The position numbers and the translations under genes are program-made. A stretch of 64,000 bases of DNA from Kiritimatiellia bacterium (GTDB taxonomy: Bacteria > Verrucomicrobiota > Kiritimatiellia > RFP12 > UBA1067): positions 23,604-87,603 of the forward strand of contig JBAYXX010000003.1 in NCBI GenBank assembly GCA_041673345.1, in the 5' to 3' direction. This document shows, piece after piece, positions 1 to 64,000 of the stretch; position 1 is the stretch's first letter; every line of letters starts with the position of its first letter. The notes beneath the pieces are model-generated. The model saw nothing but the letters and a program-made list of their open reading frames with translations. It searched no databases and had not been told where the DNA came from.

Positions 1-749
1 ATGGATTCTTGTCTGTACCCAAAGGGAAAGGACCTTTTCCTGTCGTTGTAAATGTGCCAGGCGCGGGTCCGGGTACTGTTGCTCCATCCACTGGCCTAGC
101 AGCCCAAGGGTTCGTTCATTTTGTCATGAATGTTCATCCCTTTGAGCCTGCGGCAACCAAAACTGAACAAAAACGGCTTTATGACGAGCAGAATCTCAGA
201 TTGAAAGAGATTTACGGTGTGCATTATAGTCTGTCGGGGGCAAGGGAACGTGAGGAATACTTTTTTTATCCGATAATACTGGGGATCAACCGTGCAGTCA
301 ACTGGTTGGCGGCAAGGCCGGATGTTGACAAAACGCGTTTCTTATATACCGGTTCCAGCCAAGGCGGCGGGTTTGGCTTTTATCTTTGTGGCCTGAATCG
401 CAACTTCACCAAAGGTGTAATGCATGTTCCGGCATTGACTGATCTCTTGGGATTTCAGCAGCAGCGCGCTTCAGGCTGGCCCAAGCTAGTCGAGAGCGTA
501 CCCGAGGCTGACAAGGCGGCGGCGACCAAAATCGCCCCTTATTTTGATGGGGCTCATTTCGCAGCCAGGATAAAATGTCCTGTGAGGGTCTCAGTTGGCT
601 TCATTGACCGTACCTGTCCTCCGGCCGCTGTGTATTCAGGTTACAACTCTCTGGTTGTCAAAGACAGGGATATCTGTCATGCGACCAGAATGCCGCACGC
701 TGTGTATCCGGAAGTCAGTAAACCTCTGGACCAATGGCTGAAAAAGTAG
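1..749 (+). CDS. CE7/AXE1-family serine esterase (acetyl xylan esterase / cephalosporin-C deacetylase-like), 5'-partial at window edge
   Basis: Frame is open to base 1. GSSQGGG nucleophile elbow (GxSxG). KGKGPFPVVV... pre-nucleophile strand and C-terminal His region are typical of AXE1/CE7 esterases. About 85 N-terminal residues lie outside the window. Confidence 0.6.
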   Translation, partial: GFLSVPKGKGPFPVVVNVPGAGPGTVAPSTGLAAQGFVHFVMNVHPFEPAATKTEQKRLYDEQNLRLKEIYGVHYSLSGAREREEYFFYPIILGINRAVNWLAARPDVDKTRFLYTGSSQGGGFGFYLCGLNRNFTKGVMHVPALTDLLGFQQQRASGWPKLVESVPEADKAAATKIAPYFDGAHFAARIKCPVRVSVGFIDRTCPPAAVYSGYNSLVVKDRDICHATRMPHAVYPEVSKPLDQWLKK

Positions 750-859
750 GTCCGGTTTTCAACCGGGCATAGTCTCGATGCAAGTCAGGTGTCTCCTCGT
801 CATCTGCTTTGTGCTAATATTCAGTTGTTATATGTAGCTTTTTTTATTATAAAAATTTT

Positions 860-3800
860 ATGATATTTAAAAAAAATCAGAAACGCATGCTCTTTGTCCT
901 GCTGACAGCCTTTATCATCACCTACATCGGGGCTTACCTGTTTAAAACGCGACATGTTGATAAACAACGAATTGCATCGATTAACGAACACGTTGCGAAG
1001 AGTATACTATTGCTGCCTCCCCCTGCTCCGATCTCCGGAACTGTGCTCCAGCAAAAGGTTGTCTCGTCCGTAAAACAGCCCTTGACGCAGCCCACGCTGA
1101 CACAGGGGCAACTCGAACCGCTGCGGTCTGCCTTTAAAAACAGCAGAGATAAAATTAAGGGGCAGCTCCCCAAAAACAGAACGATTCTACTCTCCAAGCG
1201 CACGATTGAAGTTCCTGAAGAAAGGTCTTTACCCGCTGATTTCGCACTGGATCAGAGCCCAACCCAGCGCGATTCACTGCCCTATATTGTCCACTTCGGC
1301 CAGCCAATCACCGGCGCAATGCGCCAGGGACTGGAAAAAAATGGCGCTCTTTTGCGGGGCTACCTAGCCCACTACGCCTTCTTAACCGAGTTGTCGGCTG
1401 CGGCACTACGCGCTATTGCAAATAATCCAGATGTGCACTTTGTCACAGAATTTCTACCCAAGGATAAAATTCAGCCCTTTCTCAGCTCTCTGACCGCAAC
1501 CATACCTGGCAACGAAACTCTACAACTCTCGATCCAGACGCTTGATCCGCTGGATACTAAGTCGGTCGAGGAGCTGGTCGCCGCGCTCGGCGGTGAGGTC
1601 AATCACACCACCCGCTTGCCAGAGTGGGGGGTGATTCGCGCGACCCTGCCTTTGAGTGAGATTCCAGCACTGACACAGCGCGGTGAGGTCCAGTGGGTTG
1701 AGGAGTTTGTCCCACCCAAATTGCTCAATGATTATGCGACCCTGCCCTCGCACCTGAATGCGGTAGCGGTTCAGAACGAGTGGTACTTGACAGGTCAAGG
1801 GCAGATTATCGGCCATGCTGACACCGGAATCGATACGGGGAATGAGGCCACCATTCACCCTGATTTCCAGGGCCAGATCGCCGCCATTTTTGATCTGGCC
1901 AACAACGGCACTGATGCCGCCGATTATCACGGTCACGGCACTCACACCGCCGGCTCGATCTGCGGCAGCGGCGCCTCCAGCCAGGGGCAATACAAAGGTA
2001 TCGCCTATGATGCCAAGCTGATCGCACAGTGCATCGTGGATAAGACCACTGGACATTTTACCGGTATCTATGACCTTTATGCCATGTATATGCAAAGTTA
2101 TTTGAATGGGGCGACCATCCACTCCGATAGCTGGGGCTCAGCGGTTTATGGCGAGTACGACGGCTTTGCCAGGGAGACCGATCTCTTTGCATGGACCTAC
2201 CCCCGTTTTTTGCCGGTCTTTGCAGCCGGAAACTCAGGCATAGACAGCGATAACGACGGAATTGTTGATCCCGACAACATCACCTCGCCGGGTACCGCTA
2301 AAAATGTGCTGACAATAGGTGCCACCGAGAATGACCGCCCCTTTGCAAATGAAGGGTTTCGCGCTTATAAATACTCTCAGAAATGGGGAACAAGCTTTAA
2401 AACCAACCCCATCAAGGATGACTACATCTCGCGCAGTGCCACCACATTGCCCTACCAGCAGGGCATGGCCGCTTTTTCCAGTCGGGGGCCAACCGATGAC
2501 AATCGCATCAAACCCGAGGTGTGCGCGCCTGGCACTGACATTATCTCCACCCGCAGCTCCATGCCCGGCGCCAGCGCGCTATGGGGTGTGCTACCCGCCA
2601 ACTACGCTTACTGCTACAGTGGCGGAACCAGCATGGCAACCCCGCTCACAGCGGGCACTGCCGCCCTGATCCGGCAATATATGGTTCAGCGAGCCGGCAT
2701 TCCCCTTCCATCCGCCGCATTGATCAAGGCCACCATGATCGGCGGTTCGCACACACTGGCACCTGGTCAGTACGGAGTTACAGCGCAACAGGAGATCCCC
2801 TTCACATCCCCAAACATGATTGAAGGCTGGGGGCAGCCAGAACTCGTTCAAATGCTTCACCCGCAAGGACTAATGATTAGGCTAATCGACGGATTCTCCC
2901 CTACGACCGGCGGGACCAATCTCTATCAAGTCACGGTCGCGAAGCCCGGTTATCCGCTTGATATTGTGATGTCCTGGCTGGATTATCCGGGCACAGCTGG
3001 CGGGCCAGCCACGCTGGTCAACGACCTTAATCTGAACGTGGTCACTCCAGGTACCAACGTCCTATTCCCTAATAACCGCACAACCGATGACGACTGCAAC
3101 ACAGTTGAGAGCATCCGGATCAACGCTGCCGAGACTGGTGTTTATACCCTCAAAGTCATTGGTGCAAATATCGTGGTCAATAACGGTGCTGTCGCAATCT
3201 ATGTACGCGGCGCGCTGGACGAAACCCCGATCATTGTGCATGAGAGTACGCCGTACTATGATTCCACGCAGGCCCCTTATCCAATTGATTTCAAGGTGCA
3301 GAGCCTTAGCCCGTTGACCAATAATAGCGTGAACCTTTACTATAACACCGGCACGCCCAACTCTGTCACTGGTACGTGGCAGAGTGTGGCAGCCACCTGG
3401 AGCAGCAACGCCAACTACCAGGCAATGATCCCCCACCACCAGAAAAACACAACCCTGCGCTACTACATGCAAATTTCCAACGAGACCTTTAATGTCAGCC
3501 TGCCAAAACATGCGGTCATCAGCAATAACTTCTTCACCATGCACCTCGGCTCCCCGACCCTTCTGATCATTGACGGCAGTCCTGCGCAATATGGAACCGT
3601 GATACCGGAGTATGGCACCAACATCATCCTCTCCGGCCAGGTATTTACGGCCACCGCCGCGCCGCAAGCAATTACCACCCAGGAACGCATCGCTGCGGAT
3701 GGATGGAGCGGCACAGGTGACATTCCATCCGCAGCGGACACCAACTCTGTGACACTCTCCATTCAACAGGAGAGTGCGCTTACCTGGAACTGGCAGACCC

Positions 3801-6481
3801 AGTACCGGCTGACAAGAAAGCTGTACTTCAAGAATATCGACTATACGCATGCTGATGGCATCTTCTGGCACTGGAAAGACAGGGTAGTGCCTGATCAAAC
3901 CGCACACACCCTGTACTCGGTCGACAGCGGTATGGGCAGCAGCGAGCTGTACGCATTTTACGGTTGGTCTCTGGATGACATACGCTGGCCTGATGCCAAT
4001 GCGCCCTCCCTGAATCCGTGCAGCGGCCTAGCTATGACCAACGCGTACACTTTACAGGCCAATTATATGTTGCTTCAGCAGGATGACGATGATGATGGCA
4101 TCTATGATTGGTGGGAGCAACTCTACTTTGGCAACACCTCGAGCGCCAATGATCCGGAGGCTGATTTAGATGGCGATTTGTGGAGTAATCAGGCTGAGGC
4201 GCTCGACAACACCAACCCCTTTGACCCGGGTAGTTTCCCAACGCCGCCAGCCATCACCGTCAACCCGTTGGCGCCCTTCCAGAGCCTCCGTCCGCCTTGG
4301 AGTGTGACCGCTCTGATCACGGATAACTTCACCGTTGTCTCCGCAGTTTTACAGTGGCGCGAAAAGGGCGAGACCCTCTGGCAGGAAGCTGTAATGGGCT
4401 ATGCTGGCAATGACCTCTTCGCAGCGGATATCACGCCCGCCGCGCACGGCGCCAAACGCATTGATTACCGGATTGCCGCCGCTGATCTGATTGGTTACTA
4501 TGACCCCTCATTTGCGGCAACATCCGCGGTTTACAGTGTGATCGGCGATTACGACACCCCTTGGATGCAGGTCACTCCAGAATCAATGGATATAATTGAA
4601 ATTGCAAATCAAGCAACCAATCTCAGCGTAAGTGTGGCTAATCTGGCAGGGCCGGATTTGATCTGGACCGGTTATGTCGCGACCGCAGCCGCGACCTTTA
4701 CCGCCTCTGACCCTGGCTGGCAGCATTCAGGAACCAATGATCTTTGGCACGTATCCACCAATCGGACCTGGAATGGCGACCCAGTATGGTACTGCGGCAG
4801 CCAAAGCTTGCGCCAATACCCCAGTTCGTGCCACGCCTCGCTCAATACGCCAGAGTTTACTGTTGGCAACCACGGAGTTTTGAGTTTCCGCCACTGGGCT
4901 GATTTTGAAGAGGATACCGAGGAAAATGCCTATTGGGATGGGGCGGTGATCATGATCTCAACCAACAGCGGCAGCACATTCTCAATCATTGAGTCGCTCG
5001 CGGGTTACAACGCCGCCATTGTACCTAACCCCGCCTCGCCCTTTGCAGGCGATCAGCCCTGCTTTGGCGGCATGGGCACCGGATGGGAGAGCGTTCTTGT
5101 TGACCTCGCCCCCTATGCTGGCGGGAGTGTTATCTTTCGCTTTGAATTTGGCTCCGATGAGTATGTGACAGCCGAAGGGTGGTATATCGGTGGTGTCACG
5201 GTACTCTCCTCTGAGCCACCCCTGCCACCTTGGCTCGTAAAAACCGGGATTTGGAGCGGCGTACTAGCTGATGGATGGCAGGCAATACCGGGGTTTGAAG
5301 TCAAACCGCTCCTGATGCTGACCAACAGCGAACACATAGTGTGTGTGCGCGTGGACAACAATGATCCGGCTGCCAACCCAGTGGTTGATCTGACGCTCCG
5401 CCGTGGTTTTGCAATCACCGGTGAGGTTGCTGGAAACGGGAGCATCGCCATCGATGATCCGATCATCTTCCGCGATGAGAGTGCTCAGATCTCGATCCAG
5501 GCTGAGTACGGCTCCTATATTACCAATCTCACCATCAACGGCGTATGGCAAGCCGGAGACTACGACTATGCAGACACTAGCCGCCTCTACGTATTGCATC
5601 CAGTGACCAATAACACTCATTTTGCGGTCTGGTTTGACCTAAGAACCTGGAACCTGTTGATAAACAGCGCTTTCGGTTCACCGTCACCTGCCGCTGGCAG
5701 TTATCACCTCTCCCATGAGAGTGAGATTCTGGCCTATGTTACAACCCCGGTAATGGATGTTAACCCCATGATCCGTTACAGCGTATCCGGGCACAGCTTG
5801 ATTGGCGCTGATCCTATTTCAGAAAACACCGGATTGGTCTCCTTTGTGCTAACCAACAACACTGAACTTACCTGGCTCTGGAGCACCAACTACCAGCTAA
5901 AAGCAGTTTCTACGGGAAATGGCGTGGTAGTCCCGGAACAAGGATGGTATATTGCTGGCTCCACCTCTTGCACCACTGGCTACCCAATCAATTACCACCA
6001 CTTCGAAAATTGGAGCGGTGATACCAACAATGCTGTTTTCTGCAGTCTTAATAACAGCCATATCAACCTGTTGATGGACGCTCCACGCAACATCAGCGCC
6101 TCGTTTAGCGCCAATTTGACACCCACCCACGGCGTACCAGAGACCTGGCTTGCATCCTTCGGCTTTTACAACAACTTTGAGAGTGTGGCCGAGGGCGATC
6201 ACGACAACGATGGGATGTATACGTGGCAAGAGTGGCGGAGCGATACCGACCCAACCAACGCGCTTTCACTCCTGCAGCTCAGGAGCGTTGGGGTCGCAGA
6301 TGATGTCGTGCAGGTCTCCTGGGTCGGCGGCATCAGCCGTACGCAATGGCTGCAGCACGCTGCAGCGCCTGCGGGTCCTTGGATCGATACCTTCACCAAC
6401 CTGCCCCCCACCGCAATCACAAACAGCATCCACCTGCCCCATGAAGGCAATCGCAGCTTCTTCCGCGTTTTAATCCCATAA
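860..6481 (+). CDS. Giant membrane-anchored subtilisin-like serine protease (peptidase S8) with long C-terminal beta-sandwich / Asp-rich Ca-binding repeat extension
   Basis: N-terminal TM helix. Two I9-propeptide-like segments. Catalytic triad motifs DTGID, HGHGTHTAGS and GGTSMATP. PPC-like segment (DDDCNTVESIRINAAETGVYTLKV). Repeated D-rich TSP3-like motifs (DDDDDGIYDWWEQ.., DHDNDGMYTWQEW..). MAM/jelly-roll-like segment (GWYIGGVTV). Confidence 0.85.
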   Translation: MIFKKNQKRMLFVLLTAFIITYIGAYLFKTRHVDKQRIASINEHVAKSILLLPPPAPISGTVLQQKVVSSVKQPLTQPTLTQGQLEPLRSAFKNSRDKIKGQLPKNRTILLSKRTIEVPEERSLPADFALDQSPTQRDSLPYIVHFGQPITGAMRQGLEKNGALLRGYLAHYAFLTELSAAALRAIANNPDVHFVTEFLPKDKIQPFLSSLTATIPGNETLQLSIQTLDPLDTKSVEELVAALGGEVNHTTRLPEWGVIRATLPLSEIPALTQRGEVQWVEEFVPPKLLNDYATLPSHLNAVAVQNEWYLTGQGQIIGHADTGIDTGNEATIHPDFQGQIAAIFDLANNGTDAADYHGHGTHTAGSICGSGASSQGQYKGIAYDAKLIAQCIVDKTTGHFTGIYDLYAMYMQSYLNGATIHSDSWGSAVYGEYDGFARETDLFAWTYPRFLPVFAAGNSGIDSDNDGIVDPDNITSPGTAKNVLTIGATENDRPFANEGFRAYKYSQKWGTSFKTNPIKDDYISRSATTLPYQQGMAAFSSRGPTDDNRIKPEVCAPGTDIISTRSSMPGASALWGVLPANYAYCYSGGTSMATPLTAGTAALIRQYMVQRAGIPLPSAALIKATMIGGSHTLAPGQYGVTAQQEIPFTSPNMIEGWGQPELVQMLHPQGLMIRLIDGFSPTTGGTNLYQVTVAKPGYPLDIVMSWLDYPGTAGGPATLVNDLNLNVVTPGTNVLFPNNRTTDDDCNTVESIRINAAETGVYTLKVIGANIVVNNGAVAIYVRGALDETPIIVHESTPYYDSTQAPYPIDFKVQSLSPLTNNSVNLYYNTGTPNSVTGTWQSVAATWSSNANYQAMIPHHQKNTTLRYYMQISNETFNVSLPKHAVISNNFFTMHLGSPTLLIIDGSPAQYGTVIPEYGTNIILSGQVFTATAAPQAITTQERIAADGWSGTGDIPSAADTNSVTLSIQQESALTWNWQTQYRLTRKLYFKNIDYTHADGIFWHWKDRVVPDQTAHTLYSVDSGMGSSELYAFYGWSLDDIRWPDANAPSLNPCSGLAMTNAYTLQANYMLLQQDDDDDGIYDWWEQLYFGNTSSANDPEADLDGDLWSNQAEALDNTNPFDPGSFPTPPAITVNPLAPFQSLRPPWSVTALITDNFTVVSAVLQWREKGETLWQEAVMGYAGNDLFAADITPAAHGAKRIDYRIAAADLIGYYDPSFAATSAVYSVIGDYDTPWMQVTPESMDIIEIANQATNLSVSVANLAGPDLIWTGYVATAAATFTASDPGWQHSGTNDLWHVSTNRTWNGDPVWYCGSQSLRQYPSSCHASLNTPEFTVGNHGVLSFRHWADFEEDTEENAYWDGAVIMISTNSGSTFSIIESLAGYNAAIVPNPASPFAGDQPCFGGMGTGWESVLVDLAPYAGGSVIFRFEFGSDEYVTAEGWYIGGVTVLSSEPPLPPWLVKTGIWSGVLADGWQAIPGFEVKPLLMLTNSEHIVCVRVDNNDPAANPVVDLTLRRGFAITGEVAGNGSIAIDDPIIFRDESAQISIQAEYGSYITNLTINGVWQAGDYDYADTSRLYVLHPVTNNTHFAVWFDLRTWNLLINSAFGSPSPAAGSYHLSHESEILAYVTTPVMDVNPMIRYSVSGHSLIGADPISENTGLVSFVLTNNTELTWLWSTNYQLKAVSTGNGVVVPEQGWYIAGSTSCTTGYPINYHHFENWSGDTNNAVFCSLNNSHINLLMDAPRNISASFSANLTPTHGVPETWLASFGFYNNFESVAEGDHDNDGMYTWQEWRSDTDPTNALSLLQLRSVGVADDVVQVSWVGGISRTQWLQHAAAPAGPWIDTFTNLPPTAITNSIHLPHEGNRSFFRVLIP

Positions 6482-6630
6482 AGCAGCTTTTAGCCGCAAC
6501 AAGATAAAGCGTTTGTGATCTGAGAAAAACCTTACCTGGCCTGTCTCTATGTGTTCGCAAGAAGGGTCGCGAAGAGACGCACTTTCTCTCCCGGGTATTT
6601 TTAACCCGGCTAACCTTAAGGGGGATTGCT

Positions 6631-8628
6631 TTAGAAGATGTATGATGCCGTGACCTTCCAGGTGCGCCCATCAGCCGGATAGTAATAGTAGTTGTGTCCA
6701 CCGGCCCAGTAGTAGCCGCCATAGTTGCAGTACTCCTTATCAAAGAGGTTGTCAACGCCCGCTGAAAGTTTAAATCCTTCTGCAAACTGCGGTTCATAGG
6801 CAACACCTAGGTCGAGCGTGGTGTAGGGTTTCAGCCTTTGAGCCGTGTTGGCAAAATCAGATTCCATGCGCTGCGACGAAATATGATTCACTGTGCCCAG
6901 CAGGCTGATCTCATCTGTAACACAGAGTCTGCCATTTAGGCGCAGCGAGTGCCTGGGAACCATCGGAAACTGATTTTCATCATACGGCCCTTCAGAAAAA
7001 TAGGCGTCAACATAGTTGTATAACAGCCCGATTGATCCCAGATCCTCCTTGTCCAAGGAGACCGAAGCTTCAATTCCTTCGCGAGTGGTATTATCAGGCG
7101 CATTCACATTCTGATAAGTCACTGAGTTGTAATAGATCTCGTCCTGACTCTTGATCTGGTAAAAGGTTATTGCCGTTGTCAGGTATTCAAACAGGGTCGC
7201 CGAACCACCAGCTTCAAGTGTATAGCCGGTCTCGGGCTTAAGAGCGGTATTGGGAACACCCCATGAAACCACCTCATCCACAAATGGGGCATGGTAATAG
7301 CTAGTTGCCTTGGCAAAGAGTTTAGCCTCTTCAATCGGACGATAAAGCAGAGCTGCTTCATAGGCCGCCTCAGTGTTATCGTATGAGGTTATTTTTGCCG
7401 CGCTCTTGACGCGGTTGTCGAAACGCTCTCCACGGGCTCCTGCCAGCAGTGAGATATCATCTGTGAAGAAAAATTCATCCATGATGTAACCAGCATAGGA
7501 TGCGCGGTTATACTCATCTTTACTGGTGTCGGATTTATACTGGTTGAAACGAAGGTCGGTCCCAAGCGTTAATTGGTTTTCATATTCGCCTATATCAAAA
7601 GTGTGGTTGTATTTTGGGGTGAATGCGTACTCGTCAACCGTATATTCGGTTCTGGATTTTAAAGAGATCCAGGAGGTCTCTGATTCGCGTCGGCTGGCTG
7701 TGAATGCACCATCCAGAATTCCTTCCTCTCCAAGATCGGTTTTCCCGTAAAGGCGTGTGCCCCATTGTTCAAGCTCAGAGCTGTCATTAGGAGTGGTCGA
7801 CAGCTTGGGGTTTTTGTTGAACTGTGCCCGTGTCAATGATCCAGGCAGTCCAAAGTCGCTATTATGGTAGAATGCGGAGAGAGATACCTGGCGTATTTCG
7901 TTCCAATGTTTCGTAACAGATCCATTGGCATTCCAGGTTTCATAGTCGCTGTTCTTGCGGTATCCATCTGATTTGTCCCAGCTCAATCCTCCGCTGTAAC
8001 TAACGCCCTCATCCAACACTCCGGCACGGTTGACACTAGCTCCGAATGTATTGTCAGAGCCTACCGTGGCCAATACGGCGGTACGTTCTTCTTCGCCGGG
8101 AGCCAGAGTAATGATATTGATTACCCCTGCAACAGCGTAGTCGCCAAACAAAACGGTTTGACTGCCATGCAGCACCTCAATGCGGGATATGCCGGCTAGT
8201 GGTACACGCAGGAGATTAGGTGCGGCCATATCAGGGTTGTTGAGCCTTTCGCCGTCAACCATGACCAGAATACGACCGTGTGAGTTGCCGCCATAGCCGC
8301 GCATGGATATCTGAGACTGAGCTGGATTGCTGCTTAAAGAGCGGATGAATATCCCGGCATCTTTGCGCAGAACATCAATGATGTCTTTACGACCTTTTTT
8401 ACGGATATCCTCAGCTGTGATAATTGTCACATGTGAGGCCATCTCCTCTTTTGTCTTAAAGGCGCGGCTTGCTTCTACAATAACCGGAGGCATATTGGTG
8501 TGAGCGGGTGTGGCTTCGTTTTGCTCCAGCACTTCAACTGCTGTTGCATTAAAAGCAGATATGATTGAGAGTGTGCATACAAGGCACGGCGCGAGTTGAA
8601 TTAACAGTTGCTTCATCTTCTTCCTCAA
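6631..8628 (-). CDS. btuB: TonB-dependent outer-membrane receptor, probably cobalamin-type (BtuB-like); symbol tentative
   Basis: Signal peptide. Plug-domain motifs (VTIITAEDIRK..., DGERLNNPD, RIEVLHGSQTVLFGDYAVAGVINIITL). 22-strand barrel length. Terminal aromatic (..SYIF). A B12-riboswitch-like leader lies upstream. Confidence 0.7.
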   Translation of the reverse strand: MRKKMKQLLIQLAPCLVCTLSIISAFNATAVEVLEQNEATPAHTNMPPVIVEASRAFKTKEEMASHVTIITAEDIRKKGRKDIIDVLRKDAGIFIRSLSSNPAQSQISMRGYGGNSHGRILVMVDGERLNNPDMAAPNLLRVPLAGISRIEVLHGSQTVLFGDYAVAGVINIITLAPGEEERTAVLATVGSDNTFGASVNRAGVLDEGVSYSGGLSWDKSDGYRKNSDYETWNANGSVTKHWNEIRQVSLSAFYHNSDFGLPGSLTRAQFNKNPKLSTTPNDSSELEQWGTRLYGKTDLGEEGILDGAFTASRRESETSWISLKSRTEYTVDEYAFTPKYNHTFDIGEYENQLTLGTDLRFNQYKSDTSKDEYNRASYAGYIMDEFFFTDDISLLAGARGERFDNRVKSAAKITSYDNTEAAYEAALLYRPIEEAKLFAKATSYYHAPFVDEVVSWGVPNTALKPETGYTLEAGGSATLFEYLTTAITFYQIKSQDEIYYNSVTYQNVNAPDNTTREGIEASVSLDKEDLGSIGLLYNYVDAYFSEGPYDENQFPMVPRHSLRLNGRLCVTDEISLLGTVNHISSQRMESDFANTAQRLKPYTTLDLGVAYEPQFAEGFKLSAGVDNLFDKEYCNYGGYYWAGGHNYYYYPADGRTWKVTASYIF

Positions 8629-8699
8629 GCGGGATCAGTTGTATAATCTGCGTCACAAGAGGAAAGAAGGTTTAGAACTCCCAATACCTCTTGCGCGAA

Positions 8700-8857
8700 G
8701 GCATTTAACAGATGCATCCAATCCGTCTTCTGACTTACAGCGTATCCTCACTCTAACCTTCTCATCTGATACAACAGACAATGGCACTAAAGAGCTTGTA
8801 GCTGATTACAGCGGCGCGACCGTACCCGAATCTCACGGGTTTCCGATAATTGGCACA
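8700..8857 (-). promoter_or_regulatory. Probable cobalamin (AdoCbl) riboswitch in the 5' leader of the TonB-dependent receptor gene; putative sigma70 promoter just upstream (TTGACA-17-TATCTT, minus strand ~8893-8865)
   Basis: Minus-strand leader reads ..GTGCCAATTATCGGAAACCCGTGAGATTCGGGTACGGTCGCGCCGCTGTAATCAGC...AGTGCCATTGTC...GAGAAGG. This matches the conserved GGTG-AAATCC-GG / GCCGCTGTAA core and a B12-box-like AGTGCCATTG. An SD (GAGGAAG) precedes the ATG. Not verified by covariance model. Confidence 0.45.
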
Positions 8858-8917
8858 TGTACTTTTAAGATAGTGTATGCGCTTTGATATGTCAAGGGGG
8901 GTGTTTGGAAAGACGAA

Positions 8918-9478
8918 TTATTTTAGAACTGCGTGGCTGCTTCTCAGGCTCCGCCATTGTTGGATCTCATTCCTGCGTTGAACGACCCACAGCTCACTGC
9001 TCACTCCAGGTGGTAGCGTCGCCATCACACGTGGGTGGCCACAGCTCTGGCAACAGGCCCCTTCAGTGATTGGGCGCGCGCAGCCGGGGCAGCAACACTC
9101 CAGTACCTCGCCGCAAGTGGCGCAGTACTTTATATTGCCTGTCAGTAAGCTCAGCTCAGGCCAGACAAAAAGTTCGTCATTGATGATATAAGGGATATTG
9201 GACAAACAAGCGGGATTTGGGCAATAACCTTTTTGAAGGGAGAACGCTGGGAGGAACTCAGGAATATTATTGCGCGTCTTCTCCTCCATCGGAATTTTGA
9301 GGATGCCGGCGATTTTCTCGACAAACTCTATGGAGAGCTTTTCAGGGTGTCCTCTTTCAAACATGCTGACTGCACTTTGCGCGCAACCAACGGCTTTCGC
9401 CAACGCGCTTTGTGTCAACCCTTGTTCACGCCGCGCAGCTGCAACCTTCCTGCAAAAATCTTCTGGTAAATATGCCAT
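8918..9478 (-). CDS. XRE-family helix-turn-helix transcriptional regulator with C-terminal Cys-rich (zinc-ribbon-like) domain
   Basis: N-terminal HTH_3 signature (RREQGLTQSALAKAVGCAQSAVSMFERG). C-terminal CxxC...CCCPGC...CCQSCGHP cysteine clusters. Confidence 0.6.
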   Translation of the reverse strand: MAYLPEDFCRKVAAARREQGLTQSALAKAVGCAQSAVSMFERGHPEKLSIEFVEKIAGILKIPMEEKTRNNIPEFLPAFSLQKGYCPNPACLSNIPYIINDELFVWPELSLLTGNIKYCATCGEVLECCCPGCARPITEGACCQSCGHPRVMATLPPGVSSELWVVQRRNEIQQWRSLRSSHAVLK

Positions 9479-9815
9479 AACTTTGATTCTTGGTCTAAGT
9501 TTTAGATGTTAAAAAGCTGTTAATAACGTAATGCCCATAGTATGCCTCAGATCATAGGTTATTAACAAGCACAAGATATCAACAGTTTATATACAGGTTT
9601 AAAATATTGTGAATCAACAAGATATGAGTTATACGCAGCCTGATTATAAACTGTTTATAACCTTCATTTAATAATGTTGATAATATTGTAGATAAATTGA
9701 TATTTTAAGAACCAGAAGACAGAATTCAGAAGACACTACCTGCGTGGCTACGATATTTTCGTGTTTACGAGAGATTGATGTTTTCAAAATCTGATCTTTA
9801 TGGTTTCATACATGC

Positions 9816-10442
9816 ATGGATCAAAAGAGCCGATTGTTAATTGTGAATATTGTCACTTTCGCCAGAGTGCCGTTTGTCGTTTTATTTATGGTGCTGGCAG
9901 TGGTGCATGCGTATGACCCGGGGTTGCGAATTCTGGCGGTGCTGGGTACGATCTCGCTGGCAGTGGCTGCTTTGACCGATCTGTTTGACGGAATGCTCGC
10001 GCGCAAGTGGGAAGTAGTTTCAAAATTCGGGGCTATGGCTGATCCTCTGATGGATAAAGTTTTTTATCTGGTAGTTTTCCCCACGCTGCTCTGGCTGCTC
10101 GGGCGTCAGCCGGATGAGGGAGCACACGCGCTGGTGATGCTAATTTTCACCGTACTCTATATCTTACGGGATCAATGGGTCACCTTCCTGCGCTCGGTAG
10201 GAACGCTGTTTGGTGCTGACTGCGGTGCCAACTGGATGGGCAAGTTCAGAACAGCCGCCAGCTTTCCAATCGCCTGTGTGATCTATGTCTACGCCGCACT
10301 GCACCCTTTCTTTCTGCCGCAGGCACTGATCTACACTCTGGAGGCATTTCTGATCGTGATCAATCTCTGGTCCATGTTCACATATACCAGAGAGTATATG
10401 CCCTATCTCAAACAAGCACTGCTGTCAAAAAAAGCGGAGTGA
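9816..10442 (+). CDS. CDP-alcohol phosphatidyltransferase family protein (PgsA-like)
   Basis: DLFDGMLARKWEVVSKFGAMADPLMDK matches D-G-x2-A-R-x8-G-x3-D-x3-D. Multiple TM helices. Confidence 0.7.
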   Translation: MDQKSRLLIVNIVTFARVPFVVLFMVLAVVHAYDPGLRILAVLGTISLAVAALTDLFDGMLARKWEVVSKFGAMADPLMDKVFYLVVFPTLLWLLGRQPDEGAHALVMLIFTVLYILRDQWVTFLRSVGTLFGADCGANWMGKFRTAASFPIACVIYVYAALHPFFLPQALIYTLEAFLIVINLWSMFTYTREYMPYLKQALLSKKAE

Positions 10443-10446
10443 AGAA

Positions 10447-10737
10447 ATGCATTGCGTATTGTTATCACGCGAGGCACGGCTTAAAATTGCAAAACATGCA
10501 TGGAATGTTGTTCCGCTGGAGGCGTTCGGCTTTCTGTTGGGAGATGCGGAGACGCAGCAAGTTCTCGTTGCGTTGCCTTGTTCGAAAACATCTGCGTGGG
10601 GAAAGTTTGATGACCGCTGGAACGGCATTGTTGAATCAATACCACTTGCTGAAAAAACGGCAAACGAATACGGTCTTTCTGTTGCGGGTTTTTATGGCTC
10701 TGCCGATTTTGACTTTACTCCCGGCATCGATATTTAA
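10447..10737 (+). CDS. Short JAB/MPN-like protein lacking the JAMM metal-binding motif (possibly degenerate/truncated)
   Basis: N-terminal half resembles prokaryotic MPN fold (PLEAFGFLLGD..). HxHx7SxxD positions read GSADFDF. Only 96 aa. Confidence 0.3.
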   Translation: MHCVLLSREARLKIAKHAWNVVPLEAFGFLLGDAETQQVLVALPCSKTSAWGKFDDRWNGIVESIPLAEKTANEYGLSVAGFYGSADFDFTPGIDI

Positions 10738-10834
10738 ATTGCAGATTTTGTTCACAAATACCTATGGATATGGCATCATTCAGGGGTGTTGAAAGCTATG
10801 CAGCAGCTTTTTTCAGGTCGAGCTCGCAGCTCTC

Positions 10835-10888
10835 GACCTGTAGCTCCGATTTCCAATCGGACATGTCCGGTTGGAAACCGGACCTACG
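10835..10888. repeat. REP-like double-hairpin palindromic element (module A), copy 1
   Basis: GTAG..TCCGATTTCCAATCGGAC-ATG-TCCGGTTGGAAACCGGACCTAC. Near-identical copies at 20571-20619, 37748-37795, 43903-43950 and 46376-46423. Confidence 0.8.
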
Positions 10889-11010
10889 TTAGATACAGCT
10901 CGACAGATAATCCCGCTTATGCGGCTGAATCGCAGCAATTTTGCAGATAACAGGAGTTTTGAACGCCCACAATTGAATTTAAGGGGAAGCAGTTTGTCCA
11001 TTCACACCAT

Positions 11011-11712
11011 TTGAGTGTGCCCTTCCGCGAGCGGGTAGTTGATGCAAAGAGGTCTTTGCCCGCCAAAGGCGGCAAACCCTCGCTCTCTGACAATCTGATT
11101 ATCCACGGCGACAATTTGGAGGCTCTGAAAGCCCTGCTGACAACCCATGCCGGTAAAATGGATTGCATCTTCATCGATCCGCCCTACAACACCGGTAACG
11201 AGGGCTGGTGCTATAATGATAACGTTCGCTCCCCATTGATGAAAGAGTGGCTTAAGAAATCCGCCAACCCCGTCGATAAAGAGGATCTTGAACGCCATGA
11301 TAAGTGGCTCTGTATGATGTGGCCGCGAACCAGAAAGATGGCGGCAACCGGCGGTTTATTCTGGTGGAGTGTGAGGATTACCAAGGAGATCAAAGAGGGC
11401 GTTCTGAAGGTTATCGGCGAGCGCACGGTGGAGGAAACCGCGCCGGGGCTGGGCGGCAGCTTCACCTTCTGCGAACTGGGTGCCCCCATGCGGATTGAGA
11501 GTCTGCTCAGCGGCAAAGATATGCCGGGTTACGAAGCGCTGGCGCGCTATGTCTTTTACACGGCCACAGGGCACTCGCTGGATAAAAACACAGCGTGGTA
11601 TCTGGACGGAAGGAGCACCGTACATTGGTGGCATCGGATTGCTGTTCATCAGCAATCCTACGGGTTGCAGGGGTGGCAGCGTAACCGTAAACAGCCACTC
11701 AGACCGCAATAG
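11011..11712 (+). pseudogene. Remnant of a type III (beta-class) restriction-modification DNA methyltransferase (Mod), truncated and frameshifted
   Basis: IFIDPPYNTGNEGW motif IV and ..HDKWLCMMWPR. The homologous reading then jumps frame (frame 3: ..GGNRRFILVECEDYQ..). Total span is about 0.7 kb versus about 1.9 kb expected. No cognate Res gene. Confidence 0.6.
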
Positions 11713-11939
11713 CTGCGGCTAAATAACGGTTGATCATCGAAAATGGCGTGAAAGGGTTATAGAGACCGTATGTGAAGTCTTCGGTGTGAGAGAGGTGGTT
11801 GTCTATACTCGGCAACGCGACAGCTTGGTCTGGTCTGTGGCAGCGAAGATGCTCTACAAGTTCGCCAGTTTGACTCAGCGCGCAGTCGCAGTGGGATTTG
11901 GATCAAGATGGAATTTCAGACAAAAGGAAGTGAAAAAAA

Positions 11940-12320
11940 GTGGCACATCAGCGATTTACAAAAAGTAGCACAGGCGTCTCGCCTGTGTTGGTTGTGGAGT
12001 TCACAGATGAGACAGTTGAAGCTGTGGTTACACCCGGCCTGGAGGGCGTTTACCAATGGATATGGCTGAATAACGGAGCTGTATCCGCTCCGGCCGCAAG
12101 GTTGACCAATATCTCATGGGCGGGCGGGGGTGCTGAGGCCGGCCTTGTAATCAGCTTCCATCCAACCGGTGCAGCTTGGGCCTCTTTTGGGTCAGACACC
12201 ATCCACAGATGTATCTATGCGAATGATCCGGAAAGTGAAGATGATGACGAAGACGGCGTGCTGGATCTATACGACACTGACGGCGTGAGCGGCGATGATG
12301 ACTTCATAAAAATCTATCCG
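11940..12320 (+). CDS. Hypothetical ORF with acidic D-rich Ca-binding-like tail; possibly a remnant
   Basis: ORF only. DDDEDGVLDLYDTDGVSGDDDF motif. 3' part overlaps an antisense transposase-like fragment. Confidence 0.2.
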
Positions 12321-12338
12321 TTTTCACCTATAAGTCTG

Positions 12339-12509
12339 CTCCATGTATTCAGCGAGCAAACGATTCTCAATACCTGTCCGAACAAGATAATCATCTATCT
12401 GCTCTATCGTTGCGCGAAACACCTGATAATCTTTTGCGCCGAAGACGGTCGGTAATACTGGACGAAACTCCGGCTGAAATGCTAATCTTGACATGTATCT
12501 TTCCCCCAT
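12339..12509 (-). pseudogene. Orphan N-terminal fragment resembling an IS1182/IS5-group transposase
   Basis: MSRLAFQPEFRPVLPTVFGAKDYQVFRATIEQIDDYLV resembles the conserved N-terminal domain of IS1182-family transposases. Only 56 codons, no DDE domain follows. Confidence 0.3.
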
Positions 12510-12811
12510 TTTGGTTGATGAGGTTATTATAAGATACTTCTTTCCGACAAGGGAGGCAAAAATGCCTCTTTTGATCGGAAATTTGCCACCTTAACACCTT
12601 AAGCATGAAACTGTTGCAAAATTGGAACAGGCTCTATGTAGTCCACGCTTTAGCGTGTCTTCGGCCATAGTTAGAATTGCAAATTTTTTGAGAGCAACAG
12701 TGACAATGTCCCGATAAAATGGTATGTTTAAGAACAAATCGTAGAACGGTTTGACCGAAGAAGTGATTGGTGTTCAAAGGGTGATTGTTTAATTCAAACA
12801 AAGGAGACATC

Positions 12812-13395
12812 ATGCAATACAGAGAGTTGGGCAATTCAAATATTGCAGAGACCATGGCTTGTTTGATATCACTGCGTGATGAGGGCAAGATTCGTGAAAT
12901 CGGCGTTTCTAACTGCACACCTGGGCAGATGGATGAGTATCTCGCCGCAGGTGTGATCGTGAGCAACCAGCCGCGTTATAGCATGCTTGACCGGAAGATC
13001 GAAAAGGAGTTGTTGCCCTACTGCCGCAAGCACGATCTGGCAGTGCTGGCCTACTCCCCGTTGGAACAAGGACTTCTGACCGGCAAGATCGGCATGGAGA
13101 CGAGCATTGATCCTGAGTCATTCCGCAACAAACTCTCTTGGTTTGCGCCAGAAAAACGCAGGCTTGTTATAAAACTACTCTCAGAGTGGGAAGTGCTGAC
13201 ATAACAGTACGACTGTACGCTTGCGCAACTGGTGATTGCTTGGACAATCGCGCAGCCCAGTGTAACGGTCGCACTTTGCGGTGCTAGAAAGAGTGAGAAC
13301 GCGCTCGAAAACGCCGGTGCTGGTGCTTTGAAGATCACACCCGACGACCTTGCACGCATGCGGCGTGAAATTGAGGCGATTGCGCCGCCTGAATA
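12812..13395 (+). pseudogene. Aldo/keto reductase pseudogene (about 100-codon in-frame internal deletion plus in-frame TAA stop)
   Basis: AKR N-terminus MQYRELGNSNI.. is joined directly to ..LRDEGKIREIGVSN.. (middle of fold). In-frame stop at 13202-13204. AKR C-terminus continues in the same frame (..QYDCTLAQLVIAWTIAQPSVTVALCGARKSENALEN..). Confidence 0.65.
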
Positions 13396-13497
13396 GCGAT
13401 ATTGAAAATTATGATAATTGTGCTTGATGCTGATTGGGAAAAGCGGTATATTCATTAAATAAATAAATAGAGGGTTTTACCGAAAGGAGTCGAAGAA

Positions 13498-14454
13498 ATG
13501 TTCAAACAAGGTTTTTTGCTTATTGGATTTGGAATGATCGCGGCGGTTATGAGAGCTGACATCACAGTCAACGAGACAGCTGGAGTTGTGCGTGTGGAGA
13601 TCAATGGCACCCAGTTTGCGGATTATAACTACAGGGATGTTGCGCGACCGTATTTGTATCCGGTCTTCGGCCCAACAGGGATACCGATGACGCGTGACTG
13701 GCCGATGGCGGAGAATCCCAATGACTCCAAAGACCACGTCCACCACAAAGGTCTATGGTATGCGCACGGGGACATTAATGGCGTGAATTTCTGGTCTGAA
13801 CAGAAGGGCTTCGGCAAGACTCGGCATAAGAAGTTTATCACGCTCAAGTCGGGCAAGTACGAAGGCGTGATCAGCTCGCTCAACGACTGGGTGGCCCCTA
13901 GCGGCACCGTGATCTGTACTGACGAGCGCCTGCTTCGTTTCCGCTCCGACGGTAGTGCTGTGCGTAGCATCGACTATGAGATTACACTGATCGCGTCACA
14001 CGGCGATTTGGTCATTGGCGACACAAAAGAGGGCAGCATGTCGATCCGCGTGCCATCGACGATGACCGTGAACGGCAAGAATGGAAAAGGGCATATCGTC
14101 ACTAGCGAAGGCTTGCGAGACGGAAAGACTTGGGGTAAGGCGGCAGCATGGGTTGATTACTGGGGGCCGGTGCAGAACCAAACGGTTGGCATAGCGGTTT
14201 TCGACCATCCCTCTAATCCGCGCCATCCGACACGTTGGCACGTTCGCACATACGGTCTTTTCGCCGCAAACCCCTTCGGATTACATCACTTTGATAATCA
14301 GGCGGGCAGCCCCGGCGACCTGAAAATTTCCGCTGGCGGCCATGTCACCTTCCGCTATCGCTTCGTATTTCACACCGGCGATGACCAGCAGGCCGGAATC
14401 GCCACTTTATATAAGGCGTATTGCGACAGCGGATCGGGTGTGCCTGCAAAATAA
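13498..14454 (+). CDS. PmoA-like family protein (DUF6807), secreted
   Basis: Signal peptide. DHVHHKGLWYAHGD.. and overall pattern typical of the PmoA-like/DUF6807 family common in PVC-group bacteria. Confidence 0.55.
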   Translation: MFKQGFLLIGFGMIAAVMRADITVNETAGVVRVEINGTQFADYNYRDVARPYLYPVFGPTGIPMTRDWPMAENPNDSKDHVHHKGLWYAHGDINGVNFWSEQKGFGKTRHKKFITLKSGKYEGVISSLNDWVAPSGTVICTDERLLRFRSDGSAVRSIDYEITLIASHGDLVIGDTKEGSMSIRVPSTMTVNGKNGKGHIVTSEGLRDGKTWGKAAAWVDYWGPVQNQTVGIAVFDHPSNPRHPTRWHVRTYGLFAANPFGLHHFDNQAGSPGDLKISAGGHVTFRYRFVFHTGDDQQAGIATLYKAYCDSGSGVPAK

Positions 14455-14459
14455 AATAA

Positions 14460-14590
14460 AACGGAACGGAACGGCTTTTAAAGCCGCGTTTCTGAATGTG
14501 CTCGGGCTGGCATCTCTCCAACAGAACCTTAAAAAGGTAGGCACAGTGAGCGTGGACGGCACTAAAATCAATGCATTAGCAGACGGTTAG
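14460..14590 (+). pseudogene. Orphan C-terminal fragment of an IS1182-like DDE transposase
   Basis: ..AAFLNVLGLASLQQNLKKVGTVSVDGTKINALADG resembles the (V/A)xxDGTKIKANAS DDE region. About 40 codons. Confidence 0.3.
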
Positions 14591-14744
14591 ACTTTTAAGT
14601 CCGACAGCCTGCTAGGCCTTCGCGGTTACAAAATTTCTAATATTTTTCGAGGGTAAGGACAGTTTCTCATTTTTTTTGTTTTTCCGTCATATTTTACTTG
14701 CCGGCACTCTTCATTTATGATAATGAAACAATATAAAAAGGAGT

Positions 14745-16199
14745 GTGATTATGAATAGGTACTGTTTATTTGTTGTGGTTGCGCTTGGGGCGCAATCGGC
14801 GTTGACTCAAAATCTCCCCAAAATTCAAAGTTTTGAAAGCACAGCCACCGACAACTGGAGCTTTAGCACCAACCCCCCCGCCTACAATGCCAACAACGAT
14901 GTGTGGGATCGTGTCAGCGATGGCGGCCAGTATTTTTCAGCTGCGCCGGATGGCTCTTACTTCTGGAAATTTTACGATATCGACGAGATACCAGGCATAC
15001 CCGAGGACAAAGTCTGCCATCTGACCTTCGAGACCGTTGATCTAGCGTCTGAGGAGGAATGCACCGTCAGCTTTGATTACTGTAACCGTGGACTGGATAA
15101 GGAAGACTACATGTCATATACCCTTGCTTTTGACAACAGCAATGGCTGGACAAGCGCCAGTGAGGTGGTGTTGCCAAAGCACGACGACAGTGTTTCCACT
15201 TGGTTCACCGTTCACACTTCCGTACCTGCGGAGGCGCAATATTGCCGTCTGCGGCTCTCAGCCAAGGCGAATTTTTCCGCGGACTGCGGTGGTTTTGACA
15301 ATATCCAATTGAAGGAGGGTGTCGTCAAGCAGCCCCAAATGACAATCGTAAGCCCGGTGAATGGTGCCTTTTTCGAAAACTCGGCCTCCAACGTAACCAT
15401 TGTTGGAACATCAACCAATCTGGTTGGGGTTATGGTGTGGAGTAACACCATGAACAGCGTCTCCGGCGCCATCGCGGCGAGCAGTGAATGGAGCATCGCA
15501 TCCCTGCCGCTAGGGGAGGGCCAGAATAAGATCTCCCTAACCGCGACCAATGCGACTGGTCTGAAAGCGGTTGTAGAGCTCTCACTCCTGCGCGGCCGCG
15601 TATTGGCTATGGATGCGCTGGGAAGAATAGTCTTTGTCGCCTTTAACAGCGCTGGCGACTCTTTTGCGTTTGTTGCACTTAAAGAACTTCCCGCAGGAGT
15701 GGTACTTCTTTTCACAGATAACACATGGAACGGAGCAGATTTTGGTTCAACCGAAGACAATCTTGTGTGGAGCAACAGTGTTGCGACAGCTGCGGGTACG
15801 GTGGTTATCTGTTACAACTGCCACGACTCCAAAATAATCAGTAACAACCTGGGCGTGGTGGTGAGTGGAAAGCTAAATCTTGCGCAGGATGGCGAGGAGA
15901 TCTATGCTTACTGCGGCAGTGTACGTCAACCAACCGCCTTTCTGGCGTCGATCAGCACTGCGAACTCAAACTTAAAAGGCACTGGACTGGTTTATGGTGA
16001 GACAGCGGTTGCGATTTCCAAGACTCCTGCAAGTCAATATTATCACGGTGCGCGTTGCACACAGAAGCAATGGTGCGACTACCTGCCGCTGATCAACAGT
16101 GCGGCCAACTGGTCGAAGACCGCCGACGCGACTGAGAGCTGGGGTGATGCGACAAGGTTTACGAGGGTGATTACGGCAACGGTGATTATGATTCAGTAG
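14745..16199 (+). CDS. Hypothetical secreted protein
   Basis: Signal peptide (MNRYCLFVVVALGAQSA). No recognisable domain. Confidence 0.5.
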   Translation: MIMNRYCLFVVVALGAQSALTQNLPKIQSFESTATDNWSFSTNPPAYNANNDVWDRVSDGGQYFSAAPDGSYFWKFYDIDEIPGIPEDKVCHLTFETVDLASEEECTVSFDYCNRGLDKEDYMSYTLAFDNSNGWTSASEVVLPKHDDSVSTWFTVHTSVPAEAQYCRLRLSAKANFSADCGGFDNIQLKEGVVKQPQMTIVSPVNGAFFENSASNVTIVGTSTNLVGVMVWSNTMNSVSGAIAASSEWSIASLPLGEGQNKISLTATNATGLKAVVELSLLRGRVLAMDALGRIVFVAFNSAGDSFAFVALKELPAGVVLLFTDNTWNGADFGSTEDNLVWSNSVATAAGTVVICYNCHDSKIISNNLGVVVSGKLNLAQDGEEIYAYCGSVRQPTAFLASISTANSNLKGTGLVYGETAVAISKTPASQYYHGARCTQKQWCDYLPLINSAANWSKTADATESWGDATRFTRVITATVIMIQ

Positions 16200-16497
16200 C
16201 GTCCCGTAAGGGGCTAGATCCGCGCACTGGGCGCGGAGAGGAGAGTGGTGAGTTTTTTGACTCGAACTTTGTCTCGCACTTAGTCTGGCTTGACAAGGTG
16301 TGAGACAAGGTGCGAGACAAGGAAGTCTTTCGCTATATGGGTGACTGCGGTGGTATGCGAATGATCAGGTTGCGCACTCTGGTCAGCCGCGCCTTTGGTT
16401 TACGATAACGGCGACGATGATGGTTGACGATTTTAAAGGACGGAATTTTTAATCGTAATCCGCTATCGCATGCCACGTCGAACGACTGGAAGGCGGG

Positions 16498-17016
16498 TCA
16501 TTCATCATCGTTAACCAAAGCCGCTCTGTGAGCGGCGCAGGTACTGGCTGCAGCGAGGGAGCCTGAGGCGAAAGCCCATGCGAGATTGTAACCTCCGCAG
16601 GGGCCGTCAACATCGACCACCTCACCGGCACAATATAGGTTTGAGATTGAGCGGCAGGCCAGTGTGCGCGGGTCCAGCTCCTGAACCGCCAGGCCTCCGC
16701 GGGTCAGCGTCGCCTTATCCCAGCCATCAGGCTGCACAATGGTCGGAACCCCCCTTCTAGCAAAGAAAGCGCGAATTTGTGATGGGGAAAAGTGATAAAT
16801 CGCTGGGGCGGCAAAGCTGGAGTTGCGCCCGAAGCTGTGAATCATCTCCCGTGGCGAGCACTCGTGAGTAAGATTACAGCTGCCATCGCCAGTTGCAAGC
16901 AGTTTGCGACCCGGCGATGCCAGCCGTTCCAGCATCAGAGCTGGTCTTGAACAAAAACAGGCCGCCGATAAATCGGCGGCCCCTGCTCCAATAATTAAAG
17001 TGTGCGGCGAACTCAT
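16498..17016 (-). pseudogene. HI0933/BaiN-like FAD flavoprotein with central ~230-aa in-frame deletion
   Basis: N-terminal FAD motif (LIIGAGAADLSAA..GRKLLATGDGSCNLTH) is fused to C-terminal signature (TLTRGGLAVQELDPRTL..LYCAGEVVDVDGPCGGYNLAWAFASG). 172 aa versus about 400 expected. Confidence 0.5.
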
Positions 17017-17486
17017 TAAAGTTGCTGTTCTTCAGCCAGCAGACTCTGCATACGGTTGACTGTGGCAACTAACTCATTGTTTTGTTTGAGCATCGTTTGA
17101 CATAGTGTGACCAGCTCCGCACAGCGGTGAAGGGTTGTGATACGCGATTTCTCCAGCTCTTTGCGGCGCAGTTTCAGACTGTCAATGCTCTCATCCAGAG
17201 TTGTGATGCGCTGCTCCGCCTTGAGTAACATGCGCCGTGTCTGAAAAAGCTGCGTGAGAACCTCGCCTGCGGAGAGATCCAGATCATCAATAATCATCTC
17301 TGACGGAATAGGCACTGTGACAGCCTGCTTACATTCAACGCAATTGATCGTCAAACCAGCGGCACGATAGTCGATGACCAGACTATGATTGCAGTGAGGG
17401 CAATCAAATACTATGTCTGTTTCATGGATCTCTTCTTCACTTGTGTTACCAGAAGCAACAATTGTATTTGTTGAAGTATCTTGCAT
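17016..17486 (-). CDS. Hypothetical zinc-ribbon plus coiled-coil protein
   Basis: CPHCNH..x13..CVECKQ zinc-ribbon. C-terminal heptad-rich region. Start/stop coupled to downstream flavoprotein remnant. Confidence 0.45.
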   Translation of the reverse strand: MQDTSTNTIVASGNTSEEEIHETDIVFDCPHCNHSLVIDYRAAGLTINCVECKQAVTVPIPSEMIIDDLDLSAGEVLTQLFQTRRMLLKAEQRITTLDESIDSLKLRRKELEKSRITTLHRCAELVTLCQTMLKQNNELVATVNRMQSLLAEEQQL

Positions 17487-17557
17487 AACTGACTCCTTAC
17501 AAGCAACGGACGAGAGACGCGCGCATGATTAACCACAGGTTAAACCATCGGTCACAA

Positions 17558-17788
17558 TCAGGATTTGATAATTTTTCCAGCTTTAATGCAAGCTGCGCAA
17601 ACCTTCATGCGCGCGACACCACCAGTGCTCGTTTTAGCTCGAACCACTTTAATGTTCGGTAAAAACCGACGTTTTGAGATGCCTGTTGTATGTAAACCAA
17701 TGCCGCCTTTGTATTTGGCAAGACCGTGACGGACTATGGTATTTCCAGAACGCGGAGCTTTGCCGCATATTTCGCAAATTCTTGACAT
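17558..17788 (-). CDS. rpmB: 50S ribosomal protein L28
   Basis: MSRICEICGK...RRFLPN...VCAACIKAG is the L28 signature. Confidence 0.85.
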   Translation of the reverse strand: MSRICEICGKAPRSGNTIVRHGLAKYKGGIGLHTTGISKRRFLPNIKVVRAKTSTGGVARMKVCAACIKAGKIIKS

Positions 17789-18116
17789 AAATAACTCTCC
17801 TACTCGAAAAGGTAAAAATAATATCAGTTTTAGCCTCTCCGTTCAAGGCTAAACGCACTATTTATTTTACGCTTTCGAAACTAAATAATAATATAGTGAA
17901 TATTCACAAATTTCGCAAGCAAGAAATGACGTTTTGCGAAGTGCGGGCCGTGACCGCGGTTGGAGCGTTTTATTGGATTACTTTGAGAAAGTTTATTCGC
18001 CTGATTGAAACTGCGAAGAATAACCGCTATAGTAAATAGCTGTGAACTAAAAAAAGGTCAAAAAAAAATTCAGCATCAAACATAAATATCGCTGAGCATC
18101 GTACAGCCGATAATGC

Positions 18117-19079
18117 ATGCCTATGATTACACCATTATTAAAAGTTAAAAATCTTGAGATCGCATTCCATCGAGAGGGAGTGAAGAGCACTCCTGTGCGA
18201 TCACTCTCTCTTACAATTGCGCCGGGTGAGCGGGTGGCGATTGTGGGCGAGAGCGGCTGCGGCAAAAGCCTGACAGCGCTGGCGCTCACAGGACTTCCCC
18301 CCACTGACAGGGCCAGCGTTTCTGGGGAAATTGTCTTTGATGGACGAAAGATACAAACTCCGGCTGATATGCGAAGGATCCGCGGCAAAGACATTGCCTA
18401 TGTTTTTCAAGACCCTGGTGGTGCGCTCAATCCAGTGATGCGGGTGCGAGATCAGATCGCTGAATGCCTGCCGCGGCTCTACAAGGAGCCGCGGCGAGCA
18501 GTAACCCTTGATTTACTAACCCGCGCTGGGCTGTCTGATCCTTCGCGTGTTGCGGCGGCTTACCCCTGTGAATTGAGCGGCGGCCAGCAGCAAAGGGTGA
18601 TGCTGGCCATGGCGCTGGCTTCGCAGCCAAAATTGCTCGTCGCGGATGAGCCCACCACGGCGCTGGATGTGACCACCCAGCAGCAGGTGCTGAATTTGAT
18701 CGACGAACTGGCCATTGCCTCTGGCATGGCAGTGCTGCTGATCACCCACAATCTGGGGTTGGTGGCCGGCCATACCGCCAGAGTGCATGTGATGTATGCC
18801 GGTGTTGTGGTGGAATCAGGCGCAGTGCGGGATGTGTTGTCAACGCCGCTGCACCCTTATGCCAGCGGACTGCTGGCAGCTGTCCCCATGCTCGACACAC
18901 CGCGTAACAGTCAGTTGCGTGATATCCCCGGCACCGTGCCAGCCCCAGACAACTGGCCGCCCGGCTGCGCCTTTGCCCCTCGCTGTAGCCGCGCCACACC
19001 GCAGTGTGCCATGGAACAGCCGCCGCAGGAACAAAGAGGCACCCGTAACTTCCGCTGCTTCAACCCTGTACAAAGTTGA
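18117..19079 (+). CDS. Oligopeptide/dipeptide ABC transporter ATP-binding protein (OppD/DppD-like)
   Basis: Walker A GESGCGKS. ABC signature LSGGQQQRV. Walker B LLVADEPTTALD. Oligopeptide-type C-terminal extension. Confidence 0.85.
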   Translation: MPMITPLLKVKNLEIAFHREGVKSTPVRSLSLTIAPGERVAIVGESGCGKSLTALALTGLPPTDRASVSGEIVFDGRKIQTPADMRRIRGKDIAYVFQDPGGALNPVMRVRDQIAECLPRLYKEPRRAVTLDLLTRAGLSDPSRVAAAYPCELSGGQQQRVMLAMALASQPKLLVADEPTTALDVTTQQQVLNLIDELAIASGMAVLLITHNLGLVAGHTARVHVMYAGVVVESGAVRDVLSTPLHPYASGLLAAVPMLDTPRNSQLRDIPGTVPAPDNWPPGCAFAPRCSRATPQCAMEQPPQEQRGTRNFRCFNPVQS

Positions 19080-19897
19080 ACATGTCAAAAAAAAACAAAA
19101 AACCTATTTTAGAATTGAACGGCCTTTCAGTTGTTTACAAAAGGGTTGGCCGCCCAGCAATGCGCGCTGTTCACAAAGTTTCCCTCTCTCTGCTGGCGGG
19201 GGGTTCGCTTGGGATTGTTGGCGAAAGCGGCTGTGGCAAGACCTCGCTGGCCCGTGTTATTATGGGGCTGCACCTCCCGCATGAAGGGGCACTGCTCTTT
19301 GAGGGCAAGAGCATTGCGGCGTTTACTCATGCGGAGCGTGTTCGGTACAGGCGCAAGGTACAGATGATCTTTCAGGATGCAACGGGATCCCTCAATCCGC
19401 GCATGACTGTCCGGCAGAGCATTGAGGAGGTGCTCAGGGTGCACCGGATCTGCGTTCCCAAGGAGATCGAAAGCCGCGTGGACTCCCTGTTGGAGCGGGT
19501 GGCATTGTCAAAAAAGATATTGGATTCATATCCCCGTGAAATGAGCGGCGGGCAGTGTCAGCGCGTGAGTATCGCACGCTGCCTGGCCTTGGGTCCAGAG
19601 GTGATTATCGCGGATGAGCCTGTGAGCGCGCTGGATGTTTCGGTACAGGCGCGTATACTCAATCTTCTGCGTAGGTTGCAGCAGGAACTGAACTTGGCCC
19701 TGATTCTCATATCGCATGATCTCGCGGTGGTCAAACATGTCTGCGATGACGCAGTTGTTATGTACGCCGGCGAGTTTGTCGAGGCTGGCCGCACGCTTGA
19801 GGTGCTTGAAAACCCTCAGCATGCCTACACAAAGTCTCTGCTGGCAGCGGTCCCGGATGTCAAGCGGGAGCTGCAAAAACAGGTGCTGAGTATTTGA
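19076..19897 (+). CDS. Oligopeptide/dipeptide ABC transporter ATP-binding protein (OppF/DppF-like)
   Basis: GESGCGKTS, MSGGQCQRV, IIADEPVSALD. 4-bp overlap with upstream ATPase gene. Confidence 0.85.
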   Translation: MNMSKKNKKPILELNGLSVVYKRVGRPAMRAVHKVSLSLLAGGSLGIVGESGCGKTSLARVIMGLHLPHEGALLFEGKSIAAFTHAERVRYRRKVQMIFQDATGSLNPRMTVRQSIEEVLRVHRICVPKEIESRVDSLLERVALSKKILDSYPREMSGGQCQRVSIARCLALGPEVIIADEPVSALDVSVQARILNLLRRLQQELNLALILISHDLAVVKHVCDDAVVMYAGEFVEAGRTLEVLENPQHAYTKSLLAAVPDVKRELQKQVLSI

Positions 19898-19924
19898 AAA
19901 CAGCCAGCGTGTCGTTTCTTCTGA

Positions 19925-19967
19925 TTAGTCGCTTAGGCGACTAGAAAAAACAATTAATTGTTTTTTG
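19925..19967. terminator. Module E of the repeat family: perfect hairpin TAGTCGC-TTAG-GCGACTA followed by A6-CAATTAATTG-T6; probable bidirectional rho-independent terminator
   Basis: Hairpin followed by T-run on both strands. Sits immediately 3' of the oppF-like gene. Copies at 38005-38070 (inverted) and 46109-46155, also at gene 3' ends. Confidence 0.45.
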
Positions 19968-20001
19968 CAAAAAGTTGTCTATCGAACGTTTATAGGCGTT
20001 T

Positions 20002-20197
20002 AGTGTAGTAGTCGCTCTATGAGCGACACAGAGGTCAGTGTAGTAGTCGCTCTATGAGCGACACAGAGGTCAGTGTAGTAGTCGCTCTATGAGCGACACA
20101 GAGGTCAGTGTAGTAGTCGCTCTATGAGCGACACAGAGGTTGGTGTAGTAGTCGCTCTATGAGCGACACATGCCGCTCATAGAGCGGCTACTACACT
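20002..20197. repeat. Tandem array: 5 x 35-bp unit (AGTGTAGTAGTCGCTCTATGAGCGACACAGAGGTC), each with a perfect 7-bp-stem hairpin, ending in an inverted copy
   Basis: Period 35 bp at 20002, 20037, 20072, 20107, 20142. No unique spacers, so not CRISPR. Same 25-bp module (module D) at 30016-30200, 37939-37994 and 46191-46236. Confidence 0.9.
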
Positions 20198-20700
20198 CGA
20201 TGCTGGCCGACGATGACGGTGGACGATTGGGATCATGCGGGGGCTCGTCCACCAGCATCGTCGCCGTTATCTAAACCGGAGGCGCGGCTGACCAGAGTGC
20301 GTAATCTGATCATTCGCAAACCACCTTAGTCACCCGTATAGCGAAAGATTTCCTTATCTCACACCTTGTCTCACACCTTGTCTCACACCTTGTCAAGTCA
20401 GACTAAGTGCGAGACAAAATTCGCGACAAAGCTGGCCTATTGCCCAGGGTCGGGGTCGGGGTCGGGGTCGGTATCGGTATCGAAGGGTGCATAGAATCGA
20501 CCCCGATGCCGATTCCGACCCCGACTCCGAGTTGCGGGGCACCACATATTGACTGCGGAACCGACCTCTTGTAGGTCCGGTTTTCAACCGGACATGTCCG
20601 ATTGGAAATCGGACCTACGTCTGTCGTAAAGCACTATAGCCGCGGGCCGTGGCCGCGGTTGGCGCGTATACACGCTCCGAATAATGAATGCGGTCATGAC
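20198..20700. repeat. Composite repeat cluster (modules B/C, G, (GGGGTC)n/(GGTATC)n palindrome, A, H)
   Basis: 20350-20420 is an inverted copy of 16258-16325. 20440-20535 is a long imperfect palindrome of hexamer repeats. 20571-20619 is a module A double hairpin. 20628-20670 is a CCGCGG-rich palindrome also at 17905-17945 and 43960-44000. Confidence 0.8.
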
Positions 20701-20739
20701 AGACGCACTCTCCGACAAAGTTTACGACAAAGAGAAATA

Positions 20740-21255
20740 ACACATGATTTTACGATTTGCCATGCAGAGGTGGAGGAGATCTACAATGCCGCCGACCCAG
20801 TTGACACAGTTGTGCGCAATGCGCATGCGAAGTACGAGGCTTGTCGCCAGCTCCATCCCGGGGCGGCCATTATCACAGCCGATACTCTGGTCTGGTTTGA
20901 GGGGCGGCTGATTGGCAAACCCAGGGATCTCCTGGAGGCAGCGGAGTTTCTGCGCGCGTTTTCAGGAAACACACAGATTGTTTTCAGCGGAGTGGTATTG
21001 GGGATGCCCGGAGAGCGATCACCTGTAATCAGGGTTGAAGCTTCATCAGTTGAGTTTAAGGAGCTGACCGAAGAGGTGATTCAGGGCTATCTGCGGCGAA
21101 CCATGCCACTGGACCGCGCCGGTGCTTATGACATCGATGAAAACAGCGAACTACTGATCGCAGGGCATTGTGGCTCATACACCAATATCATGGGGCTGCC
21201 GGAGGAGATTCTCCGCGACTGGCTGAGAGCGCAACGGCTGATTGCCTTTTCTTAG
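20740..21255 (+). pseudogene. maf: Maf-like nucleoside triphosphate pyrophosphatase, 5'-truncated (N-terminal ~40 aa incl. substrate-binding S-P-R-R motif missing; repeat element occupies the 5' end)
   Basis: ITADTLVWFEGRLIGKP, FSGVVLG, LDRAGAYDIDENSELLIAGHCGSYTNIMGLP match Maf. The open frame upstream of about 20740 is translated repeat sequence with no Met. Confidence 0.5.
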
Positions 21256-22506
21256 GTATTTGTTGTTTAACAACCCCGTTTGTCACGCTCTGGCCAATGA
21301 TCAGCAGCGGCGTAGTCGGCTGCATCAATTGTGTCATCAAAATTCAGATCGCCAAACATGCGCAAGCTGAAGATTGTATAGATATTGGTTCTGGCATAGG
21401 TTTCGTTGTCTTCGCTCCAGCCCCAGATAATTTTGTCGCCGCAAACATTAGGTGCTGGCACCAACGCCCTCAACATAGACGGCCTTGCCGCGGCCAACAG
21501 AGGTGCATGGTGTGGTTTTGGCAGCGTCACCCCATGTCCTTAGACTTCCAGAACACGAAATTTGCGTGGCTGTGGTTGACGCACTCGGATTATGCGATGG
21601 GCAGCGGAGGCGAGGATACCCCGAAAGAGAGCATGGCATAGCGGAACTCAACGTCGCCAGTACAGCAAAGCTCAGCCCTATACAGCGCAACATCATTGAC
21701 GCGTTCAAACTGACCCTGCCGACATAGTTGCACATCTTCGGGAATTCAGGAGATTATGTTGGACGTCCCGATAACCAGAACACACCTTCCGTCTGGTATT
21801 ACGGACAGATTTCAGACGCTTATGATGACACGAACGGACTTGGGGCTATTTGTACTTGGAATGGCCGTCCTGTACGCATGTCAAAGATGACCAACTTTCT
21901 TGTCGCGTATTCAGTTCCCAAAGATACCAGAATAGTGAAGATTGTCCTAACTTCCACTCATCCGCTAACGGCTCGAAACATAATGTGGGTTGACTGGAAT
22001 CCTAAATAATACAGCTAACAAGATAAATTCAGCGCATGCGGTAAACCGCAACACTAATTTCAGATTTAGCATAAAAAATATACTTGTGAGCAATCATAGG
22101 TATGATACCATTAACATATGAATACAAAAGAAATACAAAAGAAATAAACTTGGATGAAGGGAAAGGTATTCCTAATGATCAAGTCAAGAAGGATTTTGAA
22201 GCATGGTTTGCCCAATAATCTGGTCTCCTACGACACGCTTTGATCTGTGGGATGTTATGTCCTGTATATCCGAGTTTGATCAAGATACTGCACAAGTGTC
22301 CGCATTTGGTCAACCAGAAAAGTGAAAAACGATTTATAGGCACAGCGGTAACGTCCCCCGAAAGAGGATTTCTGCGCTGACAAGCAACAAACGTAAAGGT
22401 TACAATGTAATGGTTGTTTTCTAAAGAGAGAAGGCGGCTCTCATTCCCTTTGGTGTAATCCACAAACAGGGTCCGGTGAGTGCCACGTAAAAATAACAAA
22501 TAAATC

Positions 22507-23643
22507 ATGAATACTAATTTTTCACGCTCACCACTGTTAACGCTTGCTCTGGCTGCAATTGTTATTTTACTGGTCATTCAGTTGAAGCAGCAGCGCGACC
22601 AGCCCTCGCCGGAAATGGGTGTCTCTGCGATCAGCGGTAGCACAGATTCGGGCACATACCCTGTCCTGCCCGAGGCATTGCCTGCTCTGACGGCCCCTGA
22701 GATATACCGTAAGGTCTCACCCTCGGTTGTCTCGGTGGTCAACAGCGGGCTGGTGCGGCGTGGGTTTTTCTCGATCCAGCTCTATGAGGTTGAGCAGGGA
22801 TCAGGCTCTGGTTTTGTCTGGGATAAAAAAGGACATATTGTCAGCAACTACCATGTGGTTCACAATGCCAGCCGCATCAACGTGACATTCCCTGACGGCA
22901 CTGGATATGCAGCCGAGGTCGCAGGCGTGGCCCCGGATTATGACCTGGCAGTGCTTAAAATCAATGCCCCAGCGGAGTTGCTTCACCCGGTCGAAGTCTT
23001 TTCGTCAAAAGACCTGGAAGTCGGGCGCAACGTTTACGCAATTGGCAACCCCTTCGGACTGGACACCACACTCTCCGCTGGCATTGTCAGCGCGCTGGGT
23101 CGCACCATCACCTCCATGACCGACCGCAAAATCTACAATGTCATCCAGACTGACGCGGCGATCAACCCAGGTAACTCCGGCGGGCCGCTGCTGAACTGCA
23201 GCGGCGAGATCATCGGAGTCAACACAGCGATTCTCAGTCCCAGCGGGGCCTATGCCGGGATTGGGTTTGCGGTGCCCTCCGACACAGTTTCACGCATTGT
23301 ACCGCAGCTGATCAAAAAAGGGCGGGTGACCCGCGCCGGGCTGGGCTTGCGCCTCCTGCCCGACCATGTGACCGGCCGCTCAAAGATCGATGGAGTGGCC
23401 ATCTACGCGGTTTTTGACCAAACCCCAGCCGCGGCGGCGGGGCTGCAAGGGCTGCGCGTCAGCCCCACCAACAAGCTGCTCTTTGGCGATATTATCATTG
23501 CTGTCAATAACATCCCGGTCACAACAATTGAAGAGCTGCAGGCCATTCTCGACCCCCTCAACCCGGGCGACAACGTGACCCTCTCTGTGACAAGCAGCAA
23601 CGTCGTCAGGCAGGTTAAAATCTCCCTGGTGGAGGAGCCTTAG
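22507..23643 (+). CDS. HtrA/DegP-family periplasmic serine protease (S1C) with PDZ domain
   Basis: Catalytic H (SNYHVV), D (DLAVLKI), S (GNSGGPLL). C-terminal PDZ-like region. N-terminal signal/anchor. Confidence 0.85.
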   Translation: MNTNFSRSPLLTLALAAIVILLVIQLKQQRDQPSPEMGVSAISGSTDSGTYPVLPEALPALTAPEIYRKVSPSVVSVVNSGLVRRGFFSIQLYEVEQGSGSGFVWDKKGHIVSNYHVVHNASRINVTFPDGTGYAAEVAGVAPDYDLAVLKINAPAELLHPVEVFSSKDLEVGRNVYAIGNPFGLDTTLSAGIVSALGRTITSMTDRKIYNVIQTDAAINPGNSGGPLLNCSGEIIGVNTAILSPSGAYAGIGFAVPSDTVSRIVPQLIKKGRVTRAGLGLRLLPDHVTGRSKIDGVAIYAVFDQTPAAAAGLQGLRVSPTNKLLFGDIIIAVNNIPVTTIEELQAILDPLNPGDNVTLSVTSSNVVRQVKISLVEEP

Positions 23644-23718
23644 CCCCCTCTCTGAAAAATCTTAAAATACGATCTATTTCTGCTTGATGTAAATAATCGC
23701 ACCTGCTAACTTTAGCGC

Positions 23719-24222
23719 ATGACAGAGAAGAAAAAATATCTTATCCGGCCTGCACGCCTGGACGATGCCATGGCGATCTTTGATTTGATTCAAAGCTATC
23801 ACGATGATCTGATTCCACGCCCCATGGGAGAGATAATCAGCAATATCGACCGCTTTATTGTATGTGAGTCAGAGGGCGTTGTAGCAGGCTGTGCTGCCTG
23901 GAAGATCATCCCAGAGATCGGCAACCCGTCCAAGGCCTCGGTTGAAGTACAATCGGTCGCGGTCAACGAAGAGTTCCGACGCCGTGGTATTGGGTCGAAA
24001 CTGGTCAGAAATATCATTGAAAATGTACGGCGTTTTGATCCCTTTCAAGCTATTGTATTGACCTTTGCTCCGCAGTTTTTCAGTGCACTGGGTTTTGTTG
24101 AGGTGCCCAAAACCAGTGTCATGCATAAACTTTATATGGGGTGCATAAACTGCACCAAACACGCCAACCCCTTCACTTGCCCGGAGATCGCGATGGTTTA
24201 TGATCTGCGGGCGCGGCATTAA
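23719..24222 (+). CDS. GNAT-family N-acetyltransferase
   Basis: Acetyl-CoA binding motif QSVAVNEEFRRRGIGSKLV. Confidence 0.75.
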   Translation: MTEKKKYLIRPARLDDAMAIFDLIQSYHDDLIPRPMGEIISNIDRFIVCESEGVVAGCAAWKIIPEIGNPSKASVEVQSVAVNEEFRRRGIGSKLVRNIIENVRRFDPFQAIVLTFAPQFFSALGFVEVPKTSVMHKLYMGCINCTKHANPFTCPEIAMVYDLRARH

Positions 24223-24326
24223 ACATTCCGCCCTTTAAAAAATCGTCGATCAGCATCGTCGCCGCTATCGTAAACCGCCCTCTAAAACCTAAACTCCAAA
24301 ATCTAAACTCCGCGCCCAGCGCGGAT

Positions 24327-24797
24327 CTAGCCCCTTACCAAAGGGCTTAAGGGATCGCTCCACGCCGTTGCGTTCAAGTCGTGGCAACGGGATTGCGGCT
24401 CTTTGCTCTGCGTCGCCTCAAGCTTTTGCTTGCGAAAGCGGCCATGTCCCTTGTCCTCACCCGTTTTTTTAATCGGCATGACAAGGAAAAAGAGGGCGAT
24501 CAAGATCCCAATCAGAGCTAACACGAACATCAGCCAAGAGCTGTCGCGCGCAACGGCACTTCGAATAAATGCAAAATTGAGTACAAGATGGATGACTACC
24601 AAGGCCAACAAAAGATAGGCCGCCCAGAGATGAGCAGTGCCCCACTCGTGTCGCGAAAAGTTCAGAAGTGTCAGGCCATGGCCCCCTTTGCTGCCGGGAA
24701 CCAGTCGATGTTTGATCAGTAGCCCTGTGCCTGCAAGAAAGCACATCGTCACATACATTAAGATATCCGTCAGCACTCGAATGGTTTTTTTGTTCAT
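24327..24797 (-). CDS. DUF4405-like integral membrane protein
   Basis: Four TM helices. HRLVPG..GHGLTLL..RHEWGTAHLW pattern. Confidence 0.5.
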   Translation of the reverse strand: MNKKTIRVLTDILMYVTMCFLAGTGLLIKHRLVPGSKGGHGLTLLNFSRHEWGTAHLWAAYLLLALVVIHLVLNFAFIRSAVARDSSWLMFVLALIGILIALFFLVMPIKKTGEDKGHGRFRKQKLEATQSKEPQSRCHDLNATAWSDPLSPLVRG

Positions 24798-24818
24798 TGT
24801 TACCCTTTCAATTTCAAT

Positions 24819-25529
24819 CTAAAGCAGCTTTACGCCGCGGCCTGATTGCCGGGCAAATTTTGGGTTGTTGCCGGCAATCACCAGCACAACCTCACCTTTG
24901 GTTTTGCCGCTCGCAAAAAGAGGGATCAGTTCAGAGATAAAACCACGCTCAACCCGCTCATGGACTTTGGTCAGCTCCAGACAAACCGCCGCCTCGCGGT
25001 CGCCCATGTTCTCCAGTGCGGCCTGCAGTGATTTCGCAATTCGGAAGGGGCTCTCAAAGCAGATCAGGGTGTGGGGTAAAGCGGCCTCCTCTGCAAAGAA
25101 CCGGGCGAGCGCGCCGGGTTTGCGGGGCGGAAACCCCTTGAAGGTGAAACTGGAGGTGGAGAGACCGGAGGCGAGTAGCGCCGGCGTGACCGCCGATGCT
25201 CCAGGAATAATATCAAAGGGTATATTCTCCTGTACCGCCAGTCGTATCAGACGATAGCCGGGATCGCTGATCCCCGGGTAACCGCCATCAGAGCAGAGCG
25301 CCACCATGCGCCCACCGCGCACAGCTTGAATAATCCGCGCGCCAGCCCGCTCTTCATTGCCCTGACGGTAGGAGAGCATCTCCGGACGCGGGATATTAAA
25401 GGCGCTCAGCAGTGCCCAGGTACGGCGAGTGTCCTCACACGCAATCATATCAGCGGTCTTCAGGGTTTCCAGCGCGCGGGGGCTCAGGTCCTGGAGGTTG
25501 CCGATGGGAGTTGCCACAATGTGCAGCAT
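24819..25529 (-). CDS. rsmI: 16S rRNA (cytidine1402-2'-O)-methyltransferase
   Basis: LHIVATPIGNLQDLSPRALETLK...CEDTRRT...GYPGISDPG are RsmI/tetrapyrrole-methylase-fold motifs. Confidence 0.85.
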   Translation of the reverse strand: MLHIVATPIGNLQDLSPRALETLKTADMIACEDTRRTWALLSAFNIPRPEMLSYRQGNEERAGARIIQAVRGGRMVALCSDGGYPGISDPGYRLIRLAVQENIPFDIIPGASAVTPALLASGLSTSSFTFKGFPPRKPGALARFFAEEAALPHTLICFESPFRIAKSLQAALENMGDREAAVCLELTKVHERVERGFISELIPLFASGKTKGEVVLVIAGNNPKFARQSGRGVKLL

Positions 25530-26620
25530 TTGTGAAGCTCCTGAATGATACTTTGTTTAAGAGTTTCAAGTCCATAGCCGCTCTTGGCCGAAATTGGTAT
25601 GGCTTGCGGATACTGTTCGGTGACATGCAGCACCGCGCTATCAGAGCTGCCTTTATCGCATTTGTTGAGAATCAGCAGCGAGGGAACCTCTTTCGCGCCG
25701 ATCTCCTGGATAGTTTCGTAACAGACCTTCAGGTGGTCGTGGACATGCGGATAGGAGGCATCAACCACAATCAGCAGCAGGTCGGCCTGCACCGCGACAT
25801 CCAGGGTAGATTTGAAGGAGGCAATCAGGGTGTGCGGGAGATTGCGGATGAAACCCACAGTGTCGGTGAGCAGCACCTGCTTGTTCTGTTGGAGCCAGAC
25901 CAGCCGGGTCTTGGTGTCGAGTGTGGCAAAAAGCCGGTCATCCACATAGGCCTCAGAGCGTGGGGCAAGCGCATTGAGGAGCGTGGACTTTCCAGCGTTG
26001 GTGTATCCCACTAGTGAGACAACTGGCCACTGGCGCTTCACGCTGGCCTCGACCGCACTGCGCTTGTGGATCTCGGCTAGCTTTTTTTTGAGTTCAGTGA
26101 CGCGTTTACGCATAGGGGCATTGCGCAATTGCAGGCGGCTTTCGCCCGGTCCTTTCATACCAATGCCGCCTTTGAAACGCTGTTGGGCGGCAGTTACAGG
26201 AATTCGTGAGAGAAGAAATTGCAGCTGGGCCAGCTCCACCTGGGTCTGCGCCTCCGCAGAGCGGGCGCGGCGGGCAAAGATCTGCAGGATCAACTCCGTG
26301 CGATCCATCACGCGCGCCTCCAGTGCTTTGGTCAGATTGAACTGTTGGAAAGCACTCAGGGGATTATCAAAAACAACAGTATTGGCCTCTTTTTCGCGGA
26401 GCAGGTTTTTGAGATCCTCCACCTTGCCTTTACCAAAGAGGGTTCCACCATCAGGTTTGGGGCGGTTTTGGGTGATCTGATCGCAAATCAGGACACCCGC
26501 AGTATCTGCCAAACGGCTTAGCTCCAACAGGGAGTCGGCAGCCTCAAATGGATTCATTCTGGAATGGACCAATTGAGCCAGAACCGCCCTTTCAACCTCT
26601 TTTGTCGCATGCATACTCAT
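25484..26620 (-). CDS. hflX: GTPase HflX
   Basis: HflX N-domain (ELILQIFARRARSAEAQTQVELAQL). G-domain GYTNAGKSTLLN, DTVGF, NKCD. Longest ORF extends to 26692, but the alignable start is MSMHATKEV (26620). Overlaps rsmI by 46 bp. Confidence 0.85.
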   Translation of the reverse strand: MSMHATKEVERAVLAQLVHSRMNPFEAADSLLELSRLADTAGVLICDQITQNRPKPDGGTLFGKGKVEDLKNLLREKEANTVVFDNPLSAFQQFNLTKALEARVMDRTELILQIFARRARSAEAQTQVELAQLQFLLSRIPVTAAQQRFKGGIGMKGPGESRLQLRNAPMRKRVTELKKKLAEIHKRSAVEASVKRQWPVVSLVGYTNAGKSTLLNALAPRSEAYVDDRLFATLDTKTRLVWLQQNKQVLLTDTVGFIRNLPHTLIASFKSTLDVAVQADLLLIVVDASYPHVHDHLKVCYETIQEIGAKEVPSLLILNKCDKGSSDSAVLHVTEQYPQAIPISAKSGYGLETLKQSIIQELHKCCTLWQLPSATSRT

Positions 26621-26624
26621 GCGC

Positions 26625-27137
26625 TCACCACTGCGCCAGTACGGTGTCGACAATGCCTTGCGCCAGCTCGCGTGCAACCCGTGGCGATGCATTCTGCATG
26701 CCGGTCAACATATCGTCCTGAGTCAGAAATGAGGTCCTGGCCCACACGGGCATGTCATTAATCAGGATCTTGCCGGTGCTTCTTTCAACCAGCGAAATTT
26801 TAACCACCACTGTATGATGATACTCAGATGTGCGAGAGTTGTAGTTGCGGTTATAGCCGAGCGCGCCTGGATTGGCGCGGGTGACACACCCGATCAGCTT
26901 ATAGGCCGCACTTTCGGTGTTTTTGATTTTAAATGTTCCCTCACGCTGAAACTCGCGCAAGGTATATTGGGTCACAATCGCATCCAGTTCCGGGAAGTCG
27001 CTCTCGTTCTCAAAGACTGGCACCGCGATGGTTCTCAATTCAGTGGGGACTTTAGAGGTAAACCGGTAGGAAGCGCAGCCTGCCAGAATAAGCAGGGCTG
27101 AGAGGGTGAGGGTGATGCAATGGAATTGGTTGCGCAT
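26625..27137 (-). CDS. Lipoprotein, possibly LptE-like LPS-assembly lipoprotein
   Basis: Lipobox LAGC. Size (170 aa) and position next to bamD-like gene. Weak similarity only. Confidence 0.4.
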   Translation of the reverse strand: MRNQFHCITLTLSALLILAGCASYRFTSKVPTELRTIAVPVFENESDFPELDAIVTQYTLREFQREGTFKIKNTESAAYKLIGCVTRANPGALGYNRNYNSRTSEYHHTVVVKISLVERSTGKILINDMPVWARTSFLTQDDMLTGMQNASPRVARELAQGIVDTVLAQW

Positions 27138-27150
27138 AATTGGATCCTTG

Positions 27151-28179
27151 TTACTTGGGGTTGTCAGGTTGTTCCAGACTTAATTCATCCATCCGGTTCC
27201 GAACGGTTTCGCCGTGTTTTGAGTCTGAGAACTCAGCCAAAAAGCGGCGATAGGCGGAAACTTTAGCGGTGGTGTTATAACGTTTCGTGTCATAAAAGAG
27301 TGCTTTCTGGTAGTTCTGCTCAATCAGCAGATCAGTCAGCTCAAGCAGCCACTGTTTCAGATCCTTCTGATCGGGGTGGTTGGGCATCCGCAGTAGCGCG
27401 GCTTTCAGAAAGGCAATCGATTCACGGCAATAGTTTTCATTGTAGCCATATTTTATGGAGAGTGTGTAGCGGCATTTGGATGAAAGGTAAGCCGCTGTGA
27501 CAGCCTCTTTGGAGTTAGGAAAGCGGTTGAGAAGGCCGTCATAAACCTTGATTGCCTCCTCATAATCCTTGTCACCCTCGCGGATGCTGCCGACTTTCAA
27601 CATTGCTTCAGCCGCGACTGGCGAGCGCGGCGCATTGACAACAATCTGCTCAAAGCGCATGCGGATGTCCTTGGTGCCGCTGAGAACCCAGCCGAACATG
27701 CTGGTGTTGTTGTGTAGCAGATAGTTGGCGATGCGGAACTGGCGGTCGATAATCTCATCATAAGGACAGTTGCCCGCATAGTGCGTCAGAGCATATTGAT
27801 ATTCATCAAAAGCTTTGCCATACTGTTTGCGCTTCTCCTGCACATTGGCCAGCGCAAGTTGCGCCTGAGTTGCTTCGAGGGTTACTGGCCACTTGCGCAC
27901 CAGCGCTTCATAGCCCTTGCGGGCTGAATTCAACTTGCCATCGGCCTCACGCTGACGGCAGTAAGCCATCTGTTCAGAGGCAGTGTCCGCTGAGAGCCTA
28001 AACCAGATGGATCTTTCTTTTTGTTTAATCCGCCCATCTTCAAGTGATTCAAAGCCCTCAAACCCATCTGAGGCATAGCCGCGGTTGCCCATCCCCGGGC
28101 CTCCGTACTGTGCCAGCGCAGGGTGCAAAGCCACGCAGAATAAAAGGGTGCAAATAATAAAATAGATTTCTTGTCTCAT
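27151..28179 (-). CDS. bamD: Outer-membrane protein assembly factor BamD-like TPR lipoprotein
   Basis: Signal peptide. Tandem TPR-like helices. YfiO/BamD-like length and pattern. Confidence 0.6.
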   Translation of the reverse strand: MRQEIYFIICTLLFCVALHPALAQYGGPGMGNRGYASDGFEGFESLEDGRIKQKERSIWFRLSADTASEQMAYCRQREADGKLNSARKGYEALVRKWPVTLEATQAQLALANVQEKRKQYGKAFDEYQYALTHYAGNCPYDEIIDRQFRIANYLLHNNTSMFGWVLSGTKDIRMRFEQIVVNAPRSPVAAEAMLKVGSIREGDKDYEEAIKVYDGLLNRFPNSKEAVTAAYLSSKCRYTLSIKYGYNENYCRESIAFLKAALLRMPNHPDQKDLKQWLLELTDLLIEQNYQKALFYDTKRYNTTAKVSAYRRFLAEFSDSKHGETVRNRMDELSLEQPDNPK

Positions 28180-28386
28180 TGTTTCATAGCTCTCAGTGTA
28201 AGTTTATGGCCCTCTGGTATTCTATCGGGAGACTAAAAAAGCGTTTACAATAAGACTACGCTTGATTCCTCACCCAAAGAAAGATAAAGTATACACCAAA
28301 ACCGTTCATAACGAAAGAGTGTTCAACAACAAAATCAGAGTTGTAAAACACAAGTAGATTATCAGAGAATGAGGTGCGTTAAAAGT

Positions 28387-29961
28387 ATGAAAAAAATATT
28401 GATCCCAACTAAATTAGATTCCGTCGCCAGTGAACTTCTCTCAGCGGATGGTGGTTATCATGTTGTTCAGGATGGCAGTGTCCCCATTGCCGAGCTGGTG
28501 GCAGCTCATCCTGATGCGTATGGATTAATTGTCCGCAGCGAGAAGGTGACAGCCGACCTGATCGACGCGCTCCCCAACTTAAAGGTGATTGTGCGGGCCG
28601 GCTCAGGGTATGACACGATTGATATCAAACATGCCCGCAAGAATGGCGTGGATGTTATGAACACCCCCGGTGCAAATGCCAACGCGGTTGCCGAAGAGGT
28701 GGTGGCCATGATGCTGGCCGATGCCCGCCATATTGTGAAGGCAGATATCTCGACCCGTGCAGGCCAGTGGGAAAAGAAAAACTTTATGGGGCGCGAGCTG
28801 ACCGGCAAGACCATAGGCATCGTGGGCCTTGGTAATATCGGACGGCTCGTGGCCCGCCGGCTGCGCGGGTTTGATTGCAAAATTCTCGGTTACGACCCAC
28901 TGGTCAACTCTGAGCGGGTTCGGGAGTGGGGCATTGAGCCGGCCACTCTGGATGAAATCTTCACCGGATCAGATTACGTGACGCTGCATATTCCCGGCGG
29001 CGAGAACACCAAGGGGCTGGTGGGCGCCAAGCTGCTTGGTCTGATGAAGCCAGGTGCCACGATTGTGAACTGCGCCCGTTTCGGTATTGTCGATGAAGAG
29101 GCCCTGCGTGCCGTTAAAGCAGCCAAGAAGCTGCGTTATCTCAATGATGTCTATCCCAAGGATGAAGCTGGCCTCAAGAGCATGGCCGACATCGCTGATT
29201 TAATGCTGCCGCATCTGGGCGCCAGTACCTTTGAGGCCAACTTCACCGCAGCCCAGCGGGCGGCGCAGGAATTGATCGACTTGGATGCCAGGGGCGATAT
29301 GAGCTGTGTGATCAACCGCGATATCCCCGAGGGGCTGGAACGCGCCTACTGTGAACTGGCCTACAACCTGGCCCGCCTGATTCGTCAACTCTCAGGCGAG
29401 GGTTCGCCGATCAAATTGATTGAGACTAGTTTTTACGGAGATCTGGCGCCGTTCGCCAAATGGCTGATCGTCTCGATTCTCTCGGGCATCTGGATGGATT
29501 TTGACCGTTACAATGATTATAATGCCGCCATGAAATTCATGCGTAAGATGGGCATTGAGCTGCTCAACCGTGAAATCGATAATGACAAAGGATACGGCGA
29601 CTCCATGACACTGGATCTGACTGTTGAGCAGCCGCAGGGGTTGAAGCAGCATAGCATTCGCGGCACCATAACAGAGGGTGTCCAGATTGTCTCACGAATT
29701 GATGAGTTTGACCGCCTCTACTTTGAGCCGGGTGGCGCGACACTCTTCTGCCTCTACAACGACCGCCCTGGTGTGATTGCCTCCATCTCGCGCAAGCTGG
29801 CTGATGCGGGGATCAATATTGAGGATATGCGCAACCCGCATAATATCAGAAGCGAGCGCTCTCTGGCGATCATCCGGCTTTCCGCTCCGATCGGGGAGGA
29901 TCTACTCGCCGAGATCAAGGCGGAGATCGATGCCCACACCGCCATCTGCACGGTGGTGTAG
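28387..29961 (+). CDS. serA: D-3-phosphoglycerate dehydrogenase (long form with ASB and ACT domains)
   Basis: NAD-binding GIVGLGNIGRLVARR. Catalytic R/E/H region. C-terminal ACT (LFCLYNDRPGVIASISRKLADAGINIEDM). Confidence 0.85.
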   Translation: MKKILIPTKLDSVASELLSADGGYHVVQDGSVPIAELVAAHPDAYGLIVRSEKVTADLIDALPNLKVIVRAGSGYDTIDIKHARKNGVDVMNTPGANANAVAEEVVAMMLADARHIVKADISTRAGQWEKKNFMGRELTGKTIGIVGLGNIGRLVARRLRGFDCKILGYDPLVNSERVREWGIEPATLDEIFTGSDYVTLHIPGGENTKGLVGAKLLGLMKPGATIVNCARFGIVDEEALRAVKAAKKLRYLNDVYPKDEAGLKSMADIADLMLPHLGASTFEANFTAAQRAAQELIDLDARGDMSCVINRDIPEGLERAYCELAYNLARLIRQLSGEGSPIKLIETSFYGDLAPFAKWLIVSILSGIWMDFDRYNDYNAAMKFMRKMGIELLNREIDNDKGYGDSMTLDLTVEQPQGLKQHSIRGTITEGVQIVSRIDEFDRLYFEPGGATLFCLYNDRPGVIASISRKLADAGINIEDMRNPHNIRSERSLAIIRLSAPIGEDLLAEIKAEIDAHTAICTVV

Positions 29962-30790
29962 CCGTGGCTGTGACCGCGCGGCAAAGCGAGCCGCTTGCAA
30001 GAGCTGCTGTTCGGTGTCGCTCATAGAGCGACTACTACACACGCACTGCGCTTTGAAATGCAGGCTGGCTTGCAAGTCTTGCCGTTCGTGTAGTAGCCGC
30101 TCTACGAGCGGCATTGCGCTGCACTTTGAAATGCACGCCGGCTTGAAAGTCTTGATGATCGGTGTAGTAGACGCTCTATGAGCGGCATTGGTTGACGATA
30201 GCGGCGACGAGAGCGGATTAGGATTTCATCCCTCCTAATCATAATCTTAATCGTAATCCTAATCAAAATCGGTAGTTTTGGTCATGTGCAACTAGTGATG
30301 TTTAAATAGAAACCGTCAAGTTATAGGCAAGCCCGCCGCGCACCGCGGGTGCGAAAAAACGATGGGGTAACTCGACGGTCAAACGCATCGGAGTCGGGGT
30401 CGGGGTCGGAATCGGGGTCGACCTCGTACGCTTTTCGATACCGATACCGATACCGACCCCGACCCCGAGTTACAGGCACGAAACTGTGACAAAACCGTCA
30501 AGTTATAGGCAAGGGTAAACCCTGGGATCGCCGACGTCCTCGTCGGCCCTGCGGTTTTAACGCCTGCTCCTAATAAACTTGTGAAACCACAAGGAATTTA
30601 GCGCAGTCTAGCCGCCTGTCTTGCTACGCACAGGCAGGCAACCATTTTTTTTGACAGGATAACAGGATTGACAGGATTTACTTGATAAATTATCACTCAC
30701 AGAGTCGGAGAACACTGAGAGCAAAACATAGCCCTCTGCGAACTCTGCGACTCAGTGAGAGATAAGGAACGCGCCAGCCGAGTGATTGGC
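29962..30790. repeat. Composite repeat cluster: three module-D hairpins spaced about 72 bp apart (two full ~72-bp units), module C, (TAATC)n, 24-bp direct repeats flanking a (GGGGTC)n/(GGTATC)n palindrome, CCTGTCTTGC..GCAGGCAGG palindrome
   Basis: Module-D hairpins at 30016, 30101 and 30174. AAACCGTCAAGTTATAGGCAAG at 30311 and 30490 flanks palindrome 30388-30475. The translated ORF-track entries in this region are repeat artefacts. Confidence 0.8.
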
Positions 30791-30896
30791 AAGTTTTAAT
30801 CAGAAAACCCCGTTTTTTCAAACGCTCAAACCCTTAAACGCTCAAACCTTCAAACCACCAACCTTTTGTAATCTCCCAGTAAAGAAAGTGCCCACT

Positions 30897-31748
30897 ATGA
30901 TAAATGTCCTTTCATGCCAGCTCGACAACGCGTTGGTTGACCATCTCTTTGAGCTGGTTGATGCGTCGCTCTTCACCCCCACCTCATGTTACGATGTGGA
31001 GAGCAACAACTGTGCAATCGAAGTTTTCTTTGAAGATTTGAGTCAGGCGGATCAGATCAAAGCCGAGTTGACCAAGGCTGCCGCGCTGATGGATATTTCA
31101 TTAAAATTCACGCTCTCAACCATTGCGCAGAGCGACTGGGCCGAAAGCTGGAAGCGTTTCTTTCACGTGGAGCATATCTCAAAGCGGATCGTGATCCGCC
31201 CCTCTTGGGAGCACTACACCGCACAATCCGGCGAGTACGTGATTACGCTTGATCCCGGCATGAGCTTCGGCACCGGTAAACACGCCACCACCAAGGGCTG
31301 CCTGATACTGCTCGATCAGTTGGCAGCCGAGTGCGCGAAACGCGACTTTCTGGATATGGGCTGCGGCTCCGGCATACTCTCAATCGGAGCGTGTTTGCTT
31401 GGATTTCAGAGTGTACGCGGCTTTGACAACGACCCCGACTGTGTGCGGATCGCACAGGAAAATGCAGAGTTGAACGGTTTAGAGATCCCCTTTTATCTAT
31501 CCGATCTTGAGCAGTCACATCCTGCGGCCGCAGTTGTCACAGCCAATATTCTGGCCTCAATCCTGATTCAATTTGCCTCCACCATCGCCGCATCGGTAGC
31601 GCAGGGCAGTGGTAGCCGTCTAGTGCTCTCCGGAATCCTGGATACCCAGTATAACGGGGTGAAAGAGTGCTTTGAAAAACTGGGCTTTATTGAGTTGCGT
31701 AACACCTTGATTGAAGAGTGGCGCAGCGGAGTGTTTAGCCGCGCTTGA
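30897..31748 (+). CDS. prmA: Ribosomal protein L11 methyltransferase
   Basis: SAM motif FLDMGCGSGILSI. GFDNDPDCV. PrmA-like substrate domain. Confidence 0.8.
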   Translation: MINVLSCQLDNALVDHLFELVDASLFTPTSCYDVESNNCAIEVFFEDLSQADQIKAELTKAAALMDISLKFTLSTIAQSDWAESWKRFFHVEHISKRIVIRPSWEHYTAQSGEYVITLDPGMSFGTGKHATTKGCLILLDQLAAECAKRDFLDMGCGSGILSIGACLLGFQSVRGFDNDPDCVRIAQENAELNGLEIPFYLSDLEQSHPAAAVVTANILASILIQFASTIAASVAQGSGSRLVLSGILDTQYNGVKECFEKLGFIELRNTLIEEWRSGVFSRA

Positions 31749-31983
31749 GTGCCGAGCAGGCTGTAAGGAACGCGCCTGGCGAGTGATTGGCAGGTCGAAG
31801 CTGTAGGGTGCGGGCCGTGAAAAAACGATGGGTAACTCAACCAAGTAGTCGAAAAAGATAAGGATTAGGATTAGGATTAGGATTAAGATAAAGATGTGTC
31901 TCCATCCTAATCGCAATCTTAATCAAACATCGGTGATTTTTAGTTATACGTGATAAGTGCAGCAGAACTTGTAACTCTTGCCG

Positions 31984-33741
31984 CTACCGCAACAAAATCG
32001 CCCTTTCAACCGCGCCAGCAAGCGCGCCGCAGCCAGCTGCGTATAGGGCAGCCTTGGCAGGCTCCTGACTTTGTAATTGCAGCAGGGCGACTGCAAGATG
32101 CTCTTCAATGGTCACAGGTTTTTCAATCCAGTTCAATTTCTGCTCAGTACTGAGTGTTGAAATATCGAGATCAACTGAGCGGCCATTTGCCTCAAGTTGA
32201 ACCATGTAGCCTTTGACAGCGCGGGGAATGACTTTGCGGGGAACCCCTTTAAAGTTCATGACTAGCGGTTGATCAATTTTTTCAAGCAGGTGTTTTGCCA
32301 CCATTTGCTCTGAGCTTGGCACTCGTCGAAGCAATGCGATCAGTGCTGCTCTCTGGGGGTAGTTTTGGCTGTCGAGTGTTATGGCAGTGATGGCAGAGCC
32401 AATATCATTGGCGGCCAGAGTTGCAGCAATCATGTCCAGCACTGCGGACGGCAGGTTCATCTCATCTTGCCCTTCAGGCGTGTCGGGCAACTCGTTTAAA
32501 ACTTCGCTCTTTAGATCTGGAGCTGCCTTTGGCAGCTCTGGGCTTTGTTGTTTTTGCCTCAGTGGGATAAGCTTCTCGGCAGAGGAACTGAGCTCCTCGC
32601 CTTGCAGGCGCAGTTCTTGGCGACGAATTGGATCAATCTGCAGGACTGTTCGATACCAGAAAAGCGCGACAAACCACACCGCTAAAAGGGTACAGACCAG
32701 CAGTTGGGTCATGTTGCGCTGGCTTTTTTCATCTGCTTCATGGTGTTGAATTACGTGTTTGTCCTGCATACTGGAGAGGTATTGGTTACGCTTTTTTGGT
32801 TTGAGCTTAAAGGTGGGTGGTGGTATATCGCTCTGTGCTCGCTCGCTGAAATCCGCTTTGATGGTACTCAGATGCGTCAGGTCGGTACTGGCGCACACAG
32901 GCTCGCGCTGGTCGACGATGCAGTGCAGGTCGTGCTGGACCTCCTCCCAGTTTTGATAGCGGTGCTTCGGCTCCTTCATCATTAGCTTATGCAGTAACTG
33001 TGAAAAGAGCGGCGGCAGAACGGGATTCAGGTGGTGCGCTGGGGTGAGTTGCAGTGTAAGATGGGCACTTAAAATATCTGGAGCATTCTGCTCGGAGAAG
33101 GGAGCTTTGCCTGTCGCGGCATAGTAAAGCAGCGCGCCCAAGGCGTACATATCAGAGCTGGTGGAGATGGTTTCATCCCCACGGCTCTGCTCAGGCGAGA
33201 GAAAAGAGGGGGCACCCAGAACATGCCCTTTGTCAATCACTGAAACATCAAAGTCGGGTGCTGCGATTATGGCCAGCGAAAAATCAGTGATTTTCGCAAT
33301 TCCGCGCGCATCGAAACGGATGGTGGAGCCTTTGATATTTCTGTGAATGATATTGAAATGATTCCACAACTGTTTGAGAGCGCCGGCCACAGACAGCGCG
33401 ACTTGCAGCAGATGCTTGAAATCAAAGCTCCCGTCCTTTTGCAGCTTCTCATCAATCGATTCTCCCTCCACGTGCTCCACCACTGCATAGTGCAGACCAT
33501 CAGCACTGACAATGTCAAAAACAGCAGCCAGAGACTCACTCTTTAGTTTTGCAAAGTGCTGCGCAATTTGAAGGAAATATTGGGCTTCAAGCGGATTTAC
33601 CGCAGACTCCTCATTCAAGATCACGAGCAAGACCGTGCGATCAAGCATTGTCTGAACCGCGCGCCAGAGACAAACCCGGCTGGTTTCCTCAACCAGGTCG
33701 AGCAATTTGAATCCATGTTGTTCGATACGCTCTATATTCAC
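31984..33741 (-). CDS. Ser/Thr protein-kinase-like protein, predicted catalytically inactive (pseudokinase), with TM segment and C-terminal domain
   Basis: Kinase fold. HRD is HRN (IIHRNIKGSTI). DFG is DFS. No Gly-loop glycines and no VAIK lysine. SPE retained. Confidence 0.7.
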   Translation of the reverse strand: MNIERIEQHGFKLLDLVEETSRVCLWRAVQTMLDRTVLLVILNEESAVNPLEAQYFLQIAQHFAKLKSESLAAVFDIVSADGLHYAVVEHVEGESIDEKLQKDGSFDFKHLLQVALSVAGALKQLWNHFNIIHRNIKGSTIRFDARGIAKITDFSLAIIAAPDFDVSVIDKGHVLGAPSFLSPEQSRGDETISTSSDMYALGALLYYAATGKAPFSEQNAPDILSAHLTLQLTPAHHLNPVLPPLFSQLLHKLMMKEPKHRYQNWEEVQHDLHCIVDQREPVCASTDLTHLSTIKADFSERAQSDIPPPTFKLKPKKRNQYLSSMQDKHVIQHHEADEKSQRNMTQLLVCTLLAVWFVALFWYRTVLQIDPIRRQELRLQGEELSSSAEKLIPLRQKQQSPELPKAAPDLKSEVLNELPDTPEGQDEMNLPSAVLDMIAATLAANDIGSAITAITLDSQNYPQRAALIALLRRVPSSEQMVAKHLLEKIDQPLVMNFKGVPRKVIPRAVKGYMVQLEANGRSVDLDISTLSTEQKLNWIEKPVTIEEHLAVALLQLQSQEPAKAALYAAGCGALAGAVERAILLR

Positions 33742-33769
33742 AGCTACTCTTTTTTCGTGTTGCGGCTGC

Positions 33770-34276
33770 TTAATGCAAGTCGGTGTTAACTCTTTGGTTG
33801 CCCTGCACGACTTTTTCTTTTAACTCTTTTTTATAGTCATGAAATTTCGTACGCAACCTTGGGTTGGCTGAGCCGAGAATCTGAACCGCGAAGAGAGCTG
33901 CGTTAACTGGCCCGGCACTGCCTAAAGTCACCGTTGCGACTGGAATGCCCGCTGGCATTTGAACCGTTGCGTACAGCGAGTCCAGCCCATTGAGCGCGCC
34001 TCCAGGAATGGGAATACCAACCACTGGCAGGACAGTGTGCGCTGCCAGCACACCACCAAGATGGGCCGCTCCGCCCGCCGCGGCAAGGATGACCTGCAGC
34101 CCTCGCTCTTCTGCTGTGAGCGCATACTGCGTCGCCAATTCAGGAGTTCGGTGCGCAGAGATCACGCGCACTTCAAAGTCTACATCAAATTTTTGTAAGA
34201 TTTCGACAGCTGTTTTGACCAGTGGCCAATCTGAATCGCTGCCCATCACAATACCTACCAGTGGTTTATTTAACAT
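33770..34276 (-). CDS. purE: N5-carboxyaminoimidazole ribonucleotide mutase
   Basis: VGIVMGSDSDWPLV...AAGGAAHLGGVLA... is the PurE signature. Confidence 0.9.
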   Translation of the reverse strand: MLNKPLVGIVMGSDSDWPLVKTAVEILQKFDVDFEVRVISAHRTPELATQYALTAEERGLQVILAAAGGAAHLGGVLAAHTVLPVVGIPIPGGALNGLDSLYATVQMPAGIPVATVTLGSAGPVNAALFAVQILGSANPRLRTKFHDYKKELKEKVVQGNQRVNTDLH

Positions 34277-34295
34277 CTCAGCTCCTTTTATCTGA

Positions 34296-35567
34296 TTATC
34301 GGTTCAAGGCGCGGGCGGCAATATCAGTGCGATAGTGCGCCCCTTCAAAAAAGATTTTAGACACAGCTTGATAAGCGCGCTCCACAGCCTGCTTAAGATC
34401 TTCTCCAATGGCTGTGACTGCAAGCACACGGCCACCGTCGGTCACAACTGCTCCAGCCTCAACTCTTGTTCCAGCATGAAAGACAACACACTCGTCCAGC
34501 GCATTGGCCTCCTCGATACCTGTGATAAGAATGCCTTTGGAGTAGCAGCCAGGGTAGCCACCAGATGCCATGACAACCGTCACAGCGGCATTGTCACGCA
34601 CGGTGATGTGATCGTCGCGCAGTGTTCCGTCAATACACGCCTCCAGCGCTGGAATAATGTCACCGACGATACGCGGCAGAATCGCCTCAGTCTCAGGGTC
34701 GCCAAAGCGGGTGTTAAACTCCAGCACCTTGATCCCCTCTTTTGAGATCATCAAGCCAGCGTAAAGTACCCCTTTATAGGGGCAACCGCACCTTTTCATC
34801 TCGCGCACAATCGGCATAATGACCTGCTTTTTGATCAGCGGGAGCAGAGCATCAGTCACCACTGGTGCCGGTGTGTAGGCACCCATGCCGCCCGTGTTAG
34901 GCCCTTCGTCGTTATTGCGGACGCATTTGTGATCCTGTGAAGAGGGAAGAATGACCGCGTGCTCACCATCAACCAGCGCTAGAATGGAGGCCTCCTCACC
35001 AATCAGAAACTCCTCAATCAGAACCTTTGCACCAGCCTTACCGAAAATAGAGTCGACTAGCATGGCTTGAATTGCCTCAACCGCCTTTACTTTGGTGGTT
35101 GCAATAATAACTCCTTTGCCAGCGGCCAGTCCGTCAGCCTTGATGACCACCGGAAGTCCGAAAGAGTCGAGTGCGGCGATGGCTCGGGCAGGATCACGAA
35201 AAGAGAGTGATTTCGCTGTCGGTACGCCAGCCGCCATCATGATCTCTTTTGAGAATGTTTTACTTCCTTCAAGTCTGGCTGAGGCACAGCAGGGACCAAA
35301 AACCCGCAGCCCCGCAGCTTCAAAAAGATCTGTGACTCCCATACAAAGGGGCACTTCCGGTCCGACAATCGTCAGATCAGGCTTGTTGCAGACCGCCCAC
35401 TCCTGTAATTGAACCAGATCGTCTGCAGCGATCGGAAGGTTGGTCGCAATTGTCTCGGTGCCGGCATTTCCCGGTGCGCAGTAAATATCAGGACTGCAAG
35501 AATCCTTTGAGACTTTCCAGGCAATGGCGTGCTCGCGCCCACCGCCTCCAATGATGAGAATTTTCAT
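34296..35567 (-). CDS. purD: Phosphoribosylamine--glycine ligase
   Basis: MKILIIGGGGREHAIAWK.., ATP-grasp motifs. Confidence 0.9.
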   Translation of the reverse strand: MKILIIGGGGREHAIAWKVSKDSCSPDIYCAPGNAGTETIATNLPIAADDLVQLQEWAVCNKPDLTIVGPEVPLCMGVTDLFEAAGLRVFGPCCASARLEGSKTFSKEIMMAAGVPTAKSLSFRDPARAIAALDSFGLPVVIKADGLAAGKGVIIATTKVKAVEAIQAMLVDSIFGKAGAKVLIEEFLIGEEASILALVDGEHAVILPSSQDHKCVRNNDEGPNTGGMGAYTPAPVVTDALLPLIKKQVIMPIVREMKRCGCPYKGVLYAGLMISKEGIKVLEFNTRFGDPETEAILPRIVGDIIPALEACIDGTLRDDHITVRDNAAVTVVMASGGYPGCYSKGILITGIEEANALDECVVFHAGTRVEAGAVVTDGGRVLAVTAIGEDLKQAVERAYQAVSKIFFEGAHYRTDIAARALNR

Positions 35568-35740
35568 GCCTGATAAGATACGCTATGTTGGCGGATTATT
35601 CAAGGGTTTTGGTGTGAAAATTCTCAAATTTAACTAGCTGTTCCATATAATTCTACTATACGCATCTGCGGATATCTGATATGTTTATCTTAATTCCTGA
35701 ATTAGTTCACGAGTCAGCTTTAATCTTGGAGGATAAGGTG

Positions 35741-36955
35741 ATGATCATAAAGAAAACAAATGTTGTGTTATCAGCAATGATGATTGGGGTTGTGACCGTC
35801 GCTTTGGGTGTCACGGTTAAAATACCCGATACATATGACCAAGCGGTTACCAATGATTTTGTTGTTGCTAGCGGCACACAGCTCTCGACCAATGGCGTTC
35901 TGGTAGTTTTCGAAGGAGAGCTCTTTTTAGAGACAAACTTAACTGCAGTTGTTGATGGGCAGGGACGAAAACTGGCCTCAGCGCAGATGTATGTGCAGAT
36001 GAAACTCTTTGACGCACTGCCTGACGCGGATGCTTTCACAAATGCGCAGGCCGCAGTGCTGGCAGTGTTTAACGCGAGTTCTCCTACAGAGGGCACATTG
36101 TACGCTTTAAGCGGTTCAAATCCCTCCAGCTGGCAGCAGTTGCTCAATACCAATAACTCAGCTCCGATCGCGGTTTCGCAGGGTGCGACGAATCTAATCA
36201 CCTTTGTTCTCCGATACCCGGGTGTCGGGTATACAAATTATGAATACACAGTGAATCTTTCAACGCCGGACGCTCCTACGCAGACAGCCTCTCAGGTTTT
36301 CACCTCTCCTGTTTCAACCAAAACTGGGATCACGAAATTGAGGATGGTTGGCGAGGGGGCACTGGCCTCGGTCACAAGTATCGCCGGTGACCCGTCTCCA
36401 CTCTCAACATCGGTGGATTTTTCAGTTTACCAGAGTGCGGATGGTCAGTTCCTCGTGGATATCTATACAGTGGATGAAAACGGAACTGATGATTTGACGG
36501 TTGATGTTTGGATTGACGGTAAATGGACTTTAATCGGGACGGCCAAGGCCGTTGGAAATGGCTGCCACCACTACCAGTTTACCGTCAGCGGACTGATCGT
36601 TGGCGAATCTTATTATTTTAGAGTGATTGATGAGGAGGGCCGTAAGCATCTTTCAAACAGTGCGATTGAAGTTAAGTCCATTGTGATGAATGCAGTCCGG
36701 CTGGAACTCGAGACCTTTGTGATTATCTTTAACTCTGAGGACAACAGGCCCTACAAACTCTTGATCGCATCGGATGTAGCCGCTCCGATTAAAGAGTGGA
36801 CAGCAGTAAACGTTCAGGTCTATGTCGATAATAAATGGAGTGTGCCCAGGGACACATTTCAAGGTGTCGATGGCGGCCGAACCCAAATTCGTGTTCCCAA
36901 AAACGGCAAAAAAGCGTTTTTTAAAGTTATTCTGATCAATGAGACAACCGAATAG
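35741..36955 (+). CDS. Hypothetical secreted/membrane-anchored protein
   Basis: N-terminal hydrophobic anchor. No recognisable domain. Strong terminator follows. Confidence 0.45.
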   Translation: MIIKKTNVVLSAMMIGVVTVALGVTVKIPDTYDQAVTNDFVVASGTQLSTNGVLVVFEGELFLETNLTAVVDGQGRKLASAQMYVQMKLFDALPDADAFTNAQAAVLAVFNASSPTEGTLYALSGSNPSSWQQLLNTNNSAPIAVSQGATNLITFVLRYPGVGYTNYEYTVNLSTPDAPTQTASQVFTSPVSTKTGITKLRMVGEGALASVTSIAGDPSPLSTSVDFSVYQSADGQFLVDIYTVDENGTDDLTVDVWIDGKWTLIGTAKAVGNGCHHYQFTVSGLIVGESYYFRVIDEEGRKHLSNSAIEVKSIVMNAVRLELETFVIIFNSEDNRPYKLLIASDVAAPIKEWTAVNVQVYVDNKWSVPRDTFQGVDGGRTQIRVPKNGKKAFFKVILINETTE

Positions 36956-36992
36956 CCCTCTATTCGGCAGGCCGTCGGGTTTTTCTTTTACC

Positions 36993-37026
36993 AAAAAAGC
37001 CCCGTGTTGCTGTGGGGCTTTTTTGT
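36993..37026 (+). terminator. Rho-independent terminator
   Basis: AAAAAAGCCCCGTGTTGCTGTGGGGCTTTTTTG: GC stem with T-run. Confidence 0.65.
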
Positions 37027-37096
37027 TCTCTGAATTTAATTTTCAGCAAAGATTTGAAAGCGCAAGCTCTCTTTCAAGCCGTTGGAGGGATGTGAT

Positions 37097-37702
37097 ATGG
37101 GTGCGATGATTTCGTTTGTTGTTAAGACTTGGCTCAAAATATTATTTATCTTTACGCCGTTTCTTGTGCTCTCGATTTTTCTGGGGATTACGCGCGATTA
37201 CGATAGGAGTCGTCGTCGGGCGTTCGCTCTGCGTACTATCAGTGCCATAACAGTCATCTGCCTGGTGGTTTATTTTTTTGGCTCAATGATATTTTCGTTA
37301 TTCGGGATCACATTGGATGCCTTTCGGATCGGGGCGGGAGCACTGCTGTTTTTATCAGCGATTAATTTGGTGCAGGGCAATGTGCCTGTGACACCCAGCG
37401 GGGAGGAAGATCTGGCGGTGGTGCCTCTTGCCATGCCGATCACCGTAGGACCAGCGGTGATGGGCGTACTTTTTGTTATAGGCGCGGATGTCATCAGCTT
37501 TGAGCAGCGCATGGCCGGGGCTGTGGCGGTGGGTCTGGCAGTTGCCTCTATGAGCGGTCTGCTTTTGGTGGCGACGACGATTGAGAGGTTGGTGGGAAAA
37601 TCTCAGCTTACGATTCTTAGCAAAATCACCGGCTTGATTTTGGCGGCGTTGTCAGCGCAGATGATTGTCACTGGCATTAAAAATTTTTTGGTGGCGGAGT
37701 GA
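37097..37702 (+). CDS. MarC-family (UPF0056) integral membrane protein
   Basis: Six TM helices. MarC family pattern. GGAGGG SD 7 nt upstream of ATG 37097. Confidence 0.75.
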   Translation: MGAMISFVVKTWLKILFIFTPFLVLSIFLGITRDYDRSRRRAFALRTISAITVICLVVYFFGSMIFSLFGITLDAFRIGAGALLFLSAINLVQGNVPVTPSGEEDLAVVPLAMPITVGPAVMGVLFVIGADVISFEQRMAGAVAVGLAVASMSGLLLVATTIERLVGKSQLTILSKITGLILAALSAQMIVTGIKNFLVAE

Positions 37703-37704
37703 AG

Positions 37705-38300
37705 AAGCTCTAAAGTGAAAAGGTCGCGTCTCTGGCGCGGAAGCAACGTAGGTCCGGTTTTCAACCGGACATATCCGATTGGAAACCGGACCTACTGGAG
37801 TTTGGCTTCGCCTTCGGTTTACGATAACGGCGGCGATGCTGGTGAACGAGCCCCCGCATGACCCCAATCGTCCACCAACATCGCTTGCCACGCCGAACGA
37901 CTGGAAGGCGGGTCGTACAGCATCGTCAACCAGCATCGGGTGTAGTAGCCGCTCTATGAGCGGCATGTGTCGCTCATAGAGCGACTACTACACCAAACTC
38001 CTATAAACGTTCGATAGACAATTTTTTGCAAAGAACAACTAATTGTTTTTCTAGTCGCCTAAGCGACTAGGCTTGATCTGAGACTCTGCTCAAATCAAGT
38101 GGCTCCGCGTTGCGGAGCAACAGAAGTCAGAATTCAGGAGTCAGAGTTCACGCGGCTGCATCGCGAAAAAACGGTGGGTAACTGCGACAAAATGGCAGGA
38201 AAAAATGAAGATTGTGATTAAGATTGGGATTAGGATTGACCCACCGACAACATGTTTGTAAGGACCAACATGTTTGTCCTGCCCTTTGGTAAGGGCCTAG
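37705..38300. repeat. Composite repeat cluster (modules A, C, B, inverted module-D pair, module E, H-like, (GATTA)n)
   Basis: 37748-37795 is a module A double hairpin. 37939-37994 is a 56-bp module-D palindrome. 38005-38070 is the reverse complement of 19921-19990. ORF-track entry 37652..37966 is repeat translation. Confidence 0.8.
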
Positions 38301-39391
38301 TGTCGGGCAGCGTAGTGCGGGGAGTCGCCGCGCTGGTTCCAGTTCACGGTTTCACCGATTTTTTCAAGGCGGCGAGCTAGACAAAATCGGCACTGTTCTG
38401 AATTCTCGTCGAGACAAGGCTTGTTCTCATAGAGTTGGTAGCTGCGCCGATATTCGGTGTCGGTGATGTTTGGCATCACGATATTGGCCCCAGCGAGGAT
38501 CCCCTGCTCGCGCCCATCATCCGCCAGTGCCTGCAGCGCGGTGGTGGCGGCGATGTTTACGTTCTGCAGATAAAGGCGTGTGGCTGAAATCATGTTCAAT
38601 CCGATGCGCAGGTGATCTGCGGCATAGTGGGGCGTGAACTCGATCTCTCTGCCGAGAGGTGTATCGTGGTGTGGAATGTAGGGTCCCATGCCGATCATGT
38701 CGAGGTCAATGTCGTGAAAGAATAGGATGTCGTTGGCTAGGTCGTCGTATGTCTGACCCGGCAGCCCGCTCATGACACCGCTGCCGACTTGATAGTCGTA
38801 TTTGCGCAGAAGCCGCAGGCAGCTCACGCGCCTTTCAAAGTTATGGTCAACAGGATGGAGCTTGGCGTAGAGTGTCGGGTTCGAGGTTTCGATACGCAAC
38901 AGGTAGCGATGCGCACCGGCGGTGCGCCAGCGCGCATACGTTTCCGCGGATTGCTCACCAAGGGAGAGCGTGATACCGAGCTTGCCATCCGACATCTCCG
39001 TGATGCGCCGCAGCACTTTTTCGATGAAAGCTGTGTGTGCATCCGATTCGATTTCGCCGGACTGCAACACGAGTGAGCCGTACTCCATATCGAGGTTGCG
39101 CTTGACGCAGCGTAAGATTGATTCTTCTTCGAGCTGAAAACGTTCAATCTGGGTGTTGCCTTTGCGGATACCGCAGTAGAAGCAGTCCTTGGAACAGACA
39201 TTGCCCATCTCGATAATGCCACGGAAGCTGACGACCTTGCCTGAATAACGAAGTTTCACTTCGTAGGCAGCTGCGTGCAACTGCCGCAGCTCTTCGGGAT
39301 CGGTTAAAGAGAGTAGAAAGGCGATCTCCCCGTGCGTCAGGGCGTGGTGTGCAGCTTTGGCTTGTTCAAGGATGGTTTCAAGCGAGGTCAT
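38297..39391 (-). CDS. Radical SAM enzyme of the HydE/BioB/PylB family (HydE-like)
   Basis: CSKDCFYCGIRKGN radical-SAM cluster motif within the GIIEMGNVC.. context typical of HydE. TIM-barrel length about 360 aa. Confidence 0.55.
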   Translation of the reverse strand: MTSLETILEQAKAAHHALTHGEIAFLLSLTDPEELRQLHAAAYEVKLRYSGKVVSFRGIIEMGNVCSKDCFYCGIRKGNTQIERFQLEEESILRCVKRNLDMEYGSLVLQSGEIESDAHTAFIEKVLRRITEMSDGKLGITLSLGEQSAETYARWRTAGAHRYLLRIETSNPTLYAKLHPVDHNFERRVSCLRLLRKYDYQVGSGVMSGLPGQTYDDLANDILFFHDIDLDMIGMGPYIPHHDTPLGREIEFTPHYAADHLRIGLNMISATRLYLQNVNIAATTALQALADDGREQGILAGANIVMPNITDTEYRRSYQLYENKPCLDENSEQCRFCLARRLEKIGETVNWNQRGDSPHYAARH

Positions 39392-40455
39392 TTGGCGCTC
39401 CTGATAATGCCGCCGCCGAGGACGACATCGCCCTGGAAAAAGACGGCGGACTGGCCTGGCGCGACGCCGGCGATTCCTGAATCAAAACGCGCCTCATAAT
39501 ATCCTTCCCCGAGGGGGCGAACCATGGCGCCCACAATTGGCTGTCCTGCGGATCGCACCTTGATTTGGATATTCAAGGCTGTTTCCGGAGGCGGGATCGA
39601 GATCCAGTTGCAGGAGTCGGCGACGAGGGTGTGTCCGATGGTTTTTTCCACGCTTCCAACCACAACCTCGTTTTGGCAGGCGTTGAGCTCGACAACGTAG
39701 AGCGGAAGGGGGTTGGAGATACCAAGCCCTTTGCGCTGGCCGATGGTGTACTTCCAAAAGCCGTTATGTTTGCCAAGGACTTTGCCGAACTCGTCCACGA
39801 TGTTGCCGGGGCGGTCGGGCTCGCCGATGAGTTCGGCGCGGTCGCCGCTATAGAAGTCTTGGCTATCCGGTTTATCGGCGGCATCGAGATTGTTTTGTCT
39901 GGCGATTTGGCGCACCTCTTCTTTGGTCAGATTGCCCAGAGGGAAGAGATGGCGCGCCAGTTGCTCCTGCGCGAGGCGATAGAGGAAGTAGGATTGGTCC
40001 TTAAACAAGTCGACGGCGCGCAGCAGGCGGAAACGCCCGTCTTGGGCATCTGTGCGGGCGTAGTGGCCTGTGGCGAAGTGCTCAAAGTCGATTCCTGCGG
40101 CCGTGGCCATGGCAGGCAGAAGGCCAAACTTCATCATGGCATTACAGCGTACGCAGGGATTCGGGGTGCGGCCGGACATGTATTCGTCACGGAAGTGGGA
40201 GACGATCAGATCATCGTACTGCTCTGAGCAGTCAAAGGCGCGGTAAGGGATGTTGATGCGGGCGCAGAGTGCCTCTGCAGCGGCGACATCTTCGTCTTCG
40301 CCAGCACTGAAGCAAGCATCGCGGTCGCCGCCGGCGTATTTACCGGGACACCATATTTTCATGGTCACGCCTGTGACTTCATGCCCCTCGTTTTTGAGAA
40401 GCAGTGCTGCGACCGAGGAATCGACACCGCCGCTGAGACCGATTATGACTTTCAT
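39388..40455 (-). CDS. mnmA: tRNA-specific 2-thiouridylase
   Basis: PP-loop MKVIIGLSGGVDSSV. Catalytic Cys region. C-terminal beta-barrel. Confidence 0.85.
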   Translation of the reverse strand: MKVIIGLSGGVDSSVAALLLKNEGHEVTGVTMKIWCPGKYAGGDRDACFSAGEDEDVAAAEALCARINIPYRAFDCSEQYDDLIVSHFRDEYMSGRTPNPCVRCNAMMKFGLLPAMATAAGIDFEHFATGHYARTDAQDGRFRLLRAVDLFKDQSYFLYRLAQEQLARHLFPLGNLTKEEVRQIARQNNLDAADKPDSQDFYSGDRAELIGEPDRPGNIVDEFGKVLGKHNGFWKYTIGQRKGLGISNPLPLYVVELNACQNEVVVGSVEKTIGHTLVADSCNWISIPPPETALNIQIKVRSAGQPIVGAMVRPLGEGYYEARFDSGIAGVAPGQSAVFFQGDVVLGGGIIRSAK

Positions 40456-40570
40456 GGTAGGAGCGACACAGTATAAAGTGACTGTGACGTAAAGTTCAAG
40501 GAGTTTTTCTGTCTGATCCAAACACTTTACAGTCGCTCAGTGATTGAAACTTAAAAAACAAGTGGTGCGG

Positions 40571-41878
40571 CTATGCTTCACTGCGAGTGATCATAAGCTC
40601 ACGCTCCGGCGGTGGTGTATCGCTGATTGCAACTGCTGTCCGCGCATACTCAACTAGGGAGTGCGCCAGCTCTTCTCTCCGGGCGTGGAGGCGCATCAGC
40701 ACACCCTCTTTTTCAACTATCTCTCCTTGCTGCACAAGGCAGTCGACACCCGCCGCATGATCAATCACATCCTCGTTTTTCCGGCGACCGCCGCCTAATT
40801 GCAGCACTACTCGGCCAATCGTGTCGGCATTCACCTCTGCCACAAAACCCTTCGCCTGCGCTTTTATCTCCACTGTGGCACCTGGCTGAGGAAAGCGGGT
40901 GTAATCATCGATCACCCCTGCATCACCTCTCTGCTCCTCAACCATGTGCCTGAAGCATGCTAGCGCCGCGCCATTGTCGAGCAGTTCGGCAAGCTTTTCA
41001 CGGGCAGAGTTCAGATCAGGATAAACATTGCTCAACACAGTCATCATCGCGGTCAGTTCAATGGTCAACAGCCGTGTATCGGGCGGCCCGCCCCCCTTGA
41101 GTGTCTCAATCGCCTCGATTACCTCCACTGCATTACCAGCTGTGCGCCCTAGGGGCTGATCCATGTTGGTGATGATCGCGTCACACTTGCGGCCAAGTAC
41201 GCGCCCTACGGTGATCAGACTCCTTGCCAATGCCTCTGCATCCTGCTGGTTCTTCATAAAAGCGGCTCGTCCACATTTGACATCCAAGACCAGGGTATCA
41301 GCTCCTTCAGCCAGCTTCTTTGACATGATGCTGGCGGTTATCAGCGGAATGCTGGGCACAGTGCCAGTCACATCGCGCAGGGCGTAGAGCTTTTTATCAG
41401 CTGGCGCAAGATTATCGGTCTGGCCGATAATCGAGCAGCCGACAACCTCAATCACCCGCTGGAATTCAGCGATGGAGAGATAGGTGTCATATCCAGGAAT
41501 AGACTCAAGTTTATCCACCGTGCCACCGGTAATACCTAGCCCACGCCCAGCGATCATCGGCACTGCCAGACCTGCGGCGGCGGCCAGCGGCGCGATCATC
41601 AGCGAAAGCTTGTCGCCAATACCGCCGGTAGAGTGTTTGTCAGCGACTGGACGGGGCCAACCCTCGAATGATATCAGATCACCCGAGCGCATCATGGCAT
41701 CAGTCAATGCAGCGGTCTCCGAGGCGGTCATGCCTTGAAAGAAAACCGCCATAGCCAGCGCTGCCATCTGGTACTCTGGTATTGAGCCATCGGTAAAACC
41801 AGCGATAAACGCGTGGATCTCCTGATCACTTAAACTCGCTCCATCGCGTTTTTTTTCAATTAACCATTGGGGTATCAT
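40571..41878 (-). CDS. deoA: Thymidine / pyrimidine-nucleoside phosphorylase
   Basis: ADKHSTGGIGDK phosphate-binding motif. Glycosyltransferase family 3 fold. C-terminal PYNP domain. Confidence 0.85.
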   Translation of the reverse strand: MIPQWLIEKKRDGASLSDQEIHAFIAGFTDGSIPEYQMAALAMAVFFQGMTASETAALTDAMMRSGDLISFEGWPRPVADKHSTGGIGDKLSLMIAPLAAAAGLAVPMIAGRGLGITGGTVDKLESIPGYDTYLSIAEFQRVIEVVGCSIIGQTDNLAPADKKLYALRDVTGTVPSIPLITASIMSKKLAEGADTLVLDVKCGRAAFMKNQQDAEALARSLITVGRVLGRKCDAIITNMDQPLGRTAGNAVEVIEAIETLKGGGPPDTRLLTIELTAMMTVLSNVYPDLNSAREKLAELLDNGAALACFRHMVEEQRGDAGVIDDYTRFPQPGATVEIKAQAKGFVAEVNADTIGRVVLQLGGGRRKNEDVIDHAAGVDCLVQQGEIVEKEGVLMRLHARREELAHSLVEYARTAVAISDTPPPERELMITRSEA

Positions 41879-41887
41879 TTGTTCTCC

Positions 41888-43054
41888 TTATCCCTCTTTG
41901 TGGGGAGAAAAGATATTGTAGTTATAGTGGTTGATGTGAATGCAGCTTGCGGCAAGAAGCAAAATAATTATGCCTCCAAAAACATAGAGATTGCGCCGCT
42001 TGATCCTCTGTTTGTGCAATTCAGCGGTCATATGATTGACTATACTCTGCAGCTCTAGGCGGTGCTCAGAGTCAGGGTGTCCCTCCAGGTATTCATTCAG
42101 CGTCACAATTGAGGCAGCAAAGTTAGGGGAGCTTCTCAAGCCGCGCAACAGAGAGATCTCGCGTTGTTCGCGCTCCTGCAGCTCGCGCATTATTTTGGTT
42201 TGCTCTTGAAGCGCAGCCTGCTCTGTGGCCAGCAATGTTTCGACATCACCTATATCCTCGCGATAGCTGGATTTGGCCACAAGTGCCTGCAGGGCGGCAA
42301 CTCTCTCAGTCAAATCGGCTTTACTTTTTGCAATCTTTAGGTTTTCCGAAAAGACCACCTCATTGTTGATCCACTTAGTGATCCCCTTCACAATCAGGGT
42401 AAAGTCGTTATAAACTTTCGTGGGTGTGACAAATCTCTCCGGCTTTCCCTTGCAGTTTGAACAGGGTCTCTCAATCTGGCCTGTGCCCCTGCACATCTCA
42501 CACACTACCCTTCCAGTGCCTTTGCAAACCGAACACTTAACTCCCGCTTCACGCGAGCCTTTAAGATTTTTACGTCTCAGCCGTTCACCCTCCCCGTTGC
42601 AGGCCTTGCATTTGTCGCTCCCTTTGCAGGCCGGACAGAGATTTGTGACCTTCCCACGCCCTTGACACTCTTCGCAGCGCTCATAACATGCTTGCAGGTC
42701 AATCCGTAGAAGGTGCGCGTCATCGGGATAGGTGCGGGAGTGGGAGTTTCGCGCACTTATATAGAGGTTGGTGTTGCCTTTGAATAGCGTGGAGAGTGCA
42801 TAGCCTGCCATGGCCCGGCTCCGAAGGCGGTCAACGCTGTTTGTGCCTTTTGCATATGCCAGCAGTGCAGCAAGGGCTGTTTCATCGCGCGGTTGCTCAA
42901 CCAGTAGTTCACACGTTTTCTTGAGGGCTGATAAATCTGAAGTTGTCGATGGCACTGCGTTTGACTGCGCGACCAGAGGCAGCAGCAGCAAAACTAAGCT
43001 CATTGAAGCAAACAAGTAATTTTTTAAACATTTATTCATGATGCGAAAATACAT
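41888..43054 (-). CDS. Hypothetical secreted/membrane protein with repeated DnaJ-type CxxCxGxG zinc-finger motifs, coiled coil and C-terminal TM helix
   Basis: CPACKGSDKCKACNGEGE, CSVCKGTGRVVCEMCRGTGQIERPCSNCKGKPE. Heptad region. C-terminal hydrophobic segment. Confidence 0.5.
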   Translation of the reverse strand: MYFRIMNKCLKNYLFASMSLVLLLLPLVAQSNAVPSTTSDLSALKKTCELLVEQPRDETALAALLAYAKGTNSVDRLRSRAMAGYALSTLFKGNTNLYISARNSHSRTYPDDAHLLRIDLQACYERCEECQGRGKVTNLCPACKGSDKCKACNGEGERLRRKNLKGSREAGVKCSVCKGTGRVVCEMCRGTGQIERPCSNCKGKPERFVTPTKVYNDFTLIVKGITKWINNEVVFSENLKIAKSKADLTERVAALQALVAKSSYREDIGDVETLLATEQAALQEQTKIMRELQEREQREISLLRGLRSSPNFAASIVTLNEYLEGHPDSEHRLELQSIVNHMTAELHKQRIKRRNLYVFGGIIILLLAASCIHINHYNYNIFSPHKEG

Positions 43055-43160
43055 CTTTTTGCGCCAAAATGCAATCACAAAGCCCATACAAAACTCTTTG
43101 TGTACCAAAGCGGGTTGTTGAGGCGTTACATTGAACTTATTGCCCGGGACCTCACTATTA

Positions 43161-43769
43161 CTATTCGATGCGCTGAATTATATCCAGGATCTCATCCCAC
43201 GAATCGCAGCGTCGCATCTCGGCCCGCAGTTGATATGTGGCATTCCACGGTCGATTGAAGATCACCACCCGGCACCCCTGCAACGCAGTCAAGAGATCCA
43301 GCGCGGCTGGAGCATCCTCGATTGCCACATCAAACCGCAGCTTATAAAACTGCTCCAGCGTCAACATCTGCGGCGCCCATACTGGCAGGTCCTTGGGGGC
43401 ACGACCATACTTATCGACGTAAATAATCTCCACGCCCTCCAACCCGTAATTTTCCATCCAGGCCACAGAGCCAACATGACAGTCAGAGGGGCGGCCAGTC
43501 ACAATGGTCACTTTATGCCCAGCAGCCTGCAGCTCCTTGACCGCCTCGACCGCGCCCGGTACTGGCTCAAGTTGTGCTAAAAAACCCTGTTTATGCGCCA
43601 GTCCCATCAACTGTTCAATCTCATCCGCCGAAAGAGAGAATGCGTGTTGAAGGTCAAAGACCTTGATCTGCTCATAGGGTACATCGCGTTTAAAAAGGTT
43701 TTTGGCTGCCTTCGAGAGAGCCCGGGCAGTTTCACACAAAACATCATCAAAATCAATATATATACGCAT
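43161..43769 (-). CDS. HAD-superfamily 5'(3')-deoxyribonucleotidase-like phosphatase
   Basis: N-terminal DFDDV (DxDx[TV]) nucleophile motif. NT5C-like length and pattern. Confidence 0.65.
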   Translation of the reverse strand: MRIYIDFDDVLCETARALSKAAKNLFKRDVPYEQIKVFDLQHAFSLSADEIEQLMGLAHKQGFLAQLEPVPGAVEAVKELQAAGHKVTIVTGRPSDCHVGSVAWMENYGLEGVEIIYVDKYGRAPKDLPVWAPQMLTLEQFYKLRFDVAIEDAPAALDLLTALQGCRVVIFNRPWNATYQLRAEMRRCDSWDEILDIIQRIE

Positions 43770-43789
43770 TCCTAAAATTTAACATATAG

Positions 43790-44060
43790 CGGGTAGCAAC
43801 TCAAGGTTAGGGTTGAAGGTTAGGGTTGAAGGTTAAAGGATTAAAATGGTCGATCAGCGTCGTCGTCCGTTATCGTAAACCGACGGCGAAGCCGAACTCC
43901 AGTAGGTCCGGTTTCCAACCGGACATGTCCGATTGGAAATCGGACCTACGTTTTTGCGAAGCACTGTAGCCACGGGCCGTGACCGCGGTTAGCGCGTTTA
44001 TAGTCGCTTAGGCGCCTACTGCACTTTAGAACTCTAGAGCTTCCCCTTTCAACCATTTCA
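43790..44060. repeat. Composite repeat cluster ((GGTTAGGGTTGAA)x2, module C, module A, module H, partial module E)
   Basis: 43903-43950 is a module A double hairpin. 43800-43845 is a TTAGGG-containing 13-mer duplicated. Confidence 0.8.
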
Positions 44061-44158
44061 ACCTTTTTTAACTATCATTCAATTCCTTGTTTTATACGGC
44101 AGGATTTGAGATAATAATTTTCAAGTTCAGAGTTAAACTACCTTCAAAGGAAAACTAC

Positions 44159-45229
44159 GTGAAATATTTAACCTATGTCGGAACCTATACCAGTGAGCGG
44201 AAAGAGGGCATCCACATATTTGAGAGTGACATTGAAAGCGGTATGCTCACACCAGTGGGTCTGATCGGTGGATTCGACAACCCAACCTACCTCAACCTTT
44301 CCCGGGATAATACCCGGCTCTATACAACTATGGGAGTTGCGCAACTGGGTCCACAGGGTAAAACCGGCGCGCTGGCAGCCTACGCCGTACAAGGGCAAAC
44401 CCTCAAACTCCTGAACTACAAGCCGGTCCATGCGACTACACCCTGCTATGTGCAACTGGACAAGGCTGAAAAATCGCTGGTCTTTGCCGAGTACACCAAT
44501 GCGATTGCCGGGGTTTTTGAGCTGAATGATGACGGCTCCATTGCCGACACGCCACCGCAGACGGTGATCCACCAGGGACGAGGCCTTCATCCGAAGCGGC
44601 AGGAAAAAGCCCACGCTCACTGCGCGGAGATGACCCCTGACAACCAGCACCTCTGCGTTGTCGACTTGGGGCTTGACTGTGTTAAACTTTATGATTTTGC
44701 GGACCGCGCCCATGGCCTGACTGAGGTCGGTAACATGACGCTTAAAACTAAGGCAGGCGCTGGGCCTCGCCACATCATCTTCCATCCGAATGGATCGCTG
44801 GCCTTTGTGATCAATGAGCTGGGCAACACCCTCAGCTCCTACCGCTATACAGGTGAAGGATTCTGCCATATCCAGACGCTCGACACCCTACCCGCTGATT
44901 TTCAAGCCCCAAGCGCCACAGCGGCCATCAAGATCAACGCAGCTGGAGACCGTGTTTTTGGTTCCAACCGCGGCCACGACAGCATCGTCACCTTTGGTCT
45001 GGATGCAGCGACCGGTCGGATGGAGCGCATAGCTATTTCAAAGCTGACCGCGCCTCAGCCGCGTGATTTCGAGTTGATGCCAGGTGAAAAATTCGCGGTG
45101 GTCGGCTCGCAGAGCGGCAATCTCTTGCAGGTCTATGCCTATGATGATGCCAACGGAGCCTTTGACCCGGCTCACAAACCAGTCAGCGTACACAAGCCGG
45201 TCTGCGTTAAGTTTGGAGCGCAGGCATAA
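44159..45229 (+). CDS. 6-phosphogluconolactonase (7-bladed beta-propeller lactonase family)
   Basis: YVGTYT..GIHIF start typical of the lactonase family. GTG start with AAGGAAAA SD. Confidence 0.65.
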   Translation: MKYLTYVGTYTSERKEGIHIFESDIESGMLTPVGLIGGFDNPTYLNLSRDNTRLYTTMGVAQLGPQGKTGALAAYAVQGQTLKLLNYKPVHATTPCYVQLDKAEKSLVFAEYTNAIAGVFELNDDGSIADTPPQTVIHQGRGLHPKRQEKAHAHCAEMTPDNQHLCVVDLGLDCVKLYDFADRAHGLTEVGNMTLKTKAGAGPRHIIFHPNGSLAFVINELGNTLSSYRYTGEGFCHIQTLDTLPADFQAPSATAAIKINAAGDRVFGSNRGHDSIVTFGLDAATGRMERIAISKLTAPQPRDFELMPGEKFAVVGSQSGNLLQVYAYDDANGAFDPAHKPVSVHKPVCVKFGAQA

Positions 45230-45285
45230 TCCGATCAATTTTTGAAAACCCACAAAAGGTAATACCCCAAACTAGAATAATAATC

Positions 45286-46107
45286 ATGTTGAACAATAAA
45301 AATCAATTCTCTCTATTCTTTTTAACCCTGGTAACGATTATGAGTGCCTGCATCAGTATTGCTGAAAAACCGTATATTGTCGCCCACCGGGGAGCCTCCA
45401 ACGAAGCCCCTGAAAATACACGACCGGCCTTTAAATTGGCTTGGGAACAAGGGGCCGATGCCATTGAGGGTGACTTTTATCTCACTAAGGATGGGCGCAT
45501 TGTCTGCATTCATGATGGCAACACAAAACGGGTTGCCGGCACGAACCTGGTGATTGCAGCTTCAACCTTTGCCGAGCTGCGCGCGCTGGATGTCGGACGT
45601 TGGAAGGGCGAGCGCTACCGGAGCACAGTGATCCCCTCAGTCGAGGAAGTTTTCGCGCTCGTACCCGACAGCAAGGGTATTTATGTTGAGATTAAATGTG
45701 GTCCAGAAATTATACCGGAAATGCTGAAAATTCTGACACGCTCTGGTTTAAAAGATGAGCAGGTCACCTTCATTTGCTTTAAAAAAGAGGTCATCCGCGA
45801 ACTCAAACGTGTCGCGCCTCACTACCGGGCCTTCTGGCTCTGCTCTCTCAAGCGCGACAAAGCGGAAAACATTACGCCGACTCTAGAGCAGGCCCTCGCC
45901 ACCCTGCGTGAGATCAAGGCTGACGGCTTCAGCTCTTCACTGGGAAACTTGTCGGACGGTTATGTGCAAGGCATCATTGCCGCCGGGTTTGAGTGGCATG
46001 TATGGACAGTCGATAACCCCGAAGCGGCAAAACGCTGTGTGAGATTGGGGGCCAAATCCATCACAACCAATGTGCCGGGAGAGATGATTCGGGTGCTCAA
46101 CGACTAA
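45286..46107 (+). CDS. Glycerophosphodiester phosphodiesterase (GDPD family), secreted
   Basis: HRGASNEAPENT and EGDFYLTKDGRIVCIHD catalytic motifs. Signal peptide. Confidence 0.8.
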   Translation: MLNNKNQFSLFFLTLVTIMSACISIAEKPYIVAHRGASNEAPENTRPAFKLAWEQGADAIEGDFYLTKDGRIVCIHDGNTKRVAGTNLVIAASTFAELRALDVGRWKGERYRSTVIPSVEEVFALVPDSKGIYVEIKCGPEIIPEMLKILTRSGLKDEQVTFICFKKEVIRELKRVAPHYRAFWLCSLKRDKAENITPTLEQALATLREIKADGFSSSLGNLSDGYVQGIIAAGFEWHVWTVDNPEAAKRCVRLGAKSITTNVPGEMIRVLND

Positions 46108-46470
46108 TATCCTAGTCGCTTAGGCGACTAGAAAAAGCAATTAATTGTTCTTTCCAACAAGTTGTCTGTTTGTGAAGTCGTTTAACTCTAATGTAGTAGT
46201 CGCTCTGTGAGCGACATATGCCGCTCATAGAGCGGCTTCGGCCGACGATGCTGTGCGACCCGCCTTCCAGTCGTTCGGCGTGGCGAGTGATGTTGGTGGA
46301 CGATTGGGATCATGCGGAGGCTCGTCAACCAGCATCGTCGCCGCTATCGTAAACCGACGGCGCGGTCGACTTTCAGTAGGTCCCGATGCATCGGGACATG
46401 TCCGGTTGGAAACCGGACCTACGTTGCTCCCGCGTCAGAGACGCGACCTTTTCACTTTAGAACTTCTTCT
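46108..46470. repeat. Composite repeat cluster (module E, module-D inverted pair, modules B/C, module A)
   Basis: Module E at 46109-46155. Module D at 46191-46236. Module A at 46376-46423. ORF-track entry 46253..46543 is repeat translation. Confidence 0.8.
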
Positions 46471-46600
46471 CAATCAGGTCAAATCGCTTCCGAATCGGCT
46501 AATAGCGGCTTTAGTCCTTGATATTTTGCGGCGAACAAAGTAAACTTTCAGCTTTAATAAAAAATATTAACCCCCTGTTTTATGAAAGGCTTTGTTTTGT

Positions 46601-47680
46601 ATGGACCCAAATGCGCTCAAATTATTAAAAGGGCTGGTCGCACTGCCAACACCGACCGGCTTTGAAGAAGATGGAATGATCCTGCTGGGCAACTACCTCA
46701 AAGCTGTCGGCATCAAAGACGTGGCCTTGGATGTGCATGGCAACCTGCGGGCTTCTCTCAACCGCGAGGCTCCATTGCGGGTTATGCTTGAAGGGCACTG
46801 TGATGAAATCGGATTTATGGTGCAGTATGTTGATGACGATGGCTTTCTTTACATGTGCCCGCTGGGCGGGGTGACCACCCCTACACTGGCCTCAGAGCGT
46901 ATTGTGATCCAGGGCAAGCAGGGTCCAGTCTACGGTGTTTTCGGTGTTCGCCCTCCCCACCTGATGACTGCGGAGCAGCGCAAAAAATTAGCACCGCAGG
47001 ACATCCAGGAGATCAAGGTGGATATCGGTGCCACCAGCAGGGAGGATGCGCTCAAACTGATTGATCTGGGAAGCCCCGCTGTGATTGATGCTGGATGGAA
47101 CGAACTGGCAAACAACCGCATTGCCTGCCGCGGATTCGATAACCGGATTGGTGCTTTTATTGTGACTGAGACTATGCGGCGGCTCGCAGACAAACAACTG
47201 AATGTGGCCGTACACATGGTTGCCAGCGTACAGGAAGAGGTGGGACTCGTGGGAGGCCAAACCACCGCTTATGACATCAACCCCCACATTGGGCTCTGTG
47301 TGGATGTCACATTCGCCTCTGATGCCCAGCCAGACGATAAGAAAATCGTGGGCGACATCAGGCTCGGTGCCGGTCCATCCATCGCAGTTGGTCCGACCTA
47401 TCACAAAAAATTGAACGCGCATGTGATCAGCAGCGCTCAGAGTGCTGGTATCAACCTGCAGACACAGGTGCGCGGCCGCGGCAATGGTACTTGCGCCTGG
47501 GCCATGCGCCTCTCCCGCTCCGGTGCCGCTGTGGTGCAGCTAAGCATCCCTCTGAGGTATATGCATAGCCCAGTGGAGGTTATCTCGCTGGACGACGCGG
47601 CACTGGTGATCGACACCCTGTGCGCGGCGATTGAAAGTATGCCGGCTGACATGAATCTGATCCCTGACGGACTGGAATAA
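46601..47680 (+). CDS. M42-family metallo-aminopeptidase (FrvX/CelM-like)
   Basis: LKGLVALPTPTGFEE...HCDEIGFMV.. is the M42 signature. Confidence 0.8.
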   Translation: MDPNALKLLKGLVALPTPTGFEEDGMILLGNYLKAVGIKDVALDVHGNLRASLNREAPLRVMLEGHCDEIGFMVQYVDDDGFLYMCPLGGVTTPTLASERIVIQGKQGPVYGVFGVRPPHLMTAEQRKKLAPQDIQEIKVDIGATSREDALKLIDLGSPAVIDAGWNELANNRIACRGFDNRIGAFIVTETMRRLADKQLNVAVHMVASVQEEVGLVGGQTTAYDINPHIGLCVDVTFASDAQPDDKKIVGDIRLGAGPSIAVGPTYHKKLNAHVISSAQSAGINLQTQVRGRGNGTCAWAMRLSRSGAAVVQLSIPLRYMHSPVEVISLDDAALVIDTLCAAIESMPADMNLIPDGLE

Positions 47681-47684
47681 AAAT

Positions 47685-48836
47685 ATGCGGTTTGCGGTCA
47701 CTTATCTGATGGATCAACTGGCCCCCAGTGAGACCTTTATACAGCGTGAACTGGATCAACTGCGCAGGCGTGATTGGCCAGTTGAGGTCTGCCTTCTCAA
47801 GGGCGGCCCGCAACCGTTGTTGTTTGCCCCTTTCAGTTGCCCGCGCGGTTTCAGGCTGAGGTTCGTCAAGGTGGCTGTTGCACGTGTGCTGGAGGAGTTG
47901 TTTCGCGCGCCGCTGGTGGCGTTGCGTATCATCAAGCGGCTGCCGCAAGCCGCAGCCTTGATCAGGGAGGTGGTTGCCTCCGACACCCGGCTGATTCACT
48001 CACAGTTCGCGGGCATAACCGCGGATCTGGCGGGGATCGCGGCCAGGAGCGTGGGTATCAACTGGAGTTGTTCAGTGCATGCTCATGACATTTACTGTAC
48101 TGCTCCCGCGATCACCCGCAGAAGGCTTCGTACTGCCTCGGGAATTGCCGCCTGTACCGAACAGGTGGCAGCGGCAACTGCTACCGCTGGCGTTCCTCAT
48201 GCGCGGATACACATCATCCGCCATGGTCTGCCGCTGAGTGATTATTCTCTCAGAACCAACATGTCTGAGGAGTTTGTTTTCACTGCTTGCCGCCTTACCA
48301 AAAAGAAAGGGCTGGATACCCTAATCAAAGCCTGCGCAGTGCTCAGTGAGCACGGCCTGAAAATAATCTGTAAGATCGCGGGCACAGGTGCTGAACTCAT
48401 AAAACTCAAGAAACTTTGCATCGAATTGAATTTAAGCGACCAGATTTTGTTCGAAGGCTGGCTTCCTCAGGAGGAGATCCGCAACCACATCCAGAACGCG
48501 CTCCTGATTGTTCTACCATCGCGGCAAACATCGGATGGCGACCGCGACGGAATTGCCAACATTTTGGTTGAAGCACTGGCACTCGGCACACCGGTTATCA
48601 CCACAACCGCCAGCGCGGCTTCGGAGGTGATTTTTAATGGGAGAAATGGTATTCTAGTTGAGCCGGAGGACCATGCCGCGCTGGCAGATGCGATTGAAAG
48701 AATTGCGGGCTCAAAGAGCTTGAGGGCCCAGCTTGTCCGCGAAGGACGCAAAACTGCGGAGTCGCTTTTTAACGGTGCCTCCAACATCCTTCAGCTAGAA
48801 AATTTTTTTAAGCGTGTGGTTATGATCGCCACTTAA
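47685..48836 (+). CDS. Glycosyltransferase family 4 (GT-B)
   Basis: C-terminal E-x7-E region (ILVEALALGTPVITT...NGILVEPED). Confidence 0.75.
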   Translation: MRFAVTYLMDQLAPSETFIQRELDQLRRRDWPVEVCLLKGGPQPLLFAPFSCPRGFRLRFVKVAVARVLEELFRAPLVALRIIKRLPQAAALIREVVASDTRLIHSQFAGITADLAGIAARSVGINWSCSVHAHDIYCTAPAITRRRLRTASGIAACTEQVAAATATAGVPHARIHIIRHGLPLSDYSLRTNMSEEFVFTACRLTKKKGLDTLIKACAVLSEHGLKIICKIAGTGAELIKLKKLCIELNLSDQILFEGWLPQEEIRNHIQNALLIVLPSRQTSDGDRDGIANILVEALALGTPVITTTASAASEVIFNGRNGILVEPEDHAALADAIERIAGSKSLRAQLVREGRKTAESLFNGASNILQLENFFKRVVMIAT

Positions 48837-48872
48837 ATCCAAACGAATATCCAAAGAGATTGCATACCCCCC

Positions 48873-49379
48873 ATGAAAAAAAATATCTTGTTCATCATTC
48901 TCGTGACTGCGTTGATTTTTTCAAGCGGCTGTTTTGATCCATTTTACCACAACCCTTACTTTAAGGTAGATGAATCCGGACTCAACTGGCTGGAGATCTA
49001 CCACAAACAGATCTCGGGCAAAAAACTGGTGCGCGTACGGATTGACGGCAATGGAGTTATTAAAATCAAGGAGGGCACCAGCCCGCTGGTCGGCGATGAA
49101 TTCGCGCACGACAATTTGAATGAAAACTGGAAGGATATCCGTGATTACCAGCTGACTGTCAGCCGCGATGAAACTACCCGTATTTTCCAGGAGCTGATCA
49201 ATAACGGCCTTTTCCTTGAGCAAAAGAAATCGGCTGACTCACCCGACGGAACTGTCATCATGGCCTTTGGAAACATCCAGAACCACACGGTCTACGCCAC
49301 GGTTTATGATCCTGACTTGTATGAGCATCTGAATGCACTGGTACTGATGTTTTATCACCCCCAACCCAAACGCAAATAA
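48873..49379 (+). CDS. Hypothetical lipoprotein
   Basis: Lipobox FSSGC. No known domain. Confidence 0.5.
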   Translation: MKKNILFIILVTALIFSSGCFDPFYHNPYFKVDESGLNWLEIYHKQISGKKLVRVRIDGNGVIKIKEGTSPLVGDEFAHDNLNENWKDIRDYQLTVSRDETTRIFQELINNGLFLEQKKSADSPDGTVIMAFGNIQNHTVYATVYDPDLYEHLNALVLMFYHPQPKRK

Positions 49380-49407
49380 GAGAGCGACTCAATATTATCA
49401 CCCCAAC

Positions 49408-51063
49408 ATGAAGGCGAAAAACAAAATAGGGCTCTCGGTTGTTATTCTGCTGTTTCCTTTTATTGGAACTCGCGCCTGCCTTGGAGAGCGCTTATTTGTC
49501 GGCATCCTCGAGACTGAAAGCTATCACTCGCTGGAGCTAAGTGTCGCGGCATTTGCCAATGTTACTAGGATGCCTGAGCTAAACGCTCAGTTAAAGGCTA
49601 AAGCATCCCAGCTAACCGCACTCCCTGTGATTTCAGGATTTGTAAAAGACAAGCGCCTACGCGTCATTCAGAGCATTGACCCCGCGGAGTTGCTCAGCGA
49701 CATCAACCCGGCCAATACTGCCATTATCCCAATCAAAGACGAAGGCAAAGAGATCGAGCGTCTGCTCAACGAAAGCTACTCGGCCTGCGATCTCTGGCAC
49801 TCAAAGATCAACGTGTACAGCAAACCCTTGTCAACCACCCTATTCCCATCGGTTGCCATTGCCAAACAGGGCCAATGGCTGCTTGCCTCACGCTCACAAG
49901 AAGCGTTGTTGTGGATCATTGAAAACCCGAAGCTGCTGAATGCCCCCCCGCTCCCGCAGAAGGGTACTCTCAAATATCTGATCAACCCGCAAAGGGCCGC
50001 CGCTATTCTCAAAGCGCAAAGCGACCTGACCCTGATGCAATTCTTCAAGCCCATTGAAATTCTGCAGGAGCTGGAGATGTGCAGCTTCGCGCTTGCATTA
50101 GAACCCCAGAGCCTGACGATCACCGCTGAGGCCACTCCACTGCCAGGTGCTCAATTGACAACCCTGGCAAAAACTTTACGCAAACCAGAGGCCACGCTCC
50201 TGAACTCAGCCCCCCCCAGCACTTTTCTTCTATCTATCTCCAAGTGTGAAGAACCTGAAATCTGGAACCGGTTCGCACTGAACCTCCAACAACACATTTC
50301 ACCAGCTCTGACCCAATTGAATACAAAAAAGCTATTCACCGGCGAGCGAGTACAATATCTCGCCCCTTCCAAAGATAAAAAAGGTTTGGTCTTTGTTCAG
50401 CTTGAGCCGCTGGACAACGCCTCTGCGGTCATGGATGCAATTAAAATACTCGATACAACCACACCCTCTGATGCGGCAATCACCTTAGAAAAAATCGCAC
50501 CATCGGCTGCCTCGCAGAGCGACAGCGTCTGTTACAAGCTACACCTCAAACCAAAAGACGAGCAAAGCGAACCCTCTGCAATCTACACCATTGCCTCCCT
50601 GTTTATCAAGCACGCCTATCTGGAGATGGCAATCAAAGATAACCAGCTGATCATCGTGGTGGGCCCCAAAAACAGCCTTGCGGAGGTTGTCAGCCGCATC
50701 CTCGGCTCTCCGCGGGATATCTCCTTGCTCACTGAACTTAATATCAGAAACGACTCCTTCAGCCACGACCCGCTCTCTGGAATAAAACTGGAACTCACCA
50801 AACTCCTGCGTTTCACCGCCTCCATGATCCCTCACATTACGCAACAACAGCTGGCCACTTTGCCCGAGGGTGGCTATGGGTTGACTTTCGGGCTCGACAA
50901 AGGAAGTGGGGCTTTAATCAAAGGTTCCTTCCAGATATCAGCCGATGAATTTTCCGCACTTAAAAACATAAGCACTACTGGGCGTGAGCTGATGCAGAAG
51001 CTGCTCATGTCAATGTTGGCACAACGCATTGAACGCATTGAACTGCCGCCCGAACAGGAGTAA
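49408..51063 (+). CDS. Hypothetical secreted protein (551 aa)
   Basis: Signal peptide. No known domain. Same-strand tight spacing with flanking genes. Confidence 0.5.
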   Translation: MKAKNKIGLSVVILLFPFIGTRACLGERLFVGILETESYHSLELSVAAFANVTRMPELNAQLKAKASQLTALPVISGFVKDKRLRVIQSIDPAELLSDINPANTAIIPIKDEGKEIERLLNESYSACDLWHSKINVYSKPLSTTLFPSVAIAKQGQWLLASRSQEALLWIIENPKLLNAPPLPQKGTLKYLINPQRAAAILKAQSDLTLMQFFKPIEILQELEMCSFALALEPQSLTITAEATPLPGAQLTTLAKTLRKPEATLLNSAPPSTFLLSISKCEEPEIWNRFALNLQQHISPALTQLNTKKLFTGERVQYLAPSKDKKGLVFVQLEPLDNASAVMDAIKILDTTTPSDAAITLEKIAPSAASQSDSVCYKLHLKPKDEQSEPSAIYTIASLFIKHAYLEMAIKDNQLIIVVGPKNSLAEVVSRILGSPRDISLLTELNIRNDSFSHDPLSGIKLELTKLLRFTASMIPHITQQQLATLPEGGYGLTFGLDKGSGALIKGSFQISADEFSALKNISTTGRELMQKLLMSMLAQRIERIELPPEQE

Positions 51064-51069
51064 TCCGCC

Positions 51070-51609
51070 ATGACCGTACTGCTGCATACTTGCTGCGCAC
51101 CATGCGCCACGCACTGCATTGAAGTTTTGTGCGCATTGGGACACACGCCCACACTCTTTTTTTCAAACGCAAACATTGCGCCTGAAAGCGAGTTCTATCG
51201 CAGAGCGCAAGCGGTGACCAAACTAGCCAATATCGCCAATATCCCGCTGATTATTGATACCCCTGACCACTGCGAATGGCTCACCCGTGTAGCCGCTGGC
51301 CTGGAAAAGGAGCGCGAACAAGGCGCCCGTTGCGTCCGCTGCTTCCAATACGCACTGCAACGGAGCCATCGGCAGATGCGGGCCAGCGGGCTGGCCGCCT
51401 TCACGACCACACTGACCGTCAGCCCCCATAAATTATCGGATTTGATCGCCCACATTGGGAAGGAGATCTCAGAGAGTGAATATCTGGATCTCAACTTTAA
51501 AAAACAAGGCGGTTTCAAAAGGACACTGGAACTCAGCGAGGAGTATGATCTTTACCGGCAAAGCTACTGCGGCTGCGAGTTCTCGAAAATTGCGTTTGAC
51601 GCTGATTGA
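51070..51609 (+). CDS. queH: Epoxyqueuosine reductase QueH (DUF208)
   Basis: LLHTCCAPCATH... and CxxC...CGCEFS cysteine pattern of QueH. Confidence 0.8.
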   Translation: MTVLLHTCCAPCATHCIEVLCALGHTPTLFFSNANIAPESEFYRRAQAVTKLANIANIPLIIDTPDHCEWLTRVAAGLEKEREQGARCVRCFQYALQRSHRQMRASGLAAFTTTLTVSPHKLSDLIAHIGKEISESEYLDLNFKKQGGFKRTLELSEEYDLYRQSYCGCEFSKIAFDAD

Positions 51610-51874
51610 CAAAAAAAGTATTCTATAGACATTGAATGTGGGTAAGATTTTTTCATCCACACCTAATGGATTATCTTTTTTAAGCACTAATTATTTAAGG
51701 ATGGTTGGGCTGACGGCCTGGGGAACTTGTCCAAGTTCACGGAGGCGCATGGGGTACCCATCCTGTCGTCGAAGTAGCGGAGGTTTCGACGGGCGGTTTT
51801 TTATATATGGGGGGGGATGCGGCCCGCCGTTGAACCTAATTTCAGAAAAGCGCTCCGTGTGCGCCCCGTCAAAG

Positions 51875-52165
51875 TCACCGATACGGGCATCTGTTTCGAA
51901 CGCCCGCGAAATGCTGGTTGAGGATTTTTGTGACCTCCGCGTTTTTGAACGACTCGCGGGCCATGACATGACACCAATGGAAGGTGGAGTAGTCGATGGA
52001 GAGGAAAATAGGCTTATTCGTTTTGCGTGCTTCGGTAAACGCTTCATCGCCCCAGGGATACCAGTCAACCGGATTGTGTACATGTTGCAGCAGGTAAGGG
52101 CTCTTCTCGTGTATCAAACGGTTTGTGTGCATACTCTCTTTCCCCGTGGTCGTCGACTTGTCCAT
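51875..52165 (-). pseudogene. Duplicated 5' fragment (about 85 codons) of the DUF255 thioredoxin-domain gene found intact at 61850->64000
   Basis: [48 protein letters not shown].. is about 85% nucleotide identity to 63700-63990. Diverges into junk after about 85 codons. Confidence 0.6.
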
Positions 52166-52436
52166 CGAACGCGGTTGATTAGTTATCAGCGGCCATACGA
52201 ATAATCAGGGTGCTGGAACTCCATCGCGCGGCTGACGGTGCCGCCGGCCATTACTCTAACCAATAATATGCACCAATTCACCTAGAGTGGCCCCTGGATG
52301 TCGTTAGATAGCGCAACCCGCCATAACCAATATTCACCTCTGCGATACTTTGGAAAAACCGCGCCGCTTTGACTGTCGCTGGGTCGCCCGACCCCGGGAA
52401 TAAGATGTAGCCCCCGATCACTTCTTTGCGATAAGG

Positions 52437-52784
52437 TTAGCTGGCAGGCGGGTTCTCCTTGTTGCTTCGGTAATAAATCGCATCGCGATATCGGTGCATC
52501 TGGTTGATTGCATCGTTAGGCGGTGAATCGACACCTTCTCTATCCGCCTCAAGCCGATATTTAGCATCAAAAAGATAGGTGAGTTTAAACGTATTGTCAC
52601 CCCCGACAGGCTTGGTCAACCTTAACACGATATCAGGCTTCTGTTCGCCGCCGGTGGGCGCAACGATTTCGCCGTCACACTCGTCCAGTACGCCGGTTGT
52701 CGCATTATAAAAAAGCTCGGCCAGTTCTGAATTGTAATATGAAATGCGACAACACATTGGACAAAAAAATGTCCCATGCAACAA
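52437..52784 (-). pseudogene. Orphan fragment of a PD-(D/E)xK restriction-endonuclease-like protein (McrC-like C-terminal piece)
   Basis: ..PDIVLRLTKP...LFDAKYRLEADREG...AINQMHRYRDAI resembles the nuclease core (D..D/EAK) of McrC-type proteins. 115 aa only. Confidence 0.3.
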
Positions 52785-52874
52785 TACCCCTTAACAAAAT
52801 CCTTCAAAAAATTGAAGAAAGGAAAAGCCACGTGGAACAGCTGAATCATAGCCGTAACCAATTTTTATCTGAAA

Positions 52875-52990
52875 CCACAAAGGACCTAGCGCAGCATAGC
52901 CGCCTGTCTTGCAACACACAGGCAGGCAACTAATTTTTTATCTCTCACAGAGGCACAGAGTTCTCAGAGTTGTTTTGCCCGCGAATCTCC
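52875..52990. repeat. Partial copy of the element inserted in copA (includes the 23-bp TIR TTATCTCTCACAGAGGCACAGAG)
   Basis: CCTAGCGCAGCATAGCCGC...TTATCTCTCACAGAGGCACAGAGTTCTCAGAGTTGTTT matches 57141-57235. Confidence 0.75.
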
Positions 52991-53390
52991 GCTAAATGAC
53001 AAGGGGATTTCATCCCCACTTCGTGGGGTCGCTAATCACTTGAAATACCCTTTCAATAACCCGTTTGGAACAGGCTAAAGCATTGTTTAAACAATAAATT
53101 TCGTTTCCCCAAACGCGCAGCGTTTGTTACTAAAGCAGCGGGCTCCTAACCACTAATTTCTCAGTGAGGGCGACGACCTTCCGCACATCACACAAACTCT
53201 TTTGGTTGCGGCGACTAGCTGCTTTAGGTTGTTTTGTGGTTTCCAAACTTTTATCGGATAAGTTATTTGAAACAAGTTTATTTTTGACAAAACCCGCAAT
53301 TAGTGCAATTATTCCGTCATCATTAATCAAGTATCCGCGTAAACTACGGCCAGTCGTACAATAATTTATTGAGCAACAAAGGAGATAAAG

Positions 53391-53993
53391 ATGAAAAGAT
53401 GCTGTCTTGTTTTAGCAATACTTCTGTCAGGTTCAGGGGTGCATGCTGACGAAATATCTGATATGAAAAAAGAGATTGAGTCACTCAAGCGCGAGGTTTC
53501 CGAGCTGCGGAGCCTTGTGCAGAGCGGAACAGTTCAAAGCGCAACACCGGCCACTGACCCCAAGGCTGGAATCAGAAGAAGATATGAGGAAGACAGAAAG
53601 ACGTACAGCGATGCGCAACTGCGTGAGATAGAAAGCCTTTATCAATCAGCCAACAAGGACTTAAGGAGCCCTGAAGCAAAAGAGGCGCTGAAAAGCCTGA
53701 TTGAAAAATACCCCAAGGCCAATCGGACGGGCTGCGCTGTACAGTACATGGGGCAGATGTCCTCAAGCGAGGAGAAGGAGAGCTATCTGAAACTTGCAAT
53801 CAAGGATTTTGGCGATTGCTACTATGGCAGCGGCGTTCAGGTGGGAGCTTATGCCAGGCTCTATTTGGCTTATTACTACAAAGAGACAGGAAGGGCGAAA
53901 GAGGCACAGGCCCTCTTTGATGAAATCAGAACAAACTTCCCGGATGCGGTTAACCATAAAGGCAAACTTCTGATTAATATGCTCCCAAAATAA
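53391..53993 (+). CDS. Hypothetical secreted protein with N-terminal coiled coil and TPR-like C-terminal half
   Basis: Signal peptide. Heptad EIESLKREVSELRSL. Putative sigma70 promoter upstream (TTGACA..AATTAT). Confidence 0.5.
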   Translation: MKRCCLVLAILLSGSGVHADEISDMKKEIESLKREVSELRSLVQSGTVQSATPATDPKAGIRRRYEEDRKTYSDAQLREIESLYQSANKDLRSPEAKEALKSLIEKYPKANRTGCAVQYMGQMSSSEEKESYLKLAIKDFGDCYYGSGVQVGAYARLYLAYYYKETGRAKEAQALFDEIRTNFPDAVNHKGKLLINMLPK

Positions 53994-54127
53994 TGCTCAA
54001 AAATGCTTTAAAGGTAATCCTTTTTTGGAAAAAATAGCAGAGGTGATTTTAGATGCCAATCCAAAAAGTAGAAGTCCGATCATGGCCGAAGAGAGAATAA
54101 AAACCCCGCTGAGTACCCGGATGGTGG

Positions 54128-54200
54128 CAGGTGCCAGGCTGGCAGGTGCCAACCGGGGTCGTGCCAACCGGGGTCGTGCCAACCGGGGTCATCCATTATA
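54128..54200. repeat. Tandem 15-bp repeat (GTGCCAACCGGGGTC) x3 plus degenerate copies
   Basis: Direct reading of 54128-54200. Confidence 0.85.
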
Positions 54201-54246
54201 TTAGTAATTAATGATTGACGCGAGATTTAAAGCTGTGCTCATGTGG

Positions 54247-54480
54247 AACTTGGCAAGAAAACTGCGAGTTGAATAGCCTGGCGCGATTTATCATATTACC
54301 CATCGTGGCAATGGGAAGATGCAGATATTTTCCGATGACCATGACCGCGATAGGTTTCTCCTGCGGCTGGCTGAGAGCCTTGATACAGGTAATGCGGAGC
54401 TTAAAATCCAACTTGAAGAGATAACGGAAAAGCTTGAATTGCTTCGAGAGGAAAACTGCAATGCGTTTAATTACTAATCT
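54247..54480 (+). pseudogene. Remnant of a REP-associated tyrosine transposase (RAYT / IS200-like TnpA) with in-frame TAG replacing the conserved Tyr
   Basis: MWNLARKLRVE*PGAIYHITHRGNGKMQIFSDDHDRDRFLLRLAESL matches the RAYT N-terminus (..RVEYPGAIYHV.NRGN....F.DD.DR..FL..L). Unrelated sequence follows. Confidence 0.45.
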
Positions 54481-54528
54481 AAGGTTTGATATACGTCGGA
54501 GTATTGGAGAGCATACGGGGCAAAAACT

Positions 54529-54729
54529 ATGAAGTCCATCAGCATTGACACTTGTGTGGTTTTGCGTCTTCTTGTTGGCACGCTTGAGAAACAATCTGAA
54601 CAGGCCGTTGGTTTTTTACAGGAATCCTTTTCCAAGGGCGTGAGGATATGTGTATCAGATTTGGTTGTTGCTGAGAGTTATCACGCACTTATCTATCATT
54701 ACAATGTTCCCAAGCTTAAAGCAATATAA
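54529..54729 (+). pseudogene. Truncated PIN-domain (VapC-like) toxin fragment
   Basis: SIDTCVVLRLLVG...VSDLVVAESYHAL corresponds to the first two conserved acidic positions of the PIN fold. ORF ends after 66 aa. No antitoxin gene evident. Confidence 0.35.
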
Positions 54730-55059
54730 CATTCACAACCACCGGCCAAAGGAAAGATACCCGCTACAATCTAATGCAGCAGAGCTGCAACCAAACTGTA
54801 TTGAAATATAACAAACATAGGTGGTTTCTCCTGTTGTTTTTTTAAAAGTTGTTTGCCGAGCCTTAGAGCGACTTTTTAAGCAATCATCCACCAGATACCG
54901 GCGGATATACTGTGTTGCTTCCCGTATGTCCGCCGGTATCCGTCATGTCAATGACGATTCCCAGCCGCTTAGTAGCGGGAATCTCATCGGTGTAGAATGC
55001 TTGTTTGCCTCGGGTGGCATGCAGCAGAAGAGGGTGATGACCCTCTCAACTCGCTTCCA

Positions 55060-57728
55060 TTAGAACTGCCAGCGCAGACCGCCGCCACAACCAAAATCGG
55101 AGTGCCATTGGCCGATCAGGGAAAAGTGTTTGGTAAGCAAATAGCCGGTGCCCGCGCGGATCTCCCAATGTTCTTTCGTATCATATTCGGCCTCAGAAAA
55201 CACCGCGAGTCGCGGCGTGAGTTCAAGGTGCTTACCGACGGCGAATTGGAACTCACCGGCTGTGTCCACCCACACGCGTGATGTGATATTGAGCGGCAGT
55301 AGATAGCGCAGGCCGAAGATACCCTCGTGCTTGTCGAAGTGATCGTCCGCTCCCTCAAGGTCAAGCCCTGCGAAGAGAGTGGTAAAACGGTTCAGGTAAT
55401 AATCGTAGGTGGGCGCGACCTCCCACTCTACGTCATCCACGTGCTGCCAGCCAGCCTGCCATTCGGTAGAGAAGATGTGCCGCGAGTTGGCGTAAACCAA
55501 CACTCCCTGCGACATCTGCGAAAGCGCATCCACCCGACCATACAGGTAGAACGGGTCATCGTAGAGTAGTGGACGCACGGCGGCGGTGGCTGGGTCGGGG
55601 ACGAACCCCTGATAATGCACCACCGCCGCCATGCCGCTCATCATGTGATAGAGCAGGTGGCAGTGGAAAAACCAGTCGCCGAACTCATCCGCCGCAAACT
55701 CAATCACAGTAGTCGTCATGGGGGCGACATCCACGGTGTGTTTGAGCGGTGAATGATCTCCCTGGGCGTTGAGCACCCGGAAGAAATGGCCGTGAAGATG
55801 CATCGGGTGATGCATCATGGTGCGGTTGATCATGATGAACCGCACCACCTCGCCGCGTTTGATTTCAATGTCGTCACGCTCGGACAACGGCTTGTTGTTC
55901 AGAAACCAGAGGTAACGCTCCATGTCGCCATCGAGGGTGAGCCGGATTTTTCGGATCGGTTTTGAAGAATCGAATGCGGTGGATTGCAGGGCGCGTAGCT
56001 TGTCGTAAGGCGGCCCTGGACGTTCCTCGCTCATGTTGTCAGCGGCCAGCGGGGTTTGAGAACTCACATCCTCAGCGAGTAGTCCGAGCCAGGTGCTATT
56101 GGGTGCAGTGGTTTTCCCTTCGGAAACCATACCCGTACCCATCGGCGCCTTTTCGTGCATCATACCGCTCATGTCGTGGCCCGCGTGTTCCATCGCGGGT
56201 GCGGCGTCCATCCCTGAATAGTTCGTTTTAGCGGCATTCGGAGCCATCTCGCCGTGATCCATTCCCTTCATTCCTTCCATCTCCTGCATGCCGTCCATAC
56301 TCTCCATTCCCTCCATACTGTTCATGCCCGGTTGATCGAACTTGCCGGCACGTACAGCGTTGCCCGACATACCCATCGAACCGCCTGGGGTCAGTGCGAA
56401 CACGCGTTTGAGCGAGAGGCCGCCCATGCTGTCGTAAAGATTGGGGGACGGAATGTCCGGCGCGGCGTGCCGTGTTCCGTCACCAATCCACAGCGACGCA
56501 TGCCCTGATCCATCATGAGCTGTTGCGCGAAACTCGTAGCTGCCTTCATCCGGCATTGTAACGATCACGTCATAGGTCTCAGCCACGCCCATCAGCAACC
56601 GCTCTTCGTTGAAGGGATGCACCAGTTGTCCGTCCGCCGAGATCACCTGCATCGGGCCGCCGGCAAACTGCAAATAGAAGAACGTGGAGGCCGAACCATC
56701 GATGACCCGGAGCCGGATCTTTTCGCCCGGCTTAGCGGTGAGGGCGTGGTGCGGTGCGCCGTTGAGCAGAAAGCGATCATAGTACACATCGGACAGATCC
56801 ATGGGTGGCATGCGTTGAAGCTCCCTTGAGAAATACGCGCCCAACAGTCCCAGCCGCGCTGCACCCAGCACGCTTTGACCGCTGCCTTTCTTAATTGAAT
56901 ACCACTCGCTGCCACGTTTGAGGGTGTGGAGCACCGAGTTCGGGTCGTCATCTGTCCAATCGGATAGCACCACGACGTGGTCACGCAGCTGGTCAAACAC
57001 GCCCTTATCCTTCGGCGCGATGACCAATGCTCCGAACAGTCCGCGCTGTTCCTGGAGCATGGTGTGGCTGTGATACCAGTAGGTACCGGATTGACGCAGA
57101 TCAAACTCATAGGTGAATGTCGTACCAGGTGCAATGGGTGGATATGTCCTAGCGCAGCATAGCCGCAACCAATTCTTTATCTCTCACAGAGGCACAGAGT
57201 TCTCTGAGTTGTTTCAGAGTTTCCACCAGCAAAGACTCAAAGGCGTAAAGTTCGGGCTCGACGTTCCCAGTTTTCCACATTTTTCACCTCTAAGATTTTT
57301 CACCTTAAAATATTCTCTCAGTGCTGCGAAAAGTTCAGCTACTCTCTGTGTTCTCTGTGCCTCTGTGAGAGATAATAAACGTACAAAAAAAACAAGAATA
57401 TGAATGATAGTAGTACAAAGGGCACGCTGTCCATGTTGTTGGGCAGCAGAATTCCATGCCAGTGAATCGAGGTCTCCACGTCCACCTGGTTATGGACGCG
57501 GATTGTTGCATGGTCGCCGTCGGTGAAACGCAGGGTCGGCCCCGGTAGTTGACCATTGAGGGTCATGGCCTGGACAGGATGGCCGGTGATGTTTATCTCC
57601 TGCCGGGCAATGGTGAGGTCATATTCCACGGTTGCCGCCGATAAGATCGCCCACGGCACGAACAGCGCCAAGGTGCCCAACAGCACCGCCATGGGATTCA
57701 CAGACCATGTTTTGGTTGGTCGCATCAT
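55060..57728 (-). pseudogene. copA: Multicopper oxidase (CopA/PcoA-like) fused to a CopB/PcoB-like outer-membrane domain, disrupted by a ~290-bp repeat/MITE insertion
   Basis: All four MCO copper motifs (HWHG at 57440s, WYHSH, HPMHLHGH, HCHLLYHMMSGM). Met/His-rich MxxM repeats. About 180-aa C-terminal extension ending ..RWQF. Coding sequence is interrupted between HWHGILLPNNMD (about 57429) and YPPIAPG (about 57135). Insert length is not a multiple of 3. Confidence 0.6.
57177..57375. mobile_element. ~199-bp MITE with perfect 23-bp terminal inverted repeats (TTATCTCTCACAGAGGCACAGAG) inserted in copA
   Basis: Left TIR 57177-57199. Right TIR 57353-57375 (reverse complement). No transposase ORF. 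Left-end copy at about 52935-52975. Confidence 0.7.
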
Positions 57729-57773
57729 TACAGGTTCTCCTTTGGCCCTTTTTTAACCTTTATTTCTTTTCGA

Positions 57774-58448
57774 TTACGGTGAGAAGATCGCGTTTGTGCT
57801 CCCTGATTGCAGCATCGGCTGCCGGTTTTCAAAACCGGGGCGGCCGCTGCGGTAGATGATACCGATCGGAATGGAGTCGCCCCATTGGAACGACAACGCC
57901 AGCGCCTTCATACGGTCATACGGGTCATGCTCCGCTGTCACCGGCTGAACGCGCTTTTTGTACCACTTGTAGGTGTTGACCTTGTTGAAGGTTACGCATG
58001 GTTGCAGGATGTCCACGAGGACGAATCCCTCAGTGTGCCGCAAAGCTTCCAGCAGGGTCGCTTTGAGATGCTCCGGATCGCCGGCAAAGGTTCGCGCCAC
58101 AAGGGAACAGCCCTCAACAATCGCCAGTGCCAGCGGATTGAACGGCATCGACATCACGCCATGCGTTTGAATCTTGGTCACAATAACCTCAAGCTCGTGA
58201 TTGGCGCATTTGATGCCGGTGGCAACCGGCAGTGCGCGGCCGTGCAATCCATTAAAGAGATTGCAGGGCGGTGTCACATAGTGGGGGAGCTTGGCTGCCT
58301 GGCCGATACCGGAGACCAGTACGGTTTTGTCCGGATTCAGACCGCTTTCCGCCAGTGCGGCGTCGAATGCTTTGAGAATCGGAAAGTTGCCGCATCCCGG
58401 ACACCAGGCTGGAGTCGTATCGGCTTTTCGTAAATCCAGTGGTTTCAT
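57774..58448 (-). CDS. korB: 2-oxoacid:ferredoxin oxidoreductase beta subunit homologue with about 45-aa in-frame deletion removing the TPP-binding GDG...NN.IYGLTKGQ segment (probably non-functional)
   Basis: WCPGCGNF, GIGQAAKLP, LHGRALPVATGIK and PFNPLALA..LVARTF align to KorB. LEVIVT is joined directly to KIQTHGVMSMPFNP. 224 aa versus about 270-340 aa expected. Confidence 0.6.
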   Translation of the reverse strand: MKPLDLRKADTTPAWCPGCGNFPILKAFDAALAESGLNPDKTVLVSGIGQAAKLPHYVTPPCNLFNGLHGRALPVATGIKCANHELEVIVTKIQTHGVMSMPFNPLALAIVEGCSLVARTFAGDPEHLKATLLEALRHTEGFVLVDILQPCVTFNKVNTYKWYKKRVQPVTAEHDPYDRMKALALSFQWGDSIPIGIIYRSGRPGFENRQPMLQSGSTNAIFSP

Positions 58449-60151
58449 TATAATCCAATCCTTTCCGCAATCTCTGTTCCGGTGAATGGCAGTCCATCAT
58501 AGCGCAGGATGTTTTCAGCTTGTGTCAGCACTCCGGTTTCCCGAAGCAATGCGGCAAACTGGGCGGTCTGATTGCCTTCAACGCAGTAAATCCGGTGTCG
58601 TCCTTTCAAGTGGGGCTTCCACGCTGAGGGCGACAGCGGCCACACCTGAGCCGCATGCAGCATAGCTGCCGACCGACCGGCATTGTTCAAGGCATCGACC
58701 CCTTCACGCATCGGTCCGTAGCTGGAACCCCAGCAGATGATAAGAATCTCCGCACCGTCAGGCCCATGGTAGGCTGGAGGCAGGGCTTCGGCCTGCATCT
58801 CCGGCAGCTTTGCCATGCGTTTGTCCTGTTGTGAAATCCGCGCTTGAAAATCCTCGGACAAATGTCCAGCGGCATCATGTTCGTCCGAATCCACGACCAC
58901 CCGCGCCTTGCCACCTGGAATGGCCCGGGGAGAGACACCGCCCTCAGCAGGAATTCGATAGCGCTGGTAGTCCGCGTCGGCATCCTCTGCAATGCAGCGG
59001 TCAATCGGCGCATCTTTTTCAGGGAACGGCTGCACTAGCTTCTCCATATCCTGCAGATACTGATCTGTGAGCAGCAACGTGGGTGTCTGATAGCGATGAG
59101 CCGTCTGCAGGGCCGTGCGCATCAATGTGTAGCATTGCTCAACTGTTCCGGGAGTATAGATCGCCCGCGGGAATTCGCCGTGACCTGCCCGCAATGCAAA
59201 TTGCAAATCCTGCTGCCCTGTCCGTGTCGGCATGCCGGTTGCCGGTCCGGGACGCTGGGCTATAACAACAACCGCCGGTAGTTCCATCATTCCTGCCAAC
59301 GACAGCCCCTCGGCCATGAGTGCGAAACCGCCGCCGCTGGTGGTTGTCAGCGCGGGCACACCGGCATAGGTGGCGCCGCAGACCATATTTATGGCGGCAA
59401 TCTCGTCTTCGGCCTGTTCAACTAGAATGCCATGGAGGTCGGCCTTTTCCGCCAGCCAGGCAAGAGTCGCCGTGCTGGGGTTCATCGGATAGGCTGCCAC
59501 AAACTTCACCCCGGCCGTGGCCGCTCCCTGTCCCAGTGCCGCCGCCCCGCTCCAGAGTTGGCCGGCGGTAACGTGGTCGGAGAGTGCCGGTGCTTGCAGA
59601 CGCGCCCACGCTCCGAACTCGCCAATGCGGGTGTGTCCGGCCCGGGCGCATTTCATATTGACATCGGCCAGCTCCTTGTCTTTCGGAGAGAATAATTTTT
59701 CAAGATAGAGGCACAGGCTGTCAACCGGGTATCCCAGCAACGCGAAGACCGCGCCGGCCAGCACACTGTTTGCCGCCAGGGTTGAACCGGTTAACTCACG
59801 GGCCAGCTTTGTGGCATTCAGCGCTACGATCTCGGTGGTCTCTGTCGCTTCGCCATTGTGCAGATGAGTTCCGCCGGGTGCTATGCTTGGGGATAGAATT
59901 TCACCGGCAACATCCGAAAACGAAATCAGGAGGTCAGCCTGCTCCTTACCTGCAAAACACTCCTGGTCGCTTACTCGTAGGTCATACCAGTTCAACCCGC
60001 CGCGGATGCGTGACATGTAACTTCGAGTGGACAATAAATGTACACCCGTGTCTTTCATTCCACCAAGAAGAAAACTTCCCGCTGTCTCGACTCCCTGGCC
60101 GGCCTCGCCAACAATCCGTATAAGTATATCCGCCATAGTCATTCCTTCCAA
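58448..60151 (-). CDS. korA: 2-oxoacid:ferredoxin oxidoreductase alpha subunit
   Basis: ILIRIVGEAGQGVETAGSFLL.. is the KorA N-terminus, followed by pyruvate-flavodoxin oxidoreductase domains I-III. True start likely MADIL (about 60136). Confidence 0.85.
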   Translation of the reverse strand: MEGMTMADILIRIVGEAGQGVETAGSFLLGGMKDTGVHLLSTRSYMSRIRGGLNWYDLRVSDQECFAGKEQADLLISFSDVAGEILSPSIAPGGTHLHNGEATETTEIVALNATKLARELTGSTLAANSVLAGAVFALLGYPVDSLCLYLEKLFSPKDKELADVNMKCARAGHTRIGEFGAWARLQAPALSDHVTAGQLWSGAAALGQGAATAGVKFVAAYPMNPSTATLAWLAEKADLHGILVEQAEDEIAAINMVCGATYAGVPALTTTSGGGFALMAEGLSLAGMMELPAVVVIAQRPGPATGMPTRTGQQDLQFALRAGHGEFPRAIYTPGTVEQCYTLMRTALQTAHRYQTPTLLLTDQYLQDMEKLVQPFPEKDAPIDRCIAEDADADYQRYRIPAEGGVSPRAIPGGKARVVVDSDEHDAAGHLSEDFQARISQQDKRMAKLPEMQAEALPPAYHGPDGAEILIICWGSSYGPMREGVDALNNAGRSAAMLHAAQVWPLSPSAWKPHLKGRHRIYCVEGNQTAQFAALLRETGVLTQAENILRYDGLPFTGTEIAERIGL

Positions 60152-60316
60152 ACTTTGCAGACAGCTTTGTCCGCTGCTCGCTATTCATCGCCAGCTTAGT
60201 GCCTTGCAAGAGTTGTCTGTTTGATCTTTACGGGTTAAGCTGAGCCTAAAAATTGATCGCACCATTTTGTAACGCTTTCGATACAGGACAGTTTGTTATG
60301 GCGGTCTTGATTTCAT

Positions 60317-61048
60317 TCAAGCATTTGATAAAGATGACGTTAGAAAATCAGACAACTGCAAAAGTTGGGTCAAATTAGGCTTATTAACAACACGGTTACA
60401 AACAACAGACCACCCGTCGGACGATATATGAAACACAGTTGTTATCGGCCCTTTTTTTTGATTAAGAGGGAACTGGTTTATAAACTTAAGTAGAGTTTTT
60501 TGCACCTCTGGAGATATTGTTATACCTTTGTTATGATCTTTCGCTGTTATACTAAACTGATCTGTAAAATCCTTTATGAGCCCCTCTGTTATTTCCATGC
60601 CGGTGTCAGATTGCATAGATGCTTGCATCGTCAAGAAGTGCTCTGCTATTTTAGGAAGTTTTTTTCTGATTTTTATCTCTCTATTAATTTCAAGATTAAT
60701 ATTTTCGAAAAGCATAGTGTAATATTTATGCGTCGTTGATCGATTGGCTCCTGCATAGCCTCTTGTTTTTCTATGCACGTCACACAAATATCCGCTTCCT
60801 CCATTTTTATTCTGTTTACCTATTATTTTTATGATCTCATCACTTGAGTTAGACTGATTCTGAGATAATTTATATTTATTCGCTTTTCTCAAAACATCTT
60901 CTTGTGTGATTTTCCGGTACCCACAATGTTCTAATCCTTCAAATAACTGTCGTACTCTCAGTTTGTCCAAGATATAAAACTTAAACAGAATACCACCACC
61001 ACCTGCAATAAGCGTAGCAAATAAAAATAAACCTATCATTTCAGTCAT
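60317..61048 (-). CDS. Low-GC orphan gene: hypothetical protein with single N-terminal TM helix and about 215-aa soluble domain of unknown function
   Basis: GC is markedly lower than flanking genes. AAA/AAT-rich codon usage. N-terminal MTEMIGLFLFATLIAGGGGILFKFYIL. No recognisable motif. Confidence 0.5.
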   Translation of the reverse strand: MTEMIGLFLFATLIAGGGGILFKFYILDKLRVRQLFEGLEHCGYRKITQEDVLRKANKYKLSQNQSNSSDEIIKIIGKQNKNGGSGYLCDVHRKTRGYAGANRSTTHKYYTMLFENINLEINREIKIRKKLPKIAEHFLTMQASMQSDTGMEITEGLIKDFTDQFSITAKDHNKGITISPEVQKTLLKFINQFPLNQKKGPITTVFHISSDGWSVVCNRVVNKPNLTQLLQLSDFLTSSLSNA

Positions 61049-61089
61049 TTCTTTAGGTCACCGGCTTCAGCGCCATCAAGCATTTTAAT

Positions 61090-61500
61090 CAATCTTGCTT
61101 CGAGTGCTTCGCATACAAGCACCCACTGTCTTTCAACCAATGCCCAGTCGTGTGGTTATTCAATGGTGCGTTCGGCCAGTTCGGCAATCCATTGCATTTG
61201 TTCGCAGAGGGTCTGGCGCCAGCTCTGGCTAGTTATCAGAGGGGCGGTTGCGTACAACCTCGTCGGCGCGTGTAGCCTTCATCCAGGCGCGCTGCGAGAG
61301 CAACATGGCGAATACAACAGCCCCAAGTAGCCGATTACGCCCTGATGCGCACCCTGCACGTCTTTATTATGGAGCACCTCTTTCAGTGCCTCATACTCAC
61401 TGGTGATAAGCTCACTGATGTCCTCCTTGCTTGCGTGCGCAGCCTCGTTGAGCAACGAAAGGGCCTCGTGTATTTTCTGTGTCTCTTGTCCATCTTGTTT
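61090..61500 (-). pseudogene. Frameshifted remnant of an unidentified gene (possibly DinB/YfiT-like)
   Basis: Manual translation: ..HEALSLLNEAAHASKEDISELITSEYEALKEVLHNKDVQGAHQGVIGYLGLL continues in another frame as ..AVVFAMLLSQRAWMKATRADEVVRNRPSDN. Not in ORF track. Confidence 0.25.
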
Positions 61501-61572
61501 TTTATTTTACTTATCCTGATATTAATTTTAGTTTCTGGTGGTATAGGTTTCTCTCCTTTTCCGCCCGTTTTC

Positions 61573-61749
61573 TCAAAGCGGCGGCCTACGACCGCATAGT
61601 GCGCTAACGACCAGCGAAATGAGTAAGACGATCACAAAAATGAAAAAAAGGATCTTTGCCATCCCTGCGGCTGCGCCAGCTACACTGGTGAAACCCAGTA
61701 TACCTGCAACGACCGCGACAATCAATAACATGATAGTCCAGTACAACAT
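61573..61749 (-). CDS. UPF0391/DUF1328 small membrane protein (58 aa), absent from ORF track (<60 aa)
   Basis: [48 protein letters not shown].. matches the YtjA/DUF1328 pattern. Strong SD AAGGAGGAG 5 nt upstream. Confidence 0.6.
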
Positions 61750-61849
61750 AATAACTCCTCCTTATAGTTTTTCTTCAATTCTATCCCCGATATCAGTGTA
61801 ACTTTAACATGCGAGTTGTAGGATGGCAACATTGATTACCGCCGCGTTT

Positions 61850-64000
61850 TCATTTTTTCACCTTCAGGAGTTCTGCCAACGCCTTCACATCGCTCGTGGG
61901 GAGTTGACACACAAAGTTCTCGCACACGTAGGCTGTTGCCCGATTGTTCTTTGGCGCGATCTCCTTTATGAAATCGACATGTTTGGCGAAAAAAGCCTGC
62001 CCCGTGCCGCCATCGGTCAGAATGGTGATTGTGTTGGGCGTGAACCTGGAGTGGATTTCGCGAAGCAGCTCCTGTGTATCGGGTGCATCCAATGTGCCGG
62101 CGATGATGATTTGTTTCGGGGTCGCACGCAGCCAGTCCAGCGCAACGAGCATCAAAGGCATTGCAAAAGGCGTATTTGCGAGTTGCTGACCGACTGCGTG
62201 TAAAGTCTTTTCGGCGCGCACGTGCCAATCTGCTCGATCAAGCATCTGCGCCAGACGCAACAAGTTAAGCACCGCGACCGAGTTCGGCGACGGCTCAGCA
62301 CCGTCGTAGCTTTCCTTGGACCTTAGCAGGATATGTGCATCCTTGCCGCTGGTGGCAAAATAGCCGCCGTCGGCACTATCCCAGAACAGCTCATCCTGTC
62401 GCGCCTGGATTTCCATAGCCCATTCGATCCACTTCGGATCGAAGGTGGTTTCATAAAGATCAAGCAGTCCTTGAATCAAGAACGCATAATCCTCCGCAAA
62501 CCCCTCCACGGCACTCGCGCCCTCGCGATAGGTGCGCAACAGCGTCCGGTCCTGCTCGCGATACAGTTCTGCGCGTACAAATCTGGCTGCGCGCGTCGCG
62601 GCATCGCGGTAGCGGATATCGCCCAGCACCTGTGCAGCCCGAGCGAAGGCTGAGATCATGAGGCCGTTCCACGCGGTGATGATCTTGTCGTCACGATGCG
62701 GTCGCGGTCGTTTTCTACGCACCTTGGCGAGCAGTACACAGTCTGTGTCCAGCGCTGCCGCTGCCACTTTTTCGGCTAGGCCGAATTGGTTCGCCGTCTC
62801 GGCGATGGTGTGGCGTTGGATGAGGATGTTCTTGCCTTCAAACTCTTCTTGAGGATCGCTGCCAGGTGGCGCATTGCCTCTCGTCTCAATGCCGAAGCGG
62901 TAGTTGAACTGCGCCGTGCGCTCCGGGCCGAGTACACGCGCAATCTCGTCGGCCGTCCAGAGATAGAACGCGCCCTCGGCGTGTTCGGGTTTGCCGTGCG
63001 CAAGCGGGCTGTCCGCATCCTCCGCTGAGTAGAATCCACCCGTCGGATGGGTCATATCGCGCAGGACGTAGTCGAGAGTGTCGCGTGCGGTCTGTTTGTA
63101 CTGCGGCTCGTGGGTGATCTGGAATGCCGTGAGGTAAGCTGAGGCGAGTTGCGCTTGGTCGTAGAGCATCTTCTCGAAATGCGGCACATGCCAGAATCGG
63201 TCTACAGCATAGCGGTGGAAACCACCCCCAAGCTGGTCACGGATACCACCTGCGGTCATACGGTGCAAGGTGAAGAGTGCCATTTCCAGCGCCTTCTGAC
63301 CGTCTTTGGAGTTCGGATTACCCGCATAGAAGCGATAGAGAAAGTCAAAGATGACCGGGCGCGGAAACTTGGGTGCCGACCCGAACCCGCCGAGTTGGTC
63401 GTCGAAGGATGCGGCGATCTGCTCGAACGCCTTTTTAGGGATGCCGGTTTTGATCTCATTTTTGGGATCACCACTTGGCTGGGCGACCTTTCGTAACGAT
63501 TCGACGATGCGATCCGAGCTCGCGGTGATTTCCGCTTGCTCGGTCTTCCAGACATCGCTGATCTTGTTGGCCAGCGTCGCGAGCTGTTGCGGCGGAAAGT
63601 AGGTTCCCCCGAAGAACGGCTTAAGATCCGGCGTGAGCCACACCGTCATCGGCCATCCGCCACCGCCAGTGGTTGCTTGCACAAAGGTCATATAGACGCG
63701 ATCCACGTCGGGCCGTTCCTCGCGATCCACCTTGACGCAGACGAAATGCTGGTTGAGAATTTTTGCGACCTCCGGGTTTTCGAACGACTCGCGAGCCATG
63801 ACGTGGCACCAATGGCAGGTGGAGTAGCCGATGGAGAGATAAATCGGCTTGTTCAGTTTGCGTGCTTCGGCAAACGCTTCCTCGCCCCAGGGGTACCAGT
63901 CAACCGGATTGTGCGCATGCTGGAACAGGTAGGGGCTCTTCTCGTGAATCAGGCGGTTTGTGTGCATAGTCTCGTTTTCCGTAATCGTTGGCTTGTCCGC
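61850..64000 (-). CDS. Thioredoxin-domain-containing protein, DUF255/YyaL family (N-acylglucosamine-epimerase-like C-terminal domain), 5' end beyond window
   Basis: [15 protein letters not shown] thioredoxin-like motif and a long alpha/alpha-toroid C-terminal region. Frame remains open past 63967 (..[16 protein letters not shown]). Confidence 0.8.

Follow-up and report, generated by a model that had tools for sequence, protein, structure and literature searches.

Whether the broken genes in a 64-kb stretch of DNA from an uncultured Kiritimatiellia bacterium are genuine, by which routes they arose, and whether they mark the erosion of a whole genome or gene decay of a familiar kind are the questions raised by this locus. 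Judged from the DNA itself, about a dozen genes are broken in the stretch (hereafter the window), which covers 64 kb of a 95.6-kb contig and was chosen post hoc for its damaged look. A sequence-only reading had proposed at least 14 non-functional loci, and a locus-by-locus alignment to full-length homologues bore out gaps or truncations at 11 of these 14, the remainder being a weakly matching vapC-like ORF and two transposase scraps that family and homologue searches do not support.

The phenomenon is the already known, ordinary decay of genes, unusually dense locally and in a new organism; a literature search for pseudogene-rich Kiritimatiellia returned nothing relevant. The lesions are scattered across 50 kb with no single island, and they adjoin, as had been claimed, intact housekeeping genes (rpmB, purDE, serA, mnmA, hflX and prmA).

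Metabolic genes with missing or interrupted segments

The metabolic genes struck are korB and those of an aldo-keto reductase (AKR), a flavoprotein, an oxidase and Maf, three of which carry internal deletions:

57774–58448, minus strand: korB, the beta subunit of a 2-oxoacid:ferredoxin oxidoreductase, with an in-frame 153-bp deletion (junction 58178/58179)
58448–60151, minus strand: korA, the partner subunit, apparently intact (Pfam POR and POR_N)
16498–17016, minus strand: HI0933-like flavoprotein, from which about 228 aa are deleted in frame (junction near 16723/16722)
12812–13395, plus strand: AKR pseudogene, with a deletion near 12844/12845 and an in-frame TAA at 13202–13204

The suspected loss of the TPP-binding segment from korB amounts to exactly 51 aa, including the GDG…NN motif (GDGD…NN), and the gap is seen in all of the alignments that span the site (about 50 homologues, loci L002–L058), every homologue retaining the segment. 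A functional KorB/PorB would show this motif and a contiguous match above the NCBIfam cut-off, and the product of the window shows neither, given that TIGR02177 is matched in two stretches with a score of 210.6 against a cut-off of 261.9 (profile positions ~81–126 unmatched) and that Pfam TPP_enzyme_C is covered at positions 17–51 of 151 only. The remainder is 86.5% identical (186/215) to the nearest orthologue, with a dN/dS of 0.14 and no second lesion, and the deletion junction is flanked by a 5–6 nt microhomology (ATTGTG/TTTGTG). The adjacent korA shares 75% identity with its L002 orthologue (residues 4–566) and has a dN/dS of 0.15.

The flavoprotein had been described as a fusion of N- and C-terminal signatures lacking some 230 aa, and the alignment agrees: residues 5–98 of the 172-aa product match reference residues 5–101, residues 100–156 match 330–386, and reference residues 102–329 are missing. 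Functional members of this family have about 400 aa, with a middle domain between two Rossmann halves, a layout which the product lacks. The FAD motif in the window also reads GAGAAD instead of GAGAAG, and a 172-aa product with GAGAAG is found in ERZ27247361, the assembly of another sample.

In the case of the AKR, the proposed deletion of about 100 codons proved to be one of about 120, and the TAA was confirmed. Residues 14–181 align to residues 136–303 of the 312 in IolS, some 120 N-terminal residues being exchanged, in frame, for 13 aa, and the Pfam coverage is restricted to profile positions 116–215 of 291. The (alpha/beta)8 barrel is incomplete, given the missing N-terminal part, in which the catalytic Asp-Tyr-Lys(-His) tetrad presumably falls. 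A metagenome scan for syntenic relatives, anchored on the 484-aa protein at 14745–16199, found none and provided no intact AKR or HI0933 locus.

With the TPP site of korB, the N-terminal active-site part of the AKR and the middle of the flavoprotein gone, the missing motifs indicate that these products would be dead enzymes. As the deletions are in frame, they keep reading frames open that gene callers accept, and part of the damage thus escapes standard annotation, NCBI labelling both KorB (224 aa) and the flavoprotein (172 aa) as normal proteins. Deletion pseudogenes of this type are a blind spot for pipelines based on the presence of domains in metagenome-assembled genomes, which would score the dead oxidoreductase as present. 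That three of four deletions are in frame was considered as a special signal in itself and set aside, with a chance probability of ~0.11 and in-frame remnants being easier to notice.

The other two metabolic genes lie beside repeats or are interrupted by them:

55060–57147, minus strand: multicopper oxidase ('copA'), C-terminal 695 codons (Pfam Cu-oxidase, Cu-oxidase_2 and Cu-oxidase_3, the last at positions 71–118 of 119)
57148–57413, no strand: MITE-like non-coding insert of 266 bp, which splits the oxidase
57414–57728, minus strand: multicopper oxidase, N-terminal 105 codons (Pfam Cu-oxidase_3, positions 2–70 of 119)
52885–52975, no strand: MITE-like element in a truncated copy, 95 bp upstream of a PD-(D/E)XK_7 nuclease fragment
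19926–20667, no strand: REP/REPIN-type repeat cluster, with five 35-bp tandem units at 20002–20176, adjoining the truncated 5' end of Maf
20746–21255, plus strand: Maf nucleotide pyrophosphatase, 5'-truncated by ~22 codons, with the start codon and the SPRR loop gone

The view that copA is split by a MITE stands, in that intact oxidase orthologues (76–85% identity) are gapless and contiguous exactly at the site of the insert, which is the single lesion of the gene. A metagenome scan anchored on the oxidase recovered these intact orthologues and no conserved neighbourhood. The element is short, without a long ORF and multi-copy, being present as one full copy, one shortened copy, and one of 138 nt just past the window end, which is 100% identical and abuts a truncated Pyr_redox gene. 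Its inverted repeats are 23 nt long and perfect, and lie about 30 nt inside the ends. It resembles the Correia elements of Neisseria and the RUP of the pneumococcus, which are likewise short and non-coding, have inverted repeats and occur as several near-identical copies, inserted in coding DNA. It differs from such MITEs in that its repeats are internal (~17–35 nt from the ends) rather than strictly terminal, no target-site duplication is recognisable at its junction with the oxidase, and no parent transposase was found.

The replacement of the 5' end of Maf by a repeat was likewise upheld, given that homology to an 83%-identical orthologue, in DNA and in protein, begins only at ~20750, and that a repeat copy extends to 20667. 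The product aligns to the Maf of B. subtilis from residue 24 on, and the MNHIPLILGSVSPRR carried by the orthologues is absent from the window. A functional Maf combines the N-terminal strand and the SPRR loop with a TIGR00172 score above the cut-off, a combination which is lacking here (102.4 against 117.15). No NCBI protein is recorded for the locus, and the dN/dS of the remainder is 0.11.

The repeats beside Maf are GTAG-headed imperfect palindromes of two families, one of them arranged as inverted doublets (GTAGGTCCGGTTTCCAACCGGAC AT GTCCGATTGGAAATCGGACCTAC), and their intergenic location completes the REP/REPIN pattern. REPIN halves number ten in the window and members of the second family twelve, a REP density about twice that of the relative L166, in which both families also occupy the spacer between oppF and an intact Maf. 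As in the REP/REPIN–RAYT systems of Pseudomonas and E. coli, GTAG palindromes cluster in spacers together with the remnant of a Y1-transposase gene. On the other hand, there is no intact cognate RAYT flanked by its REPs in the window, where the only Y1-transposase gene is a dead, stop-bearing remnant of 50 aa without flanking REPs, whose full-length homologue has an extra DnaA-type HTH.

Remnants of mobile, defence and other genes

The remaining loci identified as damaged in the earlier reading are as follows:

11011–11712, plus strand: type III restriction-modification Mod remnant, recognisable only in its N-terminal DPPY-motif region (~nt 11050–11283)
12327–12590, minus strand: claimed IS1182-like scrap, without a Pfam or NCBIfam match
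14456–14587, plus strand: claimed IS1182-like scrap (…VSVDGTKINA…), with an NCBIfam IS1182 transposase match at positions 112–149 of 488 (E = 0.2) and no Pfam match
51878–52204, minus strand: degenerate 5' duplicate of a DUF255/thioredoxin-domain gene, the source gene lying at 61850–64000
52281–52790, minus strand: C-terminal fragment of a PD-(D/E)XK_7 nuclease ('McrC-like'), matching Pfam PF04411 at positions 55–163 of 164 across a stop
54241–54393, plus strand: IS200-like Y1 transposase remnant (RAYT-like) of ~50 N-terminal aa, with an in-frame TAG at 54274–54276
54529–54729, plus strand: PIN/VapC-like ORF of 66 aa, matching Pfam PIN at positions 3–47 of 120 (E = 0.0034, below the gathering score)
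61294–61506, minus strand: DUF883 (ElaB/YqjD-type) remnant of ~50 conserved N-terminal codons, without a start codon (TAA AAT AAA…)

About half of the remnants (Mod, Y1 transposase, PIN and PD-(D/E)XK) belong to mobile or defence DNA, whose decay is common to all genomes. The Mod had been read as a frameshifted remnant, of which the remnant stands: ~80 aa are recognisable, at positions 2–53 of 221 in Pfam N6_N4_Mtase, and the best matches among solved structures are to residues 93–141 of the 644 in EcoP15I Mod and 82–159 of the 618 in the Mod 6k0w. The frameshift was dropped, as the composite of the putative C-terminal pieces matched no Mod structure, and these downstream pieces are recognised by no Pfam or NCBIfam model.

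The Y1 remnant, which also goes unrecognised by Pfam and NCBIfam models, was found when tblastn matched it to a pair of full-length ORFs in L151 (E = 7e-7), both of which combine Y1_Tnp with Bac_DnaA_C. Its TAG does occupy the place of a Tyr, that of 'IEYPGA' in a full-length homologue, a residue that is not catalytic, and the HUH region of the transposase is absent from the window. The supposed McrC-like fragment is indeed part of a broken gene, with an in-frame stop and a missing N-terminal part, and its family is PD-(D/E)XK_7.

The duplicated DUF255 fragment was corroborated by a direct repeat (51900–52163 and 63735–63998) that is 86% identical in DNA; the duplicate matches Pfam Thioredox_DsbH at positions 1–76 of 163, and its CxxC has become FxxC (CHWC to FHWC). 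The frameshifted remnant that had been placed at 61090–61500 proved to be of the DUF883 type, 67% identical to P0276, a 111-aa Kiritimatiellae protein (PF19029), its damage being the loss of the start codon and a C-terminal glycine-zipper half that is undetectable. It was identified through a homologue search and missed by the Pfam and NCBIfam models.

The ORF described as a vapC fragment bears a weak resemblance, at the level of the sequence, to the N-terminal half of a PIN/VapC toxin. The IS1182 assignments found no backing: the match of the scrap at 14456–14587 is faint, and the label was dropped for 12327–12590, which has no homologue among 5.8 billion proteins. The contigs of a second assembly overlap and end at 12444–12577, which suggests a repeated sequence.

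Routes, age and extent of the damage

The reading preferred here, with a probability of about 0.6, is that of a free-living Kiritimatiellia population with a locally high load of genuine, mostly recent inactivating lesions, produced by several ordinary routes. Microhomology-mediated (slippage-type) deletion would remove internal segments, as its traces in korB show and as may also apply to the HI0933-like gene and the AKR, while transposition of the 266-bp MITE-like element into coding DNA, evident in the oxidase, probably accounts for the gene past the window end as a further case. Growing REP/REPIN clusters would have overwritten the 5' end of Maf, and partial duplication would explain the DUF255 copy. 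Nonsense mutations (the AKR TAA, the Y1 TAG and the PD-(D/E)XK stop), the loss of a start codon (DUF883) and truncations of unassigned cause would complete the set. Dispensable functions would have been lost recently, from a genome in which small mobile repeats are active, which fits poorly with a long-standing reduction.

Several of the lesions appear to be recent, given that korB and the oxidase bear one lesion each, that the MITE copies are 100% identical, and that the dN/dS of the korB and Maf remainders (0.11–0.14) is the same as that of intact neighbours (0.05–0.15 at dS 0.5–0.7). The AKR and HI0933 genes bear extra lesions, so that the damage is of mixed ages.

The rival that survives best holds that the window is representative of a genome-wide erosion, in which an early phase of reduction, or selection that had become ineffective following a bottleneck or a change of niche, was accompanied by a burst of MITEs and REPINs; this is possible, at about half the credence of the preferred reading. 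The spread of the lesions among housekeeping genes and their presence in metabolic genes favour it, as do the identical MITE copies, one within the oxidase and one abutting a truncated gene, and the REP density relative to L166, of which 20 kb are free of fragments, with an ORF density of 0.90. The degraded loci, ~9–13 against ~44 intact genes, make up 17–24% as a local fraction for the window only, the usual range being 1–5%. The crude ORF density of the window, 0.82, is on the low side without being extreme: among 54 control loci, whose median is 0.87, it ranks 8th.

Genome-wide erosion is opposed by the single window sampled, picked after the fact, and by the state of the intact genes, given that the dN/dS of six gene pairs against relatives, a small sample, is an ordinary 0.05–0.15, not the elevated value in retained genes that is typical of reductive evolution. 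The GC content is 51% and even along the window, without AT drift. The habitat appears to be free-living as well, since a PurD variant differing at 2 of 423 aa occurs in IMG 3300014206, from the composite leachate cistern of a landfill, and this near-identical strain leaves no sign of host association. The host restriction or long-term relaxed selection that had been proposed finds no support in the same observations, and of the marks of host-restricted reductive evolution, the disruption of genes by mobile elements is present (the MITE in the oxidase and abutting Pyr_redox, and the REPs at the Maf 5' end).

As in the pseudogene-rich genomes of Mycobacterium leprae, Sodalis glossinidius and Shigella, which became host-restricted recently, many dead genes stand beside intact housekeeping genes, with mixed lesion types and ages and disruption by mobile elements, but over the 64 kb compared, the window differs in showing no sign of host association, raised dN/dS or AT bias, and the elements that disrupt its genes are repeats of the MITE/REP type rather than complete insertion sequences. 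Trichodesmium and Microcystis, whose coding density is reduced, are free-living and share with the window many short interspersed repeats in the spacers and gene fragments, whereas the coding density of the window is only mildly reduced (the crude ORF measure, over 64 kb).

A more specific version, in which a free-living lineage of the landfill type stands at the outset of a genome-wide, host-independent erosion, with a MITE/REPIN burst and microhomology deletions hitting core metabolism, including the 2-oxoacid:ferredoxin oxidoreductase, and partly hidden from annotation, is doubtful, and somewhat more so than erosion in general. If the density of lesions were genome-wide, the organism would represent an early stage of gene decay, driven by small mobile repeats and independent of a host, and a case that helps to separate the effects of bottlenecks from those of symbiosis; if not, it would be ordinary gene decay of modest interest.

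Functional short variants and assembly artefacts as improbable alternatives

The preferred reading of genuine lesions faces two further alternatives, both very improbable. The first is that the shortened ORFs are functional variants (pseudoenzymes or regulators) under selection, as might be suggested by the open frames of korB and HI0933, their annotation as normal proteins, and the low dN/dS of the korB remainder, which a recent lesion predicts equally. One other short HI0933-like protein exists among the best 149 representatives from 1.84 billion proteins, but it is joined at different junctions, and 147 of the 149 are full length, at 341–603 aa. The korB deletion occurs in none of the homologues that span the site; korB lacks its TPP-binding motif, the AKR also bears a stop, and the G-to-D change in the FAD motif of HI0933 is absent from the variant strain.

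As for the assembly, the whole window, every junction included, is covered at 99.9–100% identity by four contigs of a second one (ERZ27250894), which end only at repeats. The HI0933-like junction recurs in ERZ27247361, in a contig that is identical across it and diverges only upstream, and its independence is thus limited. Collapsed, chimeric or strain-mixed joins, as the earlier reading had also considered, might be expected of a metagenome-assembled genome, of tandem repeats whose copy numbers differ between assemblies (at 20002–20176 and ~54131–54190) and of the mosaic divergence of the other-sample contig, but such an artefact is most unlikely in the face of the identical junctions, the uniform composition, and deletion flanks without repeats able to collapse a k=141 graph (only 5–6 nt in korB). 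A relocation of the missing segments was looked for across the window and ruled out.

The second assembly may share reads with the source genome. The window contains no tRNA gene, and its sole Rfam match is a cobalamin riboswitch.

Degraded loci amid intact genes

The lesions of the window are most likely the result of ordinary gene decay, though locally dense and recent, in a free-living bacterium whose small repeats are active, and in which genes would be lost through microhomology deletions, MITE insertion, the growth of REP clusters and point mutations. The firmly verified lesions affect 9 of the ~53 loci of the 64-kb window (17%), or ~24% when all candidates are counted, while the usual pseudogene range is 1–5%. 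As the sequence-only reading had claimed, they are scattered between apparently intact genes, ~44 of which were found by Pfam scans of long ORFs, including rpmB, oppDF, htrA, hflX, lptE, serA, prmA, purE, purD, mnmA, thymidine phosphorylase, queH, korA and a subtilase of 1873 aa. The crude ORF density is 0.82, against 0.87 as the median of 54 control loci (rank 8/54) and 0.90 in L166, a locus of the Kiritimatiellae MAG GCA_028686345.1.

By exact-sequence look-ups, the window belongs to a contig of 95,613 bp in an NCBI MAG labelled Kiritimatiellia bacterium, with MFA7171984, MFA7172002, MFA7172008 and MFA7172026 among its proteins. The closest relatives found are other PVC MAGs, with KorA 75% identical to that of a “Lentisphaerae” MAG (locus L002) and Maf 83% identical to that of L166. 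The habitat looks free-living and anaerobic, given that a PurD variant differing at 2 of 423 aa is carried by metagenome IMG 3300014206, sampled from a composite leachate cistern at a landfill in southern Ontario (PMC9723747).

In-frame deletions

57774-58448, minus strand: korB, in-frame internal deletion of 153 bp
12812-13395, plus strand: AKR, in-frame deletion and in-frame TAA
16498-17016, minus strand: HI0933-like ORF of 172 aa, in-frame deletion

The loss of the TPP-binding segment of korB was confirmed by a ~51-aa gap relative to each of the ~50 homologues, found downstream of korA in the fetched loci, whose alignment spans the site. Against the closest orthologue (L002), the 51 absent residues are the GDG…NN segment, and the other 215 are 86.5% identical. 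The window reads GAG GTT ATT GTG joined to ACC AAG, and the orthologue …ATC GTC ATT AGC… at the left and …GGA TTT GTG ACC AAG at the right, which places the 153-bp deletion between ATTGTG and TTTGTG; judging by this junction, the pair is typical microhomology. The product falls under every NCBIfam cut-off, its match being divided into two stretches.

The AKR gene begins MQYRELGNSNI, followed directly by AETMACLISLRDEGKIREIGVSN…, and its residues 14-181 correspond to 136-303 of the 312 residues of B. subtilis IolS, so that the N-terminal barrel has lost ~120 residues, rather than the ~100 codons first estimated. The predicted TAA was also found (13202-13204), with homology continuing beyond it.

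The HI0933-like flavoprotein does lack its middle, its alignment with solved homologues falling into two parts (5-98 with 5-101, 100-156 with 330-386). When 1.84 billion representatives were searched exhaustively, lengths of 341-603 aa were found for 147 of the 149 best relatives, which match in two stretches. Only one other protein is short (P0010, 194 aa), and its break points differ; the short form is thus not a conserved architecture. A contig of ERZ27247361, the assembly of another sample, encodes the same 172-aa product with three residues different, reading GAGAAG where the window has GAGAAD. This copy may be taken as a limited but real replication of the junction, limited because the contig is identical across it and diverges upstream only. 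Neither the missing segment of this gene nor that of korB lies elsewhere within the 64-kb window.

The in-frame state of three of the four deletions was rejected as a special signal, given a chance of ~0.11 and ascertainment bias. Its practical consequence is that the truncated KorB and flavoprotein are listed as normal proteins in the NCBI annotation.

Mosaic patterns were also observed in variant-strain contigs. Compared with window 16450-17176, locus L084 has 28 differences crowded into 16973-17171 and none in the following 523 bp, and 5 of the 6 differences of the PurD contig (L085, against 34297-36912) fall within the final 20 nt of purD, which suggests that co-occurring strains have recombined or that the short contigs are chimeric.

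Insertions, repeats and other remnants

57414-57728: multicopper oxidase, N-terminal piece
55060-57147: multicopper oxidase, C-terminal piece

The gene read as a copA split by a MITE is indeed split, and is a multicopper oxidase. In ~20 orthologues (60–85% identity), the N-terminal piece runs straight from its residue 105 into residue 8 of the C-terminal piece, which identifies the intervening 266 bp (57148-57413) as an insertion, the only defect of the gene. This MITE-like element is non-coding, with 23-nt perfect inverted repeats ~30 nt inward from its ends, and a truncated copy lies at 52885-52975. A further copy (138 nt, 100% identical) just past the window end (L082 1-515, ~400-900 bp beyond) abuts an ORF of the Pyr_redox dimerisation domain alone (Pfam 12-109/110), whose homology extends right to the element, which has probably split or truncated a second gene.

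Maf orthologues start MNHIPLILGSVSPRRSKILQSITSNFTICHA…, and the homology of the window copy, in both DNA and protein, starts only at FTICHA (~nt 20750). The 5' end is lost, as proposed, and a 700-bp REP/REPIN cluster, whose growth would have overwritten it, lies upstream and extends to 20667. In L166, both REP families occupy the same oppF-Maf spacer and Maf is intact. No protein for the window Maf exists in the NCBI source; the only gene call is one of 161 aa from JGI.

The REPIN-like inverted doublet, GTAGGTCCGGTTTCCAACCGGAC-AT-GTCCGATTGGAAATCGGACCTAC, was observed at:
10840-10887
20571-20618
37748-37797
43902-43949
46400-46425
746

Of the second REP family, GTAGTAGTCGCTCTATGAGCGAC, 12 copies are present, five of them 35-bp tandem units at 20002-20176, and composite modules of 350-700 bp lie in the spacers at ~16.3, 20, 30, 37.8, 43.9 and 46.2 kb. 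In L166 (8560-12456), oppF-Maf adjoins a CDP-alcohol phosphatidyltransferase and an HTH regulator; in the window, the same two pairs (8918-10442 and 19076-21255) are separated by ~9 kb and inverted relative to each other, both boundaries carrying REPINs, and a repeat-associated rearrangement, or the insertion of the segment at 10.4-18 kb, is possible.

Two further fragments were upheld. The supposed McrC-like one is a PD-(D/E)XK_7 gene, covering Pfam profile positions 55-163 of 164 when read through an in-frame stop, and the DUF255 duplicate has 86% DNA identity to the 5' end of the intact gene, with CxxC changed to FxxC. Other claims stood in part. For the type III Mod, the recognisable sequence amounts to ~80 aa around the DPPY motif (match to residues 93-141 of the 644-residue EcoP15I Mod), but the downstream pieces and frameshift were not confirmed, the composite matching no Mod structure. 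The Y1 transposase remnant, MWNLARKLRVE-stop-PGAIYHITHRGNG…, aligns with MARPLRIEYPGAWYHVMNRG… in two full-length L151 ORFs, which combine Y1_Tnp with a DnaA-type HTH; its TAG does replace the Tyr of IEYPGA, but this is not the catalytic tyrosine, and the HUH region is absent from the window. The remnant placed at 61090-61500 (61294-61506, minus strand) is real, with 67% identity to a DUF883-type protein of 111 aa from a Kiritimatiellae MAG; the lesions found are a lost start codon (TAA AAT AAA AAA) and an undetectable C-terminal glycine-zipper half. The vapC fragment is an ORF of 66 aa whose match to the PIN profile is confined to the initial 47 of 120 positions (Pfam, E = 0.003). Family models and homologue searches did not confirm the two IS1182-like scraps as transposases; one coincides with a contig break of the second assembly, ERZ27250894 (12444-12577), as expected of repeated sequence.

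Two other ORFs were noted. One of 96 aa (10447-10737, plus strand) matches the Prok-JAB profile over its first third only (3-43/114, E = 0.005), reads GSA where the metal-binding HSH would be expected, stops just before a REPIN, and may be a further truncated gene. At 21270-21753 (minus strand), a signal-peptide-like ORF (21451-21753) precedes a segment in a different frame (21270-21539) that carries a dockerin-like GDLNFDDTIDAADY motif; the region has no Pfam match and may be a frameshifted secreted-protein gene.

Age and origin of the lesions

Nei-Gojobori dN/dS estimates for six genes against relatives (dS 0.5-0.7)
CDP-OH transferase: 0.05
oppF: 0.10
HTH regulator: 0.11
Maf remainder: 0.11
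korB remainder: 0.14
korA: 0.15

Given the low values of the korB and Maf remainders (0.11-0.14) at this dS, these estimates indicate that the broken genes experienced purifying selection over almost the whole divergence time, and that their lesions are recent. The AKR (deletion and stop) and HI0933-like (deletion and motif change) lesions look older.

Erosion of the whole genome behind these lesions, here followed over 64 kb, is rather unlikely. Long-term relaxed selection, also suggested, is not seen in the intact genes (dN/dS 0.05-0.15). A chimeric or misassembled source is very unlikely, since four ERZ27250894 contigs tile the window (1-12577, 12444-~30.4 kb, 30340-57288 and 57148-64000+) at 99.9–100% identity and break only at repeats, although both assemblies may share reads; the differences are in tandem-repeat copy numbers alone (35-bp REP at 20002-20176, 15-bp at 54131-54190). 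The GC content is even (0.43-0.585, mostly ~0.51). Host restriction or giant-cell biology found no support in the window.

Elsewhere in the window, a cobalamin riboswitch (RF00174, 8725-8844, minus strand, 61 bits in Rfam) immediately precedes a TonB-dependent receptor gene (6631-8628, minus strand), a BtuB-like arrangement. The oppD/oppF-type ABC ATPase pair (18117-19897) lacks neighbouring genes for a permease or binding protein, and the oppF-like gene of L166 is likewise without visible partners.

Follow-up and report, generated by a model that had tools for sequence, protein, structure and literature searches.

A polar, hairpin-rich composite repeat with GTAG-tagged palindromes in the intergenic DNA of a Kiritimatiellia bacterium

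Repeats in the Intergenic DNA of the Window

The window analyzed here is a stretch of 64,000 nt from a Kiritimatiellia bacterium, 83% of which is coding. Repeats occupy several of its spacers, including those between the SerA and PrmA genes and between the convergent MarC and radical-SAM genes, and one copy splits a multicopper-oxidase gene (Table 1). In a self-blastn comparison, 146 internal repeat matches covered 3,199 nt, whereas five dinucleotide-preserving shuffles of the window gave 0 self-matches. When segments found two or more times in related genomes are added, the cover rises to 4,870 nt; 3,815 of these lie outside predicted genes and make up 36% of the 10.5 kb of intergenic DNA. 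About one third of the non-coding DNA in the window is a lineage-specific, hairpin-rich and apparently mobile repeat family. An earlier reading of the letters alone (the sequence-only reading) had put the repeats at roughly 4 kb, which is right because 3,815 repeat nt are found outside predicted genes. More generally, it had described a modular family that builds intergenic DNA and is accounted for by no annotated feature, and this description holds: repeat searches of the window found its modules again at or near where it had located them. Its two examples of reverse-complementary copies were both recovered as inverted matches (19946-20030 with 37966-38050, 85 nt, 94%; 16256-16322 with 20364-20430, 67 nt, 93%), along with two longer inverted pairs (37788-37927 with 46244-46383, 140 nt, 88%; 16292-16402 with 20272-20382, 111 nt, 90%). 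Tandem arrays reported by TRF are the D array of the longest copy (35 nt x 4.8), its 12-mer G array, and hexamer arrays. The half-site of module A has 10 matches in the window against 0 expected, and 83% of module bases are outside genes, though only 17% of the DNA is non-coding.

In addition to modules A-H of the earlier list, modules X, Y, T, R, J, K, M, N, P, and Q were distinguished. The ORF at 37652-37966 on the minus strand lies on repeat modules and is a translated repeat, as had been proposed. At 17880-17960, one of the stretches listed earlier, module H (17943-17970) recurs and nothing else is repeated. The 264-nt repeat at 51900/63735 stems from the duplication of a gene fragment and does not belong to the mosaic family.

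Table 1. Repeat loci of the window, in order of position.
Feature	Position	Strand	Modules and context
Single module-A arm	746..771	+	GTAG + hairpin
Solo module-A REP doublet	10840..10887	-	48-nt head-to-head heterodimer
Truncated long-variant composite, reversed	16206..16536	-	R, G array, Y, C, X-like, B, Dc arm; adjoins stop codon of gene 14745-16199 and 3' end of split HI0933-like gene
Solo module-H REP	17943..17970	+	
Long composite copy	19926..20666	+	E1 hairpin 19926-19944; E2 AT-rich palindrome 19945-19984; D array 20002-20170, five 35-nt Ds units, closed by Dc arm 20170-20196; head-to-head D heterodimer 20143-20196; X hairpin 20218-20253; C 20254-20279; Y 20280-20350; G 12-mer array 20352-20394, inverted partial units up to ~20430; hexamer-array hairpin 20447-20530; module A REP doublet 20571-20618; module H REP 20637-20666 (repeat searches, TRF, folding)
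Deletion variant	24243..24338	+	C, 14-nt tandem array (24280-24311), R terminal hairpin
D arms, inverted C, and hexamer arm in SerA-PrmA spacer	30014..30270	.	D arms 30014-30040, 30088-30114, 30162-30188 (73-nt unit x2); inverted C 30190-30210; (TAATCN)n hexamer arm 30233-30270
K motif + hexamer-array hairpin	30313..30513	+	(TCGGNN)n/(NNCCGA)n hairpin 30388-30468, flanked by 22-nt direct repeat AAACCGTCAAGTTATAGGCAAG at 30313-30334 and 30492-30513
M module + small N-type palindromic unit	30582..30768	+	M 30582-30651; N-type unit ~30689-30768
J, K motif, hexamer-array hairpin	31780..31925	+	J, H-like GTAG hairpin; (GATTRN)n/(NYAATC)n hairpin 31854-31925
Canonical short composite, reversed	37701..38070	-	Plus-strand reading T A C X B Dc Ds E2 E1; between convergent MarC and radical-SAM genes; carries spurious ORF 37652-37966
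K motif, hexamer array, module Q	38160..38300	+	(GATTNN)n array 38208-38238; Q 38230-38300
Partial composite, then E1-like hairpin	43841..44018	+	C-linker-A-H; divergent (promoter-side) spacer
Canonical short composite	46112..46469	+	E1 E2 Ds Dc- B- X C A (one arm degenerate) T; begins 5 nt past GDPD gene stop codon
M+N modules and P element	52870..53230	+	M+N 52870-52975; ~126-nt P element 53105-53230
M'/N+...N- element	57148..57413	+	266 nt, in multicopper-oxidase gene

GTAG-Tagged Palindromes

Three of the modules, A, D, and H, are hairpins with a GTAG head. Module A is represented by 105 arms of the form GTAG plus a 6-bp stem (GTCCGG/CCGGAC); the head is GTAG in most of them, with GCAG, GTGG, and GTAA as variants. 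Its stem pair 10-18 is G-C in 51 arms, A-T in 50, and broken in 4. Overall, 90% of the stem cells are paired, the covariation score was matched by 0 of 500 shuffles, and a few stems contain G-T pairs. In independent metagenome loci, 55 of 58 pairs were retained. The arms of module A also form 48-nt doublets, 37 of 42 of which are heterotypic and none homotypic at this length; the independent metagenome loci again gave heterotypic doublets (18 of 19) and no homotypic ones. The same heterotypic G/A combination is found in both orientations, a constancy that is expected if the doublet is copied whole. Such a doublet folds at -16 kcal/mol (z = -5.5). In module D, the head is GTAGTAG in 29 of 34 copies and the first stem pair (8-22) is T-A in 18, C-G in 15, and broken in 1, while module H combines the GTAG head with a CCGCGG...CCGCGG stem. 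The same GTAG hairpin was found in REP clusters of Pseudomonadota and Planctomycetia MAGs.

GTAG-tagged REPs have been defined as short palindromes of 20-40 bp with an unpaired terminal GTAG in most copies and a 6-13 bp stem, which form subfamilies with alternative complementary stem residues and are present in many copies, chiefly extragenic and mostly between unidirectional or convergent genes (PMC3733652). Modules A, D, and H have the architecture of this class (PMC3733652). At least 48 module-bearing loci were counted in the genome scan, at least 38 of them from one MAG. In addition, the module A doublets appear to fit the REPIN, an inverted pair of REPs that forms a hairpin and is the predicted replicative unit (PMC3116915).

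Order, Ends, and Variants of the Composite

The sequence-only reading saw a recombining mosaic whose modules recur in different orders and orientations. The orientation of the whole unit does vary. However, approximately 75 copies from dozens of loci in three related genomes (STCSWMC_123, GH19, and Ga0265294) keep one canonical order, E1-E2-D(1-10 tandem units)-B-X-C-(Y-G-hexamer hairpin)-A-T/H-R. Neighbouring modules likewise keep a set order and a set orientation to each other (C>A 20 vs 4, X>C 13, E1>E2 8), which argues against free recombination. The copies compared differ by whole-unit inversion, internal deletions, and tandem expansion, which create the mosaic look. Composites contain 0-10 Ds units, and the number of D units was 4.8 and 3.8 in two assemblies of one organism. 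These units are contiguous 35-mers with no spacers, and a CRISPR-like array was rejected. Within the hexamer-array hairpins, the arm sequences vary among copies inside a partly conserved frame.

The E end is sharp: in about 24 copies, the composite begins at (Y)TAGTCGC next to unique flanks. Module E2 is an AT-rich palindrome (ACAATTAATTGT). The far (R) end stops at ...GGATCTAGSCCCTTAC. The two termini, TAGTCGC... and ...CTAGSCCCTTAC, are unrelated, and the composite therefore has no terminal inverted repeats. Between them, the fixed-order mosaics join REP dimers (A, D, H) to the conserved motifs E2, B, X, C, T, and R; this is the layout of a BIME, in which REPs of alternating orientation are spaced by a few conserved non-REP motifs that recur in set combinations. 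By analogy, the fixed terminal modules and the middle module of variable tandem number would also place the composite with BOX-type elements. Outside the composite, module Q recurs 7-8 times in a sister genome, and the P element, which has a 10-bp terminal inverted stem, has at least 17 diverged copies in related genomes; as this stem is invariant, with no covariation, P was rejected as a structured RNA.

In related genomes, composites lie between tandem genes in 35 cases, convergent genes in 12, and divergent genes in 5, and the A (REP) end favours gene 3' ends (43 vs 21, p=0.008); these statistics are approximate because the loci were chosen by the presence of A or X and the gene calls are ORF-based. 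Module E had been placed at gene 3' ends, which is true of the three copies in the window (3/3) but not of the family as a whole, where 31 face a 3' end and 29 a 5' end (p=0.9).

Gain and Insertion

The SerA-PrmA spacer of the window (~825 nt) is longer than those of L011 (~690 nt) and L002 (97 nt), and the three differ in content; the relative with the 97-nt repeat-free spacer has 83% SerA identity to the window. Similarly, an M module is present in L052 and missing from L024.

One insertion could be reconstructed exactly. The stretch 57137-57428, which had been listed as an intergenic gap, is a multicopper-oxidase gene split by the 266-nt M/N element: the N-terminal part is encoded at 57414-57728 and the rest at 55060-57147 in another frame, and the element is inserted exactly between codons. 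Its N modules form an inverted pair. The empty site reads ATATGT^TACAAA, and no target-site duplication is present. The ends of the element are common to its other copies, and the GTAG end always adjoins TACAAAG. This clean, duplication-free insertion concerns the M/N element and not the main E...R composite, for which no filled/empty pair with exact junctions was found among the genomes compared. The candidate pair L085/L050 was rejected, as its six extra segments are coding sequence deleted in L085 and not repeats; their spacers differ by an 847-nt insertion of complex make-up, which carries an imperfect duplication of ~32 nt. Breaks in assemblies fall within the repeats, and one contig of the window's organism ends in a hexamer array.

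Search for a Transposase

Gene and domain searches of the 64,000 nt revealed no transposase encoded in the window. In the sister MAG L024, a search for an HUH...Y pattern by regular expression found a 315-aa protein that scores 25.1 bits against Y1_Tnp (cutoff 23) and matches the NCBIfam REP-associated tyrosine transposase with E=1.5e-15 and 57.3 bits, below the equivalog cutoff of 80. This RAYT-like family is common in Kiritimatiellia and bears the JGI label RayT. Upstream of the L024 gene, at 430-670 nt, are a D-like dimer and an A doublet; since REPs are found on one side only, it does not appear to be a classical REPtron, in which cognate REPs flank the RAYT gene. Its homolog in L084 has other GTAG hairpins at the 5' end.

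Several other candidates were rejected. An E. coli YafM query and a Y..NP regular expression gave only a degraded RAYT gene in L010, a Bacteroidetes MAG, where it is flanked by CCTCACAGG hairpins proper to that genome. The 133-aa ORF between A and E in L016 is spurious, and the stretch consists of further hairpin modules, while the homology common to L085, L019, and L045 near REPs is just ftsH. Viral contigs contained no module A matches, and a phage origin was likewise rejected.

Nature and Spread of the Repeats

We consider that the repeats are probably lineage-specific, non-autonomous, hairpin-rich intergenic elements of the REP/REPIN/BIME kind, embedded in a polar composite and likely mobilised by an HUH/Y1 enzyme. 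The observations that point to this reading are the architecture of the repeats, hairpin covariation, fixed module order, extragenic bias, sharp ends, lineage-specific gain, and one duplication-free insertion. The core units are the three GTAG-tagged palindrome families A, D, and H, of which A and D occur as head-to-head heterodimers that would be copied as units. In this clade they are embedded in a single polar composite of ~350-750 nt, with the order given above, able to enter spacers and sometimes genes in either orientation. The mosaic would then arise in four ways: the entire element is inverted as it inserts; internal stretches are deleted (E2>A, X>A, C>A, C>R); slipped-strand synthesis enlarges the tandem arrays, both those of D (1-10 units) and those of hexamers, 12-mers, and octamers; and further small elements, namely M/N, P, and the K-hexamer units, become nested. 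Mobilisation would take place in trans, on single-stranded DNA, by an HUH/Y1 transposase of the RAYT family such as the one whose gene is in the sister genome. As suggested by the REP literature, effects on the host may include mRNA 3'-end stabilisation and read-through attenuation, and the E2 palindrome may bind nucleoid proteins.

Alternatively, the composites could be structured ncRNA genes or cis-regulatory RNA (a terminator or stabiliser, or ribozyme-bearing RNA) kept for a function at the RNA level. Every module folds stably (z = -5 to -9 vs shuffles); the preference of the A end for gene 3' ends, the tolerance of G-T pairs in a few stems, and weak Pistol-ribozyme matches in module E also agree with this reading, and RNA roles have been proposed in the REP literature. 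However, no Rfam family reached its gathering score on any repeat. The module E matches to the Pistol ribozyme (RF02679) score 28.1 and 24.8 bits, under the 34.5-bit threshold, and P1 is a perfect hairpin with a 4-nt loop. The defining pseudoknot joins the P1 loop to a segment between P2 and P3, but of this 9-nt pseudoknot segment one copy keeps 2 nt and the other has it unaligned; this candidate was rejected. So was module E as an intrinsic terminator or promoter, as 19850-20760 contains no promoter or terminator consensus. In addition, elements lie in either orientation to neighbouring genes, with an unbiased E side, different deletion variants lack different internal parts, and a relative of the family disrupts a coding gene. 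The copies are too alike for covariation beyond the palindromes, which are strand-symmetric. An RNA-level function thus appears improbable as the reason for which the composites are kept.

A second alternative, also unlikely, is that the composites are MITEs, that is, Correia-like deletion derivatives of a DDE-transposase IS that move by cut-and-paste with terminal inverted repeats and target-site duplications. Their size (~100-750 nt), intergenic position, end-retaining deletion series, and sharp E-end boundary resemble those of MITEs; in addition, the N modules are an inverted pair within the 266-nt insert, and P has its terminal inverted stem. Against this, the two ends of the main composite are unrelated, the exactly reconstructed insertion (that of the M/N element) lacks a target duplication, no DDE transposase was seen in the window, and the cores that are conserved belong to the GTAG-tagged REPs, a class linked to Y1 enzymes. 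Finally, it is very improbable that the similarity was mainly made in place by local slippage, palindrome formation, and gene conversion between spacers, without transposition, as a mutational by-product or MAG assembly artefact: the variable D number (1-10, and 4.8 vs 3.8 in one organism), the many hexamer and octamer arrays, and the assembly breaks within repeats would agree with this, but identical multi-module units of 350+ nt recur, sharply bounded by unique sequence, at unlinked loci numbering in the dozens, the elements are present in independent NCBI, ENA, and JGI assemblies, one insertion falls exactly between codons, and a relative has a short repeat-free orthologous spacer.

Within the preferred reading, that of REP/REPIN/BIME-type elements in a polar composite, a bolder and rather doubtful proposal is that the whole E...R composite, and not its REP doublets alone, is mobilised as an undescribed non-autonomous class by the RAYT-like Y1 transposases of ~315 aa, with E2 and the hexamer-array hairpins as protein-binding or structure-specific recognition modules. 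If true, the composite would be a REPIN/BOX-type hybrid with its own insertion rules.

Significance

These results extend GTAG-REP/BIME-type repeats to Kiritimatiellia, a PVC lineage that has received little study and is represented largely by MAGs. Selfish or structural DNA of this kind is well known in bacteria, and the repeats are a new example of it and not a new category of system. The repeats break assemblies, yield spurious ORF calls, and disrupt at least one gene; they also differ between near-identical genomes and therefore matter for MAG quality, annotation, and strain typing. With three REP families and a variable tandem core, the composite is a tractable case for the question of the REP replicative unit, and it is also suited to asking whether the long RAYT-like proteins of this clade mobilise REP-type DNA.

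Comparison with Known Systems

Correia elements carry 26-bp terminal inverted repeats and duplicate a TA target. The sequence-only reading had called the repeats Correia/BIME-like, and the likeness to the Correia elements of Neisseria lies in abundant intergenic repeats of ~100-150 nt, effects on the transcription of neighbours that the present repeats may share, and mosaic subtypes. However, the ends of the composite are unrelated and the reconstructed M/N insertion has no duplication; since terminal inverted repeats and target duplication are both lacking, the Correia half of the label is rejected, whereas the BIME half is retained, with A, D, and H as GTAG-tagged REPs. As in IS200/IS605-derived PATEs and HUH/Y1 transposition, hairpin-bearing ends are found without terminal inverted repeats, and insertion occurs beside a short specific motif with no target duplication, although this second likeness concerns the single 266-nt M/N insertion. 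Unlike for PATEs, a parent element carrying tnpA/tnpB was not found.

The BOX elements of Streptococcus pneumoniae and S. suis (boxA-boxB(n)-boxC), for which MITE-like features have been reported, are also polar modular composites with fixed end modules and a middle module in 0 to ~10 tandem copies, varying between loci and strains (PMC3049150). They too are intergenic and strongly folded, measure tens to ~650 nt, give rise to spurious ORFs, and have no transposase of their own (PMC3049150). In contrast, the two have no sequence relationship and belong to different phyla, BOX modules are not GTAG REPs, and the Kiritimatiellia composite has many more module types as well as nested hexamer-array hairpins.

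Also among the closest known systems are the GTAG REPs, REPINs, and BIMEs of E. coli, Pseudomonas, and Stenotrophomonas (PMC3733652; PMC3116915; PMC2817692). REPs were already known in the PVC superphylum, as GTAG-17/19/20 in Opitutus terrae and in Rhodopirellula baltica (PMC3733652; PMC3116915; PMC2817692). Several differences set the present repeats apart. Module A loops measure 7 nt instead of the usual 2-4 nt; promoter-side copies are common, with repeats in 3 of the 6 divergent spacers that the window contains, unlike the REPs of E. coli; and the 315-aa RAYT-like protein falls under the equivalog cutoff and does not have REPs on both sides of its gene, unlike in RAYT systems. In addition, A, D, and H have fixed places in a long polar composite, which also contains the non-palindromic modules E2, B, X, C, and Y and whose tandem core varies, an organisation that is atypical because most published REPs are unassociated with other repeats (PMC3733652). 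The shared features are a stem of 6-7 bp behind an unpaired GTAG head, subfamilies whose stems are complementary, heterodimers joined head to head across 2 bp like those of O. terrae GTAG-17, several families per genome in high copy number, a strong extragenic bias with occasional intragenic copies, fewer copies in divergent spacers (for composites, 5 against 35 tandem and 12 convergent), clusters with conserved non-REP motifs as in BIMEs, and a RAYT-family gene, here a candidate in a sister genome.

Repeat content of the window

The modular repeats reported by the sequence-only reading are real. Its listed motifs were seen directly at 19900-20700, and both of the reverse-complement pairs that it named were recovered by a repeat search of the window, which found 48 direct families and 86 inverted pairs, including inverted matches between separate spacers of 140 nt (88%), 111 nt (90%) and 85 nt (94%). 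Self-blastn gave 146 non-trivial matches covering 3,199 nt of the window, and none in five dinucleotide-preserving shuffles of it. The total reaches 4,870 nt once segments that are single-copy in the window and recur in related genomes are counted; 3,815 nt of this lie outside predicted genes, which amounts to 36% of all intergenic DNA (10.5 kb). Tandem arrays (TRF) include a 35-nt unit (x4.8, 20002-20170), a 12-mer (x3.6, 20352-20394) and numerous hexamer arrays.

Unrelated to this family is a perfect 15-nt x3 tandem repeat (GTGCCAACCGGGGTC) at 54123-54190, in the spacer 53994-54207. A 264-nt direct repeat (86% identity) joins 63735-63998, the 5' end of a DUF255/thioredoxin-like gene on the minus strand, and 51900-52163, apparently a degraded second copy of this gene start; in translation the two agree over the first few residues only.

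Identity of modules A, D and H

Module A is a 48-nt doublet of inverted arms, each consisting of GTAG and a GTCCGG-loop-CCGGAC hairpin. Module D carries GTAGTAG (head kept in 29 of 34 copies) before a TCGCTC/GAGCGA stem, and module H carries GTAG before CCGCGG...CCGCGG. These are the defining features of the GTAG REPs, of which several families per genome, heterodimers and, in the PVC group, Opitutus terrae examples with 1-2-bp dimer spacing have been described (Di Nocera et al., PMC3733652); the core modules A, D and H are thus GTAG-tagged REPs. The stability of all key hairpins far exceeds that of shuffled sequence (z = -5 to -9). At the innermost position of the module-A stem, 51 of 105 arms have a G-C pair, 50 an A-T pair and 4 a broken one; 90% of stem cells are paired, with a covariation score matched by no shuffle. 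The first stem pair of module D is T-A in 18 copies, C-G in 15 and broken in 1. One G-type and one A-type arm are combined in 37 of 42 module-A doublets, with 0 homotypic at 48 nt, and independent metagenome loci gave 18 heterotypic and 0 homotypic doublets, as expected if the whole doublet is what is copied, in line with the proposal for REPINs (PMC3116915).

When one module-A arm was used to scan species-representative genomes, at least 48 loci were found. Among the matches listed, at least 38 belong to the Kiritimatiellae MAG STCSWMC_123, a sister species whose genes share 81-90% identity with those of the window, at least three to the MAG GH19, and isolated ones to MAGs of Pseudomonadota, Planctomycetia and Bacteroidetes, in which the unit lies amid GTAG-headed hairpins of the same stem and different loop, that is, classical REP clusters. 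That distant phyla have this REP type in common points to either convergence or horizontal transfer together with its enzyme. The exact arm GTAGGTCCGGTTTYCAACCGGACAT was also found beside same-stem, other-loop REPs in Pseudomonadota/Planctomycetia MAGs (L019, L020, L039, L045).

Single module-A arms (GTGACTGTCCGATTGGAAATCGGACCTAC repeated) also form head-to-tail tandem arrays (L092, ~14100-14354; L051, 4988-5100). Because the tetranucleotides GATT and TCGG are common to the hexamer arrays and the module-A arm, there is a hint that these arrays may originate by slippage of REP sequence.

A polar composite

When consensus sequences of 22 modules were mapped onto the window and every Kiritimatiellae locus, neighbors proved to have a fixed order and relative orientation (C>A 20 vs 4; X>C 13; E1>E2 8; E2>Ds 5; Ds>X 5, where Ds and Dc are arms of D). 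Searched for in metagenomes, the non-REP module X was found at 43 loci; some 30 of these lie in a single metagenome, Ga0265294, in which the string E1 E2 Ds(1-10) Dc- B- X C A recurs, followed by T, H or R. When the A doublet is oriented by its G-type arm, one side carries C and a 15-nt linker (in GH19, E2 directly), and the other carries T or H, then short CACTCGCG-type arrays up to R. The modules therefore form one polar composite, of which all window blocks are versions (see table). Thus, the modular repeats of the earlier mosaic do recur, but not in free order, since neighbor order and orientation are fixed and the same strings are present in Ga0265294. With all blocks being versions of one unit, the apparent mosaic results from whole-unit inversion, internal deletions, tandem expansion and the nesting of small elements, namely M/N, P and K-hexamer units, the last with inverted arrays of (TCGGNN)n or (GATTNN)n.

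Composite versions, solo REPs and the riboswitch in the window
Feature	Window position	Orientation or strand	Remarks
Composite, full	46112-46469	forward	
Composite, full	37701-38070	reverse	
Composite, long variant	19926-20666		five D units and Y-G-hexamer insert; 86%-identical version in Ga0265294
Composite, truncated	16206-16536	reverse	
Composite deletion variants	43841-44018 and 24243-24338		
Solo REPs	10840, 746, 17943		
Cobalamin riboswitch	8725-8844	-	61 bits, E=1e-12; upstream of TonB-dependent receptor gene 6631-8628(-)

The P element is a sharply bounded dispersed unit of ~126 nt (window 53105-53230) with at least 17 copies (L006, L014, L026, L035, L057, L062, L094, L097 and others) that are 75-92% identical and share an invariant 10-bp terminal stem, CTAAAGCAGC...GCTGCTTTAG. 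No covariation was found among these copies, two of which (L034, L050) contain an inserted M hairpin.

Position relative to genes

Module bases lie 83% outside predicted genes, in DNA that is 83% coding. With ORF-based gene calls, and at loci selected for carrying A or X, the A side of 73 oriented composites faced a gene 3' end in 43 cases and a 5' end in 21 (p=0.008), and the E side in 31 and 29 (p=0.9); the placement of module E at gene 3' ends, proposed earlier, therefore reflects three window copies only. Composites lie in tandem (35), convergent (12) and divergent (5) contexts. No sigma-70 or intrinsic-terminator consensus was found in 19850-20760.

It is unlikely that the repeats are a family of RNA genes. 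Module E gave the only suggestive Rfam match, to the Pistol ribozyme, but this match scores below threshold and has no pseudoknot; Rfam support is otherwise absent and composite orientation is unconstrained.

Element ends, insertion and turnover

The GTAG-REP composite begins sharply at its E end: about 24 copies become similar precisely from TAGTCGC onward, usually after a pyrimidine, and have unique DNA upstream. The other end terminates at ...GGATCTAGSCCCTTAC; because the two ends are unrelated, the composite has no terminal inverted repeats.

Insertion and turnover are most directly evidenced by a multicopper-oxidase gene (55060-57728, minus strand) that is split, with a shift of frame, by a 266-nt repeat element (57148-57413). 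In its ortholog P0122 (803 aa, 87% identity), residues 19-112 align to 57701-57420 and residues 115-803 to 57147-55063, in another frame. The native codons ...MDSVPFV and TYPPIA... are exactly 266 nt apart, with no target duplication in the reconstruction against P0122, and the NCBI annotation holds the 702-aa C-terminal part only. The first base of the insert (CCTAGCGC...) and its last bases (...GATAGYAG, with TACAAAG always next) are common to other copies. In HUH/Y1 single-strand transposition (IS200/IS605, RAYT), the element's ends carry hairpins and are not inverted repeats, the target is not duplicated, and insertion takes place next to a preferred short motif. Because the 266-nt element shares these properties, we infer that it probably inserted in this manner. 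DDE-type MITEs or Correia-like elements, the latter a label given in the sequence-only reading, are an improbable explanation: the composite has no terminal inverted repeats, and the reconstructed insertion no target duplication.

Between SerA and PrmA, the window has a spacer of ~825 nt and the sister species one of ~690 nt, and the two differ in the modules that they contain; a relative whose SerA is 83% identical has 97 nt there, with a simple terminator-like hairpin. A 94% ortholog of one sister-genome locus carries an M module that is absent from the latter. In a second (ENA) assembly of the same organism (L001), the D array has one 35-nt unit fewer (L001 1651-1784 vs window 20002-20170) and the contig ends within a hexamer array (window 30475), which shows that these repeats interrupt assemblies and either vary or are collapsed in them. 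Local slippage clearly shapes the tandem parts, but an artefact or a purely local process is very unlikely to account for repeats that are carried by independent assemblies and have unique flanks at dozens of loci.

L085 (2887-5445) and L050 (reverse, 1569-7303) come from genomes 95-97% identical. Two large ORFs of 977 and 857 aa, complete in L050, have lost segments in L085 through six internal deletions (240-890 nt); the cause is either decay of the genes or faulty metagenome assembly.

A candidate transposase

No transposase, integrase or REP-associated tyrosine transposase (RAYT) is encoded within the window. A screen of all ORFs for HUH...Y identified a 315-aa protein in a sister-species locus (L024), which passes Pfam Y1_Tnp (25.1 bits, cutoff 23) and matches the NCBIfam "REP-associated tyrosine transposase" at E=1.5e-15, with a score of 57, below the equivalog cutoff of 80. 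Members of its family, some of them labelled RayT by JGI, occur commonly in Kiritimatiellia and Pontiella. Upstream of the gene, at a distance of 430-670 nt, are an A doublet and a D-like dimer, with nothing comparable downstream, and a Ga0265294 homolog has other GTAG hairpins at its 5' end. These observations support, without proving, a putative REP-RAYT link.

In a Bacteroidetes MAG (L010, 2590-3510), a degraded RAYT-like ORF (...YIHLNPVKHG...) has its own AACCTCACAGGTTT hairpins on both sides and a module-A-like arm ~470 nt away.

Other features of the window

The genes flanking the repeats are ordinary chromosomal ones (ABC ATPases, Maf, SerA, PrmA, MarC, a radical-SAM enzyme, GDPD and others), and the SerA sequence matches a Kiritimatiellia MAG protein at 100% identity. 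A phage origin was rejected, as module A had no matches in viral contigs. The window has 0 tRNAs, and its sole Rfam match at gathering thresholds is the cobalamin riboswitch, whose association with a TonB-dependent receptor is an ordinary arrangement. An HI0933-like flavoprotein gene (16498-17486, minus strand), split at 17016 into two ORFs and adjoining the truncated composite, and an aldo/keto-reductase ORF (12785-13204, plus strand), which spans only profile positions 116-215 of 291, are both likely pseudogenes. A low-GC region (60001-61849; GC 0.39 at 60001-61000) may be foreign DNA; it comprises a 243-aa minus-strand ORF that matches no Pfam family (60317-61048) and, after it, an 800-nt spacer free of the repeat modules.

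Comparison with known systems

No account of such repeats in Kiritimatiellia was found in the literature searched. They are rated as being of the known REP kind, with some unusual composite features, and matter mainly for annotation and assembly of this clade; the composite is also a model for asking what the replicative unit of REP-type DNA is. The repeats work like REP/REPIN/BIME DNA and share the architecture of GTAG REPs; in being composites whose middle module is repeated in tandem a variable number of times, they parallel the pneumococcal BOX elements (PMC3049150).

Follow-up and report, generated by a model that had tools for sequence, protein, structure and literature searches.

A window of 64,000 nucleotides from a Kiritimatiellia bacterium (GCA_041673345.1; the whole stretch of DNA that was analysed, in whose coordinates the positions below are given) carries a copA-like multicopper oxidase gene in two pieces, which raises the question of what kind of DNA separates them and how it came to lie there. 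A preliminary description had attributed the split to a ~200-bp MITE bounded by perfect 23-bp terminal inverted repeats (TIRs). Our best explanation, for which we put the probability at roughly 0.7, is instead that the insert is a recent, inactivating, deletion-derived mini-element of a ~1.76-kb IS-like element with a 516-aa ORF. The insertion into copA itself is firmly established; that the 516-aa protein represents a new transposase family is plausible, if unproven. The interruption is made up of the following features:

57728..57415, minus strand: N-terminal oxidase piece, with a signal-peptide-like start followed by the first cupredoxin domain as far as ..HWHGILLPNNMDSVPFV; it ends ..IHWHGILLPNNMDSVPFV
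57148..55060, minus strand: C-terminal oxidase piece, from TYPPIAPGTTF.. (TYPPIAPG..) to the stop codon
57149..57414, plus strand: non-autonomous element of 266 bp, with identical copies elsewhere; its deletion restores the oxidase frame

In Pfam searches the N-terminal piece matches Cu-oxidase_3 over profile positions 2-69 of 119 (E 8.7e-17), and the C-terminal piece takes up the same profile at its start (positions 73-118) and contains Cu-oxidase and Cu-oxidase_2 as well; together the two pieces constitute a CopA-like protein with three cupredoxin domains and copper-binding His motifs. With both pieces joined into one protein as query, 7,978 proteins were matched at E <= 1e-20, the best intact orthologues (about 800 aa, 74-86% identity) being contiguous across the insertion site, and 40 of the 40 orthologues inspected were uninterrupted there, reading HWHGILLPNAMDGVPF(V/L)TYPPIAPG. 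The 702-aa C-terminal oxidase ORF has an exact counterpart in the protein P0001, whose label assigns it to a Kiritimatiellia MAG. Joining 57728..57415 directly to 57148..55060 yields the translation HGILLPNNMDSVPFVTYPPIAPG / HGILLPNNMDSVPFVTYPPIAPGTTF, which is colinear with the orthologue L094, and the copA site without the insert is predicted to read CCCTTTGT-GACATATCC. The splitting of one copA-like gene is thereby upheld, both pieces aligning contiguously to a single orthologue, and the intervening DNA is a real insert; it measures, however, 266 bp (57149-57414) and not 292 bp as first given, the codons that flank it, for SVPFV and T respectively, being part of the oxidase gene. The boundaries are ambiguous by 1 nt (an A or G at the junction), so that 57148-57413 is equally possible. 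The N-terminal ORF (57339..57728) runs for 24 codons into the element and then stops, and the C-terminal piece, with its frame still open, lacks both a start codon and a signal peptide. Because the insertion shifts the copA frame and cuts off the signal peptide and the first copper-site motif from the remaining protein, the oxidase gene is, judging from its sequence, inactivated.

On the copA sense strand the element reads ACTACTATC...GCGCTAG and, as stated in the preliminary description, has no transposase inside it. A metagenome scan with the 38-nt end of the element retrieved 75 loci, and copies with both ends number at least 27. Ten copies are identical to the copA insert (266/266) and six more match it at 257-263/266, all at different loci of the metagenome Ga0265294; many further copies are at contig ends. 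The ten identical copies share no similarity in their flanks, which defines the mobile unit as the segment from ACTACTATC to GCGCTAG. These identical copies are mostly in non-coding DNA, in either orientation, and other members have the same ends around a different interior (164-367 bp); several Kiritimatiellae loci match the insert throughout in their organization, down to the 38 nt and 29 nt that flank its inverted repeat. The search for other copies that had been recommended thus recovered a small, non-coding, multicopy element of the kind proposed, but one bounded by its end modules and not by TIRs. Deleting exactly 266 bp restores long ORFs both in copA and in a galactokinase gene at L163 (..TDYNEGYV|FSAAINFG..). 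We agree with the earlier view that the insertion into copA is recent, and the unit itself recently active, because both halves of the gene are otherwise intact and open and the copies elsewhere are 100% identical. The parts of the element are given below, the plus strand being the orientation of the ORF in the full-length relatives:

57149..57177, plus strand: left-end module CTAGCGCAGCATAGCCGCAACCAATTCTT, common to full-length elements
57177..57208, no strand: left arm of a hairpin, with CACAGAG-type repeats and including the 23-mer
57344..57375, no strand: right arm of the hairpin, complementary to the left arm
57377..57414, plus strand: right-end module ..AACGTACAAAAAAAACAAGAATATGAATGATAGTAGT, common to full-length elements
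57149..57280, minus strand: ORF of 43 codons within the element, with a strong Shine-Dalgarno (SD) sequence GAGGTGAAAAATG

The inverted repeat on which the idea of a TIR-bounded MITE was founded is exact: the 23-mer TTATCTCTCACAGAGGCACAGAG at 57177-57199 has its perfect reverse complement at 57353-57375, an inverted match of this length was obtained in 0/100 shuffles, and the repeat lengthens to 32 nt at 88% complementarity. In both its 23-nt and 32-nt forms it begins 38 nt from one end of the element and 29 nt from the other. The actual ends, ACTACTATCATTC.. and ..GCTGCGCTAG, show no inverted-repeat relationship; the 266-bp element is asymmetric and without TIRs, and the 23-bp repeat is an internal, generic hairpin module rather than a terminus of the transposon. 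The insert folds into one long central stem (z-score -4.6 as RNA and -2.6 as DNA) with an additional small 5-bp hairpin near one end and no matching hairpin in the other, and the hairpin between the two ends varies among family members and is sometimes missing. The repeat's 20-mer core is found at more than 93 loci in many phyla (among one-per-species genomes); in other phyla it is normally one hairpin arm of tandem (NN)CACAGAG units, with variable loops and with flanks that are not TA. Two conventional roles for the hairpin were considered and set aside: as a terminator it has its T-run on the wrong side of the stem, and as a promoter it gave chance-level matches only in consensus scans. The 43-codon ORF probably does not represent a gene, since conservation is lacking: in L062 the related copy keeps the SD sequence and ATG but loses the frame about 18 codons in, and elsewhere the SD module leads into unrelated sequence.

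Sequence logos of the junctions, drawn from 82 distinct 5′ and 48 distinct 3′ examples (C49 T57 Y T54 G65 T69 | G42), place the insertion point at the T|G step of CTYTGT|G (C|ACRRAG when read from the opposite strand). This target heptad is the same seven-base unit that forms the arms of the element's own hairpin, and in copA it is mimicked by the codons CCC TTT GT|G; with many copies being in heptad arrays, the apparent preference could partly reflect where insertions are tolerated. The check for target-site duplications (TSDs) that had been proposed turned up none, either at copA or at the L163 galactokinase, after removal of the 266 bp. For copies within heptad arrays the next array unit is an imperfect look-alike of a duplication, and copies outside such arrays have no duplication-like flanking repeat; likewise, the junctions ..TGT|ACTAC and GCTAG|G.. 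have no 2-nt core repeated at both. One exact head-to-tail junction, a single case, was found at L161. The ORFs around the end modules in 12 loci are ordinary genes, with no transposase gene adjoining the copies, and M1-like modules in other metagenomes have no ORF downstream. The window itself has two further family members:

52870..53245, no strand: second family member, with two inverted left-end modules around half a hairpin and another palindromic element
30582..30765, plus strand: third, partial family member, with a left-end module and then a 76-bp CACAGAG-type hairpin; no right end

The insert shares short stretches with both (52885-52975 and 30582-30765). At the former its left-end module recurs at 52885-52903, and each of the two left-end modules of this member is preceded by a AACCACAAAG-type target sequence; at the latter the small 76-bp hairpin (30690-30765) has arms similar to those of the insert. 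The preliminary description was right that the flanks of the repeat are shared with other sites in the window, but these flanks are the 38 nt and 29 nt of the mobile unit itself and not separate debris.

No full-length copy is present within the 64-kb window. The search for an autonomous partner led to L099, the closest full-length relative, which comes from a different metagenome: here the same two ends delimit 1757 bp, with one 516-aa ORF between them on the strand opposite the copA sense. The left-end module of the insert has 93% identity with the last 29 nt of the L099 element and the right-end module 94.7% with its first 38 nt (on the copA sense strand); the left-end module is also found upstream of the 516-aa ORF in L170-L179. 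In L117 a 367-bp element retains the first 190 nt at 95% identity, a stretch that takes in the final 42 codons of the ORF, together with the last 29 nt; along with the end matches, this is what internal-deletion derivatives should look like. At L139 a 266-bp copy interrupts a relative of the 516-aa ORF. The sequence ..GA(T/G)AGTAGT follows the stop codon of the ORF in L099 and L170-L179, and relatives that are only 55-65% identical share it as their right end, together with the left end C(T/C)AGCGC.GC..AGCCGCAACCAA and flanks of ..C| on one side and |ACAGAG, |ACGGAG or |ACGAAG on the other. Similarly, the genes for the identical proteins P0169 and P0185 have several different surroundings but keep the same end motifs, in elements inserted at C|ACAGAG, C|ACGGAG or C|ACGAAG. 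At least 4,882 homologues of the 516-aa protein, of about 515-523 aa, were recovered; almost all come from contigs of 1.7-2.5 kb, the contig size that results when assembly fails around a repeated element. The 5′ UTR of the ORF-bearing element is about 100-165 nt long and, in five diverged copies, forms a hairpin that pairs the SD sequence and AUG with an upstream segment, a pairing preserved by compensatory changes; in insertion sequences a 5′-UTR hairpin over the SD sequence and AUG limits read-through activation. Taken together, this suggests that the ORF-bearing element is mobile.

The 516-aa protein has no Pfam hit but a sub-threshold winged-helix match at residues 466-508, and no hit in NCBIfam. 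A profile search of PDB sequences with its family found no match, and searches of PHROGs returned regulator-like winged-helix matches only. The AlphaFold model of P0121, which is 99% identical to the L099 protein, has a pLDDT of 80.6 and a pTM of 0.69 and combines a large sheet, whose strands are unusually long, with a helix of 37 residues and a winged helix at the C-terminus. Comparison of this model with the PDB by Foldseek gave nothing better than E 0.013 at a TM of 0.16. An exhaustive profile search gathered 8,673 clusters (50% identity) at E <= 1e-3, with 1,171 at E <= 1e-30. Across 93 diverse full-length members (28-49% identical to the reference P0121), the residues conserved in at least 95% include D20, R21, E112, Y141, Y143, N169, E247, D251, K320, Y322, R330, and E332, of which D20, E112, Y141, Y143, E247, D251, Y322, and E332 are invariant. 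These five invariant acidic residues and three invariant tyrosines would fit a metal-dependent nuclease or transesterase. The protein is treated here as a putative transposase; no catalytic domain of the DDE/RNase H, DEDD, HUH, or Ser/Tyr recombinase kinds is recognizable in it. It could also be a passenger or regulator, because the winged helix is its sole recognizable domain and its relatives are called ArsR-like regulators (those on plasmids are annotated 'ArsR family transcriptional regulator' or 'hypothetical').

On the reading that we prefer, the 266-bp unit would be a non-autonomous derivative of a ~1.76-kb element that encodes a single, unannotated 516-aa protein. Internal deletion of the full-length element would leave its first 38 nt and last 29 nt, passing through part-ORF intermediates, and the 516-aa protein, as putative transposase, would act in trans on the two end modules and recognize the heptad. 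The absence of a TSD argues against the staggered-cut chemistry of DDE enzymes, and site-specific or single-strand cut-and-join chemistry may be used instead. More tentatively, and with somewhat less than even confidence, we propose that the protein typifies an unrecognized transposase superfamily with a fold unmatched by solved structures, which would insert DNA without a TSD and in a specific orientation at the C|A of CACRRAG, with the hairpins of many phyla serving as landing pads and as raw material for mini-elements. In the sources compared, namely Pfam, NCBIfam, the PDB, and the accessible literature, the IS family is apparently undescribed; literature searches by sequence and keywords found no description of the element family.

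The alternatives that concern the nature of the insert can be weighed against the copies and junctions. A ~199-bp MITE of the Tc1/IS630-Stowaway type, bounded by the 23-bp repeats, with a TA target and with the 38-nt and 29-nt flanks as unrelated remnants, would account for the perfection of the repeat, for the TA dinucleotides that abut the TCTCTCAC...GTGAGAGA core, and for the 76-bp version with similar arms at 30690-30765. We regard it as very unlikely, given that the sequence outside the repeat is 100% conserved in 10 copies with unrelated surroundings, that the same outer ends enclose different hairpins or a piece of the ORF in other members, that no direct repeat surrounds the 199-bp core, and that in other phyla the hairpin is not flanked by TA. 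Even less credible is removal of the insert at the RNA level, as by a self-splicing intron, with the oxidase still being made. The site is admittedly in a highly conserved motif with both halves open, and, if the boundaries are put at 57149-57414, a U closes the upstream exon and a G closes the insert, an arrangement known from group I introns; yet no intron was matched when 56900-57700 was scanned permissively with Rfam (E<=10), the fold is a single long hairpin, the identical copies are mostly in non-coding DNA in either orientation, and the ends match those of an ORF-bearing mobile element. At the gathering threshold, too, Rfam gave no relevant group I or group II match in the window and related loci, its hits there being confined to a cobalamin riboswitch and, in L019, an unrelated group II intron. 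An Rfam search of three full-length elements gave no match of any kind. A misplaced repeat in a metagenome-assembled genome deserves just as little credence: high-copy repeats do break assemblies, and many copies are at contig ends, but here both junctions are nucleotide-precise, the gene halves are in the right order and orientation, and the site fits the target motif derived from 82 other junctions.

A serious rival, though an improbable one in our estimate, is that both the 266-bp and 1.76-kb elements are moved in trans by another enzyme, for instance a single-strand HUH tyrosine transposase of the RayT or IS200/IS605 kind that would act on hairpins, the 516-aa protein being a passenger or regulator. 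Sequence-specific insertion beside a short motif without a TSD fits IS200/IS605, of which it is a hallmark, and the heptad hairpins look REP-like. Moreover, the sequence at 54250-54375, 2.7 kb distant, is what remains of a RayT-like N-terminus and has a counterpart in L076, and L060 has a full RayT-like gene 3 kb from a hairpin. Against this, the piece in the window is only a fragment of roughly 45 codons with no Pfam hit, the sole match there in tblastn searches for HUH transposases with approximate IS200- and RayT-like queries, and no copy was observed to have a Y1 transposase gene next to it. No pair of similar subterminal hairpins was seen at the element's ends, the 516-aa ORF accompanies those ends in relatives that are 55-65% identical, and a conserved hairpin covers the start codon of this ORF, as happens in insertion sequences.

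Set beside known mobile elements, the 266-bp unit resembles IS-derived MITEs in being small, non-coding, multicopy, and gene-inactivating by insertion, and in having only its two ends in common with a longer ORF-bearing element, with part-ORF intermediates. Unlike a classical MITE it has neither TIRs nor a TSD, and its repeat is internal and dispensable for defining the family; functionally, then, it is a MITE-like deletion derivative that departs from the classical type in these two respects. With IS200/IS605 elements and PATEs it shares asymmetric ends, the absence of a TSD, insertion beside a short specific sequence, and richness in hairpins; but the partner ORF, at 516 aa, has no Y1 HUH (PF01797) or TnpB signature, no matching subterminal hairpins were seen at the two ends, and the target is a 6-7-nt heptad as against 4-5 nt in IS200/IS605. 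Like IS110/IS1111 elements that target REP or attC sequences, it inserts into repeated palindromes in an orientation- and sequence-specific manner and has no classical TIRs or TSD, whereas its partner ORF has no DEDD domain (PF01548/PF02371; Pfam), no 2-nt core occurs at both junctions, and no long non-coding region like a bridge or seeker RNA was detected, the 5′ UTR being too short at about 100-165 nt. The heptad hairpins recall REP/BIME sequences and their RayT (TnpA-REP) in being short, abundant, and mostly intergenic palindromes in mosaics, with a RayT-like remnant nearby; the 266-bp unit, in contrast, greatly exceeds a REP in length, is delimited by ends that are not palindromic, and interrupts genes, and no RayT gene flanked by heptad hairpins was found. 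The Y2 HUH domain (PF04986; Pfam) of IS91 and rolling-circle elements is likewise absent from the partner ORF. In behavior the element is like the TSD-less, target-specific IS200/IS605, IS110, IS91, and IS607, but its partner protein matches none of their enzymes.

For this genome, the implication is that one copper-resistance oxidase was knocked out very recently by an element still active in the population. To our knowledge, only four IS families lack both TIRs and a TSD, namely IS200/IS605, IS91, IS110, and IS607, each of which has revealed unusual chemistry or RNA guidance. The present element behaves like a fifth such group, with a large protein family (about 8,700 clusters), currently annotated as 'hypothetical' or 'ArsR-family regulator', and a target that is simple and predictable. 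Should the 516-aa protein indeed prove to be a transposase, it would be a new sequence-specific DNA-insertion enzyme, would explain the recurrence of heptad hairpins across phyla, and would permit better annotation of short metagenomic contigs.

As to the interrupted gene itself, the oxidase departs from 119 orthologues at 5/242 near-invariant columns, as against 0-4 in eleven controls; this is not significant as a signal of gene decay and is at most a weak, suggestive sign of relaxed constraint. The departures include a Gly-to-Ser change in the DGVP motif adjoining the junction, the window's oxidase having Ser where that motif has an invariant Gly. In other respects it resembles the CopA/PcoA-type periplasmic oxidases, with three cupredoxin domains, HWHG and HCH motifs, and a Met/His-rich segment, and its clade (about 800 aa) differs from them by an extra C-terminal stretch of ~190 aa that ends ..GLRWQF.

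The 266-bp element that splits the CopA-like multicopper oxidase gene of the window also lies in another coding sequence: in locus L163 (Ga0265294_10001483), a galactokinase-like ORF on the minus strand is broken between ..TDYNEGYV and FSAAINFG.. by a copy that is identical at 266/266 positions. This is a second gene, after the oxidase, disrupted by the same element. At a further locus (L161, 2700-2790), an old, degenerate member of the family runs directly into a perfect 266-bp copy: its 3′ end and the 5′ end of the copy meet with 0 bases between them (..GCTACGCTAG/ACTACTATC..), a junction that could represent either a head-to-tail tandem or the trace of a joined-ends intermediate. Upstream of this junction, we observed a candidate IS66-type transposase fragment, its likeness being judged by eye.

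The genome scan, in which one genome per species was searched, recovered the 20-mer TCTCTCACAGAGGCACAGAG in many phyla (L001-L093; e.g., L009, L018, L038, and L053), with carriers including Kiritimatiellae, Lentisphaerae, Planctomycetes, Desulfobulbaceae, Akkermansia, Longimicrobia, and Bacteroidales. The 20-mer constitutes a single arm of hairpins whose arms are built of CACAGAG or CACGGAG heptads and whose loops are variable; these heptad hairpins may serve as landing pads for the family of the 266-bp element.

The window oxidase itself displays two peculiarities of sequence. The glycine of the DGVP motif, present in 119/119 orthologues, is replaced by serine (codon AGC at 57425-57427), with the insertion point of the element four codons downstream. 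Further, the clade of ~800-aa oxidases to which it belongs possesses a C-terminal extension of ~190 aa (window 55060-55640), which has no match in Pfam, retains its length in all orthologues listed, and terminates in ..GGGLRWQF. As outer-membrane β-barrels close with a similar terminal aromatic signature, the ~800-aa protein may be a CopA-CopB-like fusion.

Several additional repeats and mobile-element remnants were found in the window:

743, 10837, 20568, 37745, 43899, and 46394: palindromes GTAGGTCCGGTTTTCAACCGGACATGTCCGATTGGAAATCGGACCTAC, another repeat family
20002-20182: 35-bp tandem array of GTGTAGTAGTCGCTCTATGAGCGAC hairpins, ~5 units
51900-52163 and 63735-63998: 264-bp direct repeat, 86% identity
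52938-53200: second palindromic element, ~300 bp, nested next to the half hairpin (part of a second member of the 266-bp element's family)
54131-54190: 15-bp tandem repeat GTGCCAACCGGGGTC, ~4 units, immediately upstream of the RayT-like remnant listed next
54205-54730: decayed N-terminal part of a RayT-like (IS200-type) transposase (..PGAIYHITHRGNGKMQIFSDDHDRDRFLLRLAESL.., interrupted by an in-frame stop), together with a truncated PIN-domain toxin ORF

The ~300-bp palindromic element, bounded by the ends GCCCGCGAATCTCCGCGAA...TTCGCGGAGATTCGCGGG and containing an internal stem AAGGGTATTTCA...TGAAATACCCTT, recurs in locus L062 (780-1120) and in L106, L112, L120, L127, and L165, and showed no match to Rfam. 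The GTAGGTCCGGTTTTCAACCGGACATGTCCGATTGGAAATCGGACCTAC palindromes are REP-like with a GTAG foot, and in the window they are often adjoined by GTGTAGTAGTCGCTCTATGAGCGAC hairpins. The 51900-52163 copy of the direct repeat overlaps a fragment with the look of a thioredoxin-domain (DUF255-like) ORF, which suggests that this repeat is a partial gene duplicate. The PIN-domain toxin ORF comes after the RayT-like remnant, and locus L076 (4580-5581) carries this pair as well, in a less decayed state than in the window.

In the Rfam scan of the window, only a cobalamin riboswitch exceeded the threshold (RF00174; 8725-8844, minus strand, 61 bits). Among the other loci, L019 harbors a group II intron (1-1420) whose domains V-VI match RF00029 (45 bits), with a candidate RT/maturase-like ORF recognized by eye at 3-1313. 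Immediately downstream of this intron lie repeat modules that include ..GCGCTAGG and an ‘SD-ATG’ module, the latter being also present inside the 266-bp element.

Follow-up and report, generated by a model that had tools for sequence, protein, structure and literature searches.

Mycobacterial TtfA (MSMEG_0736/Rv0383c, PDB 6t84; trehalose monomycolate transport factor A) carries a transmembrane (TM) helix at residues 2-24 followed by a C-terminal domain that experiments place in the cytoplasm, and its homologues have been reported only in mycolate producers (PMC6593404). The protein lacks a pocket for lipid binding, is not known to catalyse any reaction, and is thought to work via protein contacts with MmpL3 (PMC7458404). 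Judged from the predicted model, TtfA is the sole, and weak, candidate structural analogue of a 243-aa protein whose gene lies in the 64-kb stretch of an uncultured Kiritimatiellia genome analysed here (the window), and which NCBI names 'hypothetical protein WC340_01225, Kiritimatiellia bacterium'.

The initial annotation of this DNA had described the gene as a low-GC orphan, a candidate for horizontal acquisition as a single-gene module, possibly acting in phage defence or abortive infection or as a toxin. Here we report that its horizontal acquisition is supported, that its product is a member of an extremely rare, well-folding family outside Pfam, NCBIfam, PHROGs and PADLOC, and that the defence reading finds no support at the loci of its homologues. 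The features discussed below are collected in Table 1.

Table 1. Coordinates within the window of the AT-rich gene, its protein segments and the flanking features.
Feature	Position	Strand	Description and basis
korB, in-frame 51-aa deletion	57774..58448	(-)	tblastn; partial TPP_enzyme_C match only
korA-type 2-oxoacid:ferredoxin oxidoreductase subunit, downstream	58448..60151	(-)	Appears intact; Pfam POR and POR_N
Low-GC block, foreign segment	~60220..61060		CDS and ~100 nt of 3' flank; 60-nt GC profile
AT-rich CDS	60317..61048	(-)	Intact ORF, 243 aa (P0001); rare unnamed family
Predicted cytoplasmic alpha/beta domain, residues ~41-243	60320..60928	(-)	Alignments and secondary structure from models
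Single TM helix, residues ~4-26	60971..61039	(-)	Hydropathy; acidic 3-residue N-terminus before, K/R-rich stretch after
Spacer, host-like GC (~0.5)	61049..61249	(-)	~200 nt between remnant and foreign gene
Pseudogene remnant of a two-gene unit	61250..61520	(-)	DUF883/ElaB-like start (~45 codons) fused to pieces of the gene for a 128-aa membrane protein
Native, AT-rich 5' region of the wrecked DUF883 unit	61505..61572	(-)	Alignment with L096 reaches to 61520
DUF1328 small membrane protein gene, 58 aa, upstream	61573..61749	(-)	Intact; PF07043, E 3e-12

Results

The ORF is the compositional minimum of the window

The GC content of the ORF is 0.348 (GC1/2/3 of 0.40/0.34/0.31), as compared with 0.58 for korA, 0.57 for korB and 0.575 for a neighbouring DUF255 gene. 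GC and GC3 profiling confirmed that the gene is AT-rich relative to its surroundings and identified it as the lowest-GC 732-nt stretch of the entire window (0.346, about -3.9 sd; mean 0.518, sd 0.044). Its GC3 of 0.307 lies about 4 sd under the mean of 48 non-overlapping window ORFs of at least 150 aa each (0.584, sd 0.068), and since GC3 (0.31 vs 0.58) reports on the synonymous position, the low GC is not an amino-acid effect. All three codon positions share in the deviation. At a resolution of 60 nt, the low-GC block has a sharp edge at the start codon. The remaining low-GC patches (at 9.2, 17.4, 21.8, 52.7 and 54.2 kb) are mainly intergenic and hold no comparable foreign gene, and no second copy of the family was found within the window.

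Relatives of korA are 40-75% identical to it over the full length. In L016, whose korA is the closest (75% aa identity), the region upstream of this gene holds other, decayed sequence and not the AT-rich ORF. Likewise, no family member was present in any of the 80 korA loci, nor did the 16 kb inspected of the relative L096, which include its intact DUF883 unit, hold one. Searches for repeats or target-site duplications flanking the gene returned short chance-level matches only, and no integrase, transposase or other mobility gene was detected among the neighbouring ORFs. Of the features by which a genomic islet is recognized, the locus shows the synonymous-site deviation and the absence from the examined relatives, whereas the searches for flanking repeats and mobility genes found no such signature. 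Together, the GC and GC3 values and the absence from examined relatives support the proposal that this is a compositionally foreign, horizontally acquired single gene.

The gene lies beside the wreck of a native DUF883 unit

Immediately upstream, the initial annotation had placed a frameshifted gene remnant at 61090-61500. The remnant is real and contains a frame-changing deletion, but it extends from 61250 to 61520. Its best homologue, P0028, is a 111-aa protein from Kiritimatiellae that matches PF19029 (DUF883_C), and the N-terminal half of the remnant (~45 codons) is 66% identical to this protein by BLASTP and 67% by tblastn; a direct Pfam scan of the conceptual translation gave no DUF883 match, and the DUF883 identity is drawn via P0028 only. 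Comparison with the intact unit of L096 using blastn aligned positions 61520-61370 with 7986-8137 (88.8%), 61360-61317 with 8473-8516 and 61328-61250 with 8641-8719. Two pieces of the L096 unit, of ~335 nt and ~124 nt, thus have no counterpart here; one of these two internal deletions is frame-changing, and the ATG start, as judged by eye against L096, has gone by loss of one G. A reading of the remnant as a single frame with two nonsense codons was replaced, as comparison with L096 shows it to consist of two genes joined by the deletions. The second of these encodes a 128-aa membrane protein, for which L096 yields sub-threshold Pfam matches only. L001 and L002 carry the remnant with 100% identity, so that it is the same in three independent assemblies. 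Since its anchor is deleted and its start codon lost, the remnant is a pseudogene and not a functional DUF883 member.

The segment 61500-61560 had been counted with the foreign gene on account of its composition. It is indeed AT-rich, but it belongs to the 5' region native to the wrecked unit, as its alignment, up to 61520, with the 5' end and upstream of the intact DUF883 gene in L096 (the 88.8% block) indicates, and the upstream region of L096 itself is AT-rich too. A promoter scan found no strong sigma-70-like site within this 5' region, which is a possible source of transcription into the foreign gene, and a promoter and terminator scan upstream of the ORF itself returned nothing convincing. 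The spacer contains a codon-periodic frame, the closing TGA of which overlaps the ATG of the foreign gene (ATGA); it has no similarity to L096 or other loci and no Pfam or Rfam match, and an Rfam scan of 59800-62000 detected no RNA family.

Damage is not confined to the DUF883 unit. In korB, tblastn revealed a gap of 51-58 residues after residue 89/90, the same against seven relatives, which takes out the thiamine-diphosphate-binding GDG...NN segment, and a multicopper oxidase near the gene is split by a repeat element. The description of the neighbourhood as decayed is thus borne out. Further off, the stretch at 44-55 kb consists mostly of housekeeping genes and also holds a decayed PD-(D/E)XK nuclease fragment, ~8 kb from the gene.

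This run of damaged genes raises the question of whether the gene might itself be a neutral or decaying passenger that came with foreign DNA, has little or no expression and owes its intact state to its youth alone. The composition, which is not ameliorated, and the lack of a recognisable promoter or strong RBS directly upstream fit such a history. However, the ORF is full-length, keeps every family motif and matches the nearest homologue in length, three independent assemblies, each of a different sample origin, have the same gene sequence, and the ATGA shared with the frame upstream suggests that its translation is coupled to that of a transcribed region. On balance, we consider a passenger unlikely.

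The product belongs to a rare family of membrane-anchored proteins

An exhaustive HMMER search retrieved 17 further cluster representatives, which agree with the 243-aa protein in length and architecture, are 22-45% identical to it and are collinear with it over the full length; the top identity to any homologue is 45%. Of 1.84 billion representatives of clusters at 50% identity, 18 thus belong to the family, and while the 17 homologous representatives mean that the gene is not an orphan in the strict sense, its placement in a rare, unclassified family holds. Scans of the protein and all 18-19 members against Pfam, NCBIfam, PADLOC and PHROGs gave scattered chance matches only, in agreement with the earlier statement that the product has no recognisable domain. 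A word-indexed homology search, run both with the single sequence and with a profile, returned the protein itself and two already known members only. Searching PDB sequences with the family profile (E<=10) produced spurious calmodulin-level matches with E>0.1, and there is no robust match to the family among solved structures. In addition, Foldseek gave no match for the protein model in the viral BFVD, and searches of phage, plasmid and IMG/VR collections turned up no homologue.

The homologues belong to Omnitrophota and to further uncultured lineages. The gene of the closest homologue, P0002, is itself an AT island (0.34 vs 0.475 for the rest of the contig). GC is host-like in the distant members P0007, P0010 and P0018 (L010, 0.487/0.519; L011, 0.249/0.268; L014, 0.548/0.553) and likewise in P0004 (L007, 0.317/0.307). 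The initial annotation had named conserved core homologues in relatives, similar in composition, as the observation that would speak against a foreign origin. Syntenic members of host composition do occur, with local gene order around the homologue conserved in three lineages (L007/L103, L011/L101 and L012/L013), but not in relatives of the Kiritimatiellia host.

Hydropathy analysis found a hydrophobic segment at residues 4-26 only, confirming the proposed TM anchor as a single N-terminal one. In most family members, 0-1 positive charges flank this segment on the N side and 3-5 on the C side, and because this positive-inside pattern is seen in nearly all members, an N-out/C-in orientation is predicted, which would place the globular domain of the 243-aa protein on the cytoplasmic side. 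An AF2 model of the protein was confident (pLDDT 90.7, pTM 0.86), with a helix over residues 2-40, and the model of a 25%-identical family member (pLDDT 88.5) showed secondary-structure elements in the same order. Alignments revealed the family motifs Y-x-C-D, G-L-x-x-D-F-x-x-x-F, F-P-[FL]-N and G-W. The near-invariant residues (F161, F165 and Y87) are all aromatic; across the 18-19 family sequences no column is invariant, and no polar residue is. Cys89, Asp90 and His207 were considered as a catalytic triad and ruled out, as each is substituted in several members. Since polar residues are nowhere conserved family-wide, the alignments argue for a non-enzymatic role, and the soluble domain is probably not an enzyme. 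Most likely, it would be a binding or adaptor module, tethered to the membrane, by which a partner is recruited or organised at the inner membrane face.

Foldseek against the PDB returned TtfA (6t84) as the top and only notable match of the protein model (E 2.3e-3, prob 1.00, TM 0.51, target-normalised). The model of a second family member did not recover TtfA (best match E 0.19), 6t84 was absent from the family-profile matches in the PDB at E<=10, and no Pfam or NCBIfam match was obtained for the family. We considered filing the family under TtfA and dropped this assignment because the second model failed to reproduce the match.

Homologue neighbourhoods do not resemble defence islands

We inspected the loci of ten family proteins (~15 loci) and judged the neighbours from precomputed Pfam calls and ORFs. 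No partner gene was common to these loci, a Pfam scan of neighbours gave no significant domain, and all-against-all BLASTP of the immediate neighbours detected similarity solely inside one lineage, L011/L101. The contexts all differ and are mostly housekeeping, including an aminoacyl-tRNA synthetase, MlaEF/ComEA, a Wood-Ljungdahl operon and a MoxR operon; within a Wood-Ljungdahl cluster, folD and metF flank one homologue, and another lies downstream of a MoxR-DUF58-transglutaminase operon. The distant homologue P0007 directly follows genes for an AAA+ ATPase, a protein with eCIS_core (PF13699) and an uncharacterised product of 659 aa.

These data bear on the proposal that the product is a stand-alone membrane-anchored anti-phage, abortive-infection or toxin effector. 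Foreign composition, a single gene, a membrane anchor, extreme rarity and patchy distribution would all suit such an effector, as would the neighbours of P0007 and the nuclease fragment ~8 kb off. However, PADLOC-DB 2.0 returned no family for the protein (E<=10) and none for all 19 members (E<=1). The initial annotation had suggested looking for the gene in phage-defence islands of other genomes; at the ~15 homologue loci neither such an island nor a recognisable defence-system gene beside a homologue was apparent, and several homologues reside within housekeeping operons. The proposal is further weakened by the absence of homologues from the phage, plasmid and IMG/VR collections and by the mostly housekeeping content of the 44-55 kb stretch. 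Moreover, the family shows no conserved catalytic or pore-forming feature and has one TM helix only. A defence or toxin effector is therefore unsupported and, in our view, improbable.

Immunity genes are typically small, rare, AT-rich and mobile, encode non-enzymatic proteins and occur in variable contexts. The present case, with its small, rare, probably non-enzymatic product and its AT-rich, horizontally mobile gene in variable contexts, shares these traits and might accordingly represent an orphan that once gave immunity or accessory function in a polymorphic-toxin or contractile-injection (eCIS) system and has become detached from its toxin; moreover, P0007 sits immediately downstream of the eCIS_core and AAA+ genes and the gene for the 659-aa protein. 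Yet such neighbours are found in one homologue context only among those read, the window contains no toxin-like neighbour, and the Pfam immunity families gave no match, which makes this origin highly improbable. Finally, a native, vertically inherited gene with low GC from its own amino-acid or expression constraints can be set aside as extremely improbable: although members are often somewhat AT-richer than their flanks even when syntenic (0.39 vs 0.455 in L012; 0.38 vs 0.43 in L008), the deviation here is at the synonymous position, and the gene is missing from available relatives and occupies the site of a deleted native operon.

Discussion

The account that we favour, with a confidence that is evenly balanced, is that of an intact, recently acquired gene of a rare family that encodes a single-pass membrane protein, most likely an adaptor, and landed by a destroyed DUF883 unit. 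The gene would have been inserted with korA on one side and, on the other, a native unit of stress type (DUF1328, DUF883/ElaB-like and the 128-aa membrane protein), of which the DUF883 and 128-aa genes were wrecked by two deletions and start-codon loss. The encoded protein is predicted to expose its acidic 3-residue N-terminus outside, to cross the membrane with one TM helix and to hold a ~200-residue alpha/beta domain at the cytoplasmic face, where this domain may recruit or organise a partner at the inner membrane. Transcription would probably reach the gene by read-through from the 5' region of the DUF883 unit.

On present evidence, nothing out of the ordinary has happened here: one foreign gene has entered a part of an uncultured Kiritimatiellia genome that is in decay. 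Nevertheless, the locus illustrates cleanly how the gain of a gene can coincide with the loss of native ones (the DUF883 unit, the cofactor motif of korB and the multicopper oxidase), and there is modest value in the well-folding, extremely rare family that the 243-aa product defines. A bolder proposal, which we regard as rather improbable, is that this is a new mobile family, either an uncatalogued membrane-triggered defence or toxin module or the first TtfA-like transport accessory outside the mycolata. If the latter were true, the 'atypical' TtfA fold would be an ancient, widespread adaptor for membrane transporters, and if the weak resemblance were confirmed, this functionally obscure fold would gain its first relatives outside mycolate-producing bacteria.

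How, then, does the locus compare with known systems? The first ~45 codons of the remnant are homologous to a DUF883_C protein and in this respect resemble the DUF883/ElaB-YqjD-YgaM group, but its C-terminal glycine-zipper anchor is deleted, the start is lost and what remains runs into pieces of the gene that follows it. With the single-gene defence and Abi proteins of PADLOC-DB, the intact gene shares that it is a small accessory gene of foreign composition encoding a membrane protein; it differs from them in that no model fits any member and that homologues elsewhere lie inside housekeeping operons. The 243-aa protein resembles TtfA in having an N-terminal TM helix followed by an alpha/beta domain of ~180-200 residues and a C-terminal domain that is cytoplasmic, by experiment in TtfA and by prediction here. 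However, TtfA is essential, vertically inherited, found in mycolate producers only and equipped with a disordered C-terminal tail, whereas the 243-aa protein has no tail, its gene is accessory and foreign, and the family occurs outside mycolate producers, in a Kiritimatiellia host and in Omnitrophota and other uncultured lineages.

An AT-rich gene of a rare, unnamed family lies beside korA

The initial annotation had described an orphan gene next to korA as conspicuously AT-rich, and its composition is indeed the most extreme in the window. When GC content was calculated in 732-nt sliding windows over all 64 kb (mean 0.518, sd 0.044), the global minimum (0.346) fell exactly on this ORF, while korA (0.58), korB (0.57), a DUF255/thioredoxin-like gene (0.575) and the multicopper oxidase gene (0.574) flank it. 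Its GC3 lies ~4 sd below the mean (0.584, sd 0.068) of the 48 ORFs that span 150 aa or more and do not overlap. Elsewhere in the 64 kb, low-GC patches lie mainly between the real genes, and none contains a foreign gene like this one. The compositional deviation is real and far beyond chance.

With respect to the product, P0001 ('MAG: hypothetical protein WC340_01225 [Kiritimatiellia bacterium]' at NCBI), scans against Pfam, NCBIfam, PADLOC and PHROGs returned no match, in line with the reported lack of a recognisable domain, and a word-indexed search of 5.8 billion proteins found P0001 alone. The term orphan, however, does not hold, as exhaustive HMMER searches of 1.84 billion cluster representatives detected 17 other family members, 4 of them with E<1e-30, which align over the whole length at ~24-45% identity to P0001. 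Most are 219-258 aa long, and three of 136-173 aa resemble fragments. Their 90% clusters contain 1-5 members each among ~15 billion sequences, and apart from the Kiritimatiellia bacterium the one host with a name is a Candidatus Omnitrophota MAG. AlphaFold2 modelled P0001 from a shallow alignment with pLDDT 90.7 and pTM 0.86, and P0013, a member 25% identical to P0001, was modelled at pLDDT 88.5 with its helices and strands arranged in the same order. Based on these homologues and confident models, we conclude that the family is genuine, very rare and unnamed, and that the ORF is not spurious.

The gene follows a destroyed native operon

The frameshifted remnant noted upstream of the gene can now be named. 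Its conceptual translation has one homologue, P0028 (111 aa, Kiritimatiellae), which is ElaB/YqjD-like because of its DUF883_C glycine-zipper anchor. In L096, a Kiritimatiellae relative of which 16 kb were read, the P0028 gene and a gene for a 128-aa membrane protein form an intact DUF883 unit, followed by sulfur-transporter genes. Since three blocks of the remnant align to L096 (Table), the window must hold the same two-gene unit with two internal deletions (~335 and ~124 nt), one of which shifts the reading frame; the start codon is also gone (L096 GTAAAATGAAAAAAC vs window GTAAAAT-AAAAAAC). The AT-rich stretch at 61500-61560, previously counted as foreign, is the native 5' region of this unit. 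The spacer between remnant and AT-rich gene shows coding-like codon periodicity with an in-frame TAA, and matched nothing in any locus compared, Pfam or Rfam; the TGA that ends it shares bases with the start ATG of the AT-rich gene (ATGA). Two other metagenome assemblies, independent of this one, carry remnant and spacer at 100% identity, and hence the lesions are not assembly errors.

In this arrangement, an intact foreign gene downstream of a destroyed native operon, transcription may start in the 5' region of the DUF883 unit and read through into the gene. Alternatively, the gene could be a silent passenger, which we consider unlikely.

Table. Coordinates of features in the window and in compared loci.
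Feature	Sequence	Position (strand)	Remarks
Foreign ORF	window	60317-61048 (-)	243 aa; GC 0.348; GC1/GC2/GC3 0.40/0.34/0.31
AT-rich block	window	~60220-61060	60-nt GC profile; sharp end at foreign gene's start codon
Spacer	window	61049-61249 (-)	~200 nt; host-like GC ~0.5
Remnant block 1	window = L096	61520-61370 = 7986-8137	nucleotide alignment, 88.8%
Remnant block 2	window = L096	61360-61317 = 8473-8516	nucleotide alignment
Remnant block 3	window = L096	61328-61250 = 8641-8719	nucleotide alignment
korB	window	57774-58448 (-)	in-frame 51-aa deletion
Multicopper oxidase parts	window	57339-57728 (-), 55060-57168 (-)	
Splitting element	window	57150-57400	~250 nt; GC 0.43
Its inverted repeat	window	57177-57199 / 57353-57375	23 nt, internal
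Its related copy	window	52885-52975	
PD-(D/E)XK fragment	window	52437-52784 (-)	115 aa; PF04411 profile positions 55-144 of 164; E 5e-16
Short intergenic repeats	window	10837-10890, 20555-20620, 37695-37814, 43885-43952, 46394-46456	~50-130 nt; 79-96% identical
Short intergenic repeats	L096	7630-7757	
korA of closest relative	L016	1658-3196	512 aa
Family gene, Omnitrophota-like	L012; L013	9969-10655; 9965-10651	GC 0.39 vs 0.455 flanks
Tandem units	L003; L004	1-300; 1-260	~70 nt each; upstream of P0002 gene

Homologues occur outside recognised defence contexts

A foreign, membrane-anchored product had led to the suggestion of a phage-defence, abortive-infection or toxin gene. This reading finds no support and we regard it as improbable: PADLOC gave no match for any family member, none was found in plasmid, phage and IMG/VR collections, and the window from 44 to 55 kb, which encodes a lactonase, GDPD, M42 peptidase, glycosyltransferase, QueH and one decayed PD-(D/E)XK nuclease fragment, is not a defence island. 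The fragment, apparently a truncated restriction-type nuclease, lies ~8 kb from the foreign gene.

Contexts were read for ten family proteins at ~15 loci, among which no partner gene was common to different lineages and no immediate neighbour had a significant Pfam domain. P0005 lies downstream of a MoxR-DUF58-transglutaminase operon, P0018 downstream of a response regulator, P0003 between DoxX and an aminoacyl-tRNA synthetase, and P0006 upstream of an unknown gene and a MacB-type ABC transporter. P0004 and the member at L103 are divergent from MlaEF/ComEA, followed by an HTH-EIIA regulator, while P0008 and P0010 come from a very AT-rich genome with many small unknown genes. P0020 (Omnitrophota) sits between folD and metF within a formate-THF ligase to CODH/ACS cluster; at L012 and L013 the family gene is tightly packed between these Wood-Ljungdahl genes. 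The P0007 gene follows those for an AAA+ ATPase, an eCIS_core protein and an uncharacterised protein of 659 aa. A detached immunity protein or eCIS accessory, to which this last locus might point, is highly improbable.

Local gene order is kept in three locus pairs (L007/L103, L011/L101 and L012/L013). The very AT-rich contigs L011 (GC ~0.27) and L101, which could be from an episymbiont-type (DPANN or CPR-like) lineage, encode around the family gene a 194/208-aa protein, a 77-aa protein overlapping its start and a 90-aa protein, as well as PTH2, AMMECR1-Memo and RlaP; most other genes there have no Pfam match.

Acquisition and damage around korA

Low GC at all codon positions, above all synonymous ones, indicates a recent, un-ameliorated import from a putatively AT-rich donor. 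The proposed horizontal acquisition of a single gene is supported by this low GC3 and by the korA loci, 0/80 of which carry a family member; no integrase, transposase or flanking repeat was found at the gene. The closest korA relative (75% aa), in the Lentisphaerae MAG locus L016, has a different, itself decayed upstream sequence and no AT-rich gene. Among homologues, the family gene matches host composition in L007, L010, L011 and L014, lies ~6 GC points below its flanks in L012/L013, and forms another AT island in the closest homologue, P0002 (0.34 vs 0.475 overall; neighbouring gene 0.53-0.57). A native gene of odd composition is hardly credible here. Upstream of the P0002 gene, contigs L003 and L004 both terminate in a tandem array whose units each carry a hairpin-like CGCCTTCGGCTTCGCCTCGGCG that was not found in the 64-kb window.

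The L016 korA lacks ~55 residues of the window korA (between '...QQDKRM' and '...HA(A/S)QVWPLSP'), and fragments upstream of it resemble, by eye, the C-terminus of a phosphoketolase and an N6-methylase motif, so that decay around the korA operon seems recurrent in the lineage. In the window, korB has lost the thiamine-diphosphate-binding GDG...NN segment present in 7/7 relatives compared, and therefore the enzyme is probably inactive, though korA looks intact. The element splitting the multicopper oxidase gene looks like a MITE-like genomic repeat, and both ends of the independent contig L001 fall in it. Short intergenic repeats common to the window and L096 resemble REP-like elements.

Predicted topology and a structural neighbour

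The suspected membrane anchor of P0001 was confirmed as one predicted TM helix, the single hydrophobic segment at residues 4-26. In the family, 2-4 residues, acidic in character (M-[ST]-E-D in the closest members), precede the helix, and 3-5 Lys/Arg follow within 15 residues in most members. Under the positive-inside rule, this charge pattern predicts an N-out/C-in orientation that would place the ~200-residue alpha/beta domain in the cytoplasm.

The family shares the motifs Y-x-C-D, G-L-x-x-D-F-x-x-x-F, F-P-[FL]-N and G-W, but not one column is invariant among 18-19 sequences and only aromatic residues approach invariance. Since Cys89, Asp90 and His207, invariant in the closest five sequences, are substituted in several distant members, the domain is probably a non-enzymatic binding or scaffold domain.

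Foldseek comparison of the P0001 model with the PDB gave one notable match, the mycobacterial protein TtfA (6t84; E 2.3e-3, prob 1.00, TM 0.51 normalised to TtfA, rmsd 7.3, 11% identity). Collectively, we propose an intact foreign gene of a rare family whose N-out/C-in product would be a membrane-tethered, non-catalytic adaptor, by analogy with TtfA, transcribed by read-through; we give the whole about an even chance, its descriptive half being solid and its functional half weak. The event itself is an ordinary gain of a gene, and the product turns out to define a rare and uncharacterised family; its significance is low to moderate, short of a confirmed phenotype or TtfA-like fold.

In TtfA, the TM helix spans residues 2-24 and the C-terminal domain is cytoplasmic by experiment; the protein has no known catalytic activity and acts with the MmpL3 transporter (PMC6593404). 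The soluble domain of TtfA has no lipid-binding pocket according to a review (PMC7458404) that cites the paper on the crystal structure, in whose title the fold is termed 'atypical'.
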